From Squalus acanthias (Eukaryota): a stretch of 64,000 nucleotides of DNA. The stretch's first letter is position 1. Each line of letters begins with the position of its first letter. Positions 1 through 64,000 of this stretch are shown here, one piece after another. The position numbers and the translations under genes are program-made. Location of the stretch: the NCBI GenBank assembly GCA_030390025.1, contig JASTWF010000171.1, forward strand, positions 496,001-560,000, in the 5' to 3' direction. Below the pieces are notes generated by a model. The model saw only the letters and a program-made list of their open reading frames with translations, did no database searches and was not told the origin of the DNA.

Positions 1-930
1 AATGTTAGAACAAGTTCAGCCAGGTGGAGGAGGATGCTGTTGGATGTGGACTGATTCGGCCACCGTTCAAGGAATAAGTGGAGGACCCTCAAACCGTCCT
101 GGTGGGGGATGAAGGTGTAGAGGGACTGGACATCCATGGTGAAAAGAAGAGAGTTAGGGCCAGGAAACTGGAAACTGTTAAAGTGGTGGAGGGTGTCAGA
201 AGAGTCGCGGATGTAGGTGGGAAGAAAGTGGACAAGGGGAGAAGAAATAGAGTCCTGATAGGAAAAAATCTGTTCCGTGGGGCAAGAACAGGCTGAAACG
301 ATGGGTCTACCAGGGCAGTCCTGTTTGTGGATCTTGGGAAGGAGGTAGAAGCAAGCTGTGCGGGGTTGGGGACTGTGAGGTTGGAGGCCATGGAGGGAAG
401 ATTTCCAGAGGAGATGAGGTTAGTGACAGACTGGGAAACAATGACGCTCAGCCTCCACAAGGTAGAGGCCAGTTCGTCAAACAACATCAGCGCCACCCTT
501 GTCAGCAGGTTTAATGACTGTAAGGGTTGGACCTGAGGGAACGGAGTGTTGCAAGTTCAGAGGGAGGTAGGTTCGAGTAGATTTGTGAGCAGTGTATTAA
601 AATTGAGACAGCCGACGTCACGCCAGCAGTTCCCAGTGAAAGATCTAGAGAGGGTAAGAGGGCAGAGGGAGGGGTCCAGGTGGAACGAAAATTCTGAAGC
701 TGAGAGATAGTTTCTGCTGTGTGGAGGAAGTCTCCTGGCCAAAGAAGTAGGGGCGAAGGCGATGGAAAAAGAGCTCAGCATCGTGCTGAGCTCGAAATTC
801 ATTGAGGTGGGAGCATAAGGGGAGGAAGCTGAGGCCTTTGCTGTGAACTGATTGTTCGGGATCAGAAAAGTGAATGTCAGAGGTGACATAGTGTTGGACA
901 TCCTGGAGAGATGTATGTTGGACACCTTGG
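1..930 (-). mobile_element. Degenerate Penelope-like retroelement, N-terminal RT region
   Basis: Minus-strand translation gives PGRPIVSACSCPTE and LPTYIRDSSDTLHHFNSFQFPGPNSLLFTMDVQSLYT, typical PLE RT motifs; frameshifted; right boundary approximate. Confidence 0.75.
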
Positions 931-1328
931 GGAGTTATGGGTTAACAGTCAATCTTCTTTGTATCTTGGATTAACAGGCTTCCAGACTTTCCAAGATATA
1001 AGCAGGATGACTGTGAAGTCAAAGAATGCATTGCTTGTTTTTTGAGATGTAAAGTGCTTGTGTAAGGGTATAAGTGCAGGTTATAAAATGTAAACTTTAG
1101 TTTTAGGGTAATAAAACAGGGGTAGCAATCCATTAGATACAGAGAGCAGTTGGTACAGCTTTTACTTCAAAGATGCGAACAGATGTTAAGTCAGGAAGTC
1201 TCGTGTCGGGGAAGTGGTTCTGAGGTTGACAATTGCAAACTGTTAATATAGGTAGTCTGATTTCAAAGTATTTGGGAAATAGATAAATCATACAGCCTTA
1301 TCCACGGCATTATCCTTTAATGTCAAAA

Positions 1329-1695
1329 TATGGGCACGTAATTTCCGATAGGAGGCTTCCTGCGTGCGGATGCCTACTATCGGAAAAAAATCTACGCCCT
1401 TACCTGAGGGCTCCCGAGATCCGGACACTTCCGATGCTGGGCCTCTCCACAGTTGAAATGCACAGGGCCCACGTATCCCAGGGGCGCAGGCAGTTCACAA
1501 GCGTCCCTGGGATCACGTGGGACAGGCCAGCCAATAGGAGAAGAGAATCTCCCTTCATACTTTTGACAGATAGACCCGGCAAAAGTATGAATGGCTATCA
1601 CCCCAAAAAGACACGAAAACATTAAATACATTTTTAAAAACCCATCACGTTTTTAAAATGAGTTAAAATTACATTAAATTAAATATTAAAGAGTA
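1329..1695. mobile_element. Left half of a hairpin-rich non-autonomous element split by the CR1 insertion
   Basis: Terminus atgggcacgtaatttccgat is an imperfect inverted match to tcggaaaatacgggccat at 5727-5744; internal hairpin at 1342-1386. Confidence 0.4.
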
Positions 1696-4600
1696 AAAGA
1701 ACTAGGAAGGTAGTGCAGGAGTCCCCTGGGTCCATCTCCCTCTCCAACAGATTTTCCGTTTTGGATACTGCTGGGGGAGATGGTTTCTCAGGGGAATGCA
1801 GCAAGAGCCAAGTCCTTGGCACTATCAGTGGCTCAGCTGCACAGGAGGGGAGGAAAAAGAGTGAGAGAGCAATAGTGATGGGGATTCTATCGTAAGGGGA
1901 ACAGATAGACGTTTCTGTGGCCACAGACGTGACTCCAGGATGGTATGTTGCCTCCCTGGTGCCAGGGTCAAGGATGTCACTGAGCAGCTGCAGGACATTC
2001 TGAAGGGGGAGGGTGAACAGCCAGAGGTCGTGGTCCATATCGGTACCAACGACATAGGTAGAAAGAGGGATGAGGTCCTGCAAGCAGAATATAGGGAGCT
2101 AGGAAATAAATTAAAAAGCAGGACCTCAAAGGTAGTAATCTCAGGATTACTCCCAGTGCCACGTGCTAGCGAGAGCAGAAATAGGAGAATAGACCAGATG
2201 AATGTGTGGCTAGAGAGATGGTGCAGGAGGGAGGGATTTAAATTCCTGAGGCATTGGGATCGATTCTGGGGAAGGTGGGACCTGTACATGCTGGACGGGT
2301 AACACCTCGGCAGAACCGGGACCAATATCCTCGCAGGGGTGGGAAGGATTTAAACTAGTTTGTCAGGGGGCTGGGAACCTAAGTGTGGGCCCAGAACAGA
2401 GAGAAACAAAGCTGGAAGAGCAAGTTAGAAAAGTAGTCAGCAAAACTAGTAGGGAGCAGAAACAAAGGCCAACAGTAAAGAGGGTCAAAGTGCAGAAAAA
2501 TATTAAACTGGCAAAGTTGAAGGCACTTTATCTAAATGCACGTAGCATTCACAACAAGGTGGATGAATTAATGGCACGAATAGAAGTAAATGGATATGAT
2601 GTAATTGCCATTACAGAGACATGGTTGCAGGGTAACCAAAGCTGGGAACGGAATATTCCAGGGTACTCAACATTTAGGAAGGACAGACAAAAAGGAAAAG
2701 GTGGCGTAGTGCTGTTAATAAGGGATGAGATCGGTACGGTAGAGATAAAAGCTCTTGGCTTGGCAGATCGTGATGTAGAACTGGAATCAGTTTGGGTGGA
2801 GCTAAGAAACAGCAAAGGGCAGAAAACATTGGTGGGAGTTGTGTATAGGCCACCAAACAGTAATGGTAATGTAGGGCACAGTATCAATCAAGAGATTAGA
2901 AGTGCATGTAACAAGGGCAATATGGTAATCATGGGGGACTTTAATCTACATATTGACTGGGCAAATCAAATTACCACTAATGGTGTGGAGGACGAATTCT
3001 TGGAATGCATGCGAGATGGTTTCCTGGATCAGTATGTGGAGGAACCAACCAGGGAACAGGCTATTCTGGATCTGGTACTGTGTAATGAGAAAGGGCTAAT
3101 CAATAATCTTGTGGTAAAGGGGCCTTTAGGGACAAGTGACCATAATATGATTGAATTTTATATTAAGTTTGAGAGTGATGTAGTCCAGTCTGAAACTACG
3201 GTCTTCAATCTAAACAGAGGAAACTACAAGAGTATGAGGGACAAGTTGGCCATGGTAGATTGGGAGATTACACTAAAAGGTATGAAGGTGGACATACAAT
3301 GGCTAACATTCAAGGAAATAATGCATAATTTGCAACAAACATATATTCCTCTAGGGCATAAAAACCCAAAAGGAAAAGTGATCCAACCCTGGCTAACAAA
3401 AGAAATTAAAGCTAGTATTAAGTCAAAGGAGGAAGCTTATAAAGTTGCCAGAAAAAACGGTCAGCCTGAGGATTGGGATCGTTTTAGAAATCAGCAAAGG
3501 GGGACCAAGAAATTGATAAAGAAAGGGAAAATGGAATATGAGCACAAACAAGCAAAAAATATAAAAACGGATTGTAAAAACTTCTATAGGTATGTGAAAA
3601 GGAAAAGACTGGCGAAGGTAAATGTAGATCCTTTACAGTCAGAGGCGGGATAATTTATAATGGGGAATGAGGAAATGGCAGAGAAATTAAATAAGTACTT
3701 TGTTTCTGTCTTCACGGAGGAAGACACAAAAAACCTCCCAGAAATACGAGAAAACCAAGGGTGTGGCGAGAATGGGGAACTTAAAGAAATTATTATTAGT
3801 AAAAAAACAGTACTAGCAAAATTAATGGGACTAAAAGTCGATAAATCTCAAGGACCGGATGACCTACATCCTAGGGTTTTGAATGAGGTGGCCATTGGGA
3901 TAGTGGACACATTGATTGTCAGCTTCCAAAATTCTCTAGATTCTGGAACGGTTCCTGCAGATTGGAGGATAGCAAATGTAACCCCGCTGTTTAAGAAAGG
4001 AGGGAGAGAGAAAATGGGGAACTACAGACCTGTTAGCCTGACATCAATAGTTGGGAAAATGCTGGAATCTATTATAAAGGATGCAATAACTGGGCACTTA
4101 GAAACTAATAGTAAGATTGGGCAGAGTCAACATGGATTTATGAAAGGGAAGTCCTGTTTGACAAATCTATTGGAGTTCTTTGAGGATGTAACTAGTGGAG
4201 TAGACAAAGGGGAACCGGTAGATGTGGTGTATTTGGATTTTCAGAAGGCCTTCGATAAGATCCCACACAAGAGGTTGGTGAACAAAATTAGGGCACATGG
4301 AAGTGGGGGTAATATACTAGCATGGATTGAGAATTGGTTAACAGACAGAAAACAAAGAGTAGGGATAAACGGGTCTTTTTCAGGATGGCAGGCTGTGACT
4401 AGTGGGGTACCGCAAGGATCGGTGCTTGGGCCCCACCTATTCACAATCTATATCAATGATTTGGATGAGGGGACTAAATGTAACATTTCCAAATTTGCTG
4501 ATGACACAAAACTAGGTGGCAGTGTCAGTTGCGAAGAGGATGTGAAGAGGCTTCAAGGGGATCTCGATAGGCTCAGTGAGTGGGCGAGAACATGGCAGAT

Positions 4601-5421
4601 GGATTATAATGTGGATAAATGTGAAGTTATCCACTTTGGTAGAAAAAACAGAAAGGCAGAGTATTTCCTAAATGGTGAAAGATTGGGGAATGCAGATGCT
4701 CAAAGGGTCCTGGGTGTCCTTGTACATGAGTCACTGAAAGTGAATGTGCAGGTGCAGCAAGCCATTAGGAAGGCAAATGGTATGCTGGCCTTCATTACAA
4801 GAGGATTTGAGTACAGGAGTAAAGAAGTCTTACTCCAATTATATAGGGCCTTGGTGAGACCACACCTGGAGTACTGTTTACAATTTTGGTCTCCTTACCT
4901 AAGGAACGTTATACTTGTCATAGAGGGAGTGCAACAAAGGTTCACGAGATTGATTCCTGGGATGGCAGGACTGTCGTATGAGAAGAGATTGAGTAAACTA
5001 GGCCTGTATTCTCTTGAATTCAGAAGAATGAGAGGGGATCTCATTGAAGCATACAACATTATTACAGGGCTTGATAGGGTGGATGCTGGGAGAATGTTTC
5101 CCTTGGCTGGGGAGTCTAGAACCAGGGGCCACAACCTCAGGATAAAGGGTAGGCCATTCAGGACTGAGATGAGAAGAAATTTCTTCAAACAGAGGGTGGT
5201 GAATCTTTGGAATTCTCTACCCCAGAGGGATATGGAGGCTCAGTCATTGGGTATATTCAAAACAGAAGTCGATAGATTTCTGAATAGTAAGGGCATCAAG
5301 GGATATGGTGATATGCCGGTGAATGGAGTTGAGGCAGAAGATCAGCCATGATCTCATTGAATGGCGGAGCAGGCTCGAAGGGCCGAATGGCCTACTGCTG
5401 CTCCTATTTCTTATGTTCTTA
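1696..5421 (+). mobile_element. Near full-length CR1 LINE: 3' part of ORF1 (SGNH esterase) plus ORF2 (APE endonuclease and RT), inactivated
   Basis: ORF1 motif VVVHIGTNDI; ORF2 motifs YLNARS, ITETW, GDFN, SDH, NYRPVSLTS, YLDFQKAFD, GVPQGSVLGP, KFADD; a single TAA at 3651-3653 splits ORF2; CR1 tail cctatttcttatgttctta. Confidence 0.95.
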
Positions 5422-5745
5422 TTTTACGGGGCTAAAAATAAAGTTACCTTTTTTAAAAGTATTTTTAAATTATAAAGGAGTGAAAACATTTTAACTTTTT
5501 TCACTCTTATGCTGGTAAAAGCTTTTACCAGGTGTAAGATTTCTAAGGGTTTTCAGCGGGCGGAGGTTCTGCAGAAAGCAGAACTCTCCCCCCACAGAGG
5601 CCCTTCTCCAGATCATTCTTGACAGATTGGAAATGCCGGTTTTCAGCGCATGTGCTGTGCATGCCTGAAACCGGCATTTCCGATGTCCCTACGGGTGAGT
5701 ACACAGCACGTACACACCCGTAGGCATCGGAAAATACGGGCCATT
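5422..5745. mobile_element. Right half of the hairpin-rich non-autonomous element
   Basis: Two overlapping stem-loops (5629-5681 and 5678-5733) and a terminal inverted match to 1329-1350. Confidence 0.4.
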
Positions 5746-6697
5746 ATGTATAAAGGAGCATGGGGAAAACGCTCCACTGGCTGGAATCATACCTAGCACA
5801 AAGGAAGATGGTTGTGGTGGATGGAGGTCAATCATCACAGCCCCAGGACATCGCTGTAGGTGTTCCTCAGGGCAATGTCCTCAGCCCAACCATCTTCAGC
5901 TGCTTCATCAAAGACCTTCCCTCCATCATAAGGCAGAAGTCGGAATGTTCGCTGATGACTGCAGAGTGTTCAGTGCCATTCGCAACTCCTCAGATAATGA
6001 AGCAGTCCATGCCCGCATGCAGCAAGACCTGGACGCCATTCAGGCTTGGGCTGATAAGTGGCAGGTAACATTTGCGCCAAACAGGTGCCAGGCAATGACT
6101 ATCTCCAACAAGCGAGTGCCTAACCACTGCCCCTTGACATTCACCGGTATTACCATCCCCCACCATAAATATCCTGGGGGTCACCATTGACCAGAAACTT
6201 AACTGGACCAGCCACATAAATACTGTGGCAACAAAAGCAGGTCAGAGGCTGGGCATTCTGCGGCGAGTGTCTCACCTCCTGACTCCCCAAAGCCTTTCCA
6301 CCATCTACAAGGCACAAGTAAGGAGTGTGATGGAATACTCTCCACTTGCCTGGAGGAGTGCAACTCCAACAACACTCAAGAAGGTCGACACCATCCAAGA
6401 CAAAGCAGCCCACTGGATTGGCACCCCATCCACCACCTTAAACATTCACTCCCTCCACCACCGGCACACCATGGCTGCAGTGTGTACCATCCACAAGATG
6501 CACTGCAGCAACTCGCCAAGGCTTCTTCGGCAGCACCTCCCAAACCTGCGACCTCTTCCACCTAGAAGGACAAGGACAGCAGGCGAATGGGAACACCACC
6601 ACCTCCAAGTTCCCAGCCAAGTCACACACCATCCTGACTCGGAAACATATCGCCGATCCTTCATCATTGCTGGGTCAAAATCCTGGAACTCCCTCCA
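5746..6697 (+). mobile_element. 5'-truncated non-LTR LINE RT fragment (CR1/L2 group, second family)
   Basis: GVPQGNVLSP, MFADDC, YKAQVRSVMEYS and WNSL motifs across frameshifts. Confidence 0.85.
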
Positions 6698-7164
6698 GGA
6701 GGCAGGTTGGTCATTTCAATATTTTAACCTGCTTTATAGGTTTAACAACGGCCGCCCATGTTTCCCAGGCCTGGGGAAACCCGGCAGTTGAAGGGGGGAA
6801 GAGGTCAGCTTCGGGGAGGAGGTAAGTGCCTTTCCAGCGCTGCTTGTGGGCCTGAAGGAGCAGGAGTGTTTCCCCCCCGGCCCCCCCAGGCTTACCCTCT
6901 TGCTTTGCTTCGCACCCTCCCCACATCAGACCCCACCCGATACAAAGACCCCCGGGATCGACCCCCCCCGGGGTCGGGGACTGGATCTACCTACTCCTGC
7001 TGCCTGCTCCGAAGTGCTCCCACTCGCGGGGACACTGGCAAAGAAAAGAGTCGCACGGTATGAAGTCAAAACTGCACAGCATGAAGTTCCGGGTTTCCCG
7101 ACCGAAACTCCGCTCCCACCTACGCAACCCGCCCTGTCAAGATCGGGGCCATTATATCGATATT

Positions 7165-8072
7165 AGGTTCGAGCGGGAGAAGGGTGAGTCACAAACCAAG
7201 GTTTTAAATTGAGGTAAGGCCGACTTTGGAGGATGAGTCAAGAATTGACCACAATAGACTGGGCAGAACTGTTAACGGGTAAACCTACAGATGAACAGTG
7301 GGCGGTGTTCAAAACAGCACTTGGTAGATTACAGGACCTGTCGGGAGCCCTAAAGGACAAGAGCTCCATGTGTGTAATTAAACAACCTTGGTCAACAAGG
7401 GAAGTGAGAGATAGTATAAAATGAAAAGACTGGACTTATACAAAAGCACAGAACAGTAGAGATCCCGTGGACTGGGGGAGAGATAAAGAACAGCAAAGGG
7501 ATGCACAGAAAGTAGTAAGAGCCGCAATAAAGGAATATGAGAAAAAGCTTGTGAGGAACATCAAGGATAACACTAAAGGTTTTTACAAGGATATTACGAG
7601 AAAGAGGGTGGGTAAGAGTAATGTGGGTCCCTTAAAGAGAGATACCGGTGATATTGTCATTGGAAATAAGTGACTGGCAGACTTACTAGCTGGCTACTTT
7701 ATATTGGTCTTCACAGTAGAGAATGAAGATAACGTGCCAGAGATACAAGGACAACTAAAAATAAATCAAGGATAGGAACTAACTAGAACTCGCTCGATTC
7801 AGGAATTATTCCCTTGGATTGGGAAATTGCCAATATCACTCCATTATTTCAGAACAGTGGGAGAGAGAAACCAGGAAATGATGGGCCTGTTAGTTTAACG
7901 TCAGTTGTGGGGAAGTTACTAGAATCGATTATTAGGGACAGAGTGATGGAGCATTTGGGCTAATATGAGCTGATCAGAGAGAGCCAGCTTTGATTTGTAA
8001 AGGTTAAGTCATGTCTAACGAAACTAGTTAAATGTATTGAGGAGGTAACTAACGTGGTCGATGAGGGAGTGT
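7165..8072 (+). mobile_element. Old degenerate CR1 ORF2 fragment
   Basis: IKDNTKGFYK, VGPLK and downstream RT-like remnants with many stops. Confidence 0.75.
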
Positions 8073-8194
8073 CCTTCATGTTCCTCATATTACTTTTTTG
8101 CAGCTCTTACTACTTTCTGTGCATCCCTTTGCTGTTCTTTATATCTCACTCAGTCCACGGGATCTCTACTGTTCTTTGCTTTTGTAAAAGCCCT

Positions 8195-10188
8195 GTTTAT
8201 TACTGGGTGTATGGTATATTACTGGGTGTACGGTATATTACTGGGTGTACGGTATATTACTGGATGTACGGTATATTACTGGGTGTACGGTATATTACTG
8301 GGTGTACGGTATATTACTGGATGTACAGTATATTTCTGGGTGTACGGTATATTACTGGGTGTACGGTATAATACTGGGTGTACGGTATGTTACTGGATGT
8401 ACGGTATATTACTGGGTGTACGGTATATTCCTGCGTGTACGGTTTATTACTGGGTGTACGGTTTATTTCTGGGTGTACGGTTTATTTCTGGGTGTACGGT
8501 TTATTACTGGGTGTATGGTTTATTTCTGGGGGTACGGTTTATTACTGGGTGTGCGGTATATTTCTGGGTGTACGGTTTATTTCTGGGTGTACGGTTTATT
8601 ACTGGGTGTATGGTTTATTTCTGGGGGTACGGTTTATTACTGGGTGTACGGTTTATTACTGGGTGTACGGTTTATTTCTGGGTGTACGGTTTATTACTGG
8701 GTGTATGGTTTATTTCTGGGTGTACAGTTTATTACTGGGTGTACGGTATATAACGGGGGTACGGTATATAACTGGGGGTACGGTATATTCCTGGGTGTAC
8801 GGTATATTACTGGGTGTACGGTATATTACTGAGTGTATGGTTTATTTCTGTGTGTACGGTTTATTACTGGGTGTACGGTTTATTACTAGGTGTACGGTTT
8901 ATTTCTGGGTGTAGGGTATATTACTGGGTGTGCGGTTTATTTCTGGGTGTGCGGTTTATTTCTGGGTGTGCGGTTTATTACTGGTGTACGGTTTATTTCT
9001 GGGTGTACGGTTTATTTCTGGGTGTGCGGTTTATTACTTGATGTATTGTTTGTTACTGGGTGTACGGTTTATTACTGGTGTACGGTTTATTTCTGGATGT
9101 ACGGTTTATTACTGGGTGTACGGTTTATTACTGGGTGTACGGTATATTTCTGGGTGTACGGTATATTTCTGGTGTACAGTTTATTTCTGGGTGTACGGTT
9201 TATTTCTGGGTGTACGGTATATTACTGGGTGCACGGTATATTACTGGGTGCACGGTACATTACTGGGTGTACGGTATATTACTGGGTGTACGGTATATTA
9301 CTGGGTGTACGGTATATTTCTGAGTGTACGGTTTATTACTGGGTGTACGGTTTATTACTGGGTGTACGGTATATTACTGGGTGTACGGTTTATTTCTGGG
9401 TGTACGGTATATTTCTGGGTGTACGGTATATTACTGGGTGTACGGTATATTACTGGGTGTACGGTATATTTCTGGTGTACGGTTTATTACTGGGTGTACG
9501 GTATATTTCTGGTGTACGGTTTATTACTGGGTGTACGGTTTGTTACTGGGTGTACGGTTTATTTCTGGGTGTACGGTTTATTACTGGGTGTACGGTTTAT
9601 TACTGGGTGTACGGTATATTACTGGGTGTACGTTTTATTTCTGGGTGTACGGTTTATTACTGGGTGTACGGTATATTTCTGGGTGTACGGTATTCTGGGT
9701 GTACGGTATATTTCTGGTGTACGGTTTATTTCTGGGTGTACGGTATATTGCTGGGTGTACGGTATATTACTGGGTGTACGGTACATTACTGGGTGTACGG
9801 TATATTACTGGGTGTACGGTACATTACTGGGTGTACGGTACATTACTGGGTGTACGGTATATTACTGGGTGTACGGTATATTACTGGGTGTACGATATAT
9901 TACTGGGTGTACGGTACATTACTGGGTGTACGGTATATTACTGGGTGTACGGTTTATTTCTGGGTGTACGGTATATTACTTGGTGTACGGTATATTACTG
10001 GGTGTACGGTATATTTCTGGTGTACGGTTTACTTCTGGGTGTACGGTTTATTACTGGGTGTACGGTTTATTACTGGGTGTACGGTATATTACTGGGTGTA
10101 CGGTTCATTTCTGGGTGTACGGTATATTACTGGGTGTACGGTATATTTCTGGTGTACGGTTTATTACTGGGTCTACGGTTTATTACTG
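8195..10188. repeat. 19-bp minisatellite (actgggtgtacggtwtatt), about 105 copies
   Basis: Directly visible 19-bp period; source of spurious repetitive ORFs. Confidence 0.97.
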
Positions 10189-10849
10189 GGGGGGGGTGGG
10201 CACAGTGTGATGGGTGAATGGGGGAAGGGCTGGGAATGGGACTGAGCAGAGAGCTGTTTCAGAGGTTTGATTGCCTGCAGTCCACATGTTCTAACCCTCC
10301 TCCATTTCACTATGACCCTGCACACACACTCCTCACTCTCCTTGGTTGCTATGTCTAGTTGTGTCTGGTCCCACCCACGTCCTTGTCTGCTCGCTGCCCC
10401 TCCCTTGTGTTTATCTCTGTTGGAAAGTCACTGAAGTAAGTTTTATAAAGTTGTTGATCAAATCCACGTCTATACAGCACGGTTCATGTCCCCAGGACAC
10501 CTCACACCCTGTGAATAATTTGAAACTGTTGTTCTAACATGTAGCCGAGTATCAGGGCTTGAATCCTGCCCGCTGAGGTCAACACAATACTGTTACACAA
10601 CCCTGGCAATCCCCTGTCACAGTCCACAGTCTCTGCACTGGCTGCAGTCCAGCTTCTTCTGAGAAGCTAATGTTTACTCATTCTGTAACCCTTGCATCGA
10701 GCACGGGACTCCCACTCACAGTGTGCGAGTCACAACTGCACCAGACTTGGCCCAGAATCATCTCCCGATCCCAGCTTCTGTGTTGAGCCTCAGAATGTCA
10801 CTCAAGGTATCAAACCACAGAAAGTAACTCCTCAGAGTATCACACCTCA

Positions 10850-11258
10850 GAGATGTGGGCGTCGCTGGCGAGGACAGCATTTATTGCCCATCTCTGATTG
10901 CCCTTGAGAAGGTGGTGGTGAGACACTTCTTGAATACAACTGAGTGACTTGCTCGGCCATTTCAGAGGGCAGTTAAGAGTCAAACACATTGCTGTGGGTC
11001 TGGAGTCACATATAGGCCAGACCGGGTAAGGACGGCAGATTTCCTTCCCTAAAGGACATTCGTGGACCAGATGGGTTTTTAATGACAATCCAGTAGTTTC
11101 ATGTTTACTATTACTGAAACTAGCTTTTTCTTAAAAGTCCAGATTTATTTAAAAAAGTTCAATTTGAAATTTCCCAGCTGCCATGGTGGGATTTGAACTC
11201 ACATCATTAGTTCCAGTTTACTGGATTACTAGTCCAGTGACCTAACCACTATGCTACC
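10850..11258 (-). mobile_element. tRNA-derived shark SINE with LINE-derived tail
   Basis: Reverse strand begins ggtagcatagtggttagg (A box) with a gagttcaaatccc B-box-like motif; tail shared with the LINE 3' end near 42080-42150. Confidence 0.7.
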
Positions 11259-11499
11259 GGACCCACTGCTAATCAAATATCTGACTGACTAAATGTGAAG
11301 AATCGAGCATAAAGTACAATGAGAAATCATTGGCCAATTAAATCTGTCACTCAATTTCAAAGTCAATCAAGTTGCTCAAAATTTCCCTCCCACTGGTGGT
11401 GGGACCTTGCTGGTTCAGTCAGGGCAGTGCACAACTCAAAATAACATTAAATAAATCTCACACGTCTGAAAAAAGCACCCACAAAACTTGGTCACTGAA

Positions 11500-11915
11500 T
11501 AATCTCTTCACGTAACTGAAGTCCCTCATCCCTGGTACCATTCGAGTAAATCTCCTCTGCACCCTCTCCAAGGCCTTGACATCCTTCCTAAAGTGTGGCC
11601 CGAATTGGACACAATACTCCAGCTGGGGCCTAATCAGTGATTTATAAACGTTTAGCATAACTTCCTTGCTTCTGTCTCTATTTATAAAGACAAGGATCCC
11701 AAATGGCTTTTTTAACAGCCTTATCAACTTGTCCTGCCACCTTCAATGATCGGTGTACATTCACTCCCAGGTGTCTCTGTTCCTGCTCCACCTTTACAAT
11801 TGTACCATTTAGTTTATATTGCCTCTCCTCATTATTCCTTCCAGGATGCAGCACTTAAACACTTCTCTGCATTGCATTTCATCTGCCATGTGTCCGCCCA
11901 TTTCACCAGTCTGTC
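11500..11915 (-). mobile_element. CR1 RT C-terminal fragment
   Basis: YKSLIRPQLEYCVQF and ALERVQRRFTRMVPG. Confidence 0.85.
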
Positions 11916-12487
11916 CAATGGGATGTTGGCCTTTATCTCGAGGGGGCTGGAATACAAAGTGGAGGAAGTGATGCTTCAGGTGTCCAGAGCCTTGGTCAGA
12001 CCCCATCTGGAGTAACTGTGTTCAGTTCTGGACACCACACCTCAGGAAGGATAGATTGACCTTGGAGGGGGAGCAGCTCAGATTGACCGGAATTATACCA
12101 GGGCTTAAAGGGAGGTTGTGTAAACTTGTCTTGTATTCCCTTGAGTATCGAAGGTTGAGGGGTGATCTAATCTATTTCCTGTGGTGGGGGAATCAAGAAC
12201 AAGGGGACTTAATCTTAAAATTAGAGCTGGGCTGTTTCAGAGGGAAATCAGGAAGCAGATTTTCACAAAGGGTAGTAAACATTTGGAACTCTCTCCCCCA
12301 AAGGCTGTGGGTGTTGGTCCCACTGGACAGTTTAAGACTAAGATTGATCGATTTTTTTGGGTAACGGTATCAAGGGAGATGGAAAAAGCCGTGAAAATGG
12401 AGTAAAGATACAGATCAGCCAGTGATCTAATTGAATGGCGGAGCAGACCAGAGGGGCTGAATGGCCTCCTCCTGTTCCTCATGTTCT
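11916..12487 (+). mobile_element. CR1 3' end fragment abutting the class I promoter
   Basis: GMLAFISRGLEYK, RVVNIWNSLP and CR1 tail gaatggcctcctcctgttcctcatgttc. Confidence 0.85.
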
Positions 12488-12536
12488 TCCCTCTGTCACT
12501 TTCTGCATCAAACTTATTTCAGTTCAGCTCATCCTG

Positions 12537-12578
12537 CCTGGCAACTGATGACGTGCCTAGCAGTATTTCTCTGATTGG
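12537..12578 (+). promoter_or_regulatory. MHC SXY-type enhancer: X1 (cctggcaactgatg), X2/CRE (tgacgt), Y box (ctgattgg)
   Basis: Close match to the canonical MHC X box CCTAGCAACAGATG with 20-bp X1-to-Y spacing; about 400 bp upstream of the ATG; second CCAAT near 12704 and TATA-like tttaatata near 12748. Confidence 0.85.
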
Positions 12579-12952
12579 ACAGTTCACGATGTTTGGAAAG
12601 TTTATTTCTGACTCTATAACTCGTGCTCTCTGGGACTCTTCTACCCGGAGCCTGCCGACTCCCAGCCTGGTTTTATTCTGGTTGGACACAAACATACGTC
12701 GAACCAATCAGTACGGAGGTGTCTGAGCGCCCAGGAACATCTGCTGGTTTAATATAGTCAGTCCAGGGCGCTGCTCAGACTCAGAGCGCAGGGCTCAGGA
12801 ACCACAGACCCAGGGCACAGGCTGAGGCACAGAATCAGAGCAGGGCTCAGGACTCACACGGTCCGCACTGGGCACAGATGACGGTCTGAGCTGCTCGCTT
12901 GGAAAAGGATTGTCCGTAAACTGCTCCTCCCAGCCTGTCGAGGGAAGCAACA

Positions 12953-13001
12953 ATGATTGGACTGATAGTGCTGGCCCTTCTGTGTGGAGGGGTCTCTGCA
13001 G
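12953..13001 (+). CDS. MHC class I exon 1, signal peptide MIGLIVLALLCGGVSA
   Basis: Hydrophobic leader ending VSA, donor CAG|gtgagt, phase 1 joins to GSHSLRYF. Confidence 0.9.
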
Positions 13002-16000
13002 GTGAGTAATGGGGTGTGAGAGGGGCAGTGCCAGGCTGGGTACTGGGCATTAACCCTCGGTCAGTGAGTAATGGGGTGTGAGAGGGGCAGTGCCAGGCTG
13101 GGTACTGGGCATTAACCCTCGGTCAGTGAGTAATGGGGTGTGAGAGGGGCAGTGCCAGGCTGGGTACTGGGCATTAACCCTCGGTCAGTGAGTAATGGGG
13201 TGTGAGAGGGGCAGCGCCAGGCTGGGTACTGGGCATTAACCCTCGGTCAGTGGGTAATGGGGTGTGAGAGTGGCAGCGCCAGGCTGGGTACTGGGCATTA
13301 ACCCTCGGTCAGTGGGTAATGGGGTGTGAGAGGGTCTCAATGCCAGGCTGGGTACTGGGCATTAACCCTCAGTCAGTGGGTAATGGGGTGTGAATGGGTC
13401 TCAGTGCCAGGCTGGGTACTGGGGCTGGAGAAAGAGAGAGACCATGGCGGGGAGTGAGGGACAGGGGCAGTGGGCTGGAGAGTGGAGAGAGAGGTCCACA
13501 GGAACAGGAGTAGAGCATTCAGCCCCTCGAGGCTGTTCCTCCATTCAATTCGATCTTGGTTGATTTGTATCTTAACTCCATTTCCCTGCCTTTGCTCCAT
13601 ATTCCTGATATCCTTACCTAACATAAATCCATCGACCTTAGGTCTGAAAGCTCCAGTTGAGCCCCAGCATCCACACCTTTTGGGGCAGACAGATCCAGAT
13701 TTCCACTACCCTTTGTGTGTAAAAGTGCTTCCTGATTCCGCTCCTGAGCGGTCTGGCTCTAATTTTAAGATTCTGTCCCCTCGTTCTCGATTCACCCACC
13801 AGAGGCACTAGTTTCCCCAGATTGATTCTATCAAATCCTTGTAACATTTTAAACACCTCAATTAGATTCCCCCTCAATCTTCTATACTCAAGGGAATACA
13901 AGCCTAGTCTATGCAACCTGTCCTCATAATTTAACCCTCTAAGCCCCGGTATCACTCTGGATAATCTGCGCTGGATTCCCTCCAAGGCCAGTTTCTCCTG
14001 CCTGAGATGCGATGCCCAGAACTGAACACAGTTACTCCAGATGGGGTCTAACCACTCGGTCCAGCTGTAACAGAACTTCCAGCCCTTGTATTCCAGCCCT
14101 CGAGATAAAGGCCAACATTCCATGAGCTTTTCCCAATCCTTATTGTACCTGTCCACTGGCTTTTAATGATTTCTCCATGTGCTCCTCCACAGGTCAGAGT
14201 TTCCCACCATGTAGAATATATTCAGATTGATCTTTCTTAGCTCCAAAGTGGATGAGCTCTCACTTGCCCACATTGAGGTCCATCTGCCACAGTTTTTCCC
14301 GCTCACTTACTCTCTCAATGACCCTTTGCAACTTGCTGCCCCAATCTACACAATTTACTGGGTCACCTGACTTAGTGTCGTCAGCAAACTGAGATATACA
14401 AGTGTCTGGGGGTTAACTTCGGGAGCCCCCCGCCCCCAACACTGTTAACAACCCGCGCTCAAACACTGAGGTCTGAGAAGCCCGCGGATTCTTGGCCTCG
14501 GACCCCAGTGCACTGGAGATGGCACCTCAGGAGGAGGCCGCGCAGGTCAGTGCTCCAGGTTACAGTAAGGGATGGGCCTGGGTCGCGGGGGTCTGGAGGA
14601 GGAACGGGTGGGCCTCGGAGTCCCTGATCAGGGATCGGGGAGGGAGATTGCAGGACACGGGACTCATCAGGACTACCATCGGGGGGTTGGGATTACTGTC
14701 GGGGTTTGGGAAGGAAGATTGGTGGCCCCGGATGTCTCTCTCTCTCTGTCTGTTGGATTGGGGGTGTGGGGTTGGTGTTTTGGGGTTCATGCCCTGATGT
14801 CTGTGTGTGTGTGGGGTTGGTGTTTTGGGGTTCACGCCCTGATGTCTGTGTGTGTGTGGGGTTGGTGTTTTGGGGTTCACGCCCTGATGTCTGTGTGTGT
14901 GGGGTTGGTGTTTTGGGGTTCATGCCCTGATGTCTGTGTGTGTGTGGGGTTGGTGTTTTGGGGTTCATGTCCTGATGTCTGTCTGTGTGTGTGTGTGGGG
15001 TTGGTGTTTTGGGGTTCATGCCCTGATGTCTGTGTGTGTGTGGGGGGTTGGTGTTTTGGGGTTCACGCCCTGATGTCTGTGTGTGTGTGGGGTTGGTGTT
15101 TTGGGGTTCATGCCCTGATGTCTGTGTGTGTGGGGGGTTGGTGTTTTGGGGTTCACGCCCTGATGTCTGTGTGTGTGTGGGGTTGGTGTTTTGGGGTTCA
15201 TGTCCTGATGTCTGTGTGTGTGTGTGGGGTTGGTGTTTTGGGGTTCATGTCCTGATGTCTGTGTGTGTGTGGGGGTTGGTGTTTTGGGGTTCATGCCCTG
15301 ATGTCTGTGTGTGTGGGGGTTGGTGTTTTGGGGTCATGCCCTGATGTCTGTGTGGGGGGGTTGGTGTTTTGGGGTTCATGCCCTGATGTCTGTGTGTGTG
15401 TGGGGTTGGTGTTTTGGGGTTCATGCCCTGATGTCTGTGTGTGGGGGGTTGGTGTTTTGGGGTTCATGCCCTGATGTCTGTGTGTGTGTGGGGGGGTTGG
15501 TGTTTTAGGGTTCATGCCCTGATGTCTGTGTGTGTGTGGGGGGGTTGGTGTTTTGGGGTTCATGCCCTGATGTCTGTGTGTGTGGGGGTTGGTGTTTTGG
15601 GGTCCATGTCCTGATGTCTCTGTGTGTGTGGGGGGTTGGTGTTTTGGGGTCATGCCCTGATGTCTGTGTGTGTGTGGGGTTGGTGTTTTGGGGTTCATGT
15701 CCTGATGTCTCTGTGTGTGGGGGGGTTGGTGTTTTGGGGTCATGCCCTGATGTCTCTGTGTGTGGGGGGTTGGTGTTTTGGGGTTCATGCCCTGATGTCT
15801 GTGTGTGTGTGTGGTTGGTGTTTTGGGGTTCATGTCCTGATGTCTGTGTGTGTGGGGAGTTGGTGTTTTGGGGTTCATGCCCTGATGTCTGTGTGTGGGG
15901 GGGTTGGTGTTTTGGGGTCATGCCCTGATGTCTGTGTGTGTGTGTGTGGTTGGTGTTTTGGGGTCCATGCCCTGATGTCTCTGTGTGTGGGGGGTTGGTG

Positions 16001-19000
16001 TTTTGGGGTTCATGCCCTGATGTCTGTGTGTGTGGGGTTGGTGTTTTGGGGTTCATGCCCTGATGTCTGTGTGTGTGTGGGGTTGGTGTTTTGGGGTTCA
16101 TGCCCTGATGTCTGTGTGTGTGTGGGTTGGTGTTTTGGGTTCATGTCCTGATGTCTCTGTGTGTGGGGGGTTGGTGTTTTGGGGTTCATGCCCTGATGTC
16201 TGTGTGTGTGGGGTTGGTGTTTTGGGGTTCATGTCCTGATGTCTGTGTGTGTGTGGTTGGTGTTTTGGGGTTCATGTCCTGATGTCTGTGTGTGGGGGGT
16301 TGGTGTTTTGGGGTTCATGCCCTGATGTCTGTGTGTGTGGGGTTGGTGTTTTGGGGTTCATGCCCTGATGTCTGTGTGTGTGGGGTTGGTGTTTTGGGGT
16401 TCATGCCCTGATGTCTGTGTGTGTGGGGTTGGTGTTTTGGGGTCCATGCCCTGATGTCTGTGTGTGTGTGGTTGGTGTTTTGGGGTTCATGCCCTGATGT
16501 CTGTGTGTGGGGGGTTGTTGTTTTGGGGTTCATGCCCTGATGTCTGTGTGTGTGTGGGGGGTTGGTGTTCATGTCCTGATGTCTGTGTGTGTGGGGGGGT
16601 TGGTGTTTTGGGGTTCATGCTCTGATGTCTGTGTGTGTGTGGGGGTTGGTGTTTTGGGGTTCATGTCCTGATGTCTCTGTGTGTGGGGTTGGTGTTTTGG
16701 GGTTCATGTCCTGATGTCTGTGTGTGGGGGGTTGGTGTTTTGGGGTTCATGCCCTGATGTCTGTGTGTGTGTGGGGGGTTGGTGTTTTGGGGTTCATGCC
16801 CTGATGTCTGTGTCTGTGTGTGTGGGGTTGGTGTTTTGGGGTTCATGTCCTGATGTCTCTGTGTGTGTGTGGGGTTGGTGTTTTGGGGTTCATGTCCTGA
16901 TGTCTGTGTGTGGGGGGTTGGTGTTTTGGGGTTCATGTCCTGATGTCTCTGTGTGTGTGTGGGGTTGGTGTTTTGGGGTTCATGTCCTGATGTCTGTGTG
17001 TGTGGGGTTGGTGTTTTGGGGTTCATGCCCTGATGTCTGTGTCTGTGTGTGTGGGGTTGGTGTTTTGGGGTTCATGTCCTGATGTCTGTGTGTGTGTGGG
17101 GGGTTGGTGTTTTGGGGTTCATGCCCTGATGTCTGTGTGTGTGTGGGGGGTTGGTGTTTTGGGGTTCATGTCCTGATGTCTGTGTGTGTGGGGGGTTGGT
17201 GTTTTGGGGTTCATGCCCTGATGTCTGTGTGTGGGGGGGGTTGGTGTTTTGGGGTTCATGCCCTGATGTCTGTGTGTGGGGGGTTGGTGTTTTGGGGTCC
17301 ATGTCCTGATGTCTGTGTGTGTGTGTGTGGGGTTGGTGTTTTGGGGTTCATGTCCTGATGTCTCTGTGTGTGTGTGTGGGGGTTGGTGTTTTGGGGTTCA
17401 TGCCCTGATGTCTGTGTGGGGGGGTTGGTGTTTTGGGGTTCATGTCCTGATGTCTCTGTGTGTGTGTGTGTGGGGTTGGTGTTTTGGGGTTCATGCCCTG
17501 ATGTCTGTGTGGGGGGGTTGGTGTTTTGGGGTTCATGCCCTGATGTCTGTGTGGGGGGGTTGGTGTTTTGGGGTTCATGTCCTGATGTCTCTGTGTGTGT
17601 GTGTGTGTGGTTGGTGTTTTGGGGTTCATGCCCTGATGTCTGTGTGGGGGGGTTGGTGTTTTGGGGTTCATGCCCTGATGTCTGTGTGGGGGGGTTGGTG
17701 TTTTGGGGTTCATGTCCTGATGTCTCTGTGTGTGTGTGTGTGGGGTTGGTGTTTTGGGGTTCATGCCCTGATGTCTGTGTGGGGGGGTTGGTGTTTTGGG
17801 GTTCATGCCCTGATGTCTGTGTGTGGGGGGTTGGTGTTTTGGGGTCCATGCCCTGATGTCTGTGTGTGTGGGGTTGGTGTTTTGGGGTTCATGCCCTGAT
17901 GTCTGTGTGTGGGGTTGGTGTTTTGGGGTTCATGTCCTGATGTCTGTGTGTGTGTGGGGTTGGTGTTTTGGGGTTCATGTCCTGATGTCTCTGTGTGTGG
18001 GGGTTGGTGTTTTGGGGTTCATGCCCTGATGTCTGTGTGTGGGGGTTTGGTGTTTTGGGGTTCATGCCCTGATGTCTCTGTGTGTGGGGGGTTGGTGTTT
18101 TGGGGTTCATGTCCTGATGTCTGTGTGTGTGGGGTTGGTGTTTTGGGGTTCATGCCCTGATGTCTGTGTGTGTGTGGGGTTGGTGTTTTGGGGTTCATGT
18201 CCTGATGTCTGTGTGTGTGGGGTTGGTGTTTTGGGGTTCATGCCCTGATGTCTGTGTGGGGGGGTTGGTGTTTTGGGGTTCATGCCCTGATGTCTGTGTG
18301 TGTGTGGTTGGTGTTTTGGGGTTCATGCCCTGATGTCTGTGTGTGGGGGGTTGGTGTTTTGGGGTTCATGCCCTGATGTCTGTGTGTGTGTGGGGGGTTG
18401 GTGTTCATGTCCTGATGTCTGTGTGTGTGGGGTTGGTGTTTTGGGGTTCATGCCCTGATGTCTGTGTGTGGGGGGTTGGTGTTTTGGGGTTCATGCCCTG
18501 ATGTCTGTGTCTGTGTGTGTGGGGTTGGTGTTTTGGGGTTCATGTCCTGATGTCTCTGTGTGTGTGTGGGGTTGGTGTTTTGGGGTTCATGTCCTGATGT
18601 CTGTGTGTGTGGGGTTGGTGTTTTGGGGTTCATGCCCTGATGTCTGTGTGTGTGGGGTTGGTGTTTTGGGGTTCATGTCCTGATGTCTGTGTGTGGGGGG
18701 TTGGTGTTTTGGGGTTCATGTCCTGATGTCTGTGTGTGTGGGGGGTTGGTGTTTTGGGGTTCATGCCCTGATGTCTGTGTGTGTGTGGGGTTGGTGTTTT
18801 GGGGTTCATGCCCTGATGTCTGTGTGTGTGGGGGTTGGTGTTTTGGGGTCCATGCCCTGATGTCTGTGTGTGGGGGGTTGGTGTTTTGGGGTTCATGTCC
18901 TGATGTCTGTGTGTGTGTGTGGGGTTGGTGTTTTGGGGTTCATGCCCTGATGTCTGTGTGTGGGGGGTTGGTGTTTTGGGGTTCATGCCCTGATGTCTGT

Positions 19001-22000
19001 GTGTGGGGGGTTGGTGTTTTGGGGTTCATGCCCTGATGTCTGTGTGTGGGGTTGGTGTTTTGGGGTTCATGTCCTGATGTCTGTGTGTGGGGGGTTGGTG
19101 TTTTGGGGTTCATGCCCTGATGTCTGTGTGTGGGGGGGTTGGTGTTTTGGGGTTCATGCCCTGATGTCTGTGTGTGGGGGGTTGGTGTTTTGGGGTTCAT
19201 GCCCTGATGTCTGTGTGTGTGTGGGGTTGGTGTTTTGGGGTCATGCCCTGATGTCTGTGTGTGTGTGGTTGGTGTTTTGGGGTTCATGCCCTGATGTCTG
19301 TGTGTGGGGGGTTGGTGTTTTGGGGTTCATGCCCTGATGTCTGTGTGTGTGGGGGGTTGGTGTTCATGTCCTGATGTCTGTGTGTGTGGGTTTGGTGTTT
19401 TGGGGTTCATGCTCTGATGTCTGTGTGTGTGTGGGCTTGGTGTTTTGGGGTTCACAGAATCACAGAATCCCCACAGTGCAGATAGAGGCCATTTCGGCCC
19501 ATCGAGCCTGCACCAACACATATCCCATCCTATCCCCGTAACCCCACGTATTTAATCCCCCCCTCACACTGAGGGTCAATTTATCGTAGCCAAATCAACC
19601 TAACCCGCACATCTTTGGACTGTGGGAGGAAACCGGAGCACCCGGAGGAAACCCACGCAGACACGGGGAGAATGTGCAAACTCCACACAGACAGTCACCC
19701 GTGGCCGGATTCGTACCGGGTCCCTGGCGCTGTGAGGCAACAGGGCTAACCACTATGCCATCGTGTTGCCCTGATGTTTCTGTGTGTGTGTTGGGTTGGT
19801 GTTTTGGGGTTCATGCCCTGAAGCGTATGTGTGTGTGTGTGGGGTTGGTATATTGGGGTTCATGCCCTGATGTTCCTGTGTGGTGGGGGTTGGTGTTTTG
19901 GGGTTCATGCCCTGATGTTCCTGTGTGGTGGGGGTTGGTGTTTTGGGGTTCATGTCCTGATGTCTGTGTGTGTGTGGTTGGTGTTTTTGGCTTCATGTCC
20001 TGATGTCTGTGTGTGTGTGTGTGTGTGTGGTGGTTGGTGTTTTGGGGTTCATGTCCTGATGTCTGTGTGTGGGTGGTTGGTGTTTTGGGGTTCATGTCCT
20101 GATGTCTGTGTGTGTGGGGTTGGTGTTTTGGGGTTCATGTCCTGATGTCTGTGTGTGTGGGGTTGGTGTTTTGGGGTTCACGCCCTGATGTCTGTGTGTG
20201 TGGGGGGGTTGGTGTTTTGGGGTTCATGCTCTGATGTCTGTGTGTGTGTGGGGGGTTGGTGTTTTGGGGTTCATGTCCTGATGTCTCTGTGTGTGGGGTT
20301 GGTGTTTTGGGGTTCATGTCCTGATGTCTGTGTGTGGGGGGTTGGTGTTTTGGGGTTCATGCCCTGATGTCTGTGTGTGTGTGGGGGGTTGGTGTTTTGG
20401 GGTTCATGCCCTGATGTCTGTGTCTGTGTGTGTGGGGTTGGTGTTTTGGGGTTCATGTCCTGATGTCTCTGTGTGTGTGTGGGGTTGGTGTTTTGGGGTT
20501 CATGTCCTGATGTCTGTGTGTGGGGGGTTGGTGTTTTGGGGTTCATGCCCTGATGTCTGTGTCTGTGTGTGTGGGGTTGGTGTTTTGGGGTTCATGTCCT
20601 GATGTCTGTGTGTGTGTGGGGGGTTGGTGTTTTGGGGTTCATGCCCTGATGTCTGTGTGTGTGTGGGGGGTTGGTGTTTTGGGGTTCATGTCCTGATGTC
20701 TGTGTGTGTGGGGGGTTGGTGTTTTGGGGTTCATGCCCTGATGTCTGTGTGTGGGGGGGGTTGGTGTTTTGGGGTTCATGCCCTGATGTCTGTGTGTGGG
20801 GGGTTGGTGTTTTGGGGTCCATGTCCTGATGTCTGTGTGTGTGTGTGTGTGGGGTTGGTGTTTTGGGGTTCATGTCCTGATGTCTCTGTGTGTGTGTGTG
20901 TGTGGGGTTGGTGTTTTGGGGTTCATGCCCTGATGTCTGTGTGGGGGGGTTGGTGTTTTGGGGTTCATGTCCTGATGTCTCTGTGTGTGTGTGTGTGGGG
21001 TTGGTGTTTTGGGGTTCATGCCCTGATGTCTGTGTGGGGGGGTTGGTGTTTTGGGGTTCATGCCCTGATGTCTCTGTGTGTGTGTGTGTGGGGTTGGTGT
21101 TTTGGGGTTCATGCCCTGATGTCTGTGTGGGGGGGTTGGTGTTTTGGGGTTCATGTCCTGATGTCTGTGTGTGTGTGTGTGTGGGGTTGGTGTTTTGGGG
21201 TTCATGCCCTGATGTCTGTGTGGGGGGGTTGGTGTTTTGGGGTTCATGCCCTGATGTCTGTGTGTGGGGGGTTGGTGTTTTGGGGTTCATGCCCTGATGT
21301 CTGTGTGGGGGGGGTTGGTGTTTTGGGGTTCATGCCCTGATGTCTGTGTGGGGGGGTTGGTGTTTTGGGGTTCATGCCCTGATGTCTGTGTGTGTGGGGT
21401 TGGTGTTTTGGGGTCCATGCCCTGATGTCTGTGTGTGTGGGGGGGGTTGGTGTTTTGGGGTTCATGCCCTGATGTCTGTGTGTGGGGGTTTGGTGTTTTG
21501 GGGTTCATGCCCTGATGTCTCTGTGTGTGGGGGGTTGGTGTTTTGGGGTTCATGCCCTGATGTCTGTGTGTGTGGGGTTGGTGTTTTGGGGTTCATGCCC
21601 TGATGTCTCTGTGTGTGGGGTTGGTGTTTTGGGGTTCATGCCCTGATGTCTGTGTGTGTGTGGGGTTGGTGTTTTGGGGTTCATGTCCTGATGTCTCTGT
21701 GTGTGGGGGGTTGGTGTTTTGGGGTTCATGTCCTGATGTCTGTGTGTGTGGGGGGGTTGGTGTTTTGGGGTTCATGCCCTGATGTCTGTGTGTGTGTGGG
21801 GTTGGTGTTTTGGGGTTCATGTCCTGATGTCTGTGTGTGTGGGGTTGGTGTTTTGGGGTTCATGCCCTGATGTCTGTGTGTGGGGGGTTGGTGTTTTGGG
21901 GTCCATGCCCTGATGTCTGTGTGTGTGTGGTTGGTGTTTTGGGGTTCATGCCCTGATGTCTGTGTGTGGGGGGTTGGTGTTTTGGGGTTCATGCCCTGAT

Positions 22001-25000
22001 GTCTGTGTGTGTGTGGGGGGTTGGTGTTCATGTCCTGATGTCTGTGTGTGTGGGGTTGGTGTTTTGGGGTTCATGCCCTGATGTCTGTGTGTGGGGGGTT
22101 GGTGTTTTGGGGTTCATGCCCTGATGTCTGTGTCTGTGTGTGTGGGGTTGGTGTTTTGGGGTTCATGTCCTGATGTCTCTGTGTGTGTGTGGGGTTGGTG
22201 TTTTGGGGTTCATGTCCTGATGTCTGTGTGTGGGGGGTTGGTGTTTTGGGGTTCATGTCCTGATGTCTGTGTGTGGGGGGTTGGTGTTTTGGGGTTCATG
22301 TCCTGATGTCTGTGTGTGTGTGTGGGGTTGGTGTTTTGGGGTCCATGCCCTGATGTCTGTGTGTGGGGGGTTGGTGTTTTGGGGTTCATGCCCTGATGTC
22401 TGTGTGTGTGGGGTTGGTGTTTTGGGGTTCATGCCCTGATGTCTGTGTGTGGGGGGTTGGTGTTTTGGGGTTCATGCCCTGATGTCTGTGTCTGTGTGTG
22501 TGGGGTTGGTGTTTTGGGGTTCATGTCCTGATGTGTCTGTGTGTGTGTGGGGGTTGGTGTTTTGGGGTTCATGCCCTGATGTCTGTGTGTGTGTGGGGGG
22601 TTGGTGTTTTGGGGTTCATGCCCTGATGTCTGTGTGTGGGGGTTGGTGTTTTGGGGTTCATGTCCTGATGTCTGTGTGTGTGGGGGGGGTTGGTGTTTTG
22701 GGGTTCATGCCCTGATGTCTGTGTGTGTGGGGGGTTGGTGTTCATGTCCTGATGTCTGTGTGTGTGGGGGGTTGGTGTTTTGGGGTTCATGCCCTGATGT
22801 CTGTGTGTGTGGGGGGTTGGTGTTCATGTCCTGATGTCTGTGTGTGTGGGTTTGGTGTTTTGGGGTTCATGCTCTGATGTCTGTGTGTGTGTGGGCTTGG
22901 TGTTTTGGGGTTCACAGAATCACAGAATCCCCACAGTGCAGATAGAGGCCATTTCGGCCCATCGAGCCTGCACCAACACATATCCCATCCTATCCCCGTA
23001 ACCCCACGTATTTAATCCCCCCCTCACACTGAGGGTCAATTTATCGTAGCCAAATCAACCTAACCCGCACATCTTTGGACTGTGGGAGGAAACCGGAGCA
23101 CCCGGAGGAAACCCACGCAGACACGGGGAGAATGTGCAAACTCCACACAGACAGTCACCCGTGGCCGGATTCGTACCGGGTCCCTGGCGCTGTGAGGCAA
23201 CAGGGCTAACCACTATGCCATCGTGTTGCCCTGATGTTTCTGTGTGTGTGTTGGGTTGGTGTTTTGGGGTTCATGCCCTGAAGCGTATGTGTGTGTGTGT
23301 GGGGTTGGTATATTGGGGTTCATGCCCTGATGTTCCTGTGTGGTGGGGGTTGGTGTTTTGGGGTTCATGCCCTGATGTTCCTGTGTGGTGGGGGTTGGTG
23401 TTTTGGGGTTCATGTCCTGATGTCTGTGTGTGTGTGTGTGTGTGTGGTTGGTGTTTTGGGGTTCATGTCCTGATGTCTGTGTGTGTGGGGTTGGTGTTTT
23501 GGGGTTCATGTCCTGATGTCTGTGTGTGTGGGGTTGGTGTTTTGGGGTTCACGCCCTGATGTCTGTGTGTGTGGGGTTGGTGTTTTGGGGTTCACGCCCT
23601 GATGTCTGTGTGTGTGTGGGGGGTTGGTGTTTTGGGGTTCATGCCCTGATGTCTGTGTGTGTGTGGTTGGTGTTTTGGGGTTCATGCCCTGATGTCTGTG
23701 TGTGGGGGGTTGGTGTTTTGGGGTTCATGCCCTGATGTCTGTGTGTGTGTGGGGGGTTGGTGTTCATGTCCTGATGTCTGTGTGTGTGGGGGGGTTGGTG
23801 TTTTGGGGTTCATGCTCTGATGTCTGTGTGTGTGGGGGGGGTTGGTGTTTTGGGGTTCATGTCCTGATGTCTCTGTGTGTGGGGTTGGTGTTTTGGGGTT
23901 CATGTCCTGATGTCTGTGTGTGGGGGGTTGGTGTTTTGGGGTTCATGCCCTGATGTCTGTGTGTGTGTGGGGGGTTGGTGTTTTGGGGTTCATGCCCTGA
24001 TGTCTGTGTCTGTGTGTGTGGGGTTGGTGTTTTGGGGTTCATGTCCTGATGTCTCTGTGTGTGTGTGGGGTTGGTGTTTTGGGGTTCATGTCCTGATGTC
24101 TGTGTGTGGGGGGTTGGTGTTTTGGGGTTCATGCCCTGATGTCTGTGTCTGTGTGTGTGGGGTTGGTGTTTTGGGGTTCATGTCCTGATGTCTGTGTGTG
24201 TGTGGGGGGTTGGTGTTTTGGGGTTCATGCCCTGATGTCTGTGTGTGTGTGTGGGGTTGGTGTTTTGGGGTTCATGTCCTGATGTCTCTGTGTGTGTGTG
24301 TGTGGGGTTGGTGTTTTGGGGTTCATGCCCTGATGTCTGTGTGGGGGGGTTGGTGTTTTGGGGTTCATGTCCTGATGTCTCTGTGTGTGTGTGTGTGGGG
24401 TTGGTGTTTTGGGGTTCATGCCCTGATGTCTGTGTGGGGGGGTTGGTGTTTTGGGGTTCATGCCCTGATGTCTCTGTGTGTGTGTGTGTGGGGTTGGTGT
24501 TTTGGGGTTCATGCCCTGATGTCTGTGTGGGGGGGTTGGTGTTTTGGGGTTCATGTCCTGATGTCTCTGTGTGTGTGTGTGTGGGGTTGGTGTTTTGGGG
24601 TTCATGCCCTGATGTCTGTGTGGGGGGGTTGGTGTTTTGGGGTTCATGCCCTGATGTCTGTGTGTGGGGGGTTGGTGTTTTGGGGTCCATGTCCTGATGT
24701 CTGTGTGTGTGGGGTTGGTGTTTTGGGGTTCATGCCCTGATGTCTGTGTGGGGGGGGGGTTGGTGTTTTGGGGTTCATGTCCTGATGTCTGTGTGTGGGG
24801 GGTTGGTGTTTTGGGGTTCATGTCCTGATGTCTGTGTGTGTGTGGGGGTTGGTGTTTTGGGGTTCATGTCCTGATGTCTGTGTGTGGGGGGTTGGTGTTT
24901 TGGGGTTCATGCCCTGATGTCTGTGTGTGTGTGGGGTTGGTGTTTTGGGGTTCATGTCCTGATGTCTGTGTGTGTGTGGGGTTGGTGTTTTGGGGTCCAT

Positions 25001-28000
25001 GTCCTGATGTCTCTGTGTGTGGGGGGTTGGTGTTTTGGGGTCCATGCCCTGATGTCTGTGTGTGTGTGGGGGGTTGGTGTTTTGGGGTCCATGCCCTGAT
25101 GTCTGTGTGTGTGGGGGGTTGGTGTTTTGGGGTCCATGCCCTGATGTCTGTGTGTGTGGGGGGGTTGGTGTTTTGGGGTTCATGCCCTGATGTCTGTGTG
25201 TGGGGGTTTGGTGTTTTGGGGTTCATGCCCTGATGTCTCTGTGTGTGGGGGGTTGGTGTTTTGGGGTTCATGCCCTGATGTCTGTGTGTGTGGGGTTGGT
25301 GTTTTGGGGTTCATGCCCTGATGTCTCTGTGTGTGGGGTTGGTGTTTTGGGGTTCATGCCCTGATGTCTGTGTGTGTGTGGGGTTGGTGTTTTGGGGTTC
25401 ATGTCCTGATGTCTCTGTGTGTGGGGGGTTGGTGTTTTGGGGTTCATGTCCTGATGTCTGTGTGTGTGGGGTTGGTGTTTTGGGGTTCATGCCCTGATGT
25501 CTGTGTGTGTGTGGGGTTGGTGTTTTGGGGTTCATGTCCTGATGTCTGTGTGTGTGGGGTTGGTGTTTTGGGGTTCATGCCCTGATGTCTGTGTGTGGGG
25601 GGTTGGTGTTTTGGGGTTCATGCCCTGATGTCTGTGTGTGTGTGGGGGGTTGGTGTTCATGTCCTGATGTCTGTGTGTGTGGGGTTGGTGTTTTGGGGTT
25701 CATGCCCTGATGTCTGTGTGTGGGGGGTTGGTGTTTTGGGGTTCATGCCCTGATGTCTGTGTCTGTGTGTGTGGGGTTGGTGTTTTGGGGTTCATGTCCT
25801 GATGTCTCTGTGTGTGTGTGGGGTTGGTGTTTTGGGGTTCATGTCCTGATGTCTGTGTGTGGGGGGTTGGTGTTTTGGGGTTCATGCCCTGATGTCTGTG
25901 TGTGTGGGGAGTTGGTGTTTTGGGGTCCATGTCCTGATGTCTGTGTGTGGGGGGTTGGTGTTTTGGGGTTCATGTCCTGATGTCTGTGTGTGTGTGTGGG
26001 GTTGGTGTTTTGGGGTCCATGCCCTGATGTCTGTGTGTGGGGGGTTGGTGTTTTGGGGTCCATGCCCTGATGTCTGTGTGTGGGGGGGTTGGTGTTTTGG
26101 GGTTCATGTCCTGATGTCTGTGTGTGTGGGGTTGGTGTTTTGGGGTTCATGCCCTGATGTCTGTGTGTGTGGGGTTGGTGTTTTGGGGTTCATGCCCTGA
26201 TGTCTGTGTGTGGGGGGTTGGTGTTTTGGGGTTCATGCCCTGATGTCTGTGTCTGTGTGTGTGGGGTTGGTGTTTTGGGGTTCATGTCCTGATGTCTGTG
26301 TGTGTGGGGGGTTGGTGTTTTGGGGTTCATGCCCTGATGTCTGTGTGTGTGGGGGGTTGGTGTTCATGTCCTGATGTCTGTGTGTGTGGGTTTGGTGTTT
26401 TGGGGTTCATGCTCTGATGTCTGTGTGTGTGTGGGCTTGGTGTTTTGGGGTTCACAGAATCACAGAATCCCCACAGTGCAGATAGAGGCCATTTCGGCCC
26501 ATCGAGCCTGCACCAACACATATCCCATCCTATCCCCGTAACCCCACGTATTTAATCCCCCCCTCACACTGAGGGTCAATTTATCGTAGCCAAATCAACC
26601 TAACCCGCACATCTTTGGACTGTGGGAGGAAACCGGAGCACCCGGAGGAAACCCACGCAGACACGGGGAGAATGTGCAAACTCCACACAGACAGTCACCC
26701 GTGGCCGGATTCGTACCGGGTCCCTGGCGCTGTGAGGCAACAGGGCTAACCACTATGCCATCGTGTTGCCCTGATGTTTCTGTGTGTGTGTTGGGTTGGT
26801 GTTTTGGGGTTCATGCCCTGAAGCGTATGTGTGTGTGTGTGGGGTTGGTATATTGGGGTTCATGCCCTGATGTTCCTGTGTGGTGGGGGTTGGTGTTTTG
26901 GGGTTCATGCCCTGATGTCTGTGTGTGTGTGGTTGGTGTTTTGGGCTTCATGTCCTGATGTCTGTGTGTGTGTGTGTGTGTGTGTGTGGTTGGTGTTTTG
27001 GGGTTCATGTCCTGATGTCTGTGTGTGGGTGGTTGGTGTTTTGGGGTTCATGTCCTGATGTCTGTGTGTGTGGGGTTGGTGTTTTGGGGTTCATGTCCTG
27101 ATGTCTGTGTGTGTGGGGTTGGTGTTTTGGGGTTCATGTCCTGATGTCTGTGTGTGTGGGGTTGGTGTTTTGGGGTTCACGCCCTGATGTCTGTGTGTGT
27201 GGGGTTGGTGTTTTGGGGTTCACGCCCTGATGTCTGTGTGTGTGGGGTTGGTGTTTTGGGGTTCATGCCCTGATGTCTCTGTGTGTGTGGTTGGTGTTTT
27301 GGGGTTCATGCCCTGATGTCTGTGTGTGTGGGGTTGGTGTTTTGGGGTTCATGCCCTGATGTCTGTGTGTGTGGGGGGTTGGTGTTTTGGGGTTCATGTC
27401 CTGATGTCTGTGTGTGTGTGGGGTTGGTGTTTTGGGGTTCATGCCCTGATGTCTGTGTGTGTGTGGGGGGTTGGTGTTTTGGGGTTCATGCCCTGATGTC
27501 TGTGTGTGTGGGGGGTTGGTGTTTTGGGGTTCATGTCCTGATGTCTGTGTGTGTGTGGGGGGTTGGTGTTTTGGGGTTCATGTCCTGATGTCTGTGTGTG
27601 TGTGGGGTTGGTGTTTTGGGGTTCATGTCCTGATGTCTCTGTGTGTGTGTGGGGTTGGTGTTTTGGGGTTCATGTCCTGATGTCTGTGTGTGTGTGGGGG
27701 GTTGGTGTTTTGGGGTTCATGTCCTGATGTCTGTGTGTGTGTGGGGTTGGTGTTTTGGGGTTCATGTCCTGATGTCTCTGTGTGTGGGGGGTTGGTGTTT
27801 TGGGGTTCATGTCCTGATGTCTGTGTGTGTGGGGTTGGTGTTTTGGGGTTCATGCCCTGATGTCTGTGTGTGTGTGGGGTTGGTGTTTTGGGGTTCATGT
27901 CCTGATGTCTGTGTGTGTGGGGTTGGTGTTTTGGGGTTCATGCCCTGATGTCTGTGTGTGGGGGGTTGGTGTTTTGGGGTTCATGCCCTGATGTCTGTGT

Positions 28001-29323
28001 GTGTGTGGGGGGTTGGTGTTCATGTCCTGATGTCTGTGTGTGTGGGGTTGGTGTTTTGGGGTTCATGCCCTGATGTCTGTGTGTGGGGGGTTGGTGTTTT
28101 GGGGTTCATGCCCTGATGTCTGTGTCTGTGTGTGTGGGGTTGGTGTTTTGGGGTTCATGTCCTGATGTCTCTGTGTGTGTGTGGGGTTGGTGTTTTGGGG
28201 TTCATGTCCTGATGTCTGTGTGTGGGGGGGTTGGTGTTTTGGGGTTCATGCCCTGATGTCTGTGTGTGTGGGGAGTTGGTGTTTTGGGGTCCATGTCCTG
28301 ATGTCTGTGTGTGGGGGGTTGGTGTTTTGGGGTTCATGTCCTGATGTCTGTGTGTGTGTGTGGGGTTGGTGTTTTGGGGTCCATGCCCTGATGTCTGTGT
28401 GTGGGGGGTTGGTGTTTTGGGGTCCATGCCCTGATGTCTGTGTGTGGGGGGGGTTGGTGTTTTGGGGTTCATGTCCTGATGTCTGTGTGTGTGGGGTTGG
28501 TGTTTTGGGGTTCATGCCCTGATGTCTGTGTGTGTGGGGTTGGTGTTTTGGGGTTCATGCCCTGATGTCTGTGTGTGGGGGGTTGGTGTTTTGGGGTTCA
28601 TGCCCTGATGTCTGTGTCTGTGTGTGTGGGGTTGGTGTTTTGGGGTTCATGTCCTGATGTCTGTGTGTGTGGGGGGTTGGTGTTTTGGGGTTCATGCCCT
28701 GATGTCTGTGTGTGTGGGGGGTTGGTGTTCATGTCCTGATGTCTGTGTGTGTGGGTTTGGTGTTTTGGGGTTCATGCTCTGATGTCTGTGTGTGTGTGGG
28801 CTTGGTGTTTTGGGGTTCACAGAATCACAGAATCCCCACAGTGCAGATAGAGGCCATTTCGGCCCATCGAGCCTGCACCAACACATATCCCATCCTATCC
28901 CCGTAACCCCACGTATTTAATCCCCCCCTCACACTGAGGGTCAATTTATCGTAGCCAAATCAACCTAACCCGCACATCTTTGGACTGTGGGAGGAAACCG
29001 GAGCACCCGGAGGAAACCCACGCAGACACGGGGAGAATGTGCAAACTCCACACAGACAGTCACCCGTGGCCGGATTCGTACCGGGTCCCTGGCGCTGTGA
29101 GGCAACAGGGCTAACCACTATGCCATCGTGTTGCCCTGATGTTTCTGTGTGTGTGTTGGGTTGGTGTTTTGGGGTTCATGCCCTGAAGCGTATGTGTGTG
29201 TGTGTGGGGTTGGTATATTGGGGTTCATGCCCTGATGTTCCTGTGTGGTGGGGGTTGGTGTTTTGGGGTTCATGCCCTGATGTCTGTGTGTGTGTGGTTG
29301 GTGTTTTTGGCTTCATGTCCTGA

Positions 29324-29355
<32 letters not shown>

Positions 29356-32300
29356 GTTGGTGTTTTGGGGTTCATGTCCTGATGTCTGTGTGTGGGTGGT
29401 TGGTGTTTTGGGGTTCATGCCCTGATGTCTCTGTGTGTGGGGTTGGTGTTTTGGGGTTCATGCCCTGATGTCTGTGTGTGTGTGGGGTTGGTGTTTTGGG
29501 GTTCATGTCCTGATGTCTGTGTGTGTGGGGTTGGTGTTTTGGGGTTCATGCCCTGATGTCTCTGTGTGTGGGGTTGGTGTTTTGGGGTTCATGCCCTGAT
29601 GTCTGTGTGTGTGTGGGGTTGGTGTTTTGGGGTTCATGTCCTGATGTCTCTGTGTGTGGGGGGTTGGTGTTTTGGGGTTCATGTCCTGATGTCTGTGTGT
29701 GTGGGGTTGGTGTTTTGGGGTTCATGCCCTGATGTCTGTGTGTGTGTGGGGTTGGTGTTTTGGGGTTCATGTCCTGATGTCTGTGTGTGGGGGGTTGGTG
29801 TTTTGGGGTTCATGCCCTGATGTCTGTGTGTGTGTGGGGGGTTGGTGTTCATGTCCTGATGTCTGTGTGTGTGGGGTTGGTGTTTTGGGGTTCATGCCCT
29901 GATGTCTGTGTGTGGGGGGTTGGTGTTTTGGGGTTCATGCCCTGATGTCTGTGTCTGTGTGTGTGGGGTTGGTGTTTTGGGGTTCATGTCCTGATGTCTC
30001 TGTGTGTGTGTGGGGTTGGTGTTTTGGGGTTCATGTCCTGATGTCTGTGTGTGGGGGGTTGGTGTTTTGGGGTTCATGCCCTGATGTCTGTGTGTGTGGG
30101 GAGTTGGTGTTTTGGGGTCCATGTCCTGATGTCTGTGTGTGGGGGGTTGGTGTTTTGGGGTTCATGTCCTGATGTCTGTGTGTGTGTGTGGGGTTGGTGT
30201 TTTGGGGTTCATGTCCTGATGTCTGTGTGTGTGTGGGGGGTTGGTGTTTTGGGGTTCATGTCCTGATGTCTGTGTGTGTGTGGGGGTTGGTGTTTTGGGG
30301 TTCATGTCCTGATGTCTGTGTGTGTGTGGGGGGTTGGTGTTTTGAGGTTCATGCCCTGATGTCTGTGTGTGGGGGGTTGGTGTTTTGGGGTCCATGCCCT
30401 GATGTCTGTGTGTGGGGGGGTTGGTGTTTTGGGGTTCATGTCCTGATGTCTGTGTGTGTGGGGTTGGTGTTTTGGGGTTCATGCCCTGATGTCTGTGTGT
30501 GTGGGGTTGGTGTTTTGGGGTTCATGCCCTGATGTCTGTGTGTGGGGGGTTGGTGTTTTGGGGTTCATGCCCTGATGTCTGTGTCTGTGTGTGTGGGGTT
30601 GGTGTTTTGGGGTTCATGTCCTGATGTCTGTGTGTGTGGGGGGTTGGTGTTTTGGGGTTCATGCCCTGATGTCTGTGTGTGTGGGGGGTTGGTGTTCATG
30701 TCCTGATGTCTGTGTGTGTGGGTTTGGTGTTTTGGGGTTCATGCTCTGATGTCTGTGTGTGTGTGGGCTTGGTGTTTTGGGGTTCACAGAATCACAGAAT
30801 CCGCACAGTGCAGATAGAGGCCATTTCGGCCCATCGAGCCTGCACCAACACATATCCCATCCTATCCCCGTAACCCCACGTATTTAATCCCCCCCTCACA
30901 CTGAGGGTCAATTTATCGTAGCCAAATCAACCTAACCCGCACATCTTTGGACTGTGGGAGGAAACCGGAGCACCCGGAGGAAACCCACGCAGACACGGGG
31001 AGAATGTGCAAACTCCACACAGACAGTCACCCGTGGCCGGATTCGTACCGGGTCCCTGGCGCTGTGAGGCAACAGGGCTAACCACTATGCCATCGTGTTG
31101 CCCTGATGTTTCTGTGTGTGTGTTGGGTTGGTGTTTTGGGGTTCATGCCCTGAAGCGTATGTGTGTGTGTGTGGGGTTGGTATATTGGGGTTCATGCCCT
31201 GATGTTCCTGTGTGGTGGGGGTTGGTGTTTTGGGGTTCATGCCCTGATGTCTGTGTGTGTGTGGTTGGTGTTTTTGGCTTCATGTCCTGATGTCTGTGTG
31301 TGTGTGTGTGTGTGTGTGTGGTTGGTGTTTTGGGGTTCATGTCCTGATGTCTGTGTGTGGGTGGTTGGTGTTTTGGGGTTCATGTCCTGATGTCTGTGTG
31401 TGTGGGGTTGGTGTTTTGGGGTTCATGTCCTGATGTCTGTGTGTGTGGGGTTGGTGTTTTGGGGTTCATGTCCTGATGTCTGTGTGTGTGGGGTTGGTGT
31501 TTTGGGGTTCACGCCCTGATGTCTGTGTGTGTGGGGTTGGTGTTTTGGGGTTCACGCCCTGATGTCTGTGTGTGTGGGGTTGGTGTTTTGGGGTTCATGC
31601 CCTGATGTCTCTGTGTGTGTGGTTGGTGTTTTGGGGTTCATGCCCTGATGTCTGTGTGTGTGGGGTTGGTGTTTTGGGGTTCATGCCCTGATGTCTGTGT
31701 GTGTGGGGGGTTGGTGTTTTGGGGTTCATGTCCTGATGTCTGTGTGTGTGTGGGGTTGGTGTTTTGGGGTTCATGCCCTGATGTCTGTGTGTGTGTGGGG
31801 GGTTGGTGTTTTGGGGTTCATGCCCTGATGTCTGTGTGTGTGGGGGGTTGGTGTTTTGGGGTTCATGTCCTGATGTCTGTGTGTGTGTGGGGGGTTGGTG
31901 TTTTGGGGTTCATGTCCTGATGTCTGTGTGTGTGTGGGGTTGGTGTTTTGGGGTTCATGTCCTGATGTCTCTGTGTGTGTGTGGGGTTGGTGTTTTGGGG
32001 TTCATGTCCTGATGTCTGTGTGTGTGTGGGGGGTTGGTGTTTTGGGGTTCATGTCCTGATGTCTGTGTGTGTGTGGGGTTGGTGTTTTGGGGTTCATGTC
32101 CTGATGTCTCTGTGTGTGGGGGGTTGGTGTTTTGGGGTTCATGTCCTGATGTCTGTGTGTGTGGGGTTGGTGTTTTGGGGTTCATGCCCTGATGTCTGTG
32201 TGTGTGTGGGGTTGGTGTTTTGGGGTTCATGTCCTGATGTCTGTGTGTGTGGGGTTGGTGTTTTGGGGTTCATGCCCTGATGTCTGTGTGTGGGGGGTTG

Positions 32301-35300
32301 GTGTTTTGGGGTTCATGCCCTGATGTCTGTGTGTGTGTGGGGGGTTGGTGTTCATGTCCTGATGTCTGTGTGTGTGGGGTTGGTGTTTTGGGGTTCATGC
32401 CCTGATGTCTGTGTGTGGGGGGTTGGTGTTTTGGGGTTCATGCCCTGATGTCTGTGTCTGTGTGTGTGGGGTTGGTGTTTTGGGGTTCATGTCCTGATGT
32501 CTCTGTGTGTGTGTGGGGTTGGTGTTTTGGGGTTCATGTCCTGATGTCTGTGTGTGGGGGGTTGGTGTTTTGGGGTTCATGCCCTGATGTCTGTGTGTGT
32601 GGGGAGTTGGTGTTTTGGGGTCCATGTCCTGATGTCTGTGTGTGGGGGGTTGGTGTTTTGGGGTTCATGTCCTGATGTCTGTGTGTGTGTGTGGGGTTGG
32701 TGTTTTGGGGTCCATGCCCTGATGTCTGTGTGTGGGGGGTTGGTGTTTTGGGGTCCATGCCCTGATGTCTGTGTGTGGGGGGGTTGGTGTTTTGGGGTTC
32801 ATGTCCTGATGTCTGTGTGTGTGGGGTTGGTGTTTTGGGGTTCATGCCCTGATGTCTGTGTGTGTGGGGTTGGTGTTTTGGGGTTCATGCCCTGATGTCT
32901 GTGTGTGGGGGGTTGGTGTTTTGGGGTTCATGCCCTGATGTCTGTGTCTGTGTGTGTGGGGTTGGTGTTTTGGGGTTCATGTCCTGATGTCTGTGTGTGT
33001 GGGGGGTTGGTGTTTTGGGGTTCATGCCCTGATGTCTGTGTGTGTGGGGGGTTGGTGTTCATGTCCTGATGTCTGTGTGTGTGGGTTTGGTGTTTTGGGG
33101 TTCATGCTCTGATGTCTGTGTGTGTGTGGGCTTGGTGTTTTGGGGTTCACAGAATCACAGAATCCCCACAGTGCAGATAGAGGCCATTTCGGCCCATCGA
33201 GCCTGCACCAACACATATCCCATCCTATCCCCGTAACCCCACGTATTTAATCCCCCCCTCACACTGAGGGTCAATTTATCGTAGCCAAATCAACCTAACC
33301 CGCACATCTTTGGACTGTGGGAGGAAACCGGAGCACCCGGAGGAAACCCACGCAGACACGGGGAGAATGTGCAAACTCCACACAGACAGTCACCCGTGGC
33401 CGGATTCGTACCGGGTCCCTGGCGCTGTGAGGCAACAGGGCTAACCACTATGCCATCGTGTTGCCCTGATGTTTCTGTGTGTGTGTTGGGTTGGTGTTTT
33501 GGGGTTCATGCCCTGAAGCGTATGTGTGTGTGTGTGGGGTTGGTATATTGGGGTTCATGCCCTGATGTTCCTGTGTGGTGGGGGTTGGTGTTTTGGGGTT
33601 CATGCCCTGATGTCTGTGTGTGTGTGGTTGGTGTTTTTGGCTTCATGTCCTGATGTCTGTGTGTGTGTGTGTGTGTGTGTGTGGTTGGTGTTTTGGGGTT
33701 CATGTCCTGATGTCTGTGTGTGGGTGGTTGGTGTTTTGGGGTTCATGTCCTGATGTCTGTGTGTGTGGGGTTGGTGTTTTGGGGTTCATGTCCTGATGTC
33801 TGTGTGTGTGGGGTTGGTGTTTTGGGGTTCATGTCCTGATGTCTGTGTGTGTGGGGTTGGTGTTTTGGGGTTCACGCCCTGATGTCTGTGTGTGTGGGGT
33901 TGGTGTTTTGGGGTTCACGCCCTGATGTCTGTGTGTGTGGGGTTGGTGTTTTGGGGTTCATGCCCTGATGTCTCTGTGTGTGTGGTTGGTGTTTTGGGGT
34001 TCATGCCCTGATGTCTGTGTGTGGGGGGTTGGTGTTTTGGGGTTCATGTCCTGATGTCTGTGTGTGTGTGGGGTTGGTGTTTTGGGGTTCATGCCCTGAT
34101 GTCTGTGTGTGTGTGGGGGGTTGGTGTTTTGGGGTTCATGCCCTGATGTCTGTGTGTGTGGGGGGTTGGTGTTTTGGGGTTCATGTCCTGATGTCTGTGT
34201 GTGTGTGGGGGGTTGGTGTTTTGGGGTTCATGTCCTGATGTCTGTGTGTGTGTGGGGTTGGTGTTTTGGGGTTCATGTCCTGATGTCTCTGTGTGTGTGT
34301 GGGGTTGGTGTTTTGGGGTTCATGTCCTGATGTCTCTGTGTGTGTGTGGGGTTGGTGTTTTGGGGTTCATGTCCTGATGTCTGTGTGTGTGTGGGGGTTG
34401 GTGTTTTGGGGTTCATGTCCTGATGTCTGTGTGTGTGTGGGGTTGGTGTTTTGGGGTTCATGTCCTGATGTCTCTGTGTGTGTGGGTTTGGTGTTTTGTG
34501 GTTCATGCCCTGATGTCTGTGTGTGTGTGAGGTTGGTGTTTTGGGGTTCATGTCCTGATATCTCTGTGTGTGTGGGTTTGGTGTTTTGGGGTTCATGCCC
34601 TGATGTCTGTGTGTGTGGGGGGGTTGGTGTTTTGGGGTTCATGTCCTGATGTCTGTGTGTGGGGGGTTGGTGTTTTGGGGTTCATGCCCTGATGTCTGTG
34701 TGTGTGGGGAGTTGGTGTTTTGGGGTTCATGTCCTGATGTCTGTGTGTGTGTGGGGGGTTGGTGTTTTGGGGTTCATGCCCTGATGTCTGTGTGTGTGTG
34801 GGGAGTTGGTGTTTTGGGGTTCATGTCCTGATGTCTGTGTGTGGGGGGTTGGTGTTTTGGGGTCCATGTCCTGATGTCTGTGTGTGGGGGGTTGGTGTTT
34901 TGGGGTTCATGCCCTGATGTCTGTGTGTGGGTGGTTGGTGTTTTGGGGTTCATGCCCTGATGTCTGTGTGTGTGGGGAGTTGGTGTTTGGGGGTTCATGT
35001 CCTGATGTCTGTGTGTGTGGGGTTGGTGTTTTGGGGTTCATGTCCTGATATCTGTGTGTGTGTGGGGGTTGGTGTTTTGGGGTTCATGCCCTGATGTCTG
35101 TGTGTGTGGGGGGTTGGTGTTTTGGGGTTCATGCCCTGATGTCTGTGTGTGTGGGGGGTTGGTGTTTTGGGGTTCATGCCCTGATGTCTGTGTGTGTGGG
35201 GGGTTGGTGTTTTGGGGTTCATGCCCTGATGTCTGTGTGTGGGGGGTTGGTGTTTTGGGGTTCATGCTCTGATGTCTGTGTGTGTGTGGGGGGTTGGTGT

Positions 35301-38300
35301 TTTGGGGTTCATGCCCTGATGTCTGTGTGTGTGGTTGGTGTTTTGGGGTTCATGCCCTGATGTCTGTGTGTGTGGGGGGTTGGTGTTTTGGGGTTCATGT
35401 CCTGATGTCTGTGTGTGGGGGGGTTGGTGTTTTGGGGTTCATGCCCTGATGTCTGTGTGTGGGGGGTTGGTGTTTTGGGGTTCATGTCCTGATGTCTGTG
35501 TGTGCGGGGGGTTGGTGTTCATGTCCTGATGTCTGTGTGTGTGGGTTTGGTGTTTTGGGGTTCATGCTCTGATGTCTGTGTGTGTGTGGGCTTGGTGTTT
35601 TGGGGTTCACAGAATCACAGAATCCCCACAGTGCAGATAGAGGCCATTTCGGCCCATCGAGCCTGCACCAACACATATCCCATCCTATCCCCGTAACCCC
35701 ACGTATTTAATCCCCCCCTCACACTGAGGGTCAATTTATCGTAGCCAAATCAACCTAACCCGCACATCTTTGGACTGTGGGAGGAAACCGGAGCACCCGG
35801 AGGAAACCCACGCAGACACGGGGAGAATGTGCAAACTCCACACAGACAGTCACCCGTGGCCGGATTCGTACCGGGTCCCTGGCGCTGTGAGGCAACAGGG
35901 CTAACCACTATGCCATCGTGTTGCCCTGATGTTTCTGTGTGTGTGTTGGGTTGGTGTTTTGGGGTTCATGCCCTGAAGCGTATGTGTGTGTGTGTGGGGT
36001 TGGTATATTGGGGTTCATGTCCTGATGTCTCTGTGTGGGGGGTTGGTGTTTTGGGGTTCATGCCCTGATGTCTCTGTGTGTGTGTGGGGTTGGTGTTTTG
36101 GGGTTCATGTCCTGATGTCTCTGTGTGGGGGGTTGGTGTTTTGGGGTTCATGTCCTGATGTCTGTGTGTGTGTGTGTGGTTGGTGTTTTGGGGTTCATGT
36201 CCTGATGTCTGTATGTGTGGGGGGTTGGTGTTCTGGGGTTCTTGCCCTGATGTCTCTCTCTCTCTCTGTGTTTCAGGTTCTCACTCTCTCCGGTATTTCC
36301 TTACCACCATAACTCCAATTCCCGGTCTGCCGCAGTTTGTGGGTGTCGGGTATGTGGACGAGGTCCAGTTTGTTATGTACGACAGTGATCGGAAGGAGTT
36401 GATCCCGAGGGAGCAGTGGATGGTGGAGAGTGAGGGGCCCGAGTCCTGGCAGCGGAAATTTCAGCTCGCTCAGGAACGGGAGGTGTATCACAAGGCACAG
36501 ATTCAGATGCTCATGACCCGGACCAACCAGTCGGGAGGTGAGTCCTCGCCCTCCCGCCGCGATCGGGCTCTTTCTCTGGGTTGAGGGTGGCCGGGTGGGA
36601 ATGGGGAGCGAGCTGTGGAGTGGAGCGAGCTCAGGGAGCCAGGGTCCCCGGGAAAAGAGGCACTCCATCTCCCAGACCAGGGGCAGCGACCAATGGGGAG
36701 CGGCCTCACATCAGTCCTTTAATTACACAGATCAGGAACCGAGGGGTGGGGGTGGAGGCCCCTTTAAATATTTAGATCAGGAATTGGGGGGTCCTTCAAA
36801 TTTATATCCCATGTTCTTTGGTTCCTTTTATTAGAAATCAATGTCTTTAGTCTTTTAAAATGCAGATTGGTTTTCGGTGTTTTTAGTTCATAGCTCGGGT
36901 TCCGGGGGTTCTTTAAATGCACAGATCTGGAAACAGGCGGGGGGGATCCTTTAAATACCGCCTGCTTCCCAGGTGTGTCTGACCAGCTGAGGGACAGTGG
37001 GGCGGGTCTCCCGGTGGGACTGAGTCTGATTGGCTGTGTGTGTGTTTGATCGACAGGGATCCACACGTACCAGGTGATGATTGGCTGTGACCTGAGGGAC
37101 GATGGGACCACGAGCGGGTTTGTCCAGTTCGGCTGGGACGGGCGAGACCTCATCAGCTTCGACAAGGATCACCTGGTGTGGGTCACTCCGGTCCTATGGG
37201 GAGAGAGCATCAAGAACAGGAAGGACCAGGACACAGTCGGCAACCTGGGGTGGAAGAATTACCTGGAGGTGGAGTGTATCGAGTGGCTGAGGAAATACCT
37301 GCAGTACGGACAGCGGGGACTGAGAGTGGGTGAGTGAGGGGGGACTGAGAGTGGGCGAGTGAGGGGGGACTGAGAGTGGGCGAGTGAGGTGCAGTGACTC
37401 TCGATATCGCGGTTCCTTTACTAAATCCTCTTTCTTTCTCTCTCAGTCCCACCCATCGTGTCCTTTATCCGTCCGGGGGAAGCTAACCGCCTCTTCTGTG
37501 TCGTCACCGGGTTTTACCCGCAAGCCATCGAGGTGACTCTGTGGAGAGATGGAATGTTGGTCGATGAGACTCAGTCCAGTGGGATCCTGCCCAATCACGA
37601 CAGCACCTACCAGATCCAGAAATGGGTGGAGTTTGACCCCAAGGACCAGGCTGAGTATTCCTGTCAGGTGGAGCACAGTGGGCTGGAGGAGATGGTGATG
37701 GTGATTTATGGTAAGACTCTCTCTCACTGTTAGAGGGGACCCAGCCTGGGACAGACCCACAAGGGGGAGGGTCAGTGCTGAGCTCCCAGCCTGGGACAGA
37801 CCCACAGGAGGGAGGGTCAGTGCTGAGCTCCCAGCCCAGGACAGGCCCACAGGAGGGAGGGTCAGTGCTGAGCTCCCAGCCCGGGACAGACCCACAGGAG
37901 GGAGGGTCAGTGCTGAGCTCCCAGCCTCGGGACAGACCCACAGGAGGGAGGGTCAGTGCTGAGCTCCCAGCCTGGGACAGACCCACAGGAGGGAGGGTCA
38001 GTGCTGAGCTCCCAGCCCAGGACAGGCCCACAGGAGGGAGGGTCAGTGCTGAGCTCCCAGCCCGGGACAGACCCACAGGAGGGAGGGTCAGTGCTGAGCT
38101 CCCAGCCTCGGGACAGACCCACAGGAGGGAGGGTCAGTGCTGAGCTCCCAGCCCGGGACAGGCCCACAGGAGGGAGGGTCAGTGCTGAGCTCCCAGCCTG
38201 GGACAGACCCACAGGAGGGAGGGTCAGTGCTGAGCTCCCAGCCTGGGACAGACCCACAGGAGGGAGGGTCAGTGCTGAGCTCCCAGCCCGGGACAGACCC

Positions 38301-41038
38301 ACAGGAGGGAGGGTCAGTGCTGATCTCCCAGCCTGGGACAGACCCACAGGAGGGAGGGTCAGTGCTGAGCTCCCAGCCTGGGACAGGCCCACAGGAGGGA
38401 GGGTCAGTGCTGAGCTCCCAGCCCGGGACAGACCCACTGGAGGAAGGGTCAGTGCTGAACTCCCAGCCTGGGACAAACCCACAGGGGGGAGGGTCAGTGC
38501 TGAGCTCCCAGCCCGGGACAGGTTGGAGTCAGGCTACAGAGAGAGCGGAAGAATTATTAACTTTCAACATGTTCATGTCATCACAGCATTTATCGAGCCG
38601 CTGTATCCTGGGATATTACGGTCCACGGTGGATCCTGGGATATTACGGTCCACGGTGGATCCTGGGATATTACGGTCCACGGTGGATCCTGGGATATTAC
38701 GGTCCACGGTGGATCCTGGGATATTACGGTCCACGGTGGATCCTGGGATATTACGGTCCACGGTGGATCCTGGGATATTACGGTCCACGGTGGATCCTGG
38801 GATATTACGGTCCACGGTGGATCCTGGGATATTACGGTCCACGGTGGATCCTGGGATATTACGGTCCACGGTGGATCCTGGGATATTACGGTCCACGGTG
38901 GATCCTGGGATATTACGGTCCACGGTGGATCCTGGGATATTACGGTCCACGGTGGATCCTGGGATATTACGGTCCACGGTGGATCCTGGGATATTACGGT
39001 CCACGGTGGATCCTGGGATATTACGGTCCACGGTGGATCCTGGGATATTACGGTCCACGGTGGATCCTGGGATATTACGGTCCACGGTGGATCCTGGGAT
39101 ATTACGGTCCACGGTGGATCCTGGGATATTACGGTCCACGGTGGATCCTGGGATATTACGGTCCACGGTGGATCCTGGGATATTACGGTCCACGGTGGAT
39201 CCTGGGATATTACGGTCCACGGTGGATCCTGGGATATTACGGTCCACGGTGGATCCTGGGATATTACGGTCCACGGTGGATCCTGGGATATTACGGTCCA
39301 CGGTGGATCCTGGGATATTACGGTCCACGGTGGATCCTGGGATATTACGGTCCACGGTGGATCCTGGGATATTACGGTCCACGGTGGATCCTGGGATATT
39401 ACGGTCCACGGTGGATCCTGGGATATTACGGTCCACGGTGGATCCTGGGATATTACGGTCCACGGTGGATCCTGGGATATTACGGTCCACGGTGGATCCT
39501 GGGATATTACGGTCCACGGTGGATCCTGGGATATTACGGTCCACGGTGGATCCTGGGATATTACGGTCCACGGTGGATCCTGGGATATTACGGTCCACGG
39601 TGGATCCTGGGATATTACGGTCCACGGTGGATCCTGGGATATTACAGTCCACGGTGGATCCTGGGATATTACTGTCCACGGTGGATCCTGGGATATTACT
39701 GTCCACGGTGGATCCTGGGATATTACTGTCCACGGTGGATTTTGGGATATTACTGTCCACGGTGTATTTTGGGATATTACTGTATGAGGACACGGTGTAT
39801 CCCTGTCTGTCTCTGATTCTCTCACTCTCTCTCTCTCTCTCAGTACCGAAGTCTGAGTCCATGGTCCCTGCTATTGTTGGTGTGATTGGGGTCCTCGGGC
39901 TGCTCATCGCTCTCTCCATTGTAGCTGTCGTCATCTACAGAAAGAAAGGTAGGAAATGGAGACAAAATGGTCGCGTCCCCACTGGGGGAGGGAGGGAGGG
40001 GCCTGGATTGGGAGGAGGGGCCAGGTTGGAGGTGGCGGGGTCCTTTAAGGGGGGGGCAGGGGCCCAGTGTCAGGGGGATGGCCCGGTGGTGGGTGGAAGT
40101 GTACTGGGCTGGAGGGTGAAGGGCCCAGGTGTTGGGGCTCTGAGTGTGGGGGAGGGGCTCTGGGTGAGGCGGCGGGGCTCTGGGTGAGGGCGAGAGGATC
40201 TGGGTGAGGGGGCGGGTCTCTGGGTGAGGTGGCGGGGCTCTGGGTGAGGGGAAGGGGCCCAGGGTGAGGGGCTGGGGCTCTGGGTTAGGGGGGAGGGGCT
40301 CTGGGTGAGGGCGAGAGGATCTGGGGGAGGGGGCGGGGCTGGGGCTCTGGGTGGGCAGAGCCACGTTGGGGGGTGATCCTCTCTCTTCTCTGACTGTCGG
40401 TGTCTCGTCACTCACTGAGCGTTCCTTGTTTTACAGTGGGAGGGAAGAGCGGCTACAATCCTACAACCAGTAAGCTGATCATCAAACATCCTCTGCATCT
40501 CTGGAACACTGAATCGTTGCTCATTCTGTGTCTGATACACTGAACAGTTTATTACTCTGTGTCTCCCTCTGTCTGTCTGGCTCTCTGTCTCTGTCTCTCT
40601 CTCTCTCTCTCTCTGTGACTGTCTNNNNNNNNNNNNNNNNNNNNNNNNNNNNNNNNNNNNNNNNNNNNNNNNNNNNNNNNNNNNNNNNNNNNNNNNNNNN
40701 NNNNNNNNNNNNNNNNNNNNNNNNNNNNNNNNNNNNNNNNNNNNNNNNNNNNNNNNNNNNNNNNNNNNNNNNNNNNNNNNNNNNNNNNNNNNNNNNNNNN
40801 NNNNNNNNNNNNNNNNNNNNNNNNNNNNNNNNNNNTCTCTGTTTCTGGCTCTGTCTCTCACTCTGTGACTGGCTCTGTCTCTCTTTTTCTGGCTCTGTCT
40901 CCCTCCTTCTGTCTCTCTATTTCTCTCTGTCTCGCTCTCTCTCTCTCTATGACAATGAACAGTTTATTAATGCCTGTCCTTCCATTAACAGCTTCTAATC
41001 AAGGGGAATCCTCCTGCAGCTCCTCCGCCAATGCCTGA
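12953..41038 (+). CDS. MHC class I heavy chain gene, probably non-classical (spliced, 7 coding exons, 1032 nt, 343 aa)
   Basis: join(12953-13001,36277-36537,37057-37329,37447-37710,39844-39948,40437-40469,40992-41038) is an uninterrupted ORF with phase-1 GT-AG junctions and class I domain hallmarks. Confidence 0.95.
13002..13423. repeat. 62-bp minisatellite starting at the exon 1 donor, about 6.8 copies
   Basis: Units start at 13002, 13064, 13126, 13188, 13250, 13312, 13376. Confidence 0.95.
13495..14400 (-). mobile_element. CR1 3' fragment in intron 1
   Basis: LHRLGLYSLEYRRLRGNLIEVFK and FYTQRVVEIW; CR1 tail near 13500. Confidence 0.88.
19453..19771 (-). mobile_element. HE1-like V-SINE copy 1 embedded in the minisatellite
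   Basis: Minus strand has a tRNA head (tggcatagtgg, ggtacgaatcc), V-core tgtgtggagtttgcacattctccccgtgtctgcgtgggtttcctccggg and a CR1-type tail (gattctgt)n. Confidence 0.9.
22913..23231 (-). mobile_element. HE1-like V-SINE copy 2
   Basis: Appears identical to copy 1 with the same junctions. Confidence 0.9.
26453..26771 (-). mobile_element. HE1-like V-SINE copy 3
   Basis: Appears identical to copy 1. Confidence 0.9.
28818..29136 (-). mobile_element. HE1-like V-SINE copy 4
   Basis: Appears identical to copy 1. Confidence 0.9.
30785..31103 (-). mobile_element. HE1-like V-SINE copy 5
   Basis: As copy 1 except c>g at 30803. Confidence 0.9.
33148..33466 (-). mobile_element. HE1-like V-SINE copy 6
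   Basis: Appears identical to copy 1. Confidence 0.9.
35608..35926 (-). mobile_element. HE1-like V-SINE copy 7
   Basis: Appears identical to copy 1. Confidence 0.9.
36277..36537 (+). CDS. MHC class I exon 2, alpha1 domain
   Basis: GSHSLRYFLT, GYVDEVQFVMYDSD, EGPESW, RTNQSG (N86 sequon); tttcag acceptor and gtgagt donor. Confidence 0.97.
37057..37329 (+). CDS. MHC class I exon 3, alpha2 domain
   Basis: GIHTYQVMIGCDL, WDGRDLISFD, YLEVECIEWLRKYL with the C101-C164 pair. Confidence 0.97.
37315..37389. repeat. 25-bp repeat x3 spanning the exon 3 donor
   Basis: ggggactgagagtgggYgagtgagg at 25-bp period. Confidence 0.9.
37447..37710 (+). CDS. MHC class I exon 4, alpha3 Ig C1 domain
   Basis: LFCVVTGFYPQAIEVTLWRDG, LPNHDSTYQ, YSCQVEHSGL. 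Confidence 0.97.
37740..38522. repeat. 45-bp minisatellite in intron 4, about 17 copies, with a 181-bp 4-mer higher-order unit
   Basis: cccagcctgggacagacccacaggagggagggtcagtgctgagct; ORF starts recur at 37775, 37956, 38137. Confidence 0.95.
38605..39803. repeat. 27-bp VNTR in intron 4 (atcctgggatattacggtccacggtgg), about 38 perfect plus about 6 degenerate copies
   Basis: Directly visible. Confidence 0.98.
39844..39948 (+). CDS. MHC class I exon 5, connecting peptide and transmembrane helix
   Basis: VPKSESMVPAIVGVIGVLGLLIALSIVAVVIYRKK; (ct)n-cag acceptor and gtagga donor. Confidence 0.95.
40150..40352. repeat. G-rich degenerate tandem repeat (ggggctctgggtgagg) in intron 5
   Basis: About 9 imperfect copies of ~21-23 bp. 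Confidence 0.8.
40437..40469 (+). CDS. MHC class I exon 6, cytoplasmic (VGGKSGYNPTT)
   Basis: 33-nt exon with the conserved class I tail Tyr; ttacag acceptor and gtaagc donor. Confidence 0.88.
40625..40835. other. Assembly gap (211 N) within a CT-rich microsatellite in intron 6
   Basis: Run of N. Confidence 1.
40992..41038 (+). CDS. MHC class I exon 7, Ser-rich cytoplasmic end and stop (TSNQGESSCSSSANA*)
   Basis: Acceptor ttaacag; TGA followed by G|gtatga donor. Confidence 0.85.
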
Positions 41039-41385
41039 GGTATGAAAAGTGTTGATCAATAGTGTGAGCAGATCCTTCCCTGGCCTTCTAACTGGGCTAT
41101 TACAGCAGGTGTTTACTGTACAATCTCAAGGGTGGAATCTGAGCACAGTGCCTGCCTCTCCCTGTCTTGTCCCTAAAGACCGGGCCGTAAATTCAGCACT
41201 GAGACGGGCCTTCTGGAGATGGCTGGTCCTGTACGGTCTGAGGCTGGAGATATCTTGTGGGGGAGGGGAGTGGGGTAAAGGTGTCCAGAAACCTCTCACC
41301 CTGGATGTGGCCTCCTGTCAGATAATCGATTTCCTCAGGGGAGTCGAATTTCCCAGTGTTGTTGCTCCCCCAGGATTCAATATTA

Positions 41386-42032
41386 CTGGTGTTTGTGCGT
41401 TGGGTCTGATGGATTTTGCTGGTGTTTGGGTGTGGGTCTGATGGGTTTTGCTGGTGTTTGTGGTGTGGGTCTGATGGGTTTTGCTGGTGTTTGGGTGTGG
41501 GTCTGATGGGTTTTGCTGGTGTTTGTGGGGTGGGTCTGATGGGTTTTGATGGTGTTTGGGTGTGGGTTTGATGGTGTTTGGGTGTGGGTCTGATGGGTTT
41601 TGCTGGTGTTTCGGGGTGGGTCTGATGGATTTTGCTGGTGTTTGGGTGTGGGTCTGATGGGTTTTGATGGTGTTTGGGTGTGGGTCTGAAGGGTTTTGCT
41701 GGTGTTTCGGGGTGGGTCTGATGGATTTTGCTGGTGTTTTGGGGTGGGTCTGATGGGTTTTGCTGGTGTTTGTGGGGTGGGTCTGATGGGTTTTGCTGGT
41801 GTTTGTGGTGTGGGTCTGATGGGTTTTGCTCGTGTTTTGGGGTGGGTCTGATGGGTTTTGCTGGTGTTTGGGTGTGGGTCTGATGGGTTTTGCTGGTGTT
41901 TCGGGGTGGGTCTGATGGGTTTTGCTGGTGTTTGGGTGTGGGTCTGATGGGTTTTGATGGTGTTTGGGGGTGGGTCTGATGGTTTTTTTCTGGTGTTTGT
42001 GGGGTGGGTCTGATGGGTTTTGATGGTGTTTG
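41386..42032. repeat. 32-33-bp G/T-rich minisatellite (ggtgtgggtctgatgggttttgctggtgtttg), about 20 copies
   Basis: Directly visible; degenerate units continue at 42555-42680. Confidence 0.93.
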
Positions 42033-42059
42033 TTGGAGTGAGGCGTCTGCTGGTTTTTT

Positions 42060-42555
42060 AAATTATTTTTTATGGCATGCGTGCGTCGCTCTCAAGGCCA
42101 GCATTTATTGCCCATCCCTAATTGCCCTTGAGAAGGTGGTGGTGAGCCTCCTACTTGAACCGCTGCAGTCCGCGTGGTGAAGGTACTCCCACAGTGCTGT
42201 TAGGTAGGGAGTTCCAGGATTTTGACCCAGCGACGATGAATGACTGGCGATATATTTTTAAGTCAGGTTGGTGTGACTTGGAGGGGAACTTGGAGTTGGT
42301 GGTGTTCCCATGCACCTGCTGCCCTTGTCCTTCTAGGTGGAAGAGGTTGCGGGTTTGGGAGTTGCTGCCGAAGAAGCCTTGGTGAGTTGCTGCAGTGCAT
42401 CTTGTAGATGGTACACACTGCAGCCACGGTACGCCGGTGGTGGAGGGTGTGAATGTTTAAGGTGGTGGATGGGGTGCCAATCAAGCGGGCTGCTTTGTCC
42501 TTGATGGTGTCGAGCTTCTTGAGTGTTGTTGGAGCTGCACTCATCCAGGCAAGTG
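42060..42555 (-). mobile_element. 3' end of the same LINE family as 5746-6697
   Basis: PTTLKKLDTIKDKAARLIGTPSTTLNIH matches the 6225-6791 ORF. Confidence 0.88.
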
Positions 42556-42710
42556 CTGCTGGTGTTTGTGGGGTGGAGGGGTCTGCTGGGTTTTGCTGCT
42601 GGAGTTTGTGCGGGTGGTTTGTCTGCACAGTTTTGCTGCTGGTGTTTGCGGGGGTTTACTGGGTCTGATGGGTTTTCCTTTCTATGTAACAATCTAATTC
42701 TCTTCCCCAG

Positions 42711-43200
42711 TGGCCTCCCGTGTCCCGGCTGGTACTCAAGGGACTTGAGTTCCCCGAGATCAGCAGCAGGAGTTGATGAGAGGTCGGGAAGGTTGTGATT
42801 TCATCGAGGTGACGGCGAGTGACTGAAGGCGGCTCCACATCTGTGACTCTGTAATAGGAATTGTGGCAATTGCAGATTATTAAATGTCTGGGATTTCTCT
42901 CTTTGAGCCGGATGATTTGAGCTTTGCTCTGCTCTGTTTACTCTGCACATACTCCAGGATTCTGATTTACTCAGTGCCGATTCATTCACTGCGAGGGGAG
43001 TGTGTAGAGCGGGGGTCTGCTCCCTCAGAGTCTCCAGGTGGGGGTATTGGGGGGGTTATCGTCGGGGGGAGGTCAGGGAACCTGTGCATGAGGTTTTTTT
43101 TGGGTGGGGACGGGGGGCTTGTGCTTTGCAAACGGGAATCTGTTCCTGCTGATGGTCTTTCCTGCAATTTCTTCAATAAAGGAGGTCCGTACTCCACTTA
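42711..43200 (+). other. Probable terminal non-coding (3'UTR) exon of the class I gene
   Basis: Branch ctaat plus tcttccccag acceptor at 42710; AATAAA at 43175-43180 followed by a GT-rich element. Confidence 0.55.
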
Positions 43201-44634
43201 CTGTCTCTGTCTGCACACTCCTCAGTTCAAAACTAATGAACCTGTATTGGGGAAAATTGAGTGTTTTAAGGATGAAGCTACCAGGTATCCAGGGGAAGAG
43301 GAAATAATAACAGTAAATAAGTTGCAAGCACAGATTTCAAAAGGGAAGATCGTGCTTGCCAAAGCTCACAGCATTCTTTGGGGAGGTGACAGACATGGTG
43401 ATGGGGAAATGCAGTGAATGTGGGGCACATGGACTTTAGGAAAGCCTTTGACAAGGTGCCACACGGGGGGGTTATTGGAGAAGATTAAATGAGTACTTTG
43501 CATCTGTCTTCACAAAAGAAGGCTTTAGCCGGACCGCAATGTCCTTGTACCATACCAGCCCGGCATTTCAGATTAGGACCTAGAATGCAGGAAGCTGACC
43601 ACAATTAACCTTCAAGACCCTGTCCAGCTCCACCTCCCCAAGCAGTGGTTCCTGCCTTTGATGGCCCACCACAGATCTGGGTGGGTGTGTCATTTCCAGT
43701 ACTTCCATGTGGAAGTGAATCAGTCTGGGTACTTGGTTGAGGGGAGGCACATATAAACTAAATGGGACCATTTTAAAGGAGGCGCAGGAACAGAGAGACC
43801 TGGGGGTGTATCTGCACAAATCGCTGAAGGTGGCAGGACAATTTGAGAAGGCTGCTTAAAAAAGCCTAAGGGCTCCTGGGTTTTACAGTGTCAGCCACAG
43901 CTCAGTGGGCACCCTTGCCCCTCAGTCAGAAGGCAGTGGGTTCAAGTCCCACTCTAGCACTAAAATCTAGGCTGACACTCCAGTGAGAAGGTGAGCCAGT
44001 GTTCAAAGAGTGTTCCATCTTGTATTTAATAACTGAGATGCGAGAAAACTGATTGTGTAATTCTATACAGATTTCACAGTGGGAACAGAGTCTGGATCAC
44101 AGGAACAGGCCTTTCAGCCCAACTGGTCTATGTTGGCATTTGTACTCCACACGAGCCTCCTCCCACCACTCTTCATCTAACCCGATCAGCATATCCTTCT
44201 ATTCCTTTCGCCCTCGTGCTTATCGAGCCAGCCCTTAACTGTCAGCTGTGGCTCAGTTGGTAGCACCCTCGCCGCTGAGTCAGAAGGTTGTGGGTTTAAG
44301 TCCCGCTCCAGGGACTTGAGCACAAAAATCGAGACTGACACTCCAGTGCAGTGCTGAGGGAGTGCTGCACTGTCGGAGGTGCCGTCCTTCGGATGAGACG
44401 TTAAACTGAGTCTACTCTCTCAGGTGGACGTAAAAGATCCCATGGCACTATTTCGAAGAAGAGCAGGGGAGTTATCCCCGGTGTCCTGGCCAATATTTAT
44501 CCCTCAATCAACATCACTAAAAAACACAAATGATCTGGCCATTATCACATTGCTGTTTGTGGGAGCTTGCTGTGCATATATTGGCTGCCACGTTTCCCTA
44601 CATTATAACAGCAACCACACTTCAAAAGTACTTA

Positions 44635-45447
44635 AATAACAACAGAAAATGCTGGAAGCACTCAGCAGGCCAGGCAGCATCCGTGGAGACAGAAACAGAG
44701 TTAACGTTTCAGGTCTGGGATCCTTCATCAGAACTGGAAAAGGCTGGAGATGCAACCGGTTTTAAGCAGGGGCAGAGGCAGGGAAAGGGGGCGGGGCGGG
44801 GAGGAAGGAACATTCTGTGCGAGGGTAGGAGGCAGGAGACATTCAATGTTGCAGATGGGGATGGCAGAATCATACAGCCTAAAAAATGGGGGCAGGGGTT
44901 ATAGTCTGAAATTGTTAAACTCAATGTTGAGTCCAGAAGGCTGTAAAGTGCCTAATCGAAAGATGAGATCCTGTTCCTCGAGCTTAGTTGAGCTTCATTG
45001 GAACAGTGTAAGAGGCTGAGGACAGAGAGATCAGAGTGGGAGTGGAGCGGAGAATTAAAGTGACAGGCGACCGGAAGCTCGGGGTCACCCTTACAGACTA
45101 AACGGAGGTGTTCCGCAAAGCAGTCACCCAATCTGCGTTTGGTCTCCCCAATGTAGAGGAGACCGCATCGTGAGCAGTGAATGCAGTATATTAAATTGCA
45201 AGAAGTACAAGTAAATCGTTGTTTCACCTGGAAGGCGTGTTTGGGGCCCTGGACAGTGGGAAGGGAGGAGGTAAAAGGGCAGGTGTTGCATCTCCTGCGC
45301 TTGCACGGGAAGGTGCCGGGAGAAGGGGAAGGGCTGTTGGGAGTGATTGAGGAGTGAACCAGAGTGTCGCGGAGGGAGCGATCCCTTCGGAATGCTGATT
45401 GCGGAGGTGAGGGGAAGATGCGTTTGGTGGGGGGATCATGTTGGAGG
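44635..45447 (-). mobile_element. Penelope-like element 3' end (GIY-YIG endonuclease and 3'UTR) with 8-bp TSD agtactta
   Basis: NLIYCIHCSRCGLLYIGETKRRLGD; TSD at 44627-44634 and 45448-45455. Confidence 0.88.
44699..44735 (-). ncRNA. Minimal type I hammerhead ribozyme motif
   Basis: agtt-CTGATGA-agg(atcccaga)cct-GAAA-cg-TT-aact: intact core, stems I and II, palindromic ACGT stem III. Confidence 0.75.
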
Positions 45448-46399
45448 AGTACTTATTTGGCTGTAAAGCGCTTTGGGATGTCCTGCGGTCGTGAAAGGCT
45501 CAGTATTGCAAGTCTTTTTTTAATAAATAGAGGCAAAGAGTTCAAAAGCAAGGACGTTATGCTAAACGTTTATAAAACACTGGTTAGGACACAGCTGGAG
45601 TATATTGTCTAATTCTGGGCACCACACTCGTGGAAGGATGTCAAGGCCTTGGAGAGGGTGCAGAGGAGATTTACTGGAATAGTACCAGGGATGAGGGACT
45701 TCAGCAACGTGGAGATCTCGGAGAAGCTGAATCACCTGCAATGGCTTCTCTTCCTGCTCCCGCACCATAACCTCTGGAGTGCCCTAAGGATCTATCCTTC
45801 GCCCCCTCCTATTTCTCACCTACCTCTTTGATAAAGCTTTTGGTTATCTTTCCTAATATCTCCTTATGTAGCTCGCTGTCAAATTTTGTTTGATAACGCT
45901 CCTGTGAAGCACCTTCCCATCTCCACCCCAATTACTTTCTCCACCGAGATCAACACTGTTTATAGTCAGTCCGTAAGGGTGACCCCGAGCTTCTGGTCGC
46001 CTATCAGTTTAATTCTCCGCTCCACTCCCACTCAGACCTCACCCTCTTACACTGTTCCAAGGAAGCTCAACGTAAACTCGAGGAACAGCATCTCATCTTT
46101 CGATTAGGCACTTCACAGCCATCTGGACTCAACACAGAGTTCAACAATTTCAGACCATAACCTCGGCCCCTATTCCTTTTTTTTCTCCATTCATTTCATT
46201 TATTATATATATTTTTCTCTCTCCCCCACATGGCAGCTGTCTTTCATTCTGTGCCATTTGCCCTTCATCGAGAGCCAGAATTGACCTGCACTCTTCACAC
46301 CACAGACTTTGTTTGTGAATTGTCCACGCCTACAAGAAGGTCAAGTATCAAACTGGCCTCAATCACTCCAGGATCAGGATATCCATCGTGTTCCGGGGA

Positions 46400-46675
46400 C
46401 ACAATCTCAAAATTAGAGCCAGGCCTTTAAGGAGCGAAGTTAGCAAACACTTCTACACACAAAGGGTGGTCGAAGTTTGGAACTCTCTTCCGCAAACGGC
46501 AATTGATGAGGTCAATTGTTAATTTTAAATCCGAGATTGATAGATTTTTGTTAACCAACAGTATGAAGGGATATGGGGCAAAGGAGGGTATATGGAGTTA
46601 GGTCACAGATCAGCCATGATCTCATTGAATGGCGGAACAGCTCGAGGGGCTGAGTGGCCGACTCCTGTTCCTATA
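46400..46675 (+). mobile_element. CR1 3' end fragment
   Basis: FYTQRVVEVWNSLP-like coding end and CR1 tail. Confidence 0.8.
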
Positions 46676-46998
46676 ATTACACTCTCCCTTGTGGAAATAC
46701 AATGTTTTTAGCCGACACTTAATTCTGTAACTCACCGGGGGAAAGTGCGATATTGTGCCGTGAGATTGTGAGCAGTGATATAATCAACTTCATTGGCACA
46801 GTTACTGCAGCAAAGGAGACCATTCTAAACATCAAATTACTGAAACCTCAAGTGTTTATAGTTGGTTTCACTCTGTGAATCTCAGTGAAACAGGGACAGT
46901 TGTGAATCCAGTCCATTCAACAGTTTCCCTCTGGTGTTAATTCACTGGTGTGGAAGCTAACCAGTTGTCAAATTGCATTTCACACACAGTACAACTCA

Positions 46999-47109
<111 letters not shown>

Positions 47110-47463
47110 CCACAGGGAGCACAGACTCCCAAAATTACCCCTCACGAATTCTCCCTCCCATCCTCAAACTGTGAGGATCCACTATTCAATGGCCCCCATG
47201 CCCACCTCTTGCATTATACACCTCAAAGTCTCCCTTCTCTTTATATCAAGCAGTGTGTCTCCCTCCTACTTTGGCGGTGAGTGGCAGCTTCAGGCAATGG
47301 TTTTGGGATACGGCAGGGATATTACAGTCCTCTGTTCTGAAACCAGTCTATACCCTGTAATAGAAAGGGGTGTCAGCAGCAATAATCAGTGATATCATCA
47401 GGGGTGTCAGATTCAGGGACCATCGGAGCAATAATTGGAGGAGACATCATGGGCAATAATGGG

Positions 47464-47610
47464 GTAAAGCTCCCTCTACACTGTCCCATCAAACACTCCC
47501 AGGTCAGGTATTGCACGAGTTAGGTACAGAGTAAAGGTCCCTCTACACTGTCCCATTAAACACTCCCAGGTCAGGTATTGCACGAGTTAGGTACAGAGTA
47601 AAGCTCTCTC
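47464..47610. repeat. 67-bp satellite monomers (gtaaagctccctctacactgtcccatcaaacactcccaggNcaggtacagcacgggttagatacaga)
   Basis: 67-bp period from 47464 to 47531. Confidence 0.85.
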
Positions 47611-48454
47611 TCAATTGGTTCACCAAGCACAGCCACCTCAGATACAGAATGTGTTAAAAGCAGCATACAGCTCCCTTTACACTACCCAATGAAGCACACC
47701 AGCTCAGGTACAGCATGGGATTGATACTGAATAAAAATCCCTCTACACGGAGGTGTCCAGCATTCCCAGGTGAGGTCTGGGCAAGGTTTATATACGAGTT
47801 GAGCTCCGGTCAACTTGCTGCATCAAAGGGTGAGCTTGATGGTAGATGTTGAACAGCTCCCAGTAGCTGGTTAGACTCTCACTTTGACAAAATCCTGGAC
47901 TGATGGGATTCCCAGTAGAGCTCCTTACCTTTCCAAACATTGTTGAAGCTTCCCGTTTTATCCCATCTCCGACACTGGAGGTCTTGTCCCACCAGATCTG
48001 CTCTGTGAACCCAGTGACATTTCTCCAGCCCAGTTAGTGTGGTGATGATTCGACTTCTCTCTCTCCAGGTTCCTGAGATATTGCTCACTCCAAGAAACTT
48101 GTAATATAAAAAAGATAAATATTAATTCTAGAATCTGTAACTGGAATACAGTGGGACTGTTTCTGGGACTATGATTAGTTCAATATATTTGCAATTAATG
48201 ACATTTGGTTGAATTACTTACTTGACTATTAAATTGTTCTTTTCTTTCTTTCCCCTTATTTATATTGACTAAACTCACTCTCCATATCTGCTGCCAACTC
48301 CATCTCCTCCCACAGTGAAATGCCACTGATGGTGTATAACCAGGGGCGTAAACCTGTCTCCAGGTGACATCACAAAGGAGCCAGAAGCCAATAACAGCAG
48401 CAGCCAGGTACGATGTCACAAAGCAGCCCAAGCCCCTCCCAGTCGAGGTAATCC

Positions 48455-48855
48455 CAGGGCAGGTACAGCACGGGTTAGATACAGAGTAAAGCTCCCTCTA
48501 CACTGTCCCATCAAACACTCTCTGGTCAGGTATCGCACAGGTTAGGTATAGTGTAAATATCCCTCTACACTGTACCATCATACACGCTCAGGTGAGGTAT
48601 AGCACAGGTTAGATACAGAGTAAAGCTCCTTCTTCATTGTCGCAACTAGCACTGGCAAGTGACATCTAGTACAGTTAGGATACAAAGTAAAGCTCCCTCT
48701 ACACTGTCTCATCAAACACTCACAGGTCAGGTATAGCAGGAGTTAGATACAGAGTAAAGCTCCCTCTCCATGATCCCATCAAACACTCACAGGTCAGCTA
48801 TAGCAGGAGTTAGATACAGAGTAAAGCTCCCTCTGCATGGTCCCATTAAACACTT
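48455..48855. repeat. 67-bp satellite array, left of the CR1 insertion
   Basis: About 6 diverged monomers. Confidence 0.88.
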
Positions 48856-51800
48856 TTACATCATTAAACTAATGAAGTGGGGGTGGGAGGATTCAGGAAA
48901 GATTAAATTTAAAAGCAGCAAGAGAAATATCAAGGCTCTAAAGCAGAGTTTTGGGTAAAAATAAGCAGAGTGGGTCAGGAAGGGAGAGAGAGAGTAACAA
49001 AGGTAATAAGGCATCAGTGACTAAGGTGACATCAGGGAAACAAAGAAATGTCAAATCTAAAGGCACTATATCTGAATGTGCAAAGTATTCGCAACAAAAT
49101 AGATGTATTAATAGAGCAGATAGAAATTAACAGGTGTGATCTAATAGCCAAAACGGAGACGTGGCTACAAAGTGGCCAAGGTTGGGAACTAAATATTCCA
49201 GGATACTTCACTTTTAGAAGAGATAGGCAAAATTGAAAAGGAGGAGGGGTAGCCCTGATAATAGAAACATAGAAACATAGAAAATAGGTACAGGAGTAGA
49301 CCATTCGGTCCTTCGAGCCTGCACCGCCATTCAATGCGTTCATGGCTGAACATGCTACCTCAGTACCCCATTCCTGCTTTCTCGCCATACCCCTTGATCC
49401 CCTTAGTTGTGAGTGTTATATCTAACTCCCTTTTGAATATATTTAGCGAACTGGCCTCAACAACCTTCTGTGGAAGAGAATTCCATAGATTCACCACTCT
49501 CTGGGTGAAGAAGTTCCTCCTCAGCTCAGTCCTAAATGGCTTCCCCTTAATCCTTAGACTGTGACCCCTGGTTCTAGTTTTCCCTACCATTGGGAACATT
49601 CTGCCCGCATCTAATTTGTCTAAACCAGTCAGGATTTTAAATGTCTCTATAAGATCCCCCCTCATTCTTCTGAACTCCAGAGGATACAAGTTCAGTTGAC
49701 CCAATCTTTCTTGATATGTCAGTCCGGCCATCCCAGGAATCAATCTAGTGAACCTTCGCTGCACTCCCTCAATAGCAAGAATGTCCTTCCTTAAGTTAGG
49801 AGACCAAAACTGCGCACAATACTCCAGGTGTGGCCTCACCAAGGCCCTGTACAACTGTAGCATCACCTCCCTACTCCTGTACTCAAATCCCCTTGCTATG
49901 AAGGCCATCATTCCGTTTGCTTTCTTGACTGCCTGCTGCACTTGCATTCCCACCTTCAGTGACTGATGTACCATGACGCCCAGGTCTCGTTGCACGTCCC
50001 CTTTCCCTAATCTGCCACCATTCAGGTAATAGTCCGCCTCTCTATTTTTACCACCAAAGTGGATAACCTCACATTTATCCACATTGTACTTCATCTGCCA
50101 TACATTTGCCCATTCACCCAACCTGTCCAAGTCACTCTGTAGCCTCCTCGCATCCTCCTCATTGTTCACACTGCCTCCCAATTTAGTGTCATCCGCAAAT
50201 TTGGAGATATTACATTTAATCCCTTCGTCCAAATCATTAATATATAATGTAAACAGCTGGGGTCCCAGCACCGAACCCTGCGGTACCCCGCAGAGGGTAG
50301 GGCAGAGTATAAATCAGGAAATTACAGGCGCATGTAACAAGGGTAATACAGTGATCATGGGGGACTTTAATCTACATATAGACTGGGCAAACCAAATTTG
50401 CAGTAATAGTGTGGCGGACGAATTAATGGAATGTATGCAAGATAGTTTTCTAGATCAGTATGTTAAGGAACCAACTAGGGAACAGGCTGTTTTAGATCTA
50501 GTATTGTGCAATGAGAAAGGGTTAGTTAATAACCTTGTAGTAAAGGGGCCTTTAGGGAAGAGTGACCATGACATGATAGAATTTTAAATTGAGTTTGAAA
50601 GTGATTTAGTTAAATCTGAAACTAGGGTCTTAAATCTAAACAAAGCAAACTATGTCGGTATGAGGGGCGAGTTGGCTACGGTAGATTGGGAAACTACATT
50701 AAAAGGTATGATGGTAGACAAACAATGGCTAGCATTTAACGAATTAATACATAATTTACATCAAATATACATTTCTTTAGGGCACAAAAACCCCACAGGA
50801 AAAGTGGTCCAACCGTAGCCAACAAGAGAAGTTAAAGATAGTATTAGATCAAAGGAAGAGGCTTATAATGCTGCCAAAAGAATAGTCAGCCTGAGGATTG
50901 GGAGGATTTTAGAATTTAGCAAAGGAGGACCAAGAAATTGATAAAGAAAGGGAAAATAGAATATGAGAGTAAACTAGAGAGAGACATAAAAACAGACTGT
51001 AAAAGCTTCTATAGGTATGTTAAAAGGAAAAGATTAGCGAAAGTAAATGTGGGTCCCTTACAGGCTGAGACAGGAGAAGTTATAATGGCGAATAAGGAAA
51101 TGGCAGAGAAATTAAACAAATACTTTGTGTTAGTCTTTACAGAAGATGATGCAAAAAACTTCCCGGAAATAGTGGAGAACCAAGGCTCTAGCGAGAATGA
51201 GGAACTGAAAGAAATTAGTATTAGTAAAAAAATAGTACTGGAGAAATTAATGGGACTGAAAGCCGATAAATCCCCAGGACCTGATGGCCGACATCCTAGG
51301 GTTTTGAAAGAGGTGGCTACAGAGATAGTGGATGCATTGGTTGTCATTTTCCAGAATTCTATAGATTCTGGAACTTTTCCTGCAGATTGGAAGGTAGCAA
51401 ATGTAACCCCACTATTTAAGAAAGGAGGGAGAGGGAAAACAGGGAACTACAGACCAGTTAGCCTGACATCAGTAGTAGGGAAAATGCTAAAATCTATTAT
51501 TAAGGAAGTGGTAACAGGGCACTTAGAAAATAATAATAGGATTGGGTAGAGTCAACACGGATTTATGAAAGAGAAATCGTGTTTGACAAATCTGTTAGCA
51601 TTTTTTGAGGTTGTAACTAGCAGAATAGATAAGGGGGAACCAGTGGATGTGGTGTATTTGGATTTTCAGAAGGCATTCGATCGGGTGCCACACAAGAGAT
51701 TATTAAACAAAATTAGGGCTCATGGGATTGGGGGTAATATACTAGCATGGACTGAGGATTGGTTAACGGACAGAAAACAGAGAGTAGGAATAAACGGGTC

Positions 51801-52842
51801 ATTTTCGGGTTGGCAGGCTGTAACTAGTGGGGTACCGCAAGGATCAGTGCTTGGGCCTCAGCTATTCACAATCTACATCAAAGATTTGGATGAGGGGACC
51901 ATATGTAATATATCCAAGTTTGCTGATGATACAAAGCTGGGTGGGAATGTAAGTTGTGAGGAGGATGCAAGGAGGCTTCAAGGGGATATAGACAGGCTAA
52001 GTGAGTGGGCTAGAACATGGCAAATGGAATATAATGTGGAGAAATATGAAGTTATCCACTTTGGTAGGAAAAATAAAAAAGCAGAATATTGTTTAAATGG
52101 AGAGAGATTGGGAAATGTTGGTGTTCAGAGGGACCTGGGTGTCCTTGTACACGAATCACTGAAAGTTAACATGCAGGTACAGCAAGCAATTAGGAAAGCA
52201 AATGGTATATTGGCCTTTATTACAAGAGGATTTGAGTATAAGAGTAAAGACGTCTTACTGCAATTATATTGGGCCCTGGTGAGACCACACCTGGAGTATT
52301 GTGTACAGTTTTGGTCTCCTTACCTAAGGAAGGATATACTTGCCATAGAGGGAGTGCAACGAAGATTCACCAGACTGGTTCCTGGGATAGGGGGATCGTT
52401 CCTATGAGGAGAGATGGAGCAGACGAGGCCTATATTCTCTAGAGTTTAGAAGAATGAGAGGTGATCTCATTGAAACATACAAAATTCTTACAGGGTTTGT
52501 CAGGGTAGATGCAGGGAGGATGTTTCCCCTGGCTGGGGAGTCCAGAACCAGGGGTCACAGTCTCAGAATAAGGGTCGTCCATTTAGGACTGAGAGGAGGA
52601 GAAATTTCTTCACTCAGAGGGTGGTGAATCTTTGGAATTCTCTACCCCAGAGGGCTGTGGAGGCTCAGTCATTGAGTATATTCAAGACAGAGATCCATAG
52701 ATTTTTGAATATTAAGGGAATCAAGGGATATGGGGATAGGGCAGGAAAGTGGAGATGAGGTAGAAGATCAGCCATGATCTTATTAAATGGCGGAGCAGGC
52801 TCGAAGGGCTGAATGGCCTCCTCCTCCTCCTATTTCTTGTGC
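48856..52842 (+). mobile_element. CR1 LINE ORF2 (APE and RT), same family as 1696-5421, multiple stops, interrupted by an antisense CR1
   Basis: LKALYLNVQS, GDFN, SDH, NYRPVSLTS, GVPQGSVLGP, KFADD and a 3' tail at 52790-52842. Confidence 0.93.
49261..50290 (-). mobile_element. Young 5'-truncated CR1 nested antisense in the previous element
   Basis: Open 303-aa RT C-terminus (49360-50271) and (atagaaac)n tail. Confidence 0.93.
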
Positions 52843-53151
52843 ATAGCATGGGTTAGATGTAGAGTAAAGCACCCATCAAACACTCCCAGGTCAGGTATAG
52901 CACAGGTTAGATACAGAGTAAATATCCCTCAACACTGTCCCATCAAATACTCCCAGGACAGGTGAAGCATGGGTTAGATACAGAGTAAGGGTCCCTCTAC
53001 ACTGTCCCATCAAACACTCCCAGGACAGGTGAAGCATGGGTTAGATATGGCGTAAATTTCTGTCTACACTGTCCGATCAAAAATTCTCAGGTCAGGTATA
53101 GCACGGGTTAGAACAGTGTAAAGTTCCCTGTACACTGTCCTATCAAATAGT
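52843..53151. repeat. 67-bp satellite array, continued
   Basis: About 4.5 monomers. Confidence 0.88.
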
Positions 53152-55587
53152 GAGAGGTCGCACAACACCAGGTTATGGTCCAACAGTTTTATTTGAAATC
53201 ACAAGCTTTTGGAGCTATCGATTGCTCCTTCCTCAGGTGAAGTAAATTAGATACAGAATCGCCAAAGCATATATAGATAGAAAACAAAGCATGTGCACTT
53301 TACAATTGCAGACCAATAAATTAAATCATCCTGACTATCTGCCGAGGTGTGATAAAGTTAATTAAGTCAGCCAGGAAGGTACCACATCAAAGACATAGCA
53401 AGATACAACTGAGACAATGAGGTGTAGTCGCAGGGGTTCTAACGTGTCAAAAGCTGCCGTCTGTATGTAAAACGAAAAGCTTTAAAAAAAATTTACTTTT
53501 TTACTGGGAAAATTTTTACTTTTTTACTGGGAATCACATCTGTGAACAAGCTAACAACGACTCGAGTCCGGATCACGTCATGTATCGTGACATAAACCCA
53601 AGATCCCGATTGAGACCGTCTTCATGAGTGCGGAACTTGGCCATCAGTTTCTGCTCGATGATTTTGCGTTGTCGTGTGTTTCTAAGGTTGCCTTGGAGAA
53701 CGCTTACCCGCAGATCCGAGGCTGAATGTCCTTGACTGCTGAAGTGTTCCCCGACTGGGAGGTAACAATCCTGCCTGGCGATTGTTGCGCGGTGCTCGTT
53801 CATACGTTGTCTCAGTGTCTGCATGGTCTCGCCGATGTACCATGCCGAGGCCAACGTTGTCTACCTCATACGTTGCAGGAAAGAACTTGACCACAATGTC
53901 TTCACCTTCGACAACCATTTTTTTACCCAAACACACGGAACAGCCATGGGGACCAAATTCGCACCCCAATACGCCAACATCTTCATGCACAAGTTCGAGC
54001 AAGACTTATTCGCTGCACAGGACCTCCAGCCAACGCTGTACACCAGATACATCGACGACATTTTCTTCCTTTGGACCCATGGCGAAGGATCACTGAAAAG
54101 ACTACACGATAACATAAACAAGTTCCATCCCACCATCAAACTCACCATGGACTACTCCTCAGAATCGGTCTCATTCCTGGACACACGAATCTCCATCAAA
54201 GACGGACACCTCAGCACTTCACTCTACCGCAAGCCCACGGACAACCTCACGATGCTCCACTTCTCCAGCTTCCACCCTAACCATGTTAAAGAAGCCATCC
54301 CCTATGGACAAGCCCTGCGAATACACAGGATCTGCTCAGACGAGGAGGAACGCGATGGACACCTACGGACGCTGAAAAACACCCTCGTAAGAACGGGATA
54401 TGACGCTCGACTCATCGATCGACAGTTCCGACGGGCCACAGCGAAAAATCGCATAGACCTCCTCAGAAGGCAAACACGGGACACAACCAACAGGGTACCC
54501 TACGTCGTCCAGTACTTCCCCGGAGCGGAGAAACTACGCCATGTTCTTCGCAGCCTTCAACATGTCATCGATGACGACAAACACCTCGCTAAGGCCATCC
54601 CCACGCCTCCACTACTTGCCTTCAAACAGCCGCCTAACCTCAGAAGTACCATCGTTCGCAGCAAATTACCCAGCTTTCAGGATAACAGCGACCACGACAC
54701 CACACAACCCTGCCATGGCAAACTCTGCAAGACATGCCAGATCATCAACACAGATACCACCATCACACGTGAGGACACTACCCACCAGGTACATGGTACA
54801 TACTCATGTGACTCGGCCAACGTTGTCTACCTCATACGTTGCAGGAAAGAATGCACCGCGGCATGGTACATCGGCGAGACCATGCAGACACTGAGACAAC
54901 GTATGAACGAGCACCGCGCAACAATCGCCAGGCAGGATTGTTACCTCCCAGTCGGGGAACACTTCAGCAGTCAAGGACATTCAGCCTCGGATCTGCGGGC
55001 AAGCGTTCTCCAAGGCAACCTTAGAAACACACGACAACGCAAAATCATCGAGCAGAAACTGATAGCCAAGTTCCGCACTCATGAAGACGGTCTCAATCGG
55101 GATCTTGGGTTTATGTCACGATACATGACGTGATCCGGACTCGAGTCGTCGTTAGCTTGTTCACAGATGTGATTCCCAGTAAAAAAGTAAAAATTTTCCT
55201 AGTAAAAATTTTTTAAAGCTTTTCGTTTTACATACAGACGGCAGCTTTTGACACGTTAGAACCCCTGCGACTACACCTCATTGTCTCAGTTGTATCTTGC
55301 TATGTCTTTGATGTGGTACCTTCCTGGCTGACTTAATTAACTTTATCACACCTCGGCAGATAGTCAGGATGATTTAATTTATTGGTCTGCAATTGTAAAG
55401 TACACATGCTTTGTTTTCTATCTATATAAGCTTTGGCGATTCTGTATCTAATTTACTTCACCTGAGGAAGGAGCAATCGATAGCTCCGAAAGCTTGTGAT
55501 TTCAAATAAAACTGTTGGACTATAACCTGGTGTTGTGCGACCTCTCAATTTTGTCCACCCCAGTCCAACACCGGCATCTCCGCATCA
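53152..55587 (+). mobile_element. Young Penelope-like element with an inverted 3' duplication and 12-bp TSD ctatcaaatagt
   Basis: Open reading 53886-55133 with GTAMGTKFAPQYAN, RYIDD and VVYLIRC/WYIGET (GIY-YIG); 53152-53847 is the reverse complement of 54859-55546; TSD at 53140-53151 and 55588-55599. Confidence 0.95.
55458..55499 (+). ncRNA. Minimal hammerhead ribozyme in the Penelope 3' end
   Basis: tcac-CTGAGGA-a-ggagc(aatcgata)gctcc-GAAA-gc-TT-gtga. Confidence 0.75.
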
Positions 55588-56269
55588 CTATCAAATAGTC
55601 CCAGGGAAGGTACAGCATGTGTTAGATACAGAGAATATCTCCGTCTACACTGTCCCATCAAAAATTCCCAGGTCAGGTGCAGCACGGGTTAGATACAGTG
55701 TAAAGCACCCTGTACACAGTCGCATGAAACACTCCCCAGTCAGGTATCGCACAGGTTAGGTATAGTGTAAATATCCCTCTACACTGAACCATCATACACG
55801 CTCAGGTGAGGTATAGCACAGGTAAGATACAAAGTAAAGTTCTCTCTGCAGCATCTAAATCAAACACTCCCAAGTCAGGTACAGCCTGGGTTAGATCAGA
55901 GTATAGCTCCCTCTACACTGTCCCATCAAACACTTCCAAGTCGGGTATAGCACGGGTTAGCTACAGAGTAAAGCTCCCTCTACACTGTCCCACCATACAG
56001 TCCCAGTGCAGGTATAGCACAGGTTAGATACGGCGTAGATTTCGGTCTACACTGTCCCATCAAAAATTCTCAGGTCAGGTATAGCAAGGGTTAGAACAGT
56101 GTAAGGTTCCCTGTACACAGTCCCATCAAACAATCCCAGGGCAGGTACAGCACAGGTTAGATAAAGAGTAAAGCTCCCTCTATACAGTCCTATCAAATAC
56201 TCCCAGGTCAGCTATAGCACGGGTTAGGTATAGTGTAAATAACCCTCTAACACTGTCCTATCAAACAGT
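55588..56269. repeat. 67-bp satellite array, continued
   Basis: About 10 monomers. Confidence 0.88.
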
Positions 56270-56731
56270 TTTGAGAGGTCGCACAACACCAGGTTATAGT
56301 CCAACAGTTTTATTTTAAATCACAAGCTTTCGGAGTTACAACTCCTTCGTCGGGTGAAGTGAGGAGATACAGAATCGTCAAAGCATATATAGATAGAGAA
56401 CAATGCATGTGTAACTTACAATTGCAGACATCTAAATTCAATCATCCTGACTGTTTATCTGCCGAGGTGTGATAAAGTTAATCAGGTCAGCCAGGAAGGT
56501 ACCACATCAAAGACATAGCAACGGCAGATAAACAGTCAGGATGATTGAATTTAGATGTCTGCAATTGTAAGTTACACATGCTTTGACGATTCTGTATCTC
56601 CTCACTTCACCCGACGAAGGAGTTGTAACTCCGAAAGCTTGTGATTTAAAATAAACTGTTGGACTATAACCTGGTGTTGTGCGACCTCTCAATTTTGTCC
56701 ACCCCAGTCCAACACCGGCATCTCCGCATCA
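56270..56731. mobile_element. Non-coding palindromic mini-Penelope with 12-bp TSD ctatcaaacagt and a hammerhead-like motif in each arm
   Basis: About 56271-56460 is inverted relative to 56525-56692; TSD at 56258-56269 and 56732-56743; motifs at 56320-56357 (-) and 56607-56644 (+) with core CCGACGA. Confidence 0.88.
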
Positions 56732-56990
56732 CTATCAAACAGTCCCAGGGAAGGTACAGCACGGGTTAGATGCAGAGTAAAGCTCCCTCTACATCGTTGC
56801 ATCAATAACTCTCCAGGTCAGGTAGAGCACGGGTTAGATAGAGTGAAAAGATCCCACTACACAGTCCCATCAAACTGTTCCAGGGCAGGTACAGCACGGG
56901 TTGAATACAGAGTGAAGCTCCCTCTACACTGTCCCATCAAACAGTCGCAGAGCACGGGTTAGATACAGAGTAAAGCTCCCTCTAAAATTA
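56732..56990. repeat. 67-bp satellite array, end
   Basis: About 4 monomers. Confidence 0.85.
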
Positions 56991-58600
56991 GTTCACCAAG
57001 AACAGCCAACTCAGATACAGAATGTGTTCAGTGCAGTGTACAGCTCCCTTTACACTACCCAATGAAGCACACCAGCTCAGGCACAGCATGGGATCAATAC
57101 AGAATAAAAATCCCTCTACATGTAGGTGTCAAACACTCCCAGGTGAGGTGCGGGCAAGGTTTATGTACGAGGTAAGCTCCGGTCAAATGCCGCATCAAAG
57201 TCCAAGCCTTATGACAGATGTTGAACAGCTCCCAGTATCTGGTTAGACTCTCAGCTCTGAATCCTGAACTAATGGGATTCTCAGTAGAGTTCCTTACCTT
57301 TCCAATCATTGGAGAAGCTTCCCGTTTTATCCTGTCATCGACACTGGAGGTCTTGTCCCACCAGATCTGCTCTGTGAACCCAGTGACATTTCTCCAGTTC
57401 CAGTTAGTGTGGTGATGATTCGACTTCTCTCTCTCCACCTTCCAGAAATATTGCTCACTCAAGAAACTGGTAATATAAAAATGATTATTAATTTTACAAT
57501 CTGTAACTGGAATACAGTGGGACTGTTTTTGTGACTATGATCAGTTCAATATATTTACAATTAATGGCATTTGGTTGAATTACTTACTTTACTGTTAAAT
57601 TGTTCTTTTCTTTCCTTCCCCTATTTACAGGGACTAAACTCACTCGCCAGACTGCTGCCGACTCCAGCTCCTCCCACAGTGACATCCCGCTGATGTGTAA
57701 CCAGGGGCGTAAACCTGTCTCCAGGTGACATCACAAAGGAGCCACAAGCCAATCACAACAGCAGCCAGGAACGATGTCACAAAGCAGCCCAAGCCCCTCC
57801 CAGTCCATGTATTACCAGGTCACATGACCACACCCTGCTCCTGGTGTACAGTCTCACTGGGCATGATCGCAGGTTGTACAATCAGTCCGGTCTCCGAACC
57901 CGCTCCCATGTACTGAGACACCAGGCAGGGAGCACAGACTCCCAAAATTACCCCTTACGAATTCTCCCTCCCATTCTCCAAATATGAGGACCCACGATTC
58001 AATGGCCCCCATGTCCACCTCTTGCTTTATACTCTTCCAAGTCTCCCCTCTCTTTATATCAGGCACCGTGCCTCCCAACAGCTTCGACAGTGAGAATCAA
58101 TTTGAGAGAATGGTGTTGGGATAAGGCAGGGGTTAAGCAACCTCTGTTTTCTGAAACAGTCTATTCTCTGTAACAGGTACAGGCGTCAAAAGCCGTAAGA
58201 GGAGCGATCATCGGGGTTATCAAGTGTTGGGACCATCAGAGAAATAATTGGAGAGGACATCATGGGCAATCATGAGATAGCTCCCTCTACACTGTCCCAT
58301 CAAACACTCCCAGGTCAGGTACAGCATGGGTTGGATACAGTCTAAAAGCTCTCTCTAAATTGGTTCACCAAGCACAGCCAAAGTTTACATACAAGTTAAG
58401 CTTCGGTCAACTGGCTGCATCAAAGGCTATGCCTGATGGCAGATGTTGAACAGCTCCCAGTAGCTGGTTAGACTCTCACCTCAGCAAAACCCTGGACTAA
58501 TGGGATTCTCAGTAGAGTTCCTCACCTTTACAATTATTGTTGAAGCTTCCTGTTTTATCCCGTCTCCGACACTGGGGGTCTTGTCCCACCAGATCTGCTG
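56950..58600. repeat. Diverged local duplication of 47113-48445 in permuted order
   Basis: 56950-57805 matches 47580-48445; 57926-58320 matches 47113-47510; 58320-58598 is a third partial copy. Confidence 0.85.
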
Positions 58601-59090
58601 CTGGAAGCATCTTCTCCATGTCTGCTCTATCGAATCCCTTCAGGATTTTAAAGACCTCTAAAAGGGCTCCTCTCAGTCTTTCTGGAGAAAAGAGCCCCAG
58701 TCTGCTCAGTCATTCCTGAGAGTTATAACCTCTCCGGTCTGGGATCATACTTTTGAATCGGTTTTGTCCTTTCTCCAGTGCCTCTACTTCCTTCTTATAA
58801 TATGAACCATAACTGTGCACCGAACGCTAAATGTGATCTAACCAAGGTTCAATACAAGTCTAACATAACCTCTCTGCTTTAGAATTCTATTCCTCTAGAA
58901 ATGAATCCCAGTGCTTTGTTTGCACTTTGTGTGGCTTTGTTAACTTGCGCTGCTACTTTTACTGATCTGTGAGTGTTTACTTTAGATCTTTTTGCTGCTC
59001 TACCCCATTTAGACTCTTATTTTCCAAGCAGTATGTGACCTCCTTATTCCTCAAACTAAAATATACCAGCTCACTTTTATTTATGTTGAA
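58600..59090 (-). mobile_element. Degenerate CR1 fragment
   Basis: Antisense similarity to CR1 RT C-terminal DNA elsewhere in the window. Confidence 0.65.
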
Positions 59091-59854
59091 ATAGATATTT
59101 GGCAACTGAGAGGAAAATTCACACTAGTGAGATGGTAAATCTGCACTTATGAGCGGGTTTGGGATCTCCTTGAGCACAATGCACAGAGGAAATCGTCTCC
59201 TGGGTTAGAATTAGGTTCATACAGAAAGACAATTCTAGGATCTAAAATTAAGCAATGCAATTTAATATTGCAGAGAATTTCCAGCCATGTTTAAAACTCG
59301 GGTTGCTGATATTACTGCTGTCCTGACACACGCCTCGAGCTTTTGTTTGCTCCTCAGGGTCAGAGAGCAAAGAGCAAATGGGGTCCCGGAGACAGTTCAC
59401 GATGGGGTCACTGCGGATCCAGGGGCAGCAGCTCCCTTGTGCAATGGATTCGAGTCTTTGCACATTCTGCAAAACTCTCAGTCGGCGCCATGTATATCGC
59501 ACTTAGGACCTTTCTATAACCCCACACCTAACAACTGTAACCCGCATCAGGCCGCCTTCTACTTCCCAGATACACAAACTCCATGACACAGTCCCACATT
59601 CTCACCTCCCTTTTACAGCAGCTTTGTACGAGACGTTTTTCAATCTCCAGCACAATTACCCCTTTATTTGATCTTTCGATGAATGCTTTCTAAATCTGGG
59701 GACAGTGCTGCAAACCCTGAATTGTGGAGCCTGGTTAAACATTGTGCAGCACAAGTACATCAAATCTGAGGGTTGCAGAGAGTCAGCTGTACAGTAAATA
59801 GAGAAGCGATTCCAGGTCTGTCTCCCAGCACTGGGCAAATCCAGGCAGCTCAGC

Positions 59855-60960
59855 AACAACTTGGATTTATTTAGCTCCTTTAACGTCGTAAAACGCCTCA
59901 AGGTTCTTCACAGGAGTGTATACCGAGCCTCATCAGGAGATTTTAGGACAGAGACTAAAAGCTTGGTCGAAGAGGCGGGTTTTAAGGAGCGTCTTAAAGG
60001 AGGAGAGAGAGGTAGAGAGGCGGAGAGGTTTAGGGAGCGAATTCCAGAGCTCAGGGCCTTGGCAGCTGAAGGCACGGCTGCCAATGGTGGAGCGATTAAA
60101 ATCGGGGAAGCTCAAGAGGCCAGAATTGGAGGAGTGCAGAGATCTCGGAGGGTTGTAGGGCTGGGAGGGGCGAGGTCATGGAGAGATTTGAAAACAAGGA
60201 TGAGAATTTTAAAATCGAGGGATTGCTGGACCGGGAGCCAATGTAGGTCAGCAAGCACAGGGATGATGGGTGAACGGGATTTGGTGCACATTAGATATGG
60301 GCAGCAGAGTTTTGGATGAATTCAAGATTATGTGGGGTGGAAGATGGGAGCCCAGCATTGGAATAGTCAAGTCTAGAGATGACAAGGCACGGATGAGGGT
60401 TTCAGCAGCGGATGAGATGATGCGGGGTGGAGTCGGGCGATGTTACGGAGCTGGGAGTAGGTGGTCTTAGTGATGGTGTGGATATGTGGTCGGAAGCTCA
60501 TCTCGGGGTCAAATAGGTCACCAGGGTTGTGAACGGTCTGGTTCAGCCTCAGACAGTTGCCGGGGAGAGGGATGGAGTCGGTGGCGAGCGAACGGAGTTT
60601 GTGGCGGGGCTCGAAGTCAATGTCTTCGGTCTTCACAATATTTAGTTGGAGGAAATTTCTGCTCATCCAATACTGGATGTCGGACAGTCTGACAATTTAG
60701 AGACTGTGGAGGGGTCGGGAGAGGTGGTGGTGAGGTAAAGCTGGGTGTCGTCAGCGTACATGTGGCACCTGATGTGTTTTCGGACGATGTTGCCGAGGGG
60801 CAGCATGTAGATGAGAAATAGAAGGAGGCCAAAGATAGATCCTTGGGAGACTCCAGAAGTAACGGTGCAGGAGCAGGAAGAAGAGCCATTGCAGGTGATT
60901 CTCTGTCTACGACTGGATAGATAAGAATGGAACCAGGCGAGTGCAGTCCCACCCAGATAG
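59855..60960 (-). mobile_element. L2-type LINE 3' fragment
   Basis: HMYADDTQLY near 60735-60765, GSRAFSCQGPELWNSLP, FKTLLKTRLF and an L2-like tail. Confidence 0.88.
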
Positions 60961-61142
60961 TTCCCGTCTCTCAGGACCCCTTGCTGCAGGGACTTTCAAA
61001 CAACATTTGATACTACAACACGAGAAGGAGGAAAAAGTGGCAGAAAATAAATAAATATTAAAATTTACAGTGTACCCAAAGTGAAAGGAAGTGTTTGAAA
61101 TCAAGAGGTCCAATACTGCAAGTAAATGTGGACATTTTATTT

Positions 61143-61456
61143 GCACTGTCAGAGGGGCAGTACTGAGGGAGCACTGCACTGTCAGATGGGCAGTACTGAG
61201 GAAGAGCTGCACTGTCGGAGGGGGCAGTACTGAGGGAGCACTGCACTGTCAGATGGGCAGTACTGAGGGAGAGCTGCACTGTCAGAGGGGCAGTACTGAG
61301 GGAGCGCTGCACTGTCAGAGGGGCAGTACTGAGGGAGAGCTGCACTGTCGGAGAGGCAGTACTGAGGGAGCGATGCCCTGTCAGAGGGGCAGTACTGAGG
61401 GAGTGCTGCACTGTCAGAGGGGCAGTACTGAGGGAGCGCTGCACTGTCAGAGGGGC
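61143..61456. repeat. 33-bp minisatellite derived from a SINE segment, about 9.5 copies
   Basis: gcactgtcagaggggcagtactgagggagcact resembles 44348-44382 of the DeuSINE. Confidence 0.88.
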
Positions 61457-61459
61457 TGT

Positions 61460-62590
61460 ATCATAGAATAGAATCACAGAGTAGAACATCACAGAAGGCG
61501 GCCATTCGGTCCATCGAGTCTGCACTGGCTCTTTCAAAGAGGAATCGAGTTAGTCCCACTGCCCCGCTCGCACCCCATATCCCTGCAATTTTTTCTCCTC
61601 AAGGATTAATCCAGTTCCCTTTTGAAGGCTACAATGAATCTGTATCCACCATCCTTACAGGCAGAGCAATCCAAATCCTAACCACACGTTACATAAAAAT
61701 GTTTTTGCTCATGTCGCCTCTGGTTCTTTTGCCAATCACCTTAAATCTGTGCCCTCTCGTGATCGAGCCTTCAGCCATTGGAAACTAAAAACAAAAGAAT
61801 TAGGAGCAGGTGTAAGCCATACGACCCCTCGAGCCTGCTCCGCCATTCAATGAGATCATGGCTGATCTTCAATCTCAACTCCACTTCCCTGCCGGATCCC
61901 CATATCCCTTCATTCCCCTGGAGTCCAAAAAATCTATCTCAGCCTTAAATACACTCAATAACTCAGCATCCACAGCCCATTGGAGTAGAGAATTCCAAAG
62001 ATTCACAACCCTCTGAGTGAAGAAATTCCTCCTCATCTCAGTCTTAAATGGCCGACCCCTTATCCTGAGACTATTCCCCCTAGTTCTAGACTCGCCAGCC
62101 AGGGGAAACAACCTCTCAGCACTGTTTCTCTTTATTTACTCCATCTAAATCCTTCACGCTTTTAAACACCTCCATCAAATCTCCTCTTAGCCTTCTCTGC
62201 TCCAAGGAGAACAACCCAGCTTCTCTAGTCTGTCCCCGGAACTGTAATCCCTCATCCCTGGAACCATTATAGTAAATCTCTCCACCCTCTCCAAAGCCGT
62301 CATGTCCTTCCAAAAGTGTGGTGCTCAGAATTGGACACAAGCTGGGGCCGAACTAGCGTTTTATACAGGTTTGGCAGAACTTCCTGGCTTTTGTACTCTC
62401 TGCCTCTATTTATGAGGCCCAGGATCCCATGTGGTTTATTAACTGCTGTGTTAACCTGTCCTGCCACCTTCAAAGATTTGTGCACAAGTACCCCCAGGTC
62501 TCTCTGTTCTTGTACTCCATTTAAAATTGTACTGTTTAGTGTGTATGGTCTCTCCTCATTCTTCCTACCAAAATGTATCACCTCACACTT
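61460..62590 (-). mobile_element. CR1 3' fragment with a second CR1 3' end nested at about 61790-62115
   Basis: Two CR1 tails; EMRRNFFTQRVVNLWNSL and CEVIHFGRKN. Confidence 0.82.
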
Positions 62591-62594
62591 GGCT

Positions 62595-63492
62595 ATACAG
62601 GGCATAATTTCAAAGTTTGCAGATGACACGAAACTCAAATGTAGTGAACAATGAGGAGGATAGTAACAGACTTCAGGAGCACACACAGACTGGTGAAATG
62701 GGCAGACACATGGCAGATGAAATTTAGCAGAGAGAAGTGTGAGTTGATACATTTTGGTGGGAAGAGACAATATGAACTAAATGGTACAAAATTAAAAGGG
62801 GTGCAGGAACAGAGAGACATGAGGTGCATGGACACAAATCTTTGAAGGGGGCAGGACAAGTTGAGAAGGCTGTTAAAAAGCAGATGGGATCCTTGGCTTT
62901 ATTAATAGAGGAATAGAATGTAAAAGCAAGAAGTTATGCTCAACCTTTATAAACACCGGTTAGGCCCCAGCTGGAGTATTGTGTTCAATACACCACACTA
63001 TAGGAAGGATGTCAAGGCCTAGGAGAGGGGGCAGAAGAGATTTACTGGAATGGTACCAGGGATGAGGGACTTCAGTTACGGGGATAGACTGGAGAAGCTG
63101 GGGTTGTTCTCCTTAGAGCAGAAAAGGTTAAGTGGAGATTTGATCGAGGTGTGAGAGTAAATAAGGAGAAACTGCTTCCACTGACAGGAGGGTCAGTAAC
63201 CAGAGCAAACAGATTTCAGATAATTGGCAAAAGAACCAGGGGGGAGATGGGAAGACTTTTTTTTTACGCAGCGAGTTGTTGTGATCTGGAATGCACTGCC
63301 TGAAAGGGCGGTGGAAGCAGATTCAATAGTAATTTTCAAAAGAGAGTTGGATAAATACTTGAAGGGGAAAATGTGCAGGGCTATGGGGAAAGAGCAGGGG
63401 AGTGGGATTAACTGGATAGCTCGACCAAAGAGCCGGCACAGGCACGATGGGCCCAATGGCCTCCTTCTATGTTGTATCATTTTATGATTTCA
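62595..63492 (+). mobile_element. CR1 3' fragment
   Basis: ISKFADDTKL, FFTQRVVVIWNALP and a CR1 tail. Confidence 0.85.
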
Positions 63493-63494
63493 AT

Positions 63495-64000
63495 AAGTTG
63501 ACCATAGAACAAGAAACTGCGTTCCATACAACCCATTTGCCAATAGCGAAGGAGGGTTGAGAGAGTTGGGCCATATTACTGGACACAGCTCACAATGCCT
63601 CAACAGCTGAACAGCAGTGAAAACCTTACAGTGGGTGAGAGACTTGGGCTGTTGGCCAGAAATGACAATGAATGGAACAATACGCTGGAACCAATGTCTC
63701 ACACGTGCCCATGTAAATATGATCACTACAAAATAAAGGAACCCCACCCACCCTGTGACCCGACTAAAACAGGGACCATGGTGCTCATTACAAATTGATT
63801 GGATAGAGCCTTAAACTACAACCGCAATAGGAAACAAATATATTTTACGTGGAGCGGATTAGTTTGCGAAATGGGTGCAAGCTATCCCCATTGCTAAAGC
63901 TCTGGTAGGACAATAAACCACTCAGTGAGGTTCGCCAAAAGAGGTCATGGCTCAATGCATGAATTTGTTGGACATAAAACCAGTTCCACAATTCACACAG
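63495..64000 (+). mobile_element. Degenerate LTR-retroelement (Gypsy/ERV-type) integrase remnant
   Basis: PWCSLQIDWIEP then, after a frameshift, GNKYILRGAD*FAKWVQAIP, matching the start of the rve core. Confidence 0.65.

Follow-up and report, generated by a model that had tools for sequence, protein, structure and literature searches.

A 21-kb minisatellite in intron 1 of a putative nonclassical shark MHC class I gene appears to derive from the exon-2 splice acceptor

The 64-kb window of Squalus acanthias DNA analysed here contains an MHC class I gene whose 343-amino-acid reading frame is intact and whose introns all begin with GT and end with AG (Table 1). Its in-frame exons encode a leader, α1 and α2 domains, a C1-set α3 domain, a transmembrane segment and a cytoplasmic region, as in class I heavy chains. 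The closest protein matches are shark class I molecules, including O19480 (74% identity) and O19479; both were presumably described in the paper to which a review refers for UBA, and this assumption is the basis of our lineage label. The UBA lineage is defined by grouping with named UBA sequences in a tree and by a multicopy cluster between c4 and rxrb. A tblastn search with 2 of the 37 matched proteins as queries found no second class I gene in the window. With anchor positions given in HLA numbering, four of eight peptide-anchor residues are unlike those of classical shark UAA in the 6LUP alignments, and the equivalents of Y59, T143, K146 and W147 are S, I, R and K, which departs from a classical class Ia (UAA) molecule. 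The gene is probably a nonclassical, UBA-like class I gene.

Intron 1 spans 23.3 kb, 92% of which is occupied by a G/T-rich minisatellite. TRF called it at 14764–35609 (period 43) and 35922–36257, and our parse divided it into units of 37–59 nt, 168 of the 431 being 43 nt long, in 108 distinct variants; such head-to-tail units of about 10–100 bp with interspersed variants characterize minisatellites (VNTRs). CTGAT occurs 425 times in 14761–36276, and the motif is altered in seven units. Most units have two G-runs and every unit has a (TG)3–14 tract, which reaches at least six repeats in 149 of the 431. In the 19,330 nt outside the SINEs described below, the composition is 42.5% G, 41.9% T, 10.9% C and 4.7% A, with a GC skew of 0.59 and an AT skew of −0.80. 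These counts bear out a sequence-only reading of the locus, which had noted roughly 430 monomers with a branch-like CTGAT and an extreme G/T skew of the sense strand. Tandem-repeat-dominated regions are common in shark genomes, according to the accessible text of one study (10.1101/2025.06.08.657570). Our literature search, with most subscription papers outside its range, returned nothing on this array or on any intronic minisatellite of shark MHC with SINE-marked higher-order blocks.

Table 1. Exons, tandem arrays and SINE copies in and around the class I gene (positions in the window)
Feature	Positions	Strand	Remarks
Exon 1 (leader)	12953–13001	+	MHC class I
62-nt array	13002–13423	+	AG-rich; starts at intron-1 donor
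Left-edge fossil of branch-point/pyrimidine tract	14727–14755	+	CGGAT replaces CTGAT; (TC)6 kept
G/T-rich minisatellite, 44-nt class	14761–36276	+	431 units; ends in exon-2 acceptor
Six higher-order blocks	19455–35609	+	3460, 3540, 2365, 1967, 2363 and 2460 bp
SINE copy 1	19455–19766	−	Identical to copy 7
SINE copy 2	22915–23226	−	Identical
SINE copy 3	26455–26766	−	Identical
SINE copy 4	28820–29131	−	Identical
SINE copy 5	30787–31098	−	One substitution
SINE copy 6	33150–33461	−	Identical
SINE copy 7	35610–35921	−	tRNA-derived; presumed original insertion; A-/B-box-like motifs, short tandem 3′ tail
Terminal unit	36247–36276	+	Presumed branch point, (TC)7, true AG
Exon 2 (α1 domain)	36277–36537	+	
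Exon 3 (α2 domain)	37057–37329	+	
25-nt triplication	37315–37389	+	Across exon-3 donor; two downstream copies with GC instead of GT
Exon 4 (α3, C1-set)	37447–37710	+	
45-nt array	37740–38521	+	AG-rich; near intron-4 donor
27-nt array	38605–39780	+	AG-free; near intron-4 acceptor; unit without branch motif
Exon 5 (transmembrane)	39844–39948	+	
Exon 6 (cytoplasmic)	40437–40469	+	33 nt
Exon 7 to stop codon	40992–41038	+	Possible donor at 41040 (48-nt exon), presumed
32-nt array	41386–42676	+	Second CTGAT-bearing AG-free G/T array; putative intron 7

The two edges of the array differ from its interior. In the last unit, the adenine of CTGAT lies at −27 of exon 2 and is followed by (TC)7 and the acceptor AG at 36275–36276, so that the unit merges into the exon-2 pyrimidine tract and its CTGAT occupies the expected branch-point position, as the sequence-only reading had described; use of this adenine as the branch point is presumed. 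The first AG after the left-edge fossil copy is at 15507, and the AG-free zone upstream of the exon-2 acceptor measures 296 nt. Seven tracts of at least (TC)5 occur in the 64 kb, and the CCC.GATG of the unit precedes only two of them, both at the array edges. The left and right edges align with a score of 44, which was reached by 1 of 500 shuffles (null 25.6 ± 4.2). All 424 parsed non-SINE units contain at most two TC, and interior units carry (TG)n where the edge units keep CCC.GATG(TC)6–7. The pyrimidine fraction 3′ of CTGAT is 0.85 in the last unit, as compared with a median of 0.45 and a maximum of 0.60 in the other 424. This homology between the unit and the exon-2 branch-point and pyrimidine-tract sequence bears out the description of the array as an amplified branch-point region and supports its birth by duplication of that segment, short of the AG; the direction, from acceptor to monomer, would follow from the array edges alone.

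CTGAT also lies at −27 or −28 in three of the six coding-exon acceptors of the gene, and the intron-4 acceptor matches the right edge with an alignment equalled in 1 of 500 shuffles, suggesting that acceptors of this gene generally follow a CTGAT–(TC)n pattern. The intron-4 match counts against the uniqueness of the match between the two edges. The monomer showed no significant homology to the intron-2 acceptor, the upstream flank or the 32-nt array (121, 243 and 36 of 500 shuffles as good, respectively). A distant branch point for exon 2 was likewise rejected: the internal CTGATs have no pyrimidine tract, and the best candidate lies at −27.

The SINE in the array has minus-strand motifs that fit the A- and B-box patterns, together with a simple-repeat 3′ tail and a length of 312–317 bp, as in tRNA-derived SINEs (200–600 bp), and it may be of the HE1/V-SINE type, whose marks are a V central domain and a tail derived from HER1. 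Rfam gave no match in the 64-kb window. The HE1 V-SINE family has been recorded for sharks and rays (PMC3747384, accessible text). All seven copies occupy one insertion site, and the flanks of copy 7 recur around each of the other six, for 104 nt on the upstream and 98 nt on the downstream side. Independent insertions were rejected on the basis of the six identical copies, the single change in the remaining one and the common flanks; the seven SINEs are one antisense insertion amplified inside 2.0–3.5-kb blocks. This single origin was overlooked by the sequence-only reading. Blocks 3 and 5 differ by two mismatches and two small gaps (99.9% identical), most block pairs differ by 10–54 mismatches and many whole-unit indels, with hierarchical differences in length and variant order, and the longest exact internal repeats reach 1,583 bp. 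The whole-unit indels between blocks represent past length change. Each SINE copy brings a CTGAT...CAG look-alike with the branch motif at −41, seven in all. Pairing of the SINE with the monomers was not significant (189 of 500 shuffles as good).

The array had been called almost free of AG, and this freedom had been proposed to let it expand. The description holds between the SINEs, where the monomers contain 18 AGs against 384 expected from base composition (observed/expected 0.047), but not for the array as a whole: positions 14761–36276 contain 145 AGs including the true acceptor, and of the 144 others 126 are inside SINEs. Low A content alone does not explain the monomer count. However, the 431 units are not independent, so that the ratio is pseudo-replication, and we rejected it in favour of a unit-level measure, in which the commonest unit was shuffled 100,000 times and 31.8% of the resulting sequences lacked AG (P = 0.32). 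CG and TA are about as depleted in the array (observed/expected 0.023 and 0.066). The proposed link to expansion fared poorly. New A residues create AG at the chance rate, in 5 of 11 variants (0.456 expected, P(≤5) = 0.62) and 2 of 6 recurring variant types (P = 0.43), a comparison that comprises only 11 variant contexts, some of them possibly sequencing errors; ongoing purging of AG variants was not seen in either test. Moreover, the block that was amplified seven times itself includes a CTGAT...CAG junction and 18 AGs, AG-rich arrays grew in introns 1, 3, 4 and 5, and an AG-free G/T-rich array also lies upstream of the gene. The AG deficit is a single founder event copied 431 times, inherited and no proof of function; a one-off filter at birth, under which the unit could not include AG, is possible.

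Further arrays in the gene sit on two donors and, probably, on a second branch point. The 62-nt array contains seven donor-like copies: the true one, three TCA/GTGAGT and three TCA/GTGGGT. The 32-nt array is interrupted by a LINE-like fragment (about 42040–42555), and its degenerate units run on to a candidate acceptor AG at 42709–42710 of the putative intron 7 (score 109 against a null of 43.5 ± 5.5, reached in 0 of 300); because an intron around it is plausible, it was kept out of the counter-examples. Acceptor-side arrays are AG-free in three of three cases, one by way of the presumed intron, whereas the three donor-side arrays are all AG-rich. The joint unit-shuffle probability is 0.016 for the three acceptor-side arrays, a post hoc value, and 0.030 for the two certain ones, which hints at a filter beyond chance. 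Units cover a splice signal in four of seven arrays (P = 0.04–0.08, crude placement null), or in three of six without the presumed intron (P = 0.16–0.25). The AG-free 19-mer array upstream of the gene has 7 AGs against 105 expected, and an AG-bearing 20-mer array ends 96 nt from the exon-6 acceptor.

We consider it probable that the intron-1 array is a largely neutral minisatellite, seeded by a splice signal and grown by unequal exchange, and the growth of AG-rich arrays in the same gene counts for this account. Its founding step, tandem duplication of a segment of about 44 nt that comprised the branch motif, the (TC)n tract and the G-rich sequence before them, minus the AG, is well supported, since the presumed ancestral (TC)n form is still present at both edges. 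The interior units would then have slipped to (TG)n and been homogenized. The alignments above show that the tRNA-derived SINE entered the array in antisense orientation at a point seven units before exon 2, that a block of about 0.5 kb around it was copied inward, and that blocks of 2.0–3.5 kb were then repeatedly duplicated to make up 75% of the array. Splicing would persist through exon definition, in that only the terminal CTGAT has a tract, an AG, a 261-nt exon and a strong donor; the internal CTGATs have no tract and the SINE-junction look-alikes are probably silent. AG-freedom would be a legacy of the founder unit, with perhaps a single filtering step when the array arose and no policing at present. 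Delayed transcription, R-loops and length instability would be side effects on the gene, if any.

The filter at birth can also be given a larger part. Arrays born at acceptors might survive only if their unit lacks AG, with selection acting at birth and not on later variants, and donor-spanning arrays might be tolerated since the first GT is used. The acceptor/donor contrast favours this idea, as do the weakened downstream donor copies (GT to GC in two of two, GTGAGT to GTGGGT in three of six), the merging of the second CTGAT array into its candidate acceptor and the true intron-2 acceptor, which has a pyrimidine fraction of only 0.50, so that a GT-rich unit with an AG could act as a decoy. 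However, sequence upstream of any acceptor is already AG-poor (PMC1431707, accessible text), and inheritance predicts the same pattern; the extragenic 19-mer and the 20-mer near exon 6 do not fit a filter, the coverage of splice signals is close to or within chance, and seven SINE-junction look-alikes were amplified. We regard such a filter as possible but the less likely account. A broader rule, that in this repeat-rich shark region splice signals are the preferred birthplaces of minisatellites and an asymmetric sorting follows, with acceptor-side units devoid of AG and tract and donor-side units with a weakened GT, is a little more doubtful still. Under it, acceptor-side units may keep the branch motif and never the AG; this gene would offer four cases, two of them independent branch-point arrays, each with an antisense retroelement near its acceptor end, and the 21-kb intron-1 array would be transcribed and variable in length, so that its UG tracts and roughly 425 branch-like motifs could make it a rheostat for the splicing or transcription of a class Ib gene.

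A function of the array, in which its G-skewed, UG-rich transcript would tune exon-2 splicing or output, or exchange among UBA genes, through R-loops, long-loop quadruplexes or TDP-43/CELF-type proteins, seems improbable. The GC skew of the non-template strand makes R-loops on the transcribed array plausible, the TG tracts are present in all units, human UG repeats near acceptors alter splicing through TDP-43 (PMC10078293) and elasmobranch UBA genes are multicopy and clustered (PMC10751288), as the accessible portions of these papers state. The G-quadruplexes suggested by the sequence-only reading look weak: the array has no motif of four G3+ runs with loops of 1–7 or up to 12 nt, 184 with loops up to 30 nt and 201 two-tier motifs. 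A G4Hunter-type score of at least 1.2 is attained in 30% of windows as compared with 2.7% in the flank, but the base-shuffled array already gives 22%. The minimum-energy fold of one 221-nt piece contains no quadruplex, and a structured RNA at the 3′ end was rejected because shuffled sequences fold as well as that end does (z = −0.67). RGYW motifs are about as dense as in the flank (41.8 against 35.2 per kb) and AGCT is absent, and the haphazard blocks with their hitch-hiking SINE resemble turnover. Least probable of all is that the length is partly an assembly artefact, with near-identical blocks over-expanded or two haplotypes joined. The near-identity of blocks 3 and 5, the six identical SINEs and a 211-N assembly gap 4.3 kb downstream would fit this, but the hierarchical block differences fit nested real duplications, and assemblers usually collapse repeats.

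In its edge units the array preserves a record of how a splice acceptor can give rise to a minisatellite, and the SINE, copied seven times, allows the higher-order duplications to be put in order and roughly dated from within. With some 425 branch-like motifs and 144 AGs besides the acceptor, apparently all tolerated in one intron, the gene offers a natural system in which to study 3′ splice-site choice under exon definition. In assemblies and annotations of shark class Ib clusters, a repetitive intron 1 of 23 kb can leave the leader exon detached from the remaining exons. The acceptor/donor asymmetry, if true genome-wide, would be a simple, testable rule for tandem-repeat growth inside genes.

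A comparison with known systems places the array among splice-signal minisatellites. Immunoglobulin switch regions comprise kilobases of intronic, G-skewed tandem units in an immune gene, and the array resembles them in non-template skew, unit length and intronic position in an immune gene, but it lacks AGCT (0 per kb), its RGYW density is close to that of the flank and its host is class I rather than immunoglobulin. Exons with distant branch points share an AG exclusion zone of at least 100 nt and several upstream YTRAY motifs with it, but they have a pyrimidine tract next to a branch motif at the 5′ end of that zone, and none of the internal CTGATs here has such a tract. In fish, GT repeats close to the intron 3′ end are also known from the (AC)m–(GT)n bridged introns described in teleosts and lamprey (PMC4691745, accessible text), whereas our intron has a normal (TC)7 tract; bridged introns have AC repeats no more than about 200 nt from the donor, but no run of (AC)3 or longer occurs in 13002–14760, and bridging was ruled out. 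TDP-43-bound UG modifiers in CFTR and PLEKHA1 likewise place (TG)n upstream of an acceptor (PMC10078293), although the tracts here are short, spread across 21 kb and separated from the AG by (TC)7. Closer precedents are human. Gooding et al. (2006) described a 369-nt AG-free zone made by an AG-less repeat upstream of an acceptor, with the branch point in its normal place, as here; the accessible text (PMC1431707) reports no branch-point origin for that repeat, whereas our array is probably branch-point-derived and is far larger. In the 37-bp VNTR of F7 intron 7, the end unit holds the true splice signal and the other units are silent pseudo-donors (PMC1557585, accessible text). The 62-nt and 25-nt arrays, with their donor copies, are its direct counterparts; the main array, whose last unit has its CTGAT at −27 and which contains the motif 424 more times, follows the same plan but differs from the few donor copies of F7 in lying on the acceptor side minus the AG, in its 21.5-kb length and in its SINE-marked higher-order blocks. 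Most likely, exon definition lets the gene tolerate this splice-site-seeded array, for which these human cases are precedents.

Parsing of the G/T-rich minisatellite in intron 1 of the MHC class I gene resolved 431 units, 37–59 nt in length, representing 108 variants and bearing 425 CTGAT motifs, with a composition outside its seven SINEs of 42.5% G, 41.9% T, 10.9% C and 4.7% A. The terminal unit continues into (TC)7 and then the exon-2 AG, placing its CTGAT adenine at −27 (position 36250), and CTGAT at −28 also precedes exons 3 and 5 (three of six acceptors in all). The sequence-only reading, which had described hundreds of monomers with a branch-like CTGAT and a last unit grading into the acceptor, was accurate on each of these points.

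The host gene is intact, and its seven coding exons, joined by GT–AG splicing, encode a 343-residue protein with Pfam matches to MHC_I in exons 2 and 3 and to C1-set in exon 4. The closest solved structure is 6LUP, and 36 of the 37 exon-3 protein matches are named shark or skate proteins, the remaining one being unnamed. With Heterodontus O19480, a putative UBA protein, the translated splice product shares 74% identity, and the gene is probably of the UBA lineage; it is nonclassical because four anchor residues differ from 6LUP (the equivalents of Y59, T143, K146 and W147, in HLA numbering). Only a single class I gene turned up in the window; UBA is a multicopy, clustered lineage according to PMC12562908 and PMC10751288. 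A promoter-like cluster lies at 12690–12760. Its motifs resemble the X/Y-box module of MHC genes. An antisense LINE fragment, presumably of CR1/L2 type, has relatives of 64–76% at several other places in the window.

Coordinates of the class I gene, the intron-1 array and other features of the locus
Feature	Position	Strand	Remarks
Class I coding exons 1–4	12953-13001, 36277-36537, 37057-37329, 37447-37710		
Class I coding exons 5–7	39844-39948, 40437-40469, 40992-41038		
Intron 1	13002-36276		23,275 nt
Minisatellite array	14761-36276	plus	
SINE copies 1–7 (starts)	19455, 22915, 26455, 28820, 30787, 33150, 35610	minus	312 bp
Promoter-like motifs	12695, 12704, 12753		TACGTC, CCAAT, TATA
LINE fragment	13500-14400	antisense	reverse-transcriptase end
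19-mer	8198-10190		105 copies, G/T-skewed, about 2.8 kb upstream of start codon
62-mer	13002-13423		
25-mer	37315-37389		
Intron-2 acceptor	37030-37056		GT-rich tract, pyrimidine fraction 0.50, CTGAT at −28
27-mer	38605-39780		43.6 copies, 99% unit-to-unit matches, very homogeneous
Assembly gap	40625-40835		211 N, in TC-rich tract of intron 6
Possible intron 7	41040-42710		directly after stop codon
AATAAA	43175		
67-nt repeat, five short arrays (47464-56984)	47464, 48455, 52872, 55590, 56734		2–10 copies; probably part of a dispersed element

An origin of the array at the acceptor is well supported by its edges. Seven (TC)5+ tracts occur in the window, and the unit's CCC.GATG precedes two of them, which are the two array ends (14735 and 36253), while the TC count is at most two in all 424 parsed non-SINE units. 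At the left edge, the branch motif is changed and the sequence is AG-free for about 750 nt. As homogenisation tends to spare the margins of a tandem array, the most likely founder unit comprised a branch motif and a pyrimidine tract, ending short of the AG. The alignment of the left and right edges was reached by 1 of 500 shuffles, a significance that the intron-4 acceptor equals (1/500), and it involves a low-complexity tract at this one locus.

The scarcity of AG had been put forward as a possible reason for the expansion. A deficit relative to composition is present (18 AGs in the monomers versus 384 expected), and CG (observed/expected 0.023) and TA (0.066) are depleted about as strongly; comparison with shuffled units, by contrast, makes it unremarkable, as 31.8% of 100,000 shuffles of the commonest unit also lack AG. 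This unit has two A's and misses 5 of the 16 dinucleotides, typical of its own shuffles (mode 4–5). New A's arose in 11 contexts and made AG in five, where 45.6% of sites would yield AG from a new A (P(≤5) = 0.62); among recurring types only, two of six did (P = 0.43). This small test gave no sign of present purging of AG variants among these contexts. Furthermore, amplification raised two variants that contain AG to 8 and 7 copies. The AG deficit is therefore a founder property, and the AG-freedom of the array is mostly inherited.

The most informative feature of the array is its seven-fold SINE block. Six copies are identical and one has a single-base difference, and all occupy the same position of the same variant unit. 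Read on the minus strand of the window, the element, a putative HE1/V-SINE, has A- and B-box-like motifs as well as a tail of short tandem repeats. Sharks are among the hosts of that family in a table of PMC3747384, and excerpts of PMC5499810 do not mention it. Copy 7, which lies seven units away from exon 2, matches every other copy over 104 nt of upstream and 98 nt of downstream flank, and between the inner copies the matching flanks are longer (152–1,095 nt). The variant map revealed repeated blocks of 3,460, 3,540, 2,365, 1,967, 2,363 and 2,460 bp. The 4.7-kb array head has variant runs in common with blocks 1 and 2, and 2 mismatches and 2 small gaps separate blocks 3 and 5; the longest exact repeats within the array reach 1,583 bp. 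The common insertion site, shared flanks and block map thus reveal a single SINE insertion that was carried inward and then multiplied, its first-to-last span now covering 16,155 of the 21,516 bp (75%). The copies differ by one change in 2,184 sites (4.6e-4 per site; 95% range 1.2e-5 to 2.6e-3). At 7e-10 per generation (PMC10587355, possibly for another species), the amplification would date to about 6.5e5 generations ago (2e4 to 4e6), presuming a star history and no conversion.

Each SINE adds 18 AGs to the sense strand (126 over seven), and each SINE junction presents a CAG whose CTGAT lies at −41 and whose pyrimidine fraction (0.56) is higher than at the real intron-2 acceptor (0.50). The seven-fold amplification of these decoys argues against strict decoy avoidance, and hence against the proposal that the array grew for want of decoy acceptors. 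The tract following CTGAT has a pyrimidine fraction of 0.85 in the terminal unit, versus a median of 0.45 and a maximum of 0.60 in the others; as the terminal CTGAT alone has a true tract, we infer that a normal branch point with exon definition is favoured. The suggested G-quadruplexes fared poorly, with no G3+ four-run motif in the array at loops up to 12 nt and none folded in one 221-nt piece. Looser motifs number 184 with loops up to 30 nt and 201 in two-tier form, and 25-nt windows scoring ≥1.2 make up 30% in 15001–19000; base shuffles reach 22% and the flank 2.7%. The 3′ end of the array folds no differently from its shuffles. G-skew favours R-loops, which are plausible over the array. 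Its UG tracts could, by analogy with PMC10078293, bind TDP-43-type proteins; AC–GT bridging (PMC4691745) was excluded because AC runs are absent.

Tandem arrays occupy 28,869 of the 64,000 bases (sum of 14 TRF arrays), and several touch splice signals of the gene. The 62-mer starts exactly at the intron-1 donor and contains six more donor-like copies, three of them weakened to GTGGGT, and the 25-mer is present in triplicate across the exon-3 donor, its two extra, downstream copies having GC where the donor has GT. Both, like the intron-4 45-mer, are AG-rich (85–160 per kb), whereas the 27-mer of intron 4, the 32-mer beyond the stop codon and the upstream 19-mer are AG-free (0.9–3.5 per kb). 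A partial unit of the 27-mer stops just before the intron-4 branch motif. The possible intron 7 holds the 32-mer, a LINE-like fragment and a candidate acceptor. CTGAT is present in the 32-mer, whose degenerate units (alignment 109 versus 43.5 ± 5.5, 0/300) extend beyond the LINE-like fragment and reach a CAG (42709) that has an AG-free zone of 78 nt. The donor-like site at 41040 scores 6/9, equal to three real donors, and 4 of 245 GT sites examined score higher; if it is used, exon 7 would be 48 nt long and follow the 33-nt exon 6, as in HLA. Should the intron prove real, the anatomy recognised by the sequence-only reading is present twice.

Statistics for such a pattern are only suggestive. 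For the three units on the acceptor side, the joint probability of lacking AG, calculated post hoc, is 0.016, yet DNA near acceptors is AG-poor in any case, the 19-mer is AG-free though outside the gene, and a 20-mer has AG yet ends 96 nt from an acceptor. Likewise, units cover a splice signal in four of seven arrays (P = 0.04–0.08, under a crude null), or in three of six without intron 7 (P = 0.16–0.25), but short ancestral introns would place any array close to a splice site.

Our literature search found no prior description of the array. Regions dominated by simple tandem repeats are reported for shark genomes in 10.1101/2025.06.08.657570, and PMC6523485 and PMC6887750 provide background only. 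The array is a real, unusually large case of a known minisatellite type, for which any function would be hypothetical. Its closest precedents are a 369-nt AG exclusion zone that is due to a repeat and coexists with a normal branch point (PMC1431707) and the human F7 intron-7 VNTR with its silent duplicated donors, a type to which the 62-mer, starting at a true donor and carrying donor-like copies, also conforms.

Follow-up and report, generated by a model that had tools for sequence, protein, structure and literature searches.

The UBA genes of sharks are a family of MHC class I genes that was reportedly first described in 1997 and later mapped in shark genomes. The accessible text of PMC12562908 presents UBA, with reference to Bartl 1997, as a family that arose from UAA and expanded, and the accessible parts of PMC10751288 describe UBA as multicopy, with a UBA cluster that lies away from the class Ia region and is flanked by c4 and rxrb, and give the functions of these lineages as unknown. 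The available portion of PMC6523485 holds nothing on UBA. Here we describe a further gene of this kind, found in a 64-kb window (64,000 nucleotides of a Squalus acanthias contig, JASTWF010000171.1, positions 496,001 to 560,000 of the forward strand).

The window contains an intact MHC class I gene on the forward strand, with seven exons encoding 343 aa between positions 12953 and 41038 (Table 1). An earlier sequence-only reading had recognized an intact class I molecule at 36277..37329, which comprises just exons 2 and 3 of the seven. These alpha1 and alpha2 exons do have AG/GT ends in phase 1 and are free of stops, and their class I identity is not due to chance, as the best solved relative, the shark class I structure 6LUP, matches them with E-values of 1.2e-31 and 4.7e-28. 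Joined, exons 1 to 6 form 328 codons without a stop, and exon 7 completes the protein. The X-box-like, CRE and Y-box elements in front of exon 1, read by eye against what we take to be the consensus motifs, probably constitute an MHC promoter module.

Table 1. Features of the class I gene; positions are counted from the first nucleotide of the 64-kb window.
Feature	Position	Strand	Basis
Candidate MHC promoter module: X-box-like element, CRE (TGACGT), Y box (CTGATTGG), X-Y spacing 20 bp	12537..12578	+	By eye
Exon 1, leader peptide (16 aa)	12953..13001	+	3' letters in loose contig ends before alpha1, runs X2, X5, X9
Intron 1, 23 kb	13002..36276	+	Mostly 43-nt minisatellite, 14764-35609, about 467 units
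Exon 2, alpha1 domain (Y7, S59, K63, R70, H74, R84, N86 sequon)	36277..36537	+	ORF, splice ends, 6LUP match
Exon 3, alpha2 domain (L123, I143, R146, K147, W156, Y159, E163, W167, Y171; C101-C164)	37057..37329	+	GT..AG joints on both sides, 4/4 runs
K147 codon AAG (TGG in two paralogs)	37221..37223	+	Difference-free contigs across the codon in X1, X2, X5
Exon 4, alpha3 Ig C1 domain	37447..37710	+	Sequence match
Exon 5, transmembrane segment	39844..39948	+	Starts the loose ends behind 37710 in X2, X5
Exon 6, cytoplasmic, conserved GYNP tyrosine	40437..40469	+	Predicted; sequence only
Exon 7, serine-rich tail and stop	40992..41038	+	Predicted from resemblance to relatives' tails; sequence only

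The gene is real, intact and spliced. Contigs from the four runs examined (X1, X2, X5 and X9, out of nine listed, from three studies and under two organism labels) skip introns 2 and 3 exactly, with GT..AG ends, in every run, and in three runs the depth over intron 2 is at most 7 as against hundreds on the exons. None of the runs is recorded as RNA, and we guessed them to be so; they are read as transcripts because exact splicing is what transcripts give, and the contigs report neither level nor tissue. With regard to the low polymorphism and the restricted or low expression expected of UBA, pieces of alpha2 are identical to the gene in three of the four runs, as contigs that cannot tell paralogs from alleles, nor the gene from an exon-identical twin on the same contig. 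The TGG (W147) form is present beside the AAG (K147) form in X1, X2 and X5, and X9 carries no alternative letter at that codon. A 210-nt skip inside alpha1 with CT..TG ends, seen in one X5 contig, was set aside as a likely paralog or assembly artefact.

The sequence-only reading had offered the gene as a candidate non-classical lineage. Its non-classical character was borne out, but a lineage of its own was not, as the gene nests in the described non-classical UBA clade, which already has these residues. Protein searches yielded 124 proteins, of which 98 were kept for a tree of 104 rows; most tetrapod rows, one fused model and rows without alpha1 or alpha2 were left out. This tree puts the gene and the UBA reference together in a clade of 44 rows (SH-aLRT 96), and in a 46-row mixture-model tree of the joined domains the gene falls in a 20-row clade with the same reference (99/96). 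The domain-wise phylogeny that had been proposed as a check likewise places the gene with the UBA reference for alpha1 (99/90) and for alpha2 (99/96), while alpha3 by itself gives no resolution of its placement. In the tree of the AU-test analysis the UBA clade has support of 100/100, and the test rejects a grouping of the gene with the UAA-like genes of this genome and a dogfish class I row (p-AU 0.000264). The test does not reject a tree in which the gene and two paralogs stand apart from every other UBA row (p-AU 0.214), so that the gene is only loosely placed, either inside the clade or at its base; it branches beside a sawshark row, outside the galeomorph sharks, which would suggest a squalomorph host. 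Membership in the UBA clade is thus what the trees demonstrate, and the gene is almost certainly a member of the known shark UBA lineage.

The trees held no UDA, UCA, UEA, UFA or UGA row, and these lineages were set aside by identity or by eye. Identity to UBA rows reaches 77%, compared with 35-38% for this genome's UGA-like alpha2 exons and 27-32% for its most distant class I alpha2 matches, values which rule out UCA, UEA, UFA and UGA, lineages marked by deep divergence and a hydrophobic groove, in a comparison without a curated UEA or UFA row. UDA, which keeps most anchors and is single copy, was ruled out by eye against the accessible supplement rows. A Heptranchias protein, P0069, branches by its alpha1 as sister of the UBA clade (K63, L66) and by its alpha2 among UAA-like rows; to judge from these two domains, it is possibly an intermediate or a recombinant that bears on how UBA arose from UAA.

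The nearest named relatives differ from the gene in instructive places. The protein P0019 agrees by eye, letter for letter, with the row 'Gcirratum_UBA_AAC60347' in the accessible supplement of PMC10751288, where nurse shark UBA (O19479 = AAC60347) is so labelled; this reference carries K63, L123, I143, R146 and F59 in place of Y59. It shares the clade of the window gene with horn shark O19480 (elasmobranch MHC-Ib UBA), at domain identities of 62/68/71% and 78/75/79%, respectively. K63, I143, W156, E163 and the loss of Y59 are common to all three, and L123 and R146 are common to the window gene and nurse shark UBA; the UBA lineage, like the genes found here, is multicopy. The UBA references, however, have W147 and F or A at 59, where the window gene has K147 and S59, and the nurse shark reference has M/F at 70/74 and F159 against R70, H74 and Y159. 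Classical UAA (nurse shark, PDB 6LUP; identity 59/62/51% per domain) resembles the gene in fold, exon layout, beta2m contacts and the residues Y7, R84, Y159, W167 and Y171. It forms a separate clade, however, adjoins TAP/PSMB8/9 and has nine of the nine residues that anchor peptide termini, whereas the window gene, by residue count, keeps four. Most non-UBA rows keep seven to nine, and the near-complete set of classical UAA is not found here. In MR1, a Schiff-base lysine lies deep in the A' pocket. The window gene has L45 at what we take to be roughly the equivalent position, and its matches to MR1 reflect the shared fold. Shark UDA is non-classical, as is the window gene, but by eye the accessible supplement's row for nurse shark UDA keeps Y59, E63, T143, K146 and W147, and UDA is single copy.

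HLA-A2 numbering was set on the HLA-A2 row of the accessible PMC10751288 supplement, and the residues named in the sequence-only reading were recovered in full. Those kept are Y7, R84, N86, Q96, C101, D119, G120, D122, Y159, C164, W167 and Y171, among them the beta2m contacts Q96, D119, G120 and D122; both disulfides are retained, C101/C164 in alpha2 and two cysteines in alpha3. Those changed are S59, K63, R70, H74, L123, I143, R146 and K147. After removal of six outgroups and two duplicates, 43 rows of the UBA clade were set against 53 rows of other shark and ray chains; the compared columns themselves contributed to the tree that defined the two groups, and related rows are not independent. 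Y59 occurs in none of the UBA rows and in 47 of the others, K63 in 39 as against 1, and I143 in 36 as against 1. R146 (17 UBA rows), R70 (12) and H74 (2) are absent from the others. L123, although present, is not diagnostic (11 UBA rows, 16 of the 53 others) and was rejected as a lineage marker. Because K63, I143 and the loss of Y59 are near-universal in UBA, most of what had been described as a rewired groove is, on these alignments, a family signature.

Position 147 behaves differently. Tryptophan is found in 28 of the 43 UBA rows and 51 of the 53 others, and another residue (L, C, K, R or F) in 14 of the 42 UBA rows filled at this position as against 2 of the 53. K147 itself is limited to three UBA rows (0/53 elsewhere), including a bamboo shark protein, P0005, and a sawshark protein, P0021, with R147 in one further UBA row, P0009, so that three further sharks have a basic residue at 147. 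Both P0005 and P0021 have K63, and P0005 also has I143 and R146. As neither is a sister of the window gene and their relatives keep W147, K147 appears to have separate origins. On the tree, position 147 changes 13 times and a basic 147 requires four changes, and since R147 exists, the two-step route from TGG to AAG may have passed through an arginine codon. Judged by these rows, W147K alone is unusual within UBA and likely alters the hold on one ligand end. Entropy within UBA is low at 45, 63, 66, 163 and 167, and high at 146 and 147.

Five UBA copies with alpha1, alpha2 and alpha3 occur in this genome, three on the window contig (C812) and two on C3328, which fits the multicopy UBA of PMC10751288 as far as its accessible text goes; three of the five are near-identical and may include assembly duplicates. 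K147 is found in three copies and W147 in two, the two forms being about 90% identical. One K147 copy equals the window gene in the six matched exons (the leader lies outside the match), another differs from it in alpha1 and alpha2 solely by L123F, and one W147 paralog has lost the sequon through N86I. The identical copy, 193 kb from the window gene (L054, C812:338.5-348.4 kb), agrees with it in 401 bp downstream as well, but its intron 2 holds an insertion of about 430 bp and its minisatellite lengths differ; it looks like either the product of a very recent duplication or a haplotype that entered the assembly twice.

Among the matches listed on C812 (893 kb) and C3328 (353 kb), both short contigs, none is TAP-like, proteasome, C3/C4-like or RXR, and matches to PF12465 fall on C14 and C16 only. 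C3487 carries TAP-like (ABC-membrane) and proteasome-like matches next to a class I alpha1 exon that has Y59 and E63, and this is, from its residues and neighbours, the probable classical class I locus. On C3751 (878-1298 kb; L006-L010, L036-L038, L040, L041) we noted five UAA-like class I genes with S143 rather than T, together with two distant Ig-C1 matches at 784 and 989 kb, for which tapasin-like is a guess; TAP-like and proteasome matches are absent from those listed there.

We consider it moderately probable that the window gene encodes a spliced, non-classical UBA class I chain which pairs with beta2-microglobulin and likely presents a narrow set of short peptides, held otherwise than in classical class I. 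The heavy chain would be membrane-anchored at the cell surface (class Ib), its pairing with beta2-microglobulin being predicted. In class I molecules, positions 63 and 163 lie opposite one another at the groove's N-terminal end. Since K63 co-occurs with acidic 163 (39 of 42 UBA rows as against 18 of 53 others; K63 and D/E163 together in 37 of 38 UBA rows), a K63-E163 salt bridge that neutralizes K63 is probable. With Y7, Y159, W167 and Y171 kept and K63, acidic 163, L45 and L66 fixed, this end is probably a salt-bridged, family-constant pocket, while the C-terminal end would vary between copies. In the window gene R84, R146 and K147 would be able to bind a carboxylate there despite the loss of T143 and W147, which would favour acidic ligand ends. 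Whether the ligand is of peptide type is, in our judgement, an even call, a narrow peptide set being the best guess that we infer, and the more hydrophobic grooves of UBA (mean 0.36 as against -0.20 in the others; 0.23 in the window gene) leave room for non-peptide ligands. By analogy alone, the receptor would likely be one of innate-like T cells or of the NK type. The predicted fold of the relative P0005 (K63, R146, K147; 50-row alignment; mean pLDDT 77.1) has 6LUP as its best match (TM 0.93, rmsd 1.9), and this model shows an ordinary class I fold only.

The same UBA gene might instead have a groove built for anionic, non-standard ligands such as phosphopeptides, acidic peptides or phosphorylated metabolites, which we regard as unlikely. 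The sequence-only reading had proposed a positively charged groove of this type, and the charge itself stood: a residue count over 33 groove positions, which we take to be those of HLA-A2 work, gives five K/R residues plus H74 and a net +4. UBA grooves are also more basic than others on average (+2.13, SD 1.38, n=38, as against +1.29, SD 1.62, n=52; Mann-Whitney p 0.013, with rows that are not independent), and the four tree changes to a basic 147 and the K147 form in runs from three studies point in the same direction. The ligand preference drawn from that charge fared less well. At least +4 is reached by 6 of 38 UBA rows and, at +4 or +5, by 3 of 52 classical-type chains, one W147-keeping paralog scores +4 as well, K63 is accompanied by acidic 163, and classical class I likewise has R84 and a basic 146; by this count the basic character of the groove is mild. 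A more specific version, in which UBA combines the constant salt-bridged pocket (K63-E163, L45, L66) with a W147 that turned basic separately in at least four shark lineages, so that R84, R146 and K147 form a tri-basic pocket that takes acidic or phosphorylated ligands, seems to us distinctly improbable, but if true it would describe an anion-binding subtype of class I that recurs among sharks. Neither the pairing of K63 with E163 nor the repeated change of 147 to a basic residue was met in the literature searched, though Almeida 2020, 2021 and Bartl 1997 may already show them.

A rather unlikely alternative is that the family is redundant, that selection on its C-terminal anchors has lapsed and that W147K came about by drift or by gene conversion, the molecule having a largely ligand-independent role, for example as an NK-type ligand. 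The frequent departures from W147 in UBA and the 13 changes at that position would suit such relaxation, as would the paralog comparison, in which groove pS (0.12-0.15) is raised along with pN (0.09-0.14) and pN/pS stays below 1, showing no sign of positive selection over these few sites. Yet non-synonymous change is three to five times denser in groove codons than elsewhere (pN 0.025-0.034), one groove end is strongly conserved across UBA, and the copy is intact and spliced. It is very improbable, finally, that the gene represents a class I lineage of its own or a divergent allele of classical UAA; the retained Y7, R84, Y159 and Y171 could be read that way, and the trio as sister to the other UBA rows passes the AU test (p 0.214), but against it are the UBA clade, supported by the joined domains and by alpha1 and alpha2 singly, the AU rejection of a UAA grouping, the UBA signature residues and a separate classical-type locus adjoining TAP-like and proteasome-like matches. 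As a gene, the copy in the window is ordinary, being one further member of a known multi-copy family; the K147 and W147 copies in one genome nevertheless form a natural pair for the ligand question.

Other class I loci were noted in passing. The CD1-like UGA lineage is represented by at least 19 alpha2 exons, 15 of them on C26 (32.76-38.36 Mb; L011, L013-L017, L019, L021-L024, L026-L028 and L030, one with a stop) and the rest on C3263, C2252, C1054 and C99. L013 matches PDB 9CH4 (E 2e-42), whose letters equal the nurse shark UGA row of the accessible supplement. Because UGA is single- or low-copy in the accessible text of PMC12562908, this set of exons looks, from these matches, like a large UGA expansion, possibly of more interest than the window gene. 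About ten divergent class I alpha3 exons cluster on C3663, where the alpha1 of L042 resembles by eye the 'Gcirratum_UCA' row (UCA/UEA type) of the accessible supplement. A lone divergent class I alpha2 exon (L029, C26:30.71 Mb, 33% identity) lies between C3/C4-like and RXR matches and is, by eye, close to none of the accessible supplement's shark rows.

Within the window itself, the same SINE-like insert of about 300 bp occurs seven times inside the 43-nt minisatellite of intron 1 (14764-36257; near 19590, 23050, 26590, 28955, 30922, 33285 and 35745), and inserts and minisatellite together make up a higher-order repeat with units of 2-3.5 kb. ORF translations, read by eye, show LINE-type (CR1/L2-like) and GIY-YIG/Penelope-type retroelement fragments at 2250-5351, 49360-52407 and 53766-55133.

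Follow-up and report, generated by a model that had tools for sequence, protein, structure and literature searches.

Two Penelope-like elements at the same position of a rare satellite variant in Squalus acanthias

Within a 64,000-nt window of the Squalus acanthias genome, the whole stretch of DNA analysed here, two Penelope-like elements (PLEs) interrupt an array of 67-bp satellite monomers at the same position of the monomer. Does this agreement reflect a nuclease that prefers the satellite, recognition of some sequence within it, or a single insertion that was later copied? Target choice and the formation of inverted ends in PLEs have been named as open questions (PMC8557442), and the in vitro PLE system shows only a 3-nt preference (PMC11167929). 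An initial annotation ascribed the pair to independent insertions by a GIY-YIG endonuclease that prefers this satellite.

Anatomy and family of the two elements

The array (plus strand throughout) extends over 52843..53139 to the left of element 1, its last monomer, from 53103, forming the left half of target monomer T1; over 55600..56257 between the elements, including an empty T1 paralogue (56086-56151) and, from 56219, the left half of target monomer T2; and over 56744..57199 to the right of element 2, where it degenerates distally. We confirmed the annotated boundaries of element 1 (53152-55587) and element 2 (56270-56731), as well as their common flanks: ACACTGTC directly precedes the left duplication copy of both elements, and CCCAGGGAAGGTACAGCA lies directly 3' of both right copies. 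The target-site duplications, each a pair of identical 12-bp copies on the plus strand, are CTATCAAATAGT at 53140..53151 and 55588..55599 for element 1, and CTATCAAACAGT at 56258..56269 and 56732..56743 for element 2. The annotated length of 12 bp could be refined, since the final T of the first duplication also fits element 1, so that its stagger is 11 or 12; element 2 carries additional T residues at the junction corresponding to the end of the duplication. At position 9, both copies of the first duplication carry T and both copies of the second carry C. The GC content of the duplication is 33-42%, and neither insertion sits in a microsatellite.

Both elements show the hallmarks of PLEs, namely a pseudo-LTR (pLTR), an inverted 5' copy and a tail at one end (41 nt; typically 30-40 bp). 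The inverted arm of element 1 (53152..53850, minus strand; 700 nt) is the reverse complement of 54856-55546 and takes in the 3' end of the ORF and the pLTR, without the tail. At the inversion junction lies a 37-nt exact forward copy (53849..53885) of 54815-54851, which probably arose by a template switch. The open, 5'-truncated ORF of 415 aa (53886..55133), the 3' pLTR (55134..55546) and the 41-nt tail (55547..55587), present on the forward arm only, follow on the plus strand. The two arms differ by 4 mismatches in 307 aligned pLTR columns, and over the whole 700 nt by 9 substitutions and one 8-nt indel. The hairpin of the tail is no more stable in folding than shuffled sequences (z -0.22). 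Element 2 consists of a 251-nt inverted pLTR arm (56270..56521, minus strand) and a 210-nt, 5'-truncated forward pLTR piece with the tail (56522..56731, plus strand). Its arms have 0 mismatches in 172 columns, the right arm carrying one 1-nt deletion and one of 22 nt, which lies between ATGC repeats of the forward piece. The annotation regarded element 2 as a non-coding derivative; we find the anatomy of an ordinary 5'-truncated copy, a form described previously (PMC8557442, PMC3846280), and this single copy, the only one of its type in the window and with arms inverted rather than in tandem, is insufficient to establish a non-autonomous family.

Pattern matching and folding predicted a hammerhead core, stem II and helix I in all four arms. 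Element 1 contains a minimal type I hammerhead-like motif at 55457..55499 (plus strand; architecture as in PMC4209133), with the core CUGAGGA, a 5-bp stem II, GAAA and a palindromic AGCU replacing helix III; in its left-arm counterpart (53199-53241), the G of the GAAA core (G12) is replaced by A. The motifs of element 2, at 56320-56358 in the inverted arm (core CCGACGA) and 56606-56644 in the forward piece, have C in place of U4. A stem II pair that is C-G in element 1 is U-A in element 2, a compensatory change. An Rfam search of 53000-57000 returned no matches, to hammerheads or to other families.

Element 1 is an endonuclease-containing PLE whose single ORF combines a reverse transcriptase (RT) with a C-terminal GIY-YIG nuclease. 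The RT motifs (YIDD at 54048-54059) and thumb are followed by a C-x4-C-x2-C linker (54711-54737; C276-x4-C281-x2-C284) and the nuclease (54822-54875), with a CCHH motif and the catalytic R, E and N. C319 and C323 of the CCHH motif, between VVY and YIG, as well as H343 and H359, are conserved in at least 90% of 79 sequences. Pfam matches to RVT_1 (E 3e-5) and GIY-YIG (E 9e-4) were both under the curated cut-offs. The truncated ORF matches the full-length relative P0002 at 65%. The protein model (pLDDT 89.6) had I-TevI (E 0.11) and telomerase (E 0.13) as best fold matches, its nuclease domain aligning to I-TevI with a TM-score of 0.80 over the target (E 0.11). In sequence, no solved PLE structure was matched, the best being a retron and a group II intron RT.

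Judged by features, the CX2-5CxxC linker and the C-terminal nuclease, both elements would belong to a Neptune-type family. This linker is common to Neptune, Nematis and Naiad, and the C-terminal nuclease excludes Naiad. The combination in element 1 of RT, C-terminal GIY-YIG, CX2-5CxxC linker, CCHH motif and pLTR hammerhead is that of the Neptune clade, which also shares 5' truncation, inverted arm and tail with both shark elements (PMC8557442). The microsatellite insertion bias of Neptune, a clade tendency rather than a strict criterion, is absent from both insertions.

Relatives are annotated in several shark genera and on many scaffolds, at least seven of them in Heptranchias perlo, where lengths differ; some are fused to host genes, including one Mustelus relative fused to a named host gene. 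Since protein matches carry no information on flanks, this dispersal is compatible with dispersed satellite arrays as insertion sites. A 31-aa translation of the tail region had no match among 1.84 billion representatives, residues 1-42 of the junction-spanning frame had no candidate among proteins of 57-184 aa, and translated pLTR, tail and satellite gave no convincing match to any of 240 proteins compared (8 weak ones, 30-50% identity). A 19-nt tail pattern occurred at 7 loci of bacterial and archaeal genomes, with matches of only 19-26 nt, which we attribute to chance.

Independence of the two insertions

Comparison of arms and flanks makes it very likely that the two insertions are independent. 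In a four-way alignment of the arms, 17 of 165 columns are diagnostic of the element and none of the arm, and 3 further indels are common to both arms of one element. As the annotation had noted, arms resemble each other within an element (0-4 mismatches in the pLTR), whereas arms of different elements mismatch at 8.7 to 12.1% of positions (18 to 24 in alignments of 165 to 248 columns). Its proposal of independent insertions by a GIY-YIG PLE at the same sequence is supported by these element-specific columns, by the distinct position 9, by the compensatory change in stem II and by the flanking monomers, which are not paralogous. The closest monomer to T1 is the empty one that starts at 56086 (7 of 66 positions differ). 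The upstream half of T2 is closest to other monomers (3 differences, versus 8 to T1), and comparison of the monomers adjoining T1 and T2 gave 16 differences in 67 positions and 16 in 68.

The state of the element 1 ORF also speaks for independence. The CpG observed/expected ratio is 0.92 in its 969-nt single-copy part versus 0.32 for the window, and in 2000 simulations at 4.5% decay the frame stayed open in 2% of cases with indels or 19% without, compared with 54-78% at 0.65% decay.

The last 79 nt are identical between the elements, for which the probability under uniform divergence is 7e-4 or less. We take this as a sign of a constrained initiation region, although end-to-end conversion would leave an identical trace. 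The common 3' end reported in the annotation is thus real, but is no sign of targeting, being the standard tail at which reverse transcription starts (PMC11167929).

Three other histories were discarded. Transfer of the satellite patch by 3' transduction is contradicted by the left duplication copies, which carry identical variant bases. Flank conversion after insertion is contradicted by the difference at position 9, a base placed between the end of the element and the outer variants. Block duplication fails because the left flank of element 1, in its best in-register match (86%, 52875-53147 to 55859-56130), can be followed only as far as the empty monomer, two monomers short of element 2.

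The target site and its interpretation

T1 and T2 belong to a rare monomer variant, with four non-majority bases in common that occur together only in these two of the 23 monomers; singly, the variants recur patchily among the others. Around the cut, T1 and T2 differ at 1 of 35 columns, which is equalled by 4 of 253 monomer pairs, T1-T2 included. None of the other 21 aligned monomers contains an insertion. The chance of hitting the same phase and orientation is 1 in 134 given a satellite hit, or about 2.8e-4 anywhere in the window; that both insertions fall in the only two four-variant monomers has a chance of 1 in 253, a figure for which the variant bases were chosen after the fact. A 23-nt pattern allowing up to three mismatches matched the window at three places (the right junction of each element and, at 56123, the empty monomer) and none of 100 shuffles. 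The proposed preference for the satellite as a whole is therefore too broad: with both insertions in the rare variant patch and none elsewhere, the variant sequence is the likely target. As with R2-like elements, the two copies in the window entered one and the same nucleotide position of a repeat independently, but the target, with its four shared differences from the majority monomer, is not the common conserved form.

Two of the four variant bases render the duplicated core symmetric, CTRT-N3-AYAG. T1 has 4 of 4 outer pairs symmetric, as do 0.35% of 20,989 background 11-mers, and T2 has 3 of 4 (5%), while 15 of the 23 monomers score 1 of 4. The window held three pre-insertion CTRT-N3-AYAG sites, two of which are occupied and one, at 61456, is empty, for a motif defined post hoc from two events at near-identical sites, effectively one target sequence. 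Another monomer (56152-56218) has 3 of 4 symmetric pairs and yet is empty. The symmetry requires the 11-bp reading of the duplication, which the junction of element 1 permits without proving, and the two shared variants outside the symmetric core would better fit a longer site.

We think it somewhat probable that the two elements stem from different source copies within one shark Neptune-type family, each inserted on its own by target-primed reverse transcription with a nuclease that selects a short motif, absent from the majority monomer but present in two variant ones. The data suggest that it prefers a particular, possibly symmetric, DNA motif over the repeat as a whole; judging from the site sequences, CTRT-N3-AYAG is most likely what is read, its symmetry being the putative feature recognised. 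Alternatively, like homing GIY-YIG enzymes, the nuclease together with its zinc-finger linker might recognise a site of 20-35 bp, in a family or subfamily specialised on the 67-bp variant. Phase, orientation and duplication length are all identical, the shared patch runs about 18 bp past the duplication and includes one base found in no other monomer, the modelled nuclease folds like I-TevI, and the linker has been proposed to steer repeat targeting (PMC8557442). However, a dedicated satellite element should also occur in the common monomer, where none of the 21 others was hit; the family occurs in several genera of sharks on numerous scaffolds and includes fusions to host genes; and the outer variants, of a kind that recurs patchily, may have moved with the core in one conversion tract. 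We regard recognition of so long a site as rather unlikely.

We consider it improbable that unequal exchange carried a single existing insertion, with a little flanking DNA, into a second monomer, after which element 2 lost its middle and arm-to-arm conversion homogenised each copy. One deletion could turn the first structure into the second, the terminal 79 nt are identical, and the shared patch, which starts within about 10 bp of the left junction and peters out about 18 bp beyond the right one, looks much like a conversion tract. Against this, both arms would have had to fix 17 substitutions and 3 indels, and one duplication to change identically in its two direct copies, which lie 2.4 kb from each other. 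Stem II would have had to undergo a compensatory change although the DNA was dead, the left junction to be altered, and the ORF to retain its frame and CpGs; the putative deletion also lacks microhomology. Mere coincidence, or an accessible region with only weak AT-rich nicking preference, seems very improbable: a genome scan had led to this window, and insertions are dense in the region, but phase, orientation, stagger and variant class agree to the base, at the chances given above. Least credible is guidance by the element itself, either through pairing of pLTR 55316-55333, which is antisense to the right flank, or through a site that mimics its own pLTR cut site. The antisense match spans the two outer variant bases, 32 and 54 of 1000 dinucleotide shuffles scored at least as high, and other Penelope elements are reported to nick their own pLTR (PMC11167929); yet the match is marginal and was found post hoc, two empty monomers outscore the targets (21 versus 20), and initiation by the anole element in vitro required no homology to the cleaved DNA (PMC11167929). 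A same-strand likeness of 6-8 nt between pLTR and duplication, which seemed to follow the T/C variant, was not allele-specific (20/19 at both targets).

Proposed mechanism and comparison with known systems

Under selection of a short motif, two different source copies would each insert by target-primed reverse transcription. A nuclease dimer would nick each strand just 3' of AYAG, giving an 11-12-nt stagger; one nick would prime cDNA at an outer start site, yielding the forward copy with its 41-nt tail, and the other at an inner start site, yielding the inverted arm without the tail, and the two cDNAs would be joined at their stopping points. The satellite would then be a local source of the motif rather than a dedicated niche. 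Such a scheme draws on PAc, a Poseidon element of Anolis carolinensis, in which both strands are nicked and extended, two adjacent RNA start sites define the tail and the enzyme is modelled as a dimer (PMC11167929), features that explain the arm-plus-tail anatomy of the shark elements. The dimer surface reported for PAc lies in the N-terminal part (PMC11167929), which is missing from the shark ORF. PAc has a 3-nt ATT preference in AT-rich DNA (PMC11167929), whereas the shark site recurs to the base.

The annotation held that strict target specificity is not the norm for endonuclease-containing PLEs. Insertion bias is in fact known in the group, towards microsatellites in Neptune, Naiad, Chlamys and Hydra and towards 28S rDNA in the nuclease-less PLE-X (PMC8557442), and in the Neptune clade has been attributed to the linker (PMC8557442); for a base-precise complex target of a nuclease-bearing PLE, we found no report in the literature. 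Neptune insertions into microsatellites often mask the duplications (PMC8557442), in contrast to the clean 11-12-bp duplications in a complex 67-bp variant seen here. PLE-X of Selaginella resembles the shark elements in occupying an exact position of a target present in many copies (28S rDNA), but lacks a nuclease and uses a conserved gene (PMC8557442), where the shark element has a nuclease and occupies a variable repeat variant.

A pair of clean-duplication insertions at one complex site offers a concrete candidate substrate, for which symmetric nicks 11-12 nt apart are predicted. If the motif is short, this is a modest but useful fact on a common shark family. It is doubtful, though conceivable, that we are dealing with a nuclease-bearing PLE whose recognition of a 20-35-bp site with a symmetric core is homing-like and base-precise, is shared by two or more subfamilies and is concentrated in a shark tandem repeat. 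Should recognition be that long, this would be the first element of its class that we found described; it would offer a natural substrate with which priming on both strands by a nuclease dimer could be reconstituted and, equipped with a compact single-ORF enzyme, would be counted among the R2-like site-specific retrotransposons.

Pen2/Pen2a of Adineta vaga has, as in the shark, inverted pLTRs, a tail (31 bp), short duplications (8-10 bp) and truncated inverted-pLTR derivatives; unlike for the shark pair, no recurrent target is reported in the portion of that source consulted (PMC3846280). Element 2 also recalls non-LTR retrozymes in being a non-coding, pLTR-related sequence that bears a type I hammerhead; it forms one inverted pair within a duplication, whereas the units of retrozymes follow one another head to tail in tandem (bioRxiv 10.64898/2026.07.22.740005).

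Two probably independent insertions at one monomer variant

We found all the features that the initial annotation ascribed to the two Penelope-like insertions, element 1 (53152-55587) and element 2 (56270-56731), namely their positions, their 12-bp duplications and their common 3' end. The elements split the 67-bp satellite monomers T1 and T2, respectively, and five lines of evidence indicate that they inserted independently, as had been proposed. In a four-way alignment of their arms (the inverted left and forward right copies of the pseudo-LTR, pLTR), 17 of 165 ungapped columns split element 1 from element 2 with both arms agreeing, none split left from right arms, and 4 carried a change in just one of the element 1 arms; three indels likewise separate the elements with both arms agreeing. 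At position 9, both copies of the duplication around element 1 read T and both copies around element 2 read C. A compensatory pair in stem II of the hammerhead-like motif also differs between them, suggesting that selection acted in active source copies. Where it is single-copy, the element 1 ORF looks young, since its CpG observed/expected ratio is 0.92 (0.32 window-wide) and its frame rarely survived simulated decay: under a simple model with assumed rates, 4.5% decay left it open in 2% (indels included) or 19% (indels excluded) of runs.

The flanks of T1 and T2 proved not to be paralogous, contrary to duplication of a single insertion. We aligned 23 monomers, setting aside those that were partial or degenerate among the window's roughly 34 monomer-lengths; in this set the nearest to T1 was the empty one at 56086, and the monomers neighbouring T1 and T2 differed at 16 per 67-68 positions, the median of the set. 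One insertion that was duplicated and then altered by conversion is quite improbable. Against independence, a flank patch common to T1 and T2 hugs the junctions, and the elements are identical over their last 79 nt, an outcome that uniform divergence seldom produces. This identity would be accounted for by constraint on the initiation region.

Models of target choice

The insertion pattern is real and non-random: two independent insertions at one variant sequence. Over the upstream half of the monomer, 8 of 33 columns distinguish T1 from T2, compared with 1 of 35 in the region that spans and follows the cut; only 4 of 253 monomer pairs are as close near the cut, and of those four T1/T2 has the most divergent upstream halves. 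T1 and T2 have four non-majority bases near the cut in common, carried singly by 3, 5, 6 and 2 of the 23 monomers and all together by T1 and T2 only. The proposed satellite preference, therefore, stands as regards a selective site, but the satellite as such is not the target, as none of the other 21 aligned monomers contains an insertion; a satellite-specialised family is unlikely.

Selective cleavage of some kind is probable when the models below are taken jointly. Of these, we lean modestly towards a short symmetric motif as the best. The left junction of element 1 is ambiguous by one base, so the stagger may be 11; in the 11-bp reading the outer pairs are symmetric at 4/4 positions in T1, 3/4 in T2 and 1/4 in the majority monomer, against background rates of 0.35% for 4/4 and 5% for 3/4 (monomers cut at a fixed offset, with two of the set, D1 and D3, out of register). 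Two of the four variant bases are responsible for this symmetry. The pattern CTRT-N3-AYAG, defined post hoc, occurs at three pre-insertion positions (T1, T2 and 61456) in the window, which fits action of a nuclease dimer: the dimer would nick after AYAG, once per strand, and each nicked 3' end would prime one cDNA. The third site, 61456-61466, is empty and starts a short ATAG-containing run. Against the symmetric motif, the monomer C9 (56152-56218) scores 3/4 yet holds no insertion, and the outer two variant bases are left over unless carried along in one conversion tract. A longer recognition site would account for these bases better, a reading that we regard as doubtful; if true genome-wide, such specificity would make the finding considerably more interesting. 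Alternatively, and with very little probability, pLTR RNA might assist by antisense pairing. The pLTR segment 55316-55333 is antisense to the target's right flank, spanning both outer variant bases; the score was reached by 32 and 54 of 1000 shuffles, a marginal result, and two empty monomers outscore the target.

Four indirect searches for flanks of other family copies, run against proteins and against bacterial and archaeal genomes, recovered none. PMC8557442 describes microsatellite bias in Neptune, Naiad, Chlamys and Hydra elements, with the linker proposed as its cause, and precise insertion of nuclease-less Penelope-like families in 28S rDNA; its supplements list family details that may bear on targets. 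A 3-nt ATT preference is reported in PMC11167929, and the accessible parts of PMC12602865, PMC8869645 and PMC12910113 contain nothing on Penelope targets. Searches of open-access main texts, screened as listings apart from the papers cited here, yielded no nuclease-bearing Penelope element with a base-precise complex-repeat target, and no report of the 67-bp repeat.

Anatomy and relatives of the elements

Element 1 opens with a 700-nt inverted arm that duplicates the pLTR and the end of the ORF; then come a 37-nt forward copy of 54815-54851, the ORF from mid-RT to the stop at 55133, and the pLTR with a 41-nt tail. The 37-nt copy (53849-53885) is exact, lies 4 nt from the point at which the inverted arm breaks off, and looks like a template switch bridging the two cDNAs. 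Element 2 has a 251-nt inverted pLTR arm and a 210-nt forward piece with the tail of element 1; in both elements the inverted arm starts 39-41 nt inside the 3' end. This anatomy is standard for the class, for which the literature describes inverted truncated copies, 30-40-bp tails and 8-10-bp duplications (PMC8557442, PMC3846280), and nicking and extension of both strands, with two RT start sites setting the tail (PMC11167929). A common 3' end is, thus, expected in any two family members. Element 2 has the form expected when both cDNAs stop within the pLTR and needs no special status; being a single copy, it is insufficient to show a non-autonomous family, a non-coding derivative having been suggested initially. 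Nor does it have the tandem layout of retrozymes, as given in bioRxiv 10.64898/2026.07.22.740005. A minimal hammerhead-like motif (layout as in PMC4209133) is present in 4/4 arms; Rfam did not detect these motifs. Both motifs of element 2 (56320-56358 and 56606-56644) have C where U4 is conserved, together with a loop II that is shorter, indicating that the source copy had that variant.

The element 1 ORF is open over 415 aa, with RT motifs, a C-x4-C-x2-C linker, a CCHH motif and a GIY-YIG domain, and is off-consensus at 2 of 66 highly conserved columns (homologue median 1, n=56). A fold model (pLDDT 89.6) gave I-TevI and telomerase as top matches, none below E 0.001. Predicted Heptranchias perlo proteins are 86-94% identical to this ORF product, and those from Scyliorhinus, Mustelus, Chiloscyllium and Hemiscyllium 70-85%, which places the host among sharks or close kin. 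Element 1 is probably an ordinary Neptune-type shark element. Its annotated relatives, known from protein records, are spread over numerous scaffolds, with some of them joined to host genes, which suggests a dispersed family. Three shark gene models, P0205 (NOXP20-like, Mustelus asterias), P0133 and P0146, fuse pieces of the family ORF to other sequence, placing copies within or beside genes.

Other repeats in the window

A second, distant Penelope family lies outside the satellite, so the target preference does not hold for the class as a whole. Its nuclease-coding fragment (44955-45450, minus strand) has about 30% protein identity to P0002, a full-length reference protein. It is flanked by the 8-bp duplication AGTACTTA (44627-44634 and 45448-45455), which contains a 6-bp palindrome, and the insertion (44627-45455) sits in a SINE-like repeat, presumably a shark SINE. 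A related inverted piece (87%) occupies 45968-46174. Another Penelope-like element is represented at 3-965, on the minus strand, by a frameshifted N-terminal RT fragment (28-38% identity to reference proteins) that the window edge cuts off.

The window is vertebrate DNA rich in repeats, including many tandem arrays, and has a single N gap (40625-40835), far from elements 1 and 2. The 67-bp arrays are part of a unit of about 1-1.4 kb recurring three times (47113-48461, 56847-57822 and 57926-58599), in which degenerate monomers grade into non-repeat sequence; the copies 47466-48461 and 56847-57822 match at 87%. The LINE-like RT sequences at 48855-52842, which we take to be CR1-type, have a 67-bp array on either side and may have divided a single array; the segment 50297-52841 shares 85% identity with 2871-5415. 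At 14764-35609, units of 43-45 bp form a 20.8-kb array in which strand skew is strong. Recurrent 37- and 57-bp sub-arrays interrupt it at intervals, a pattern suggestive of a higher-order repeat some 2 kb long.
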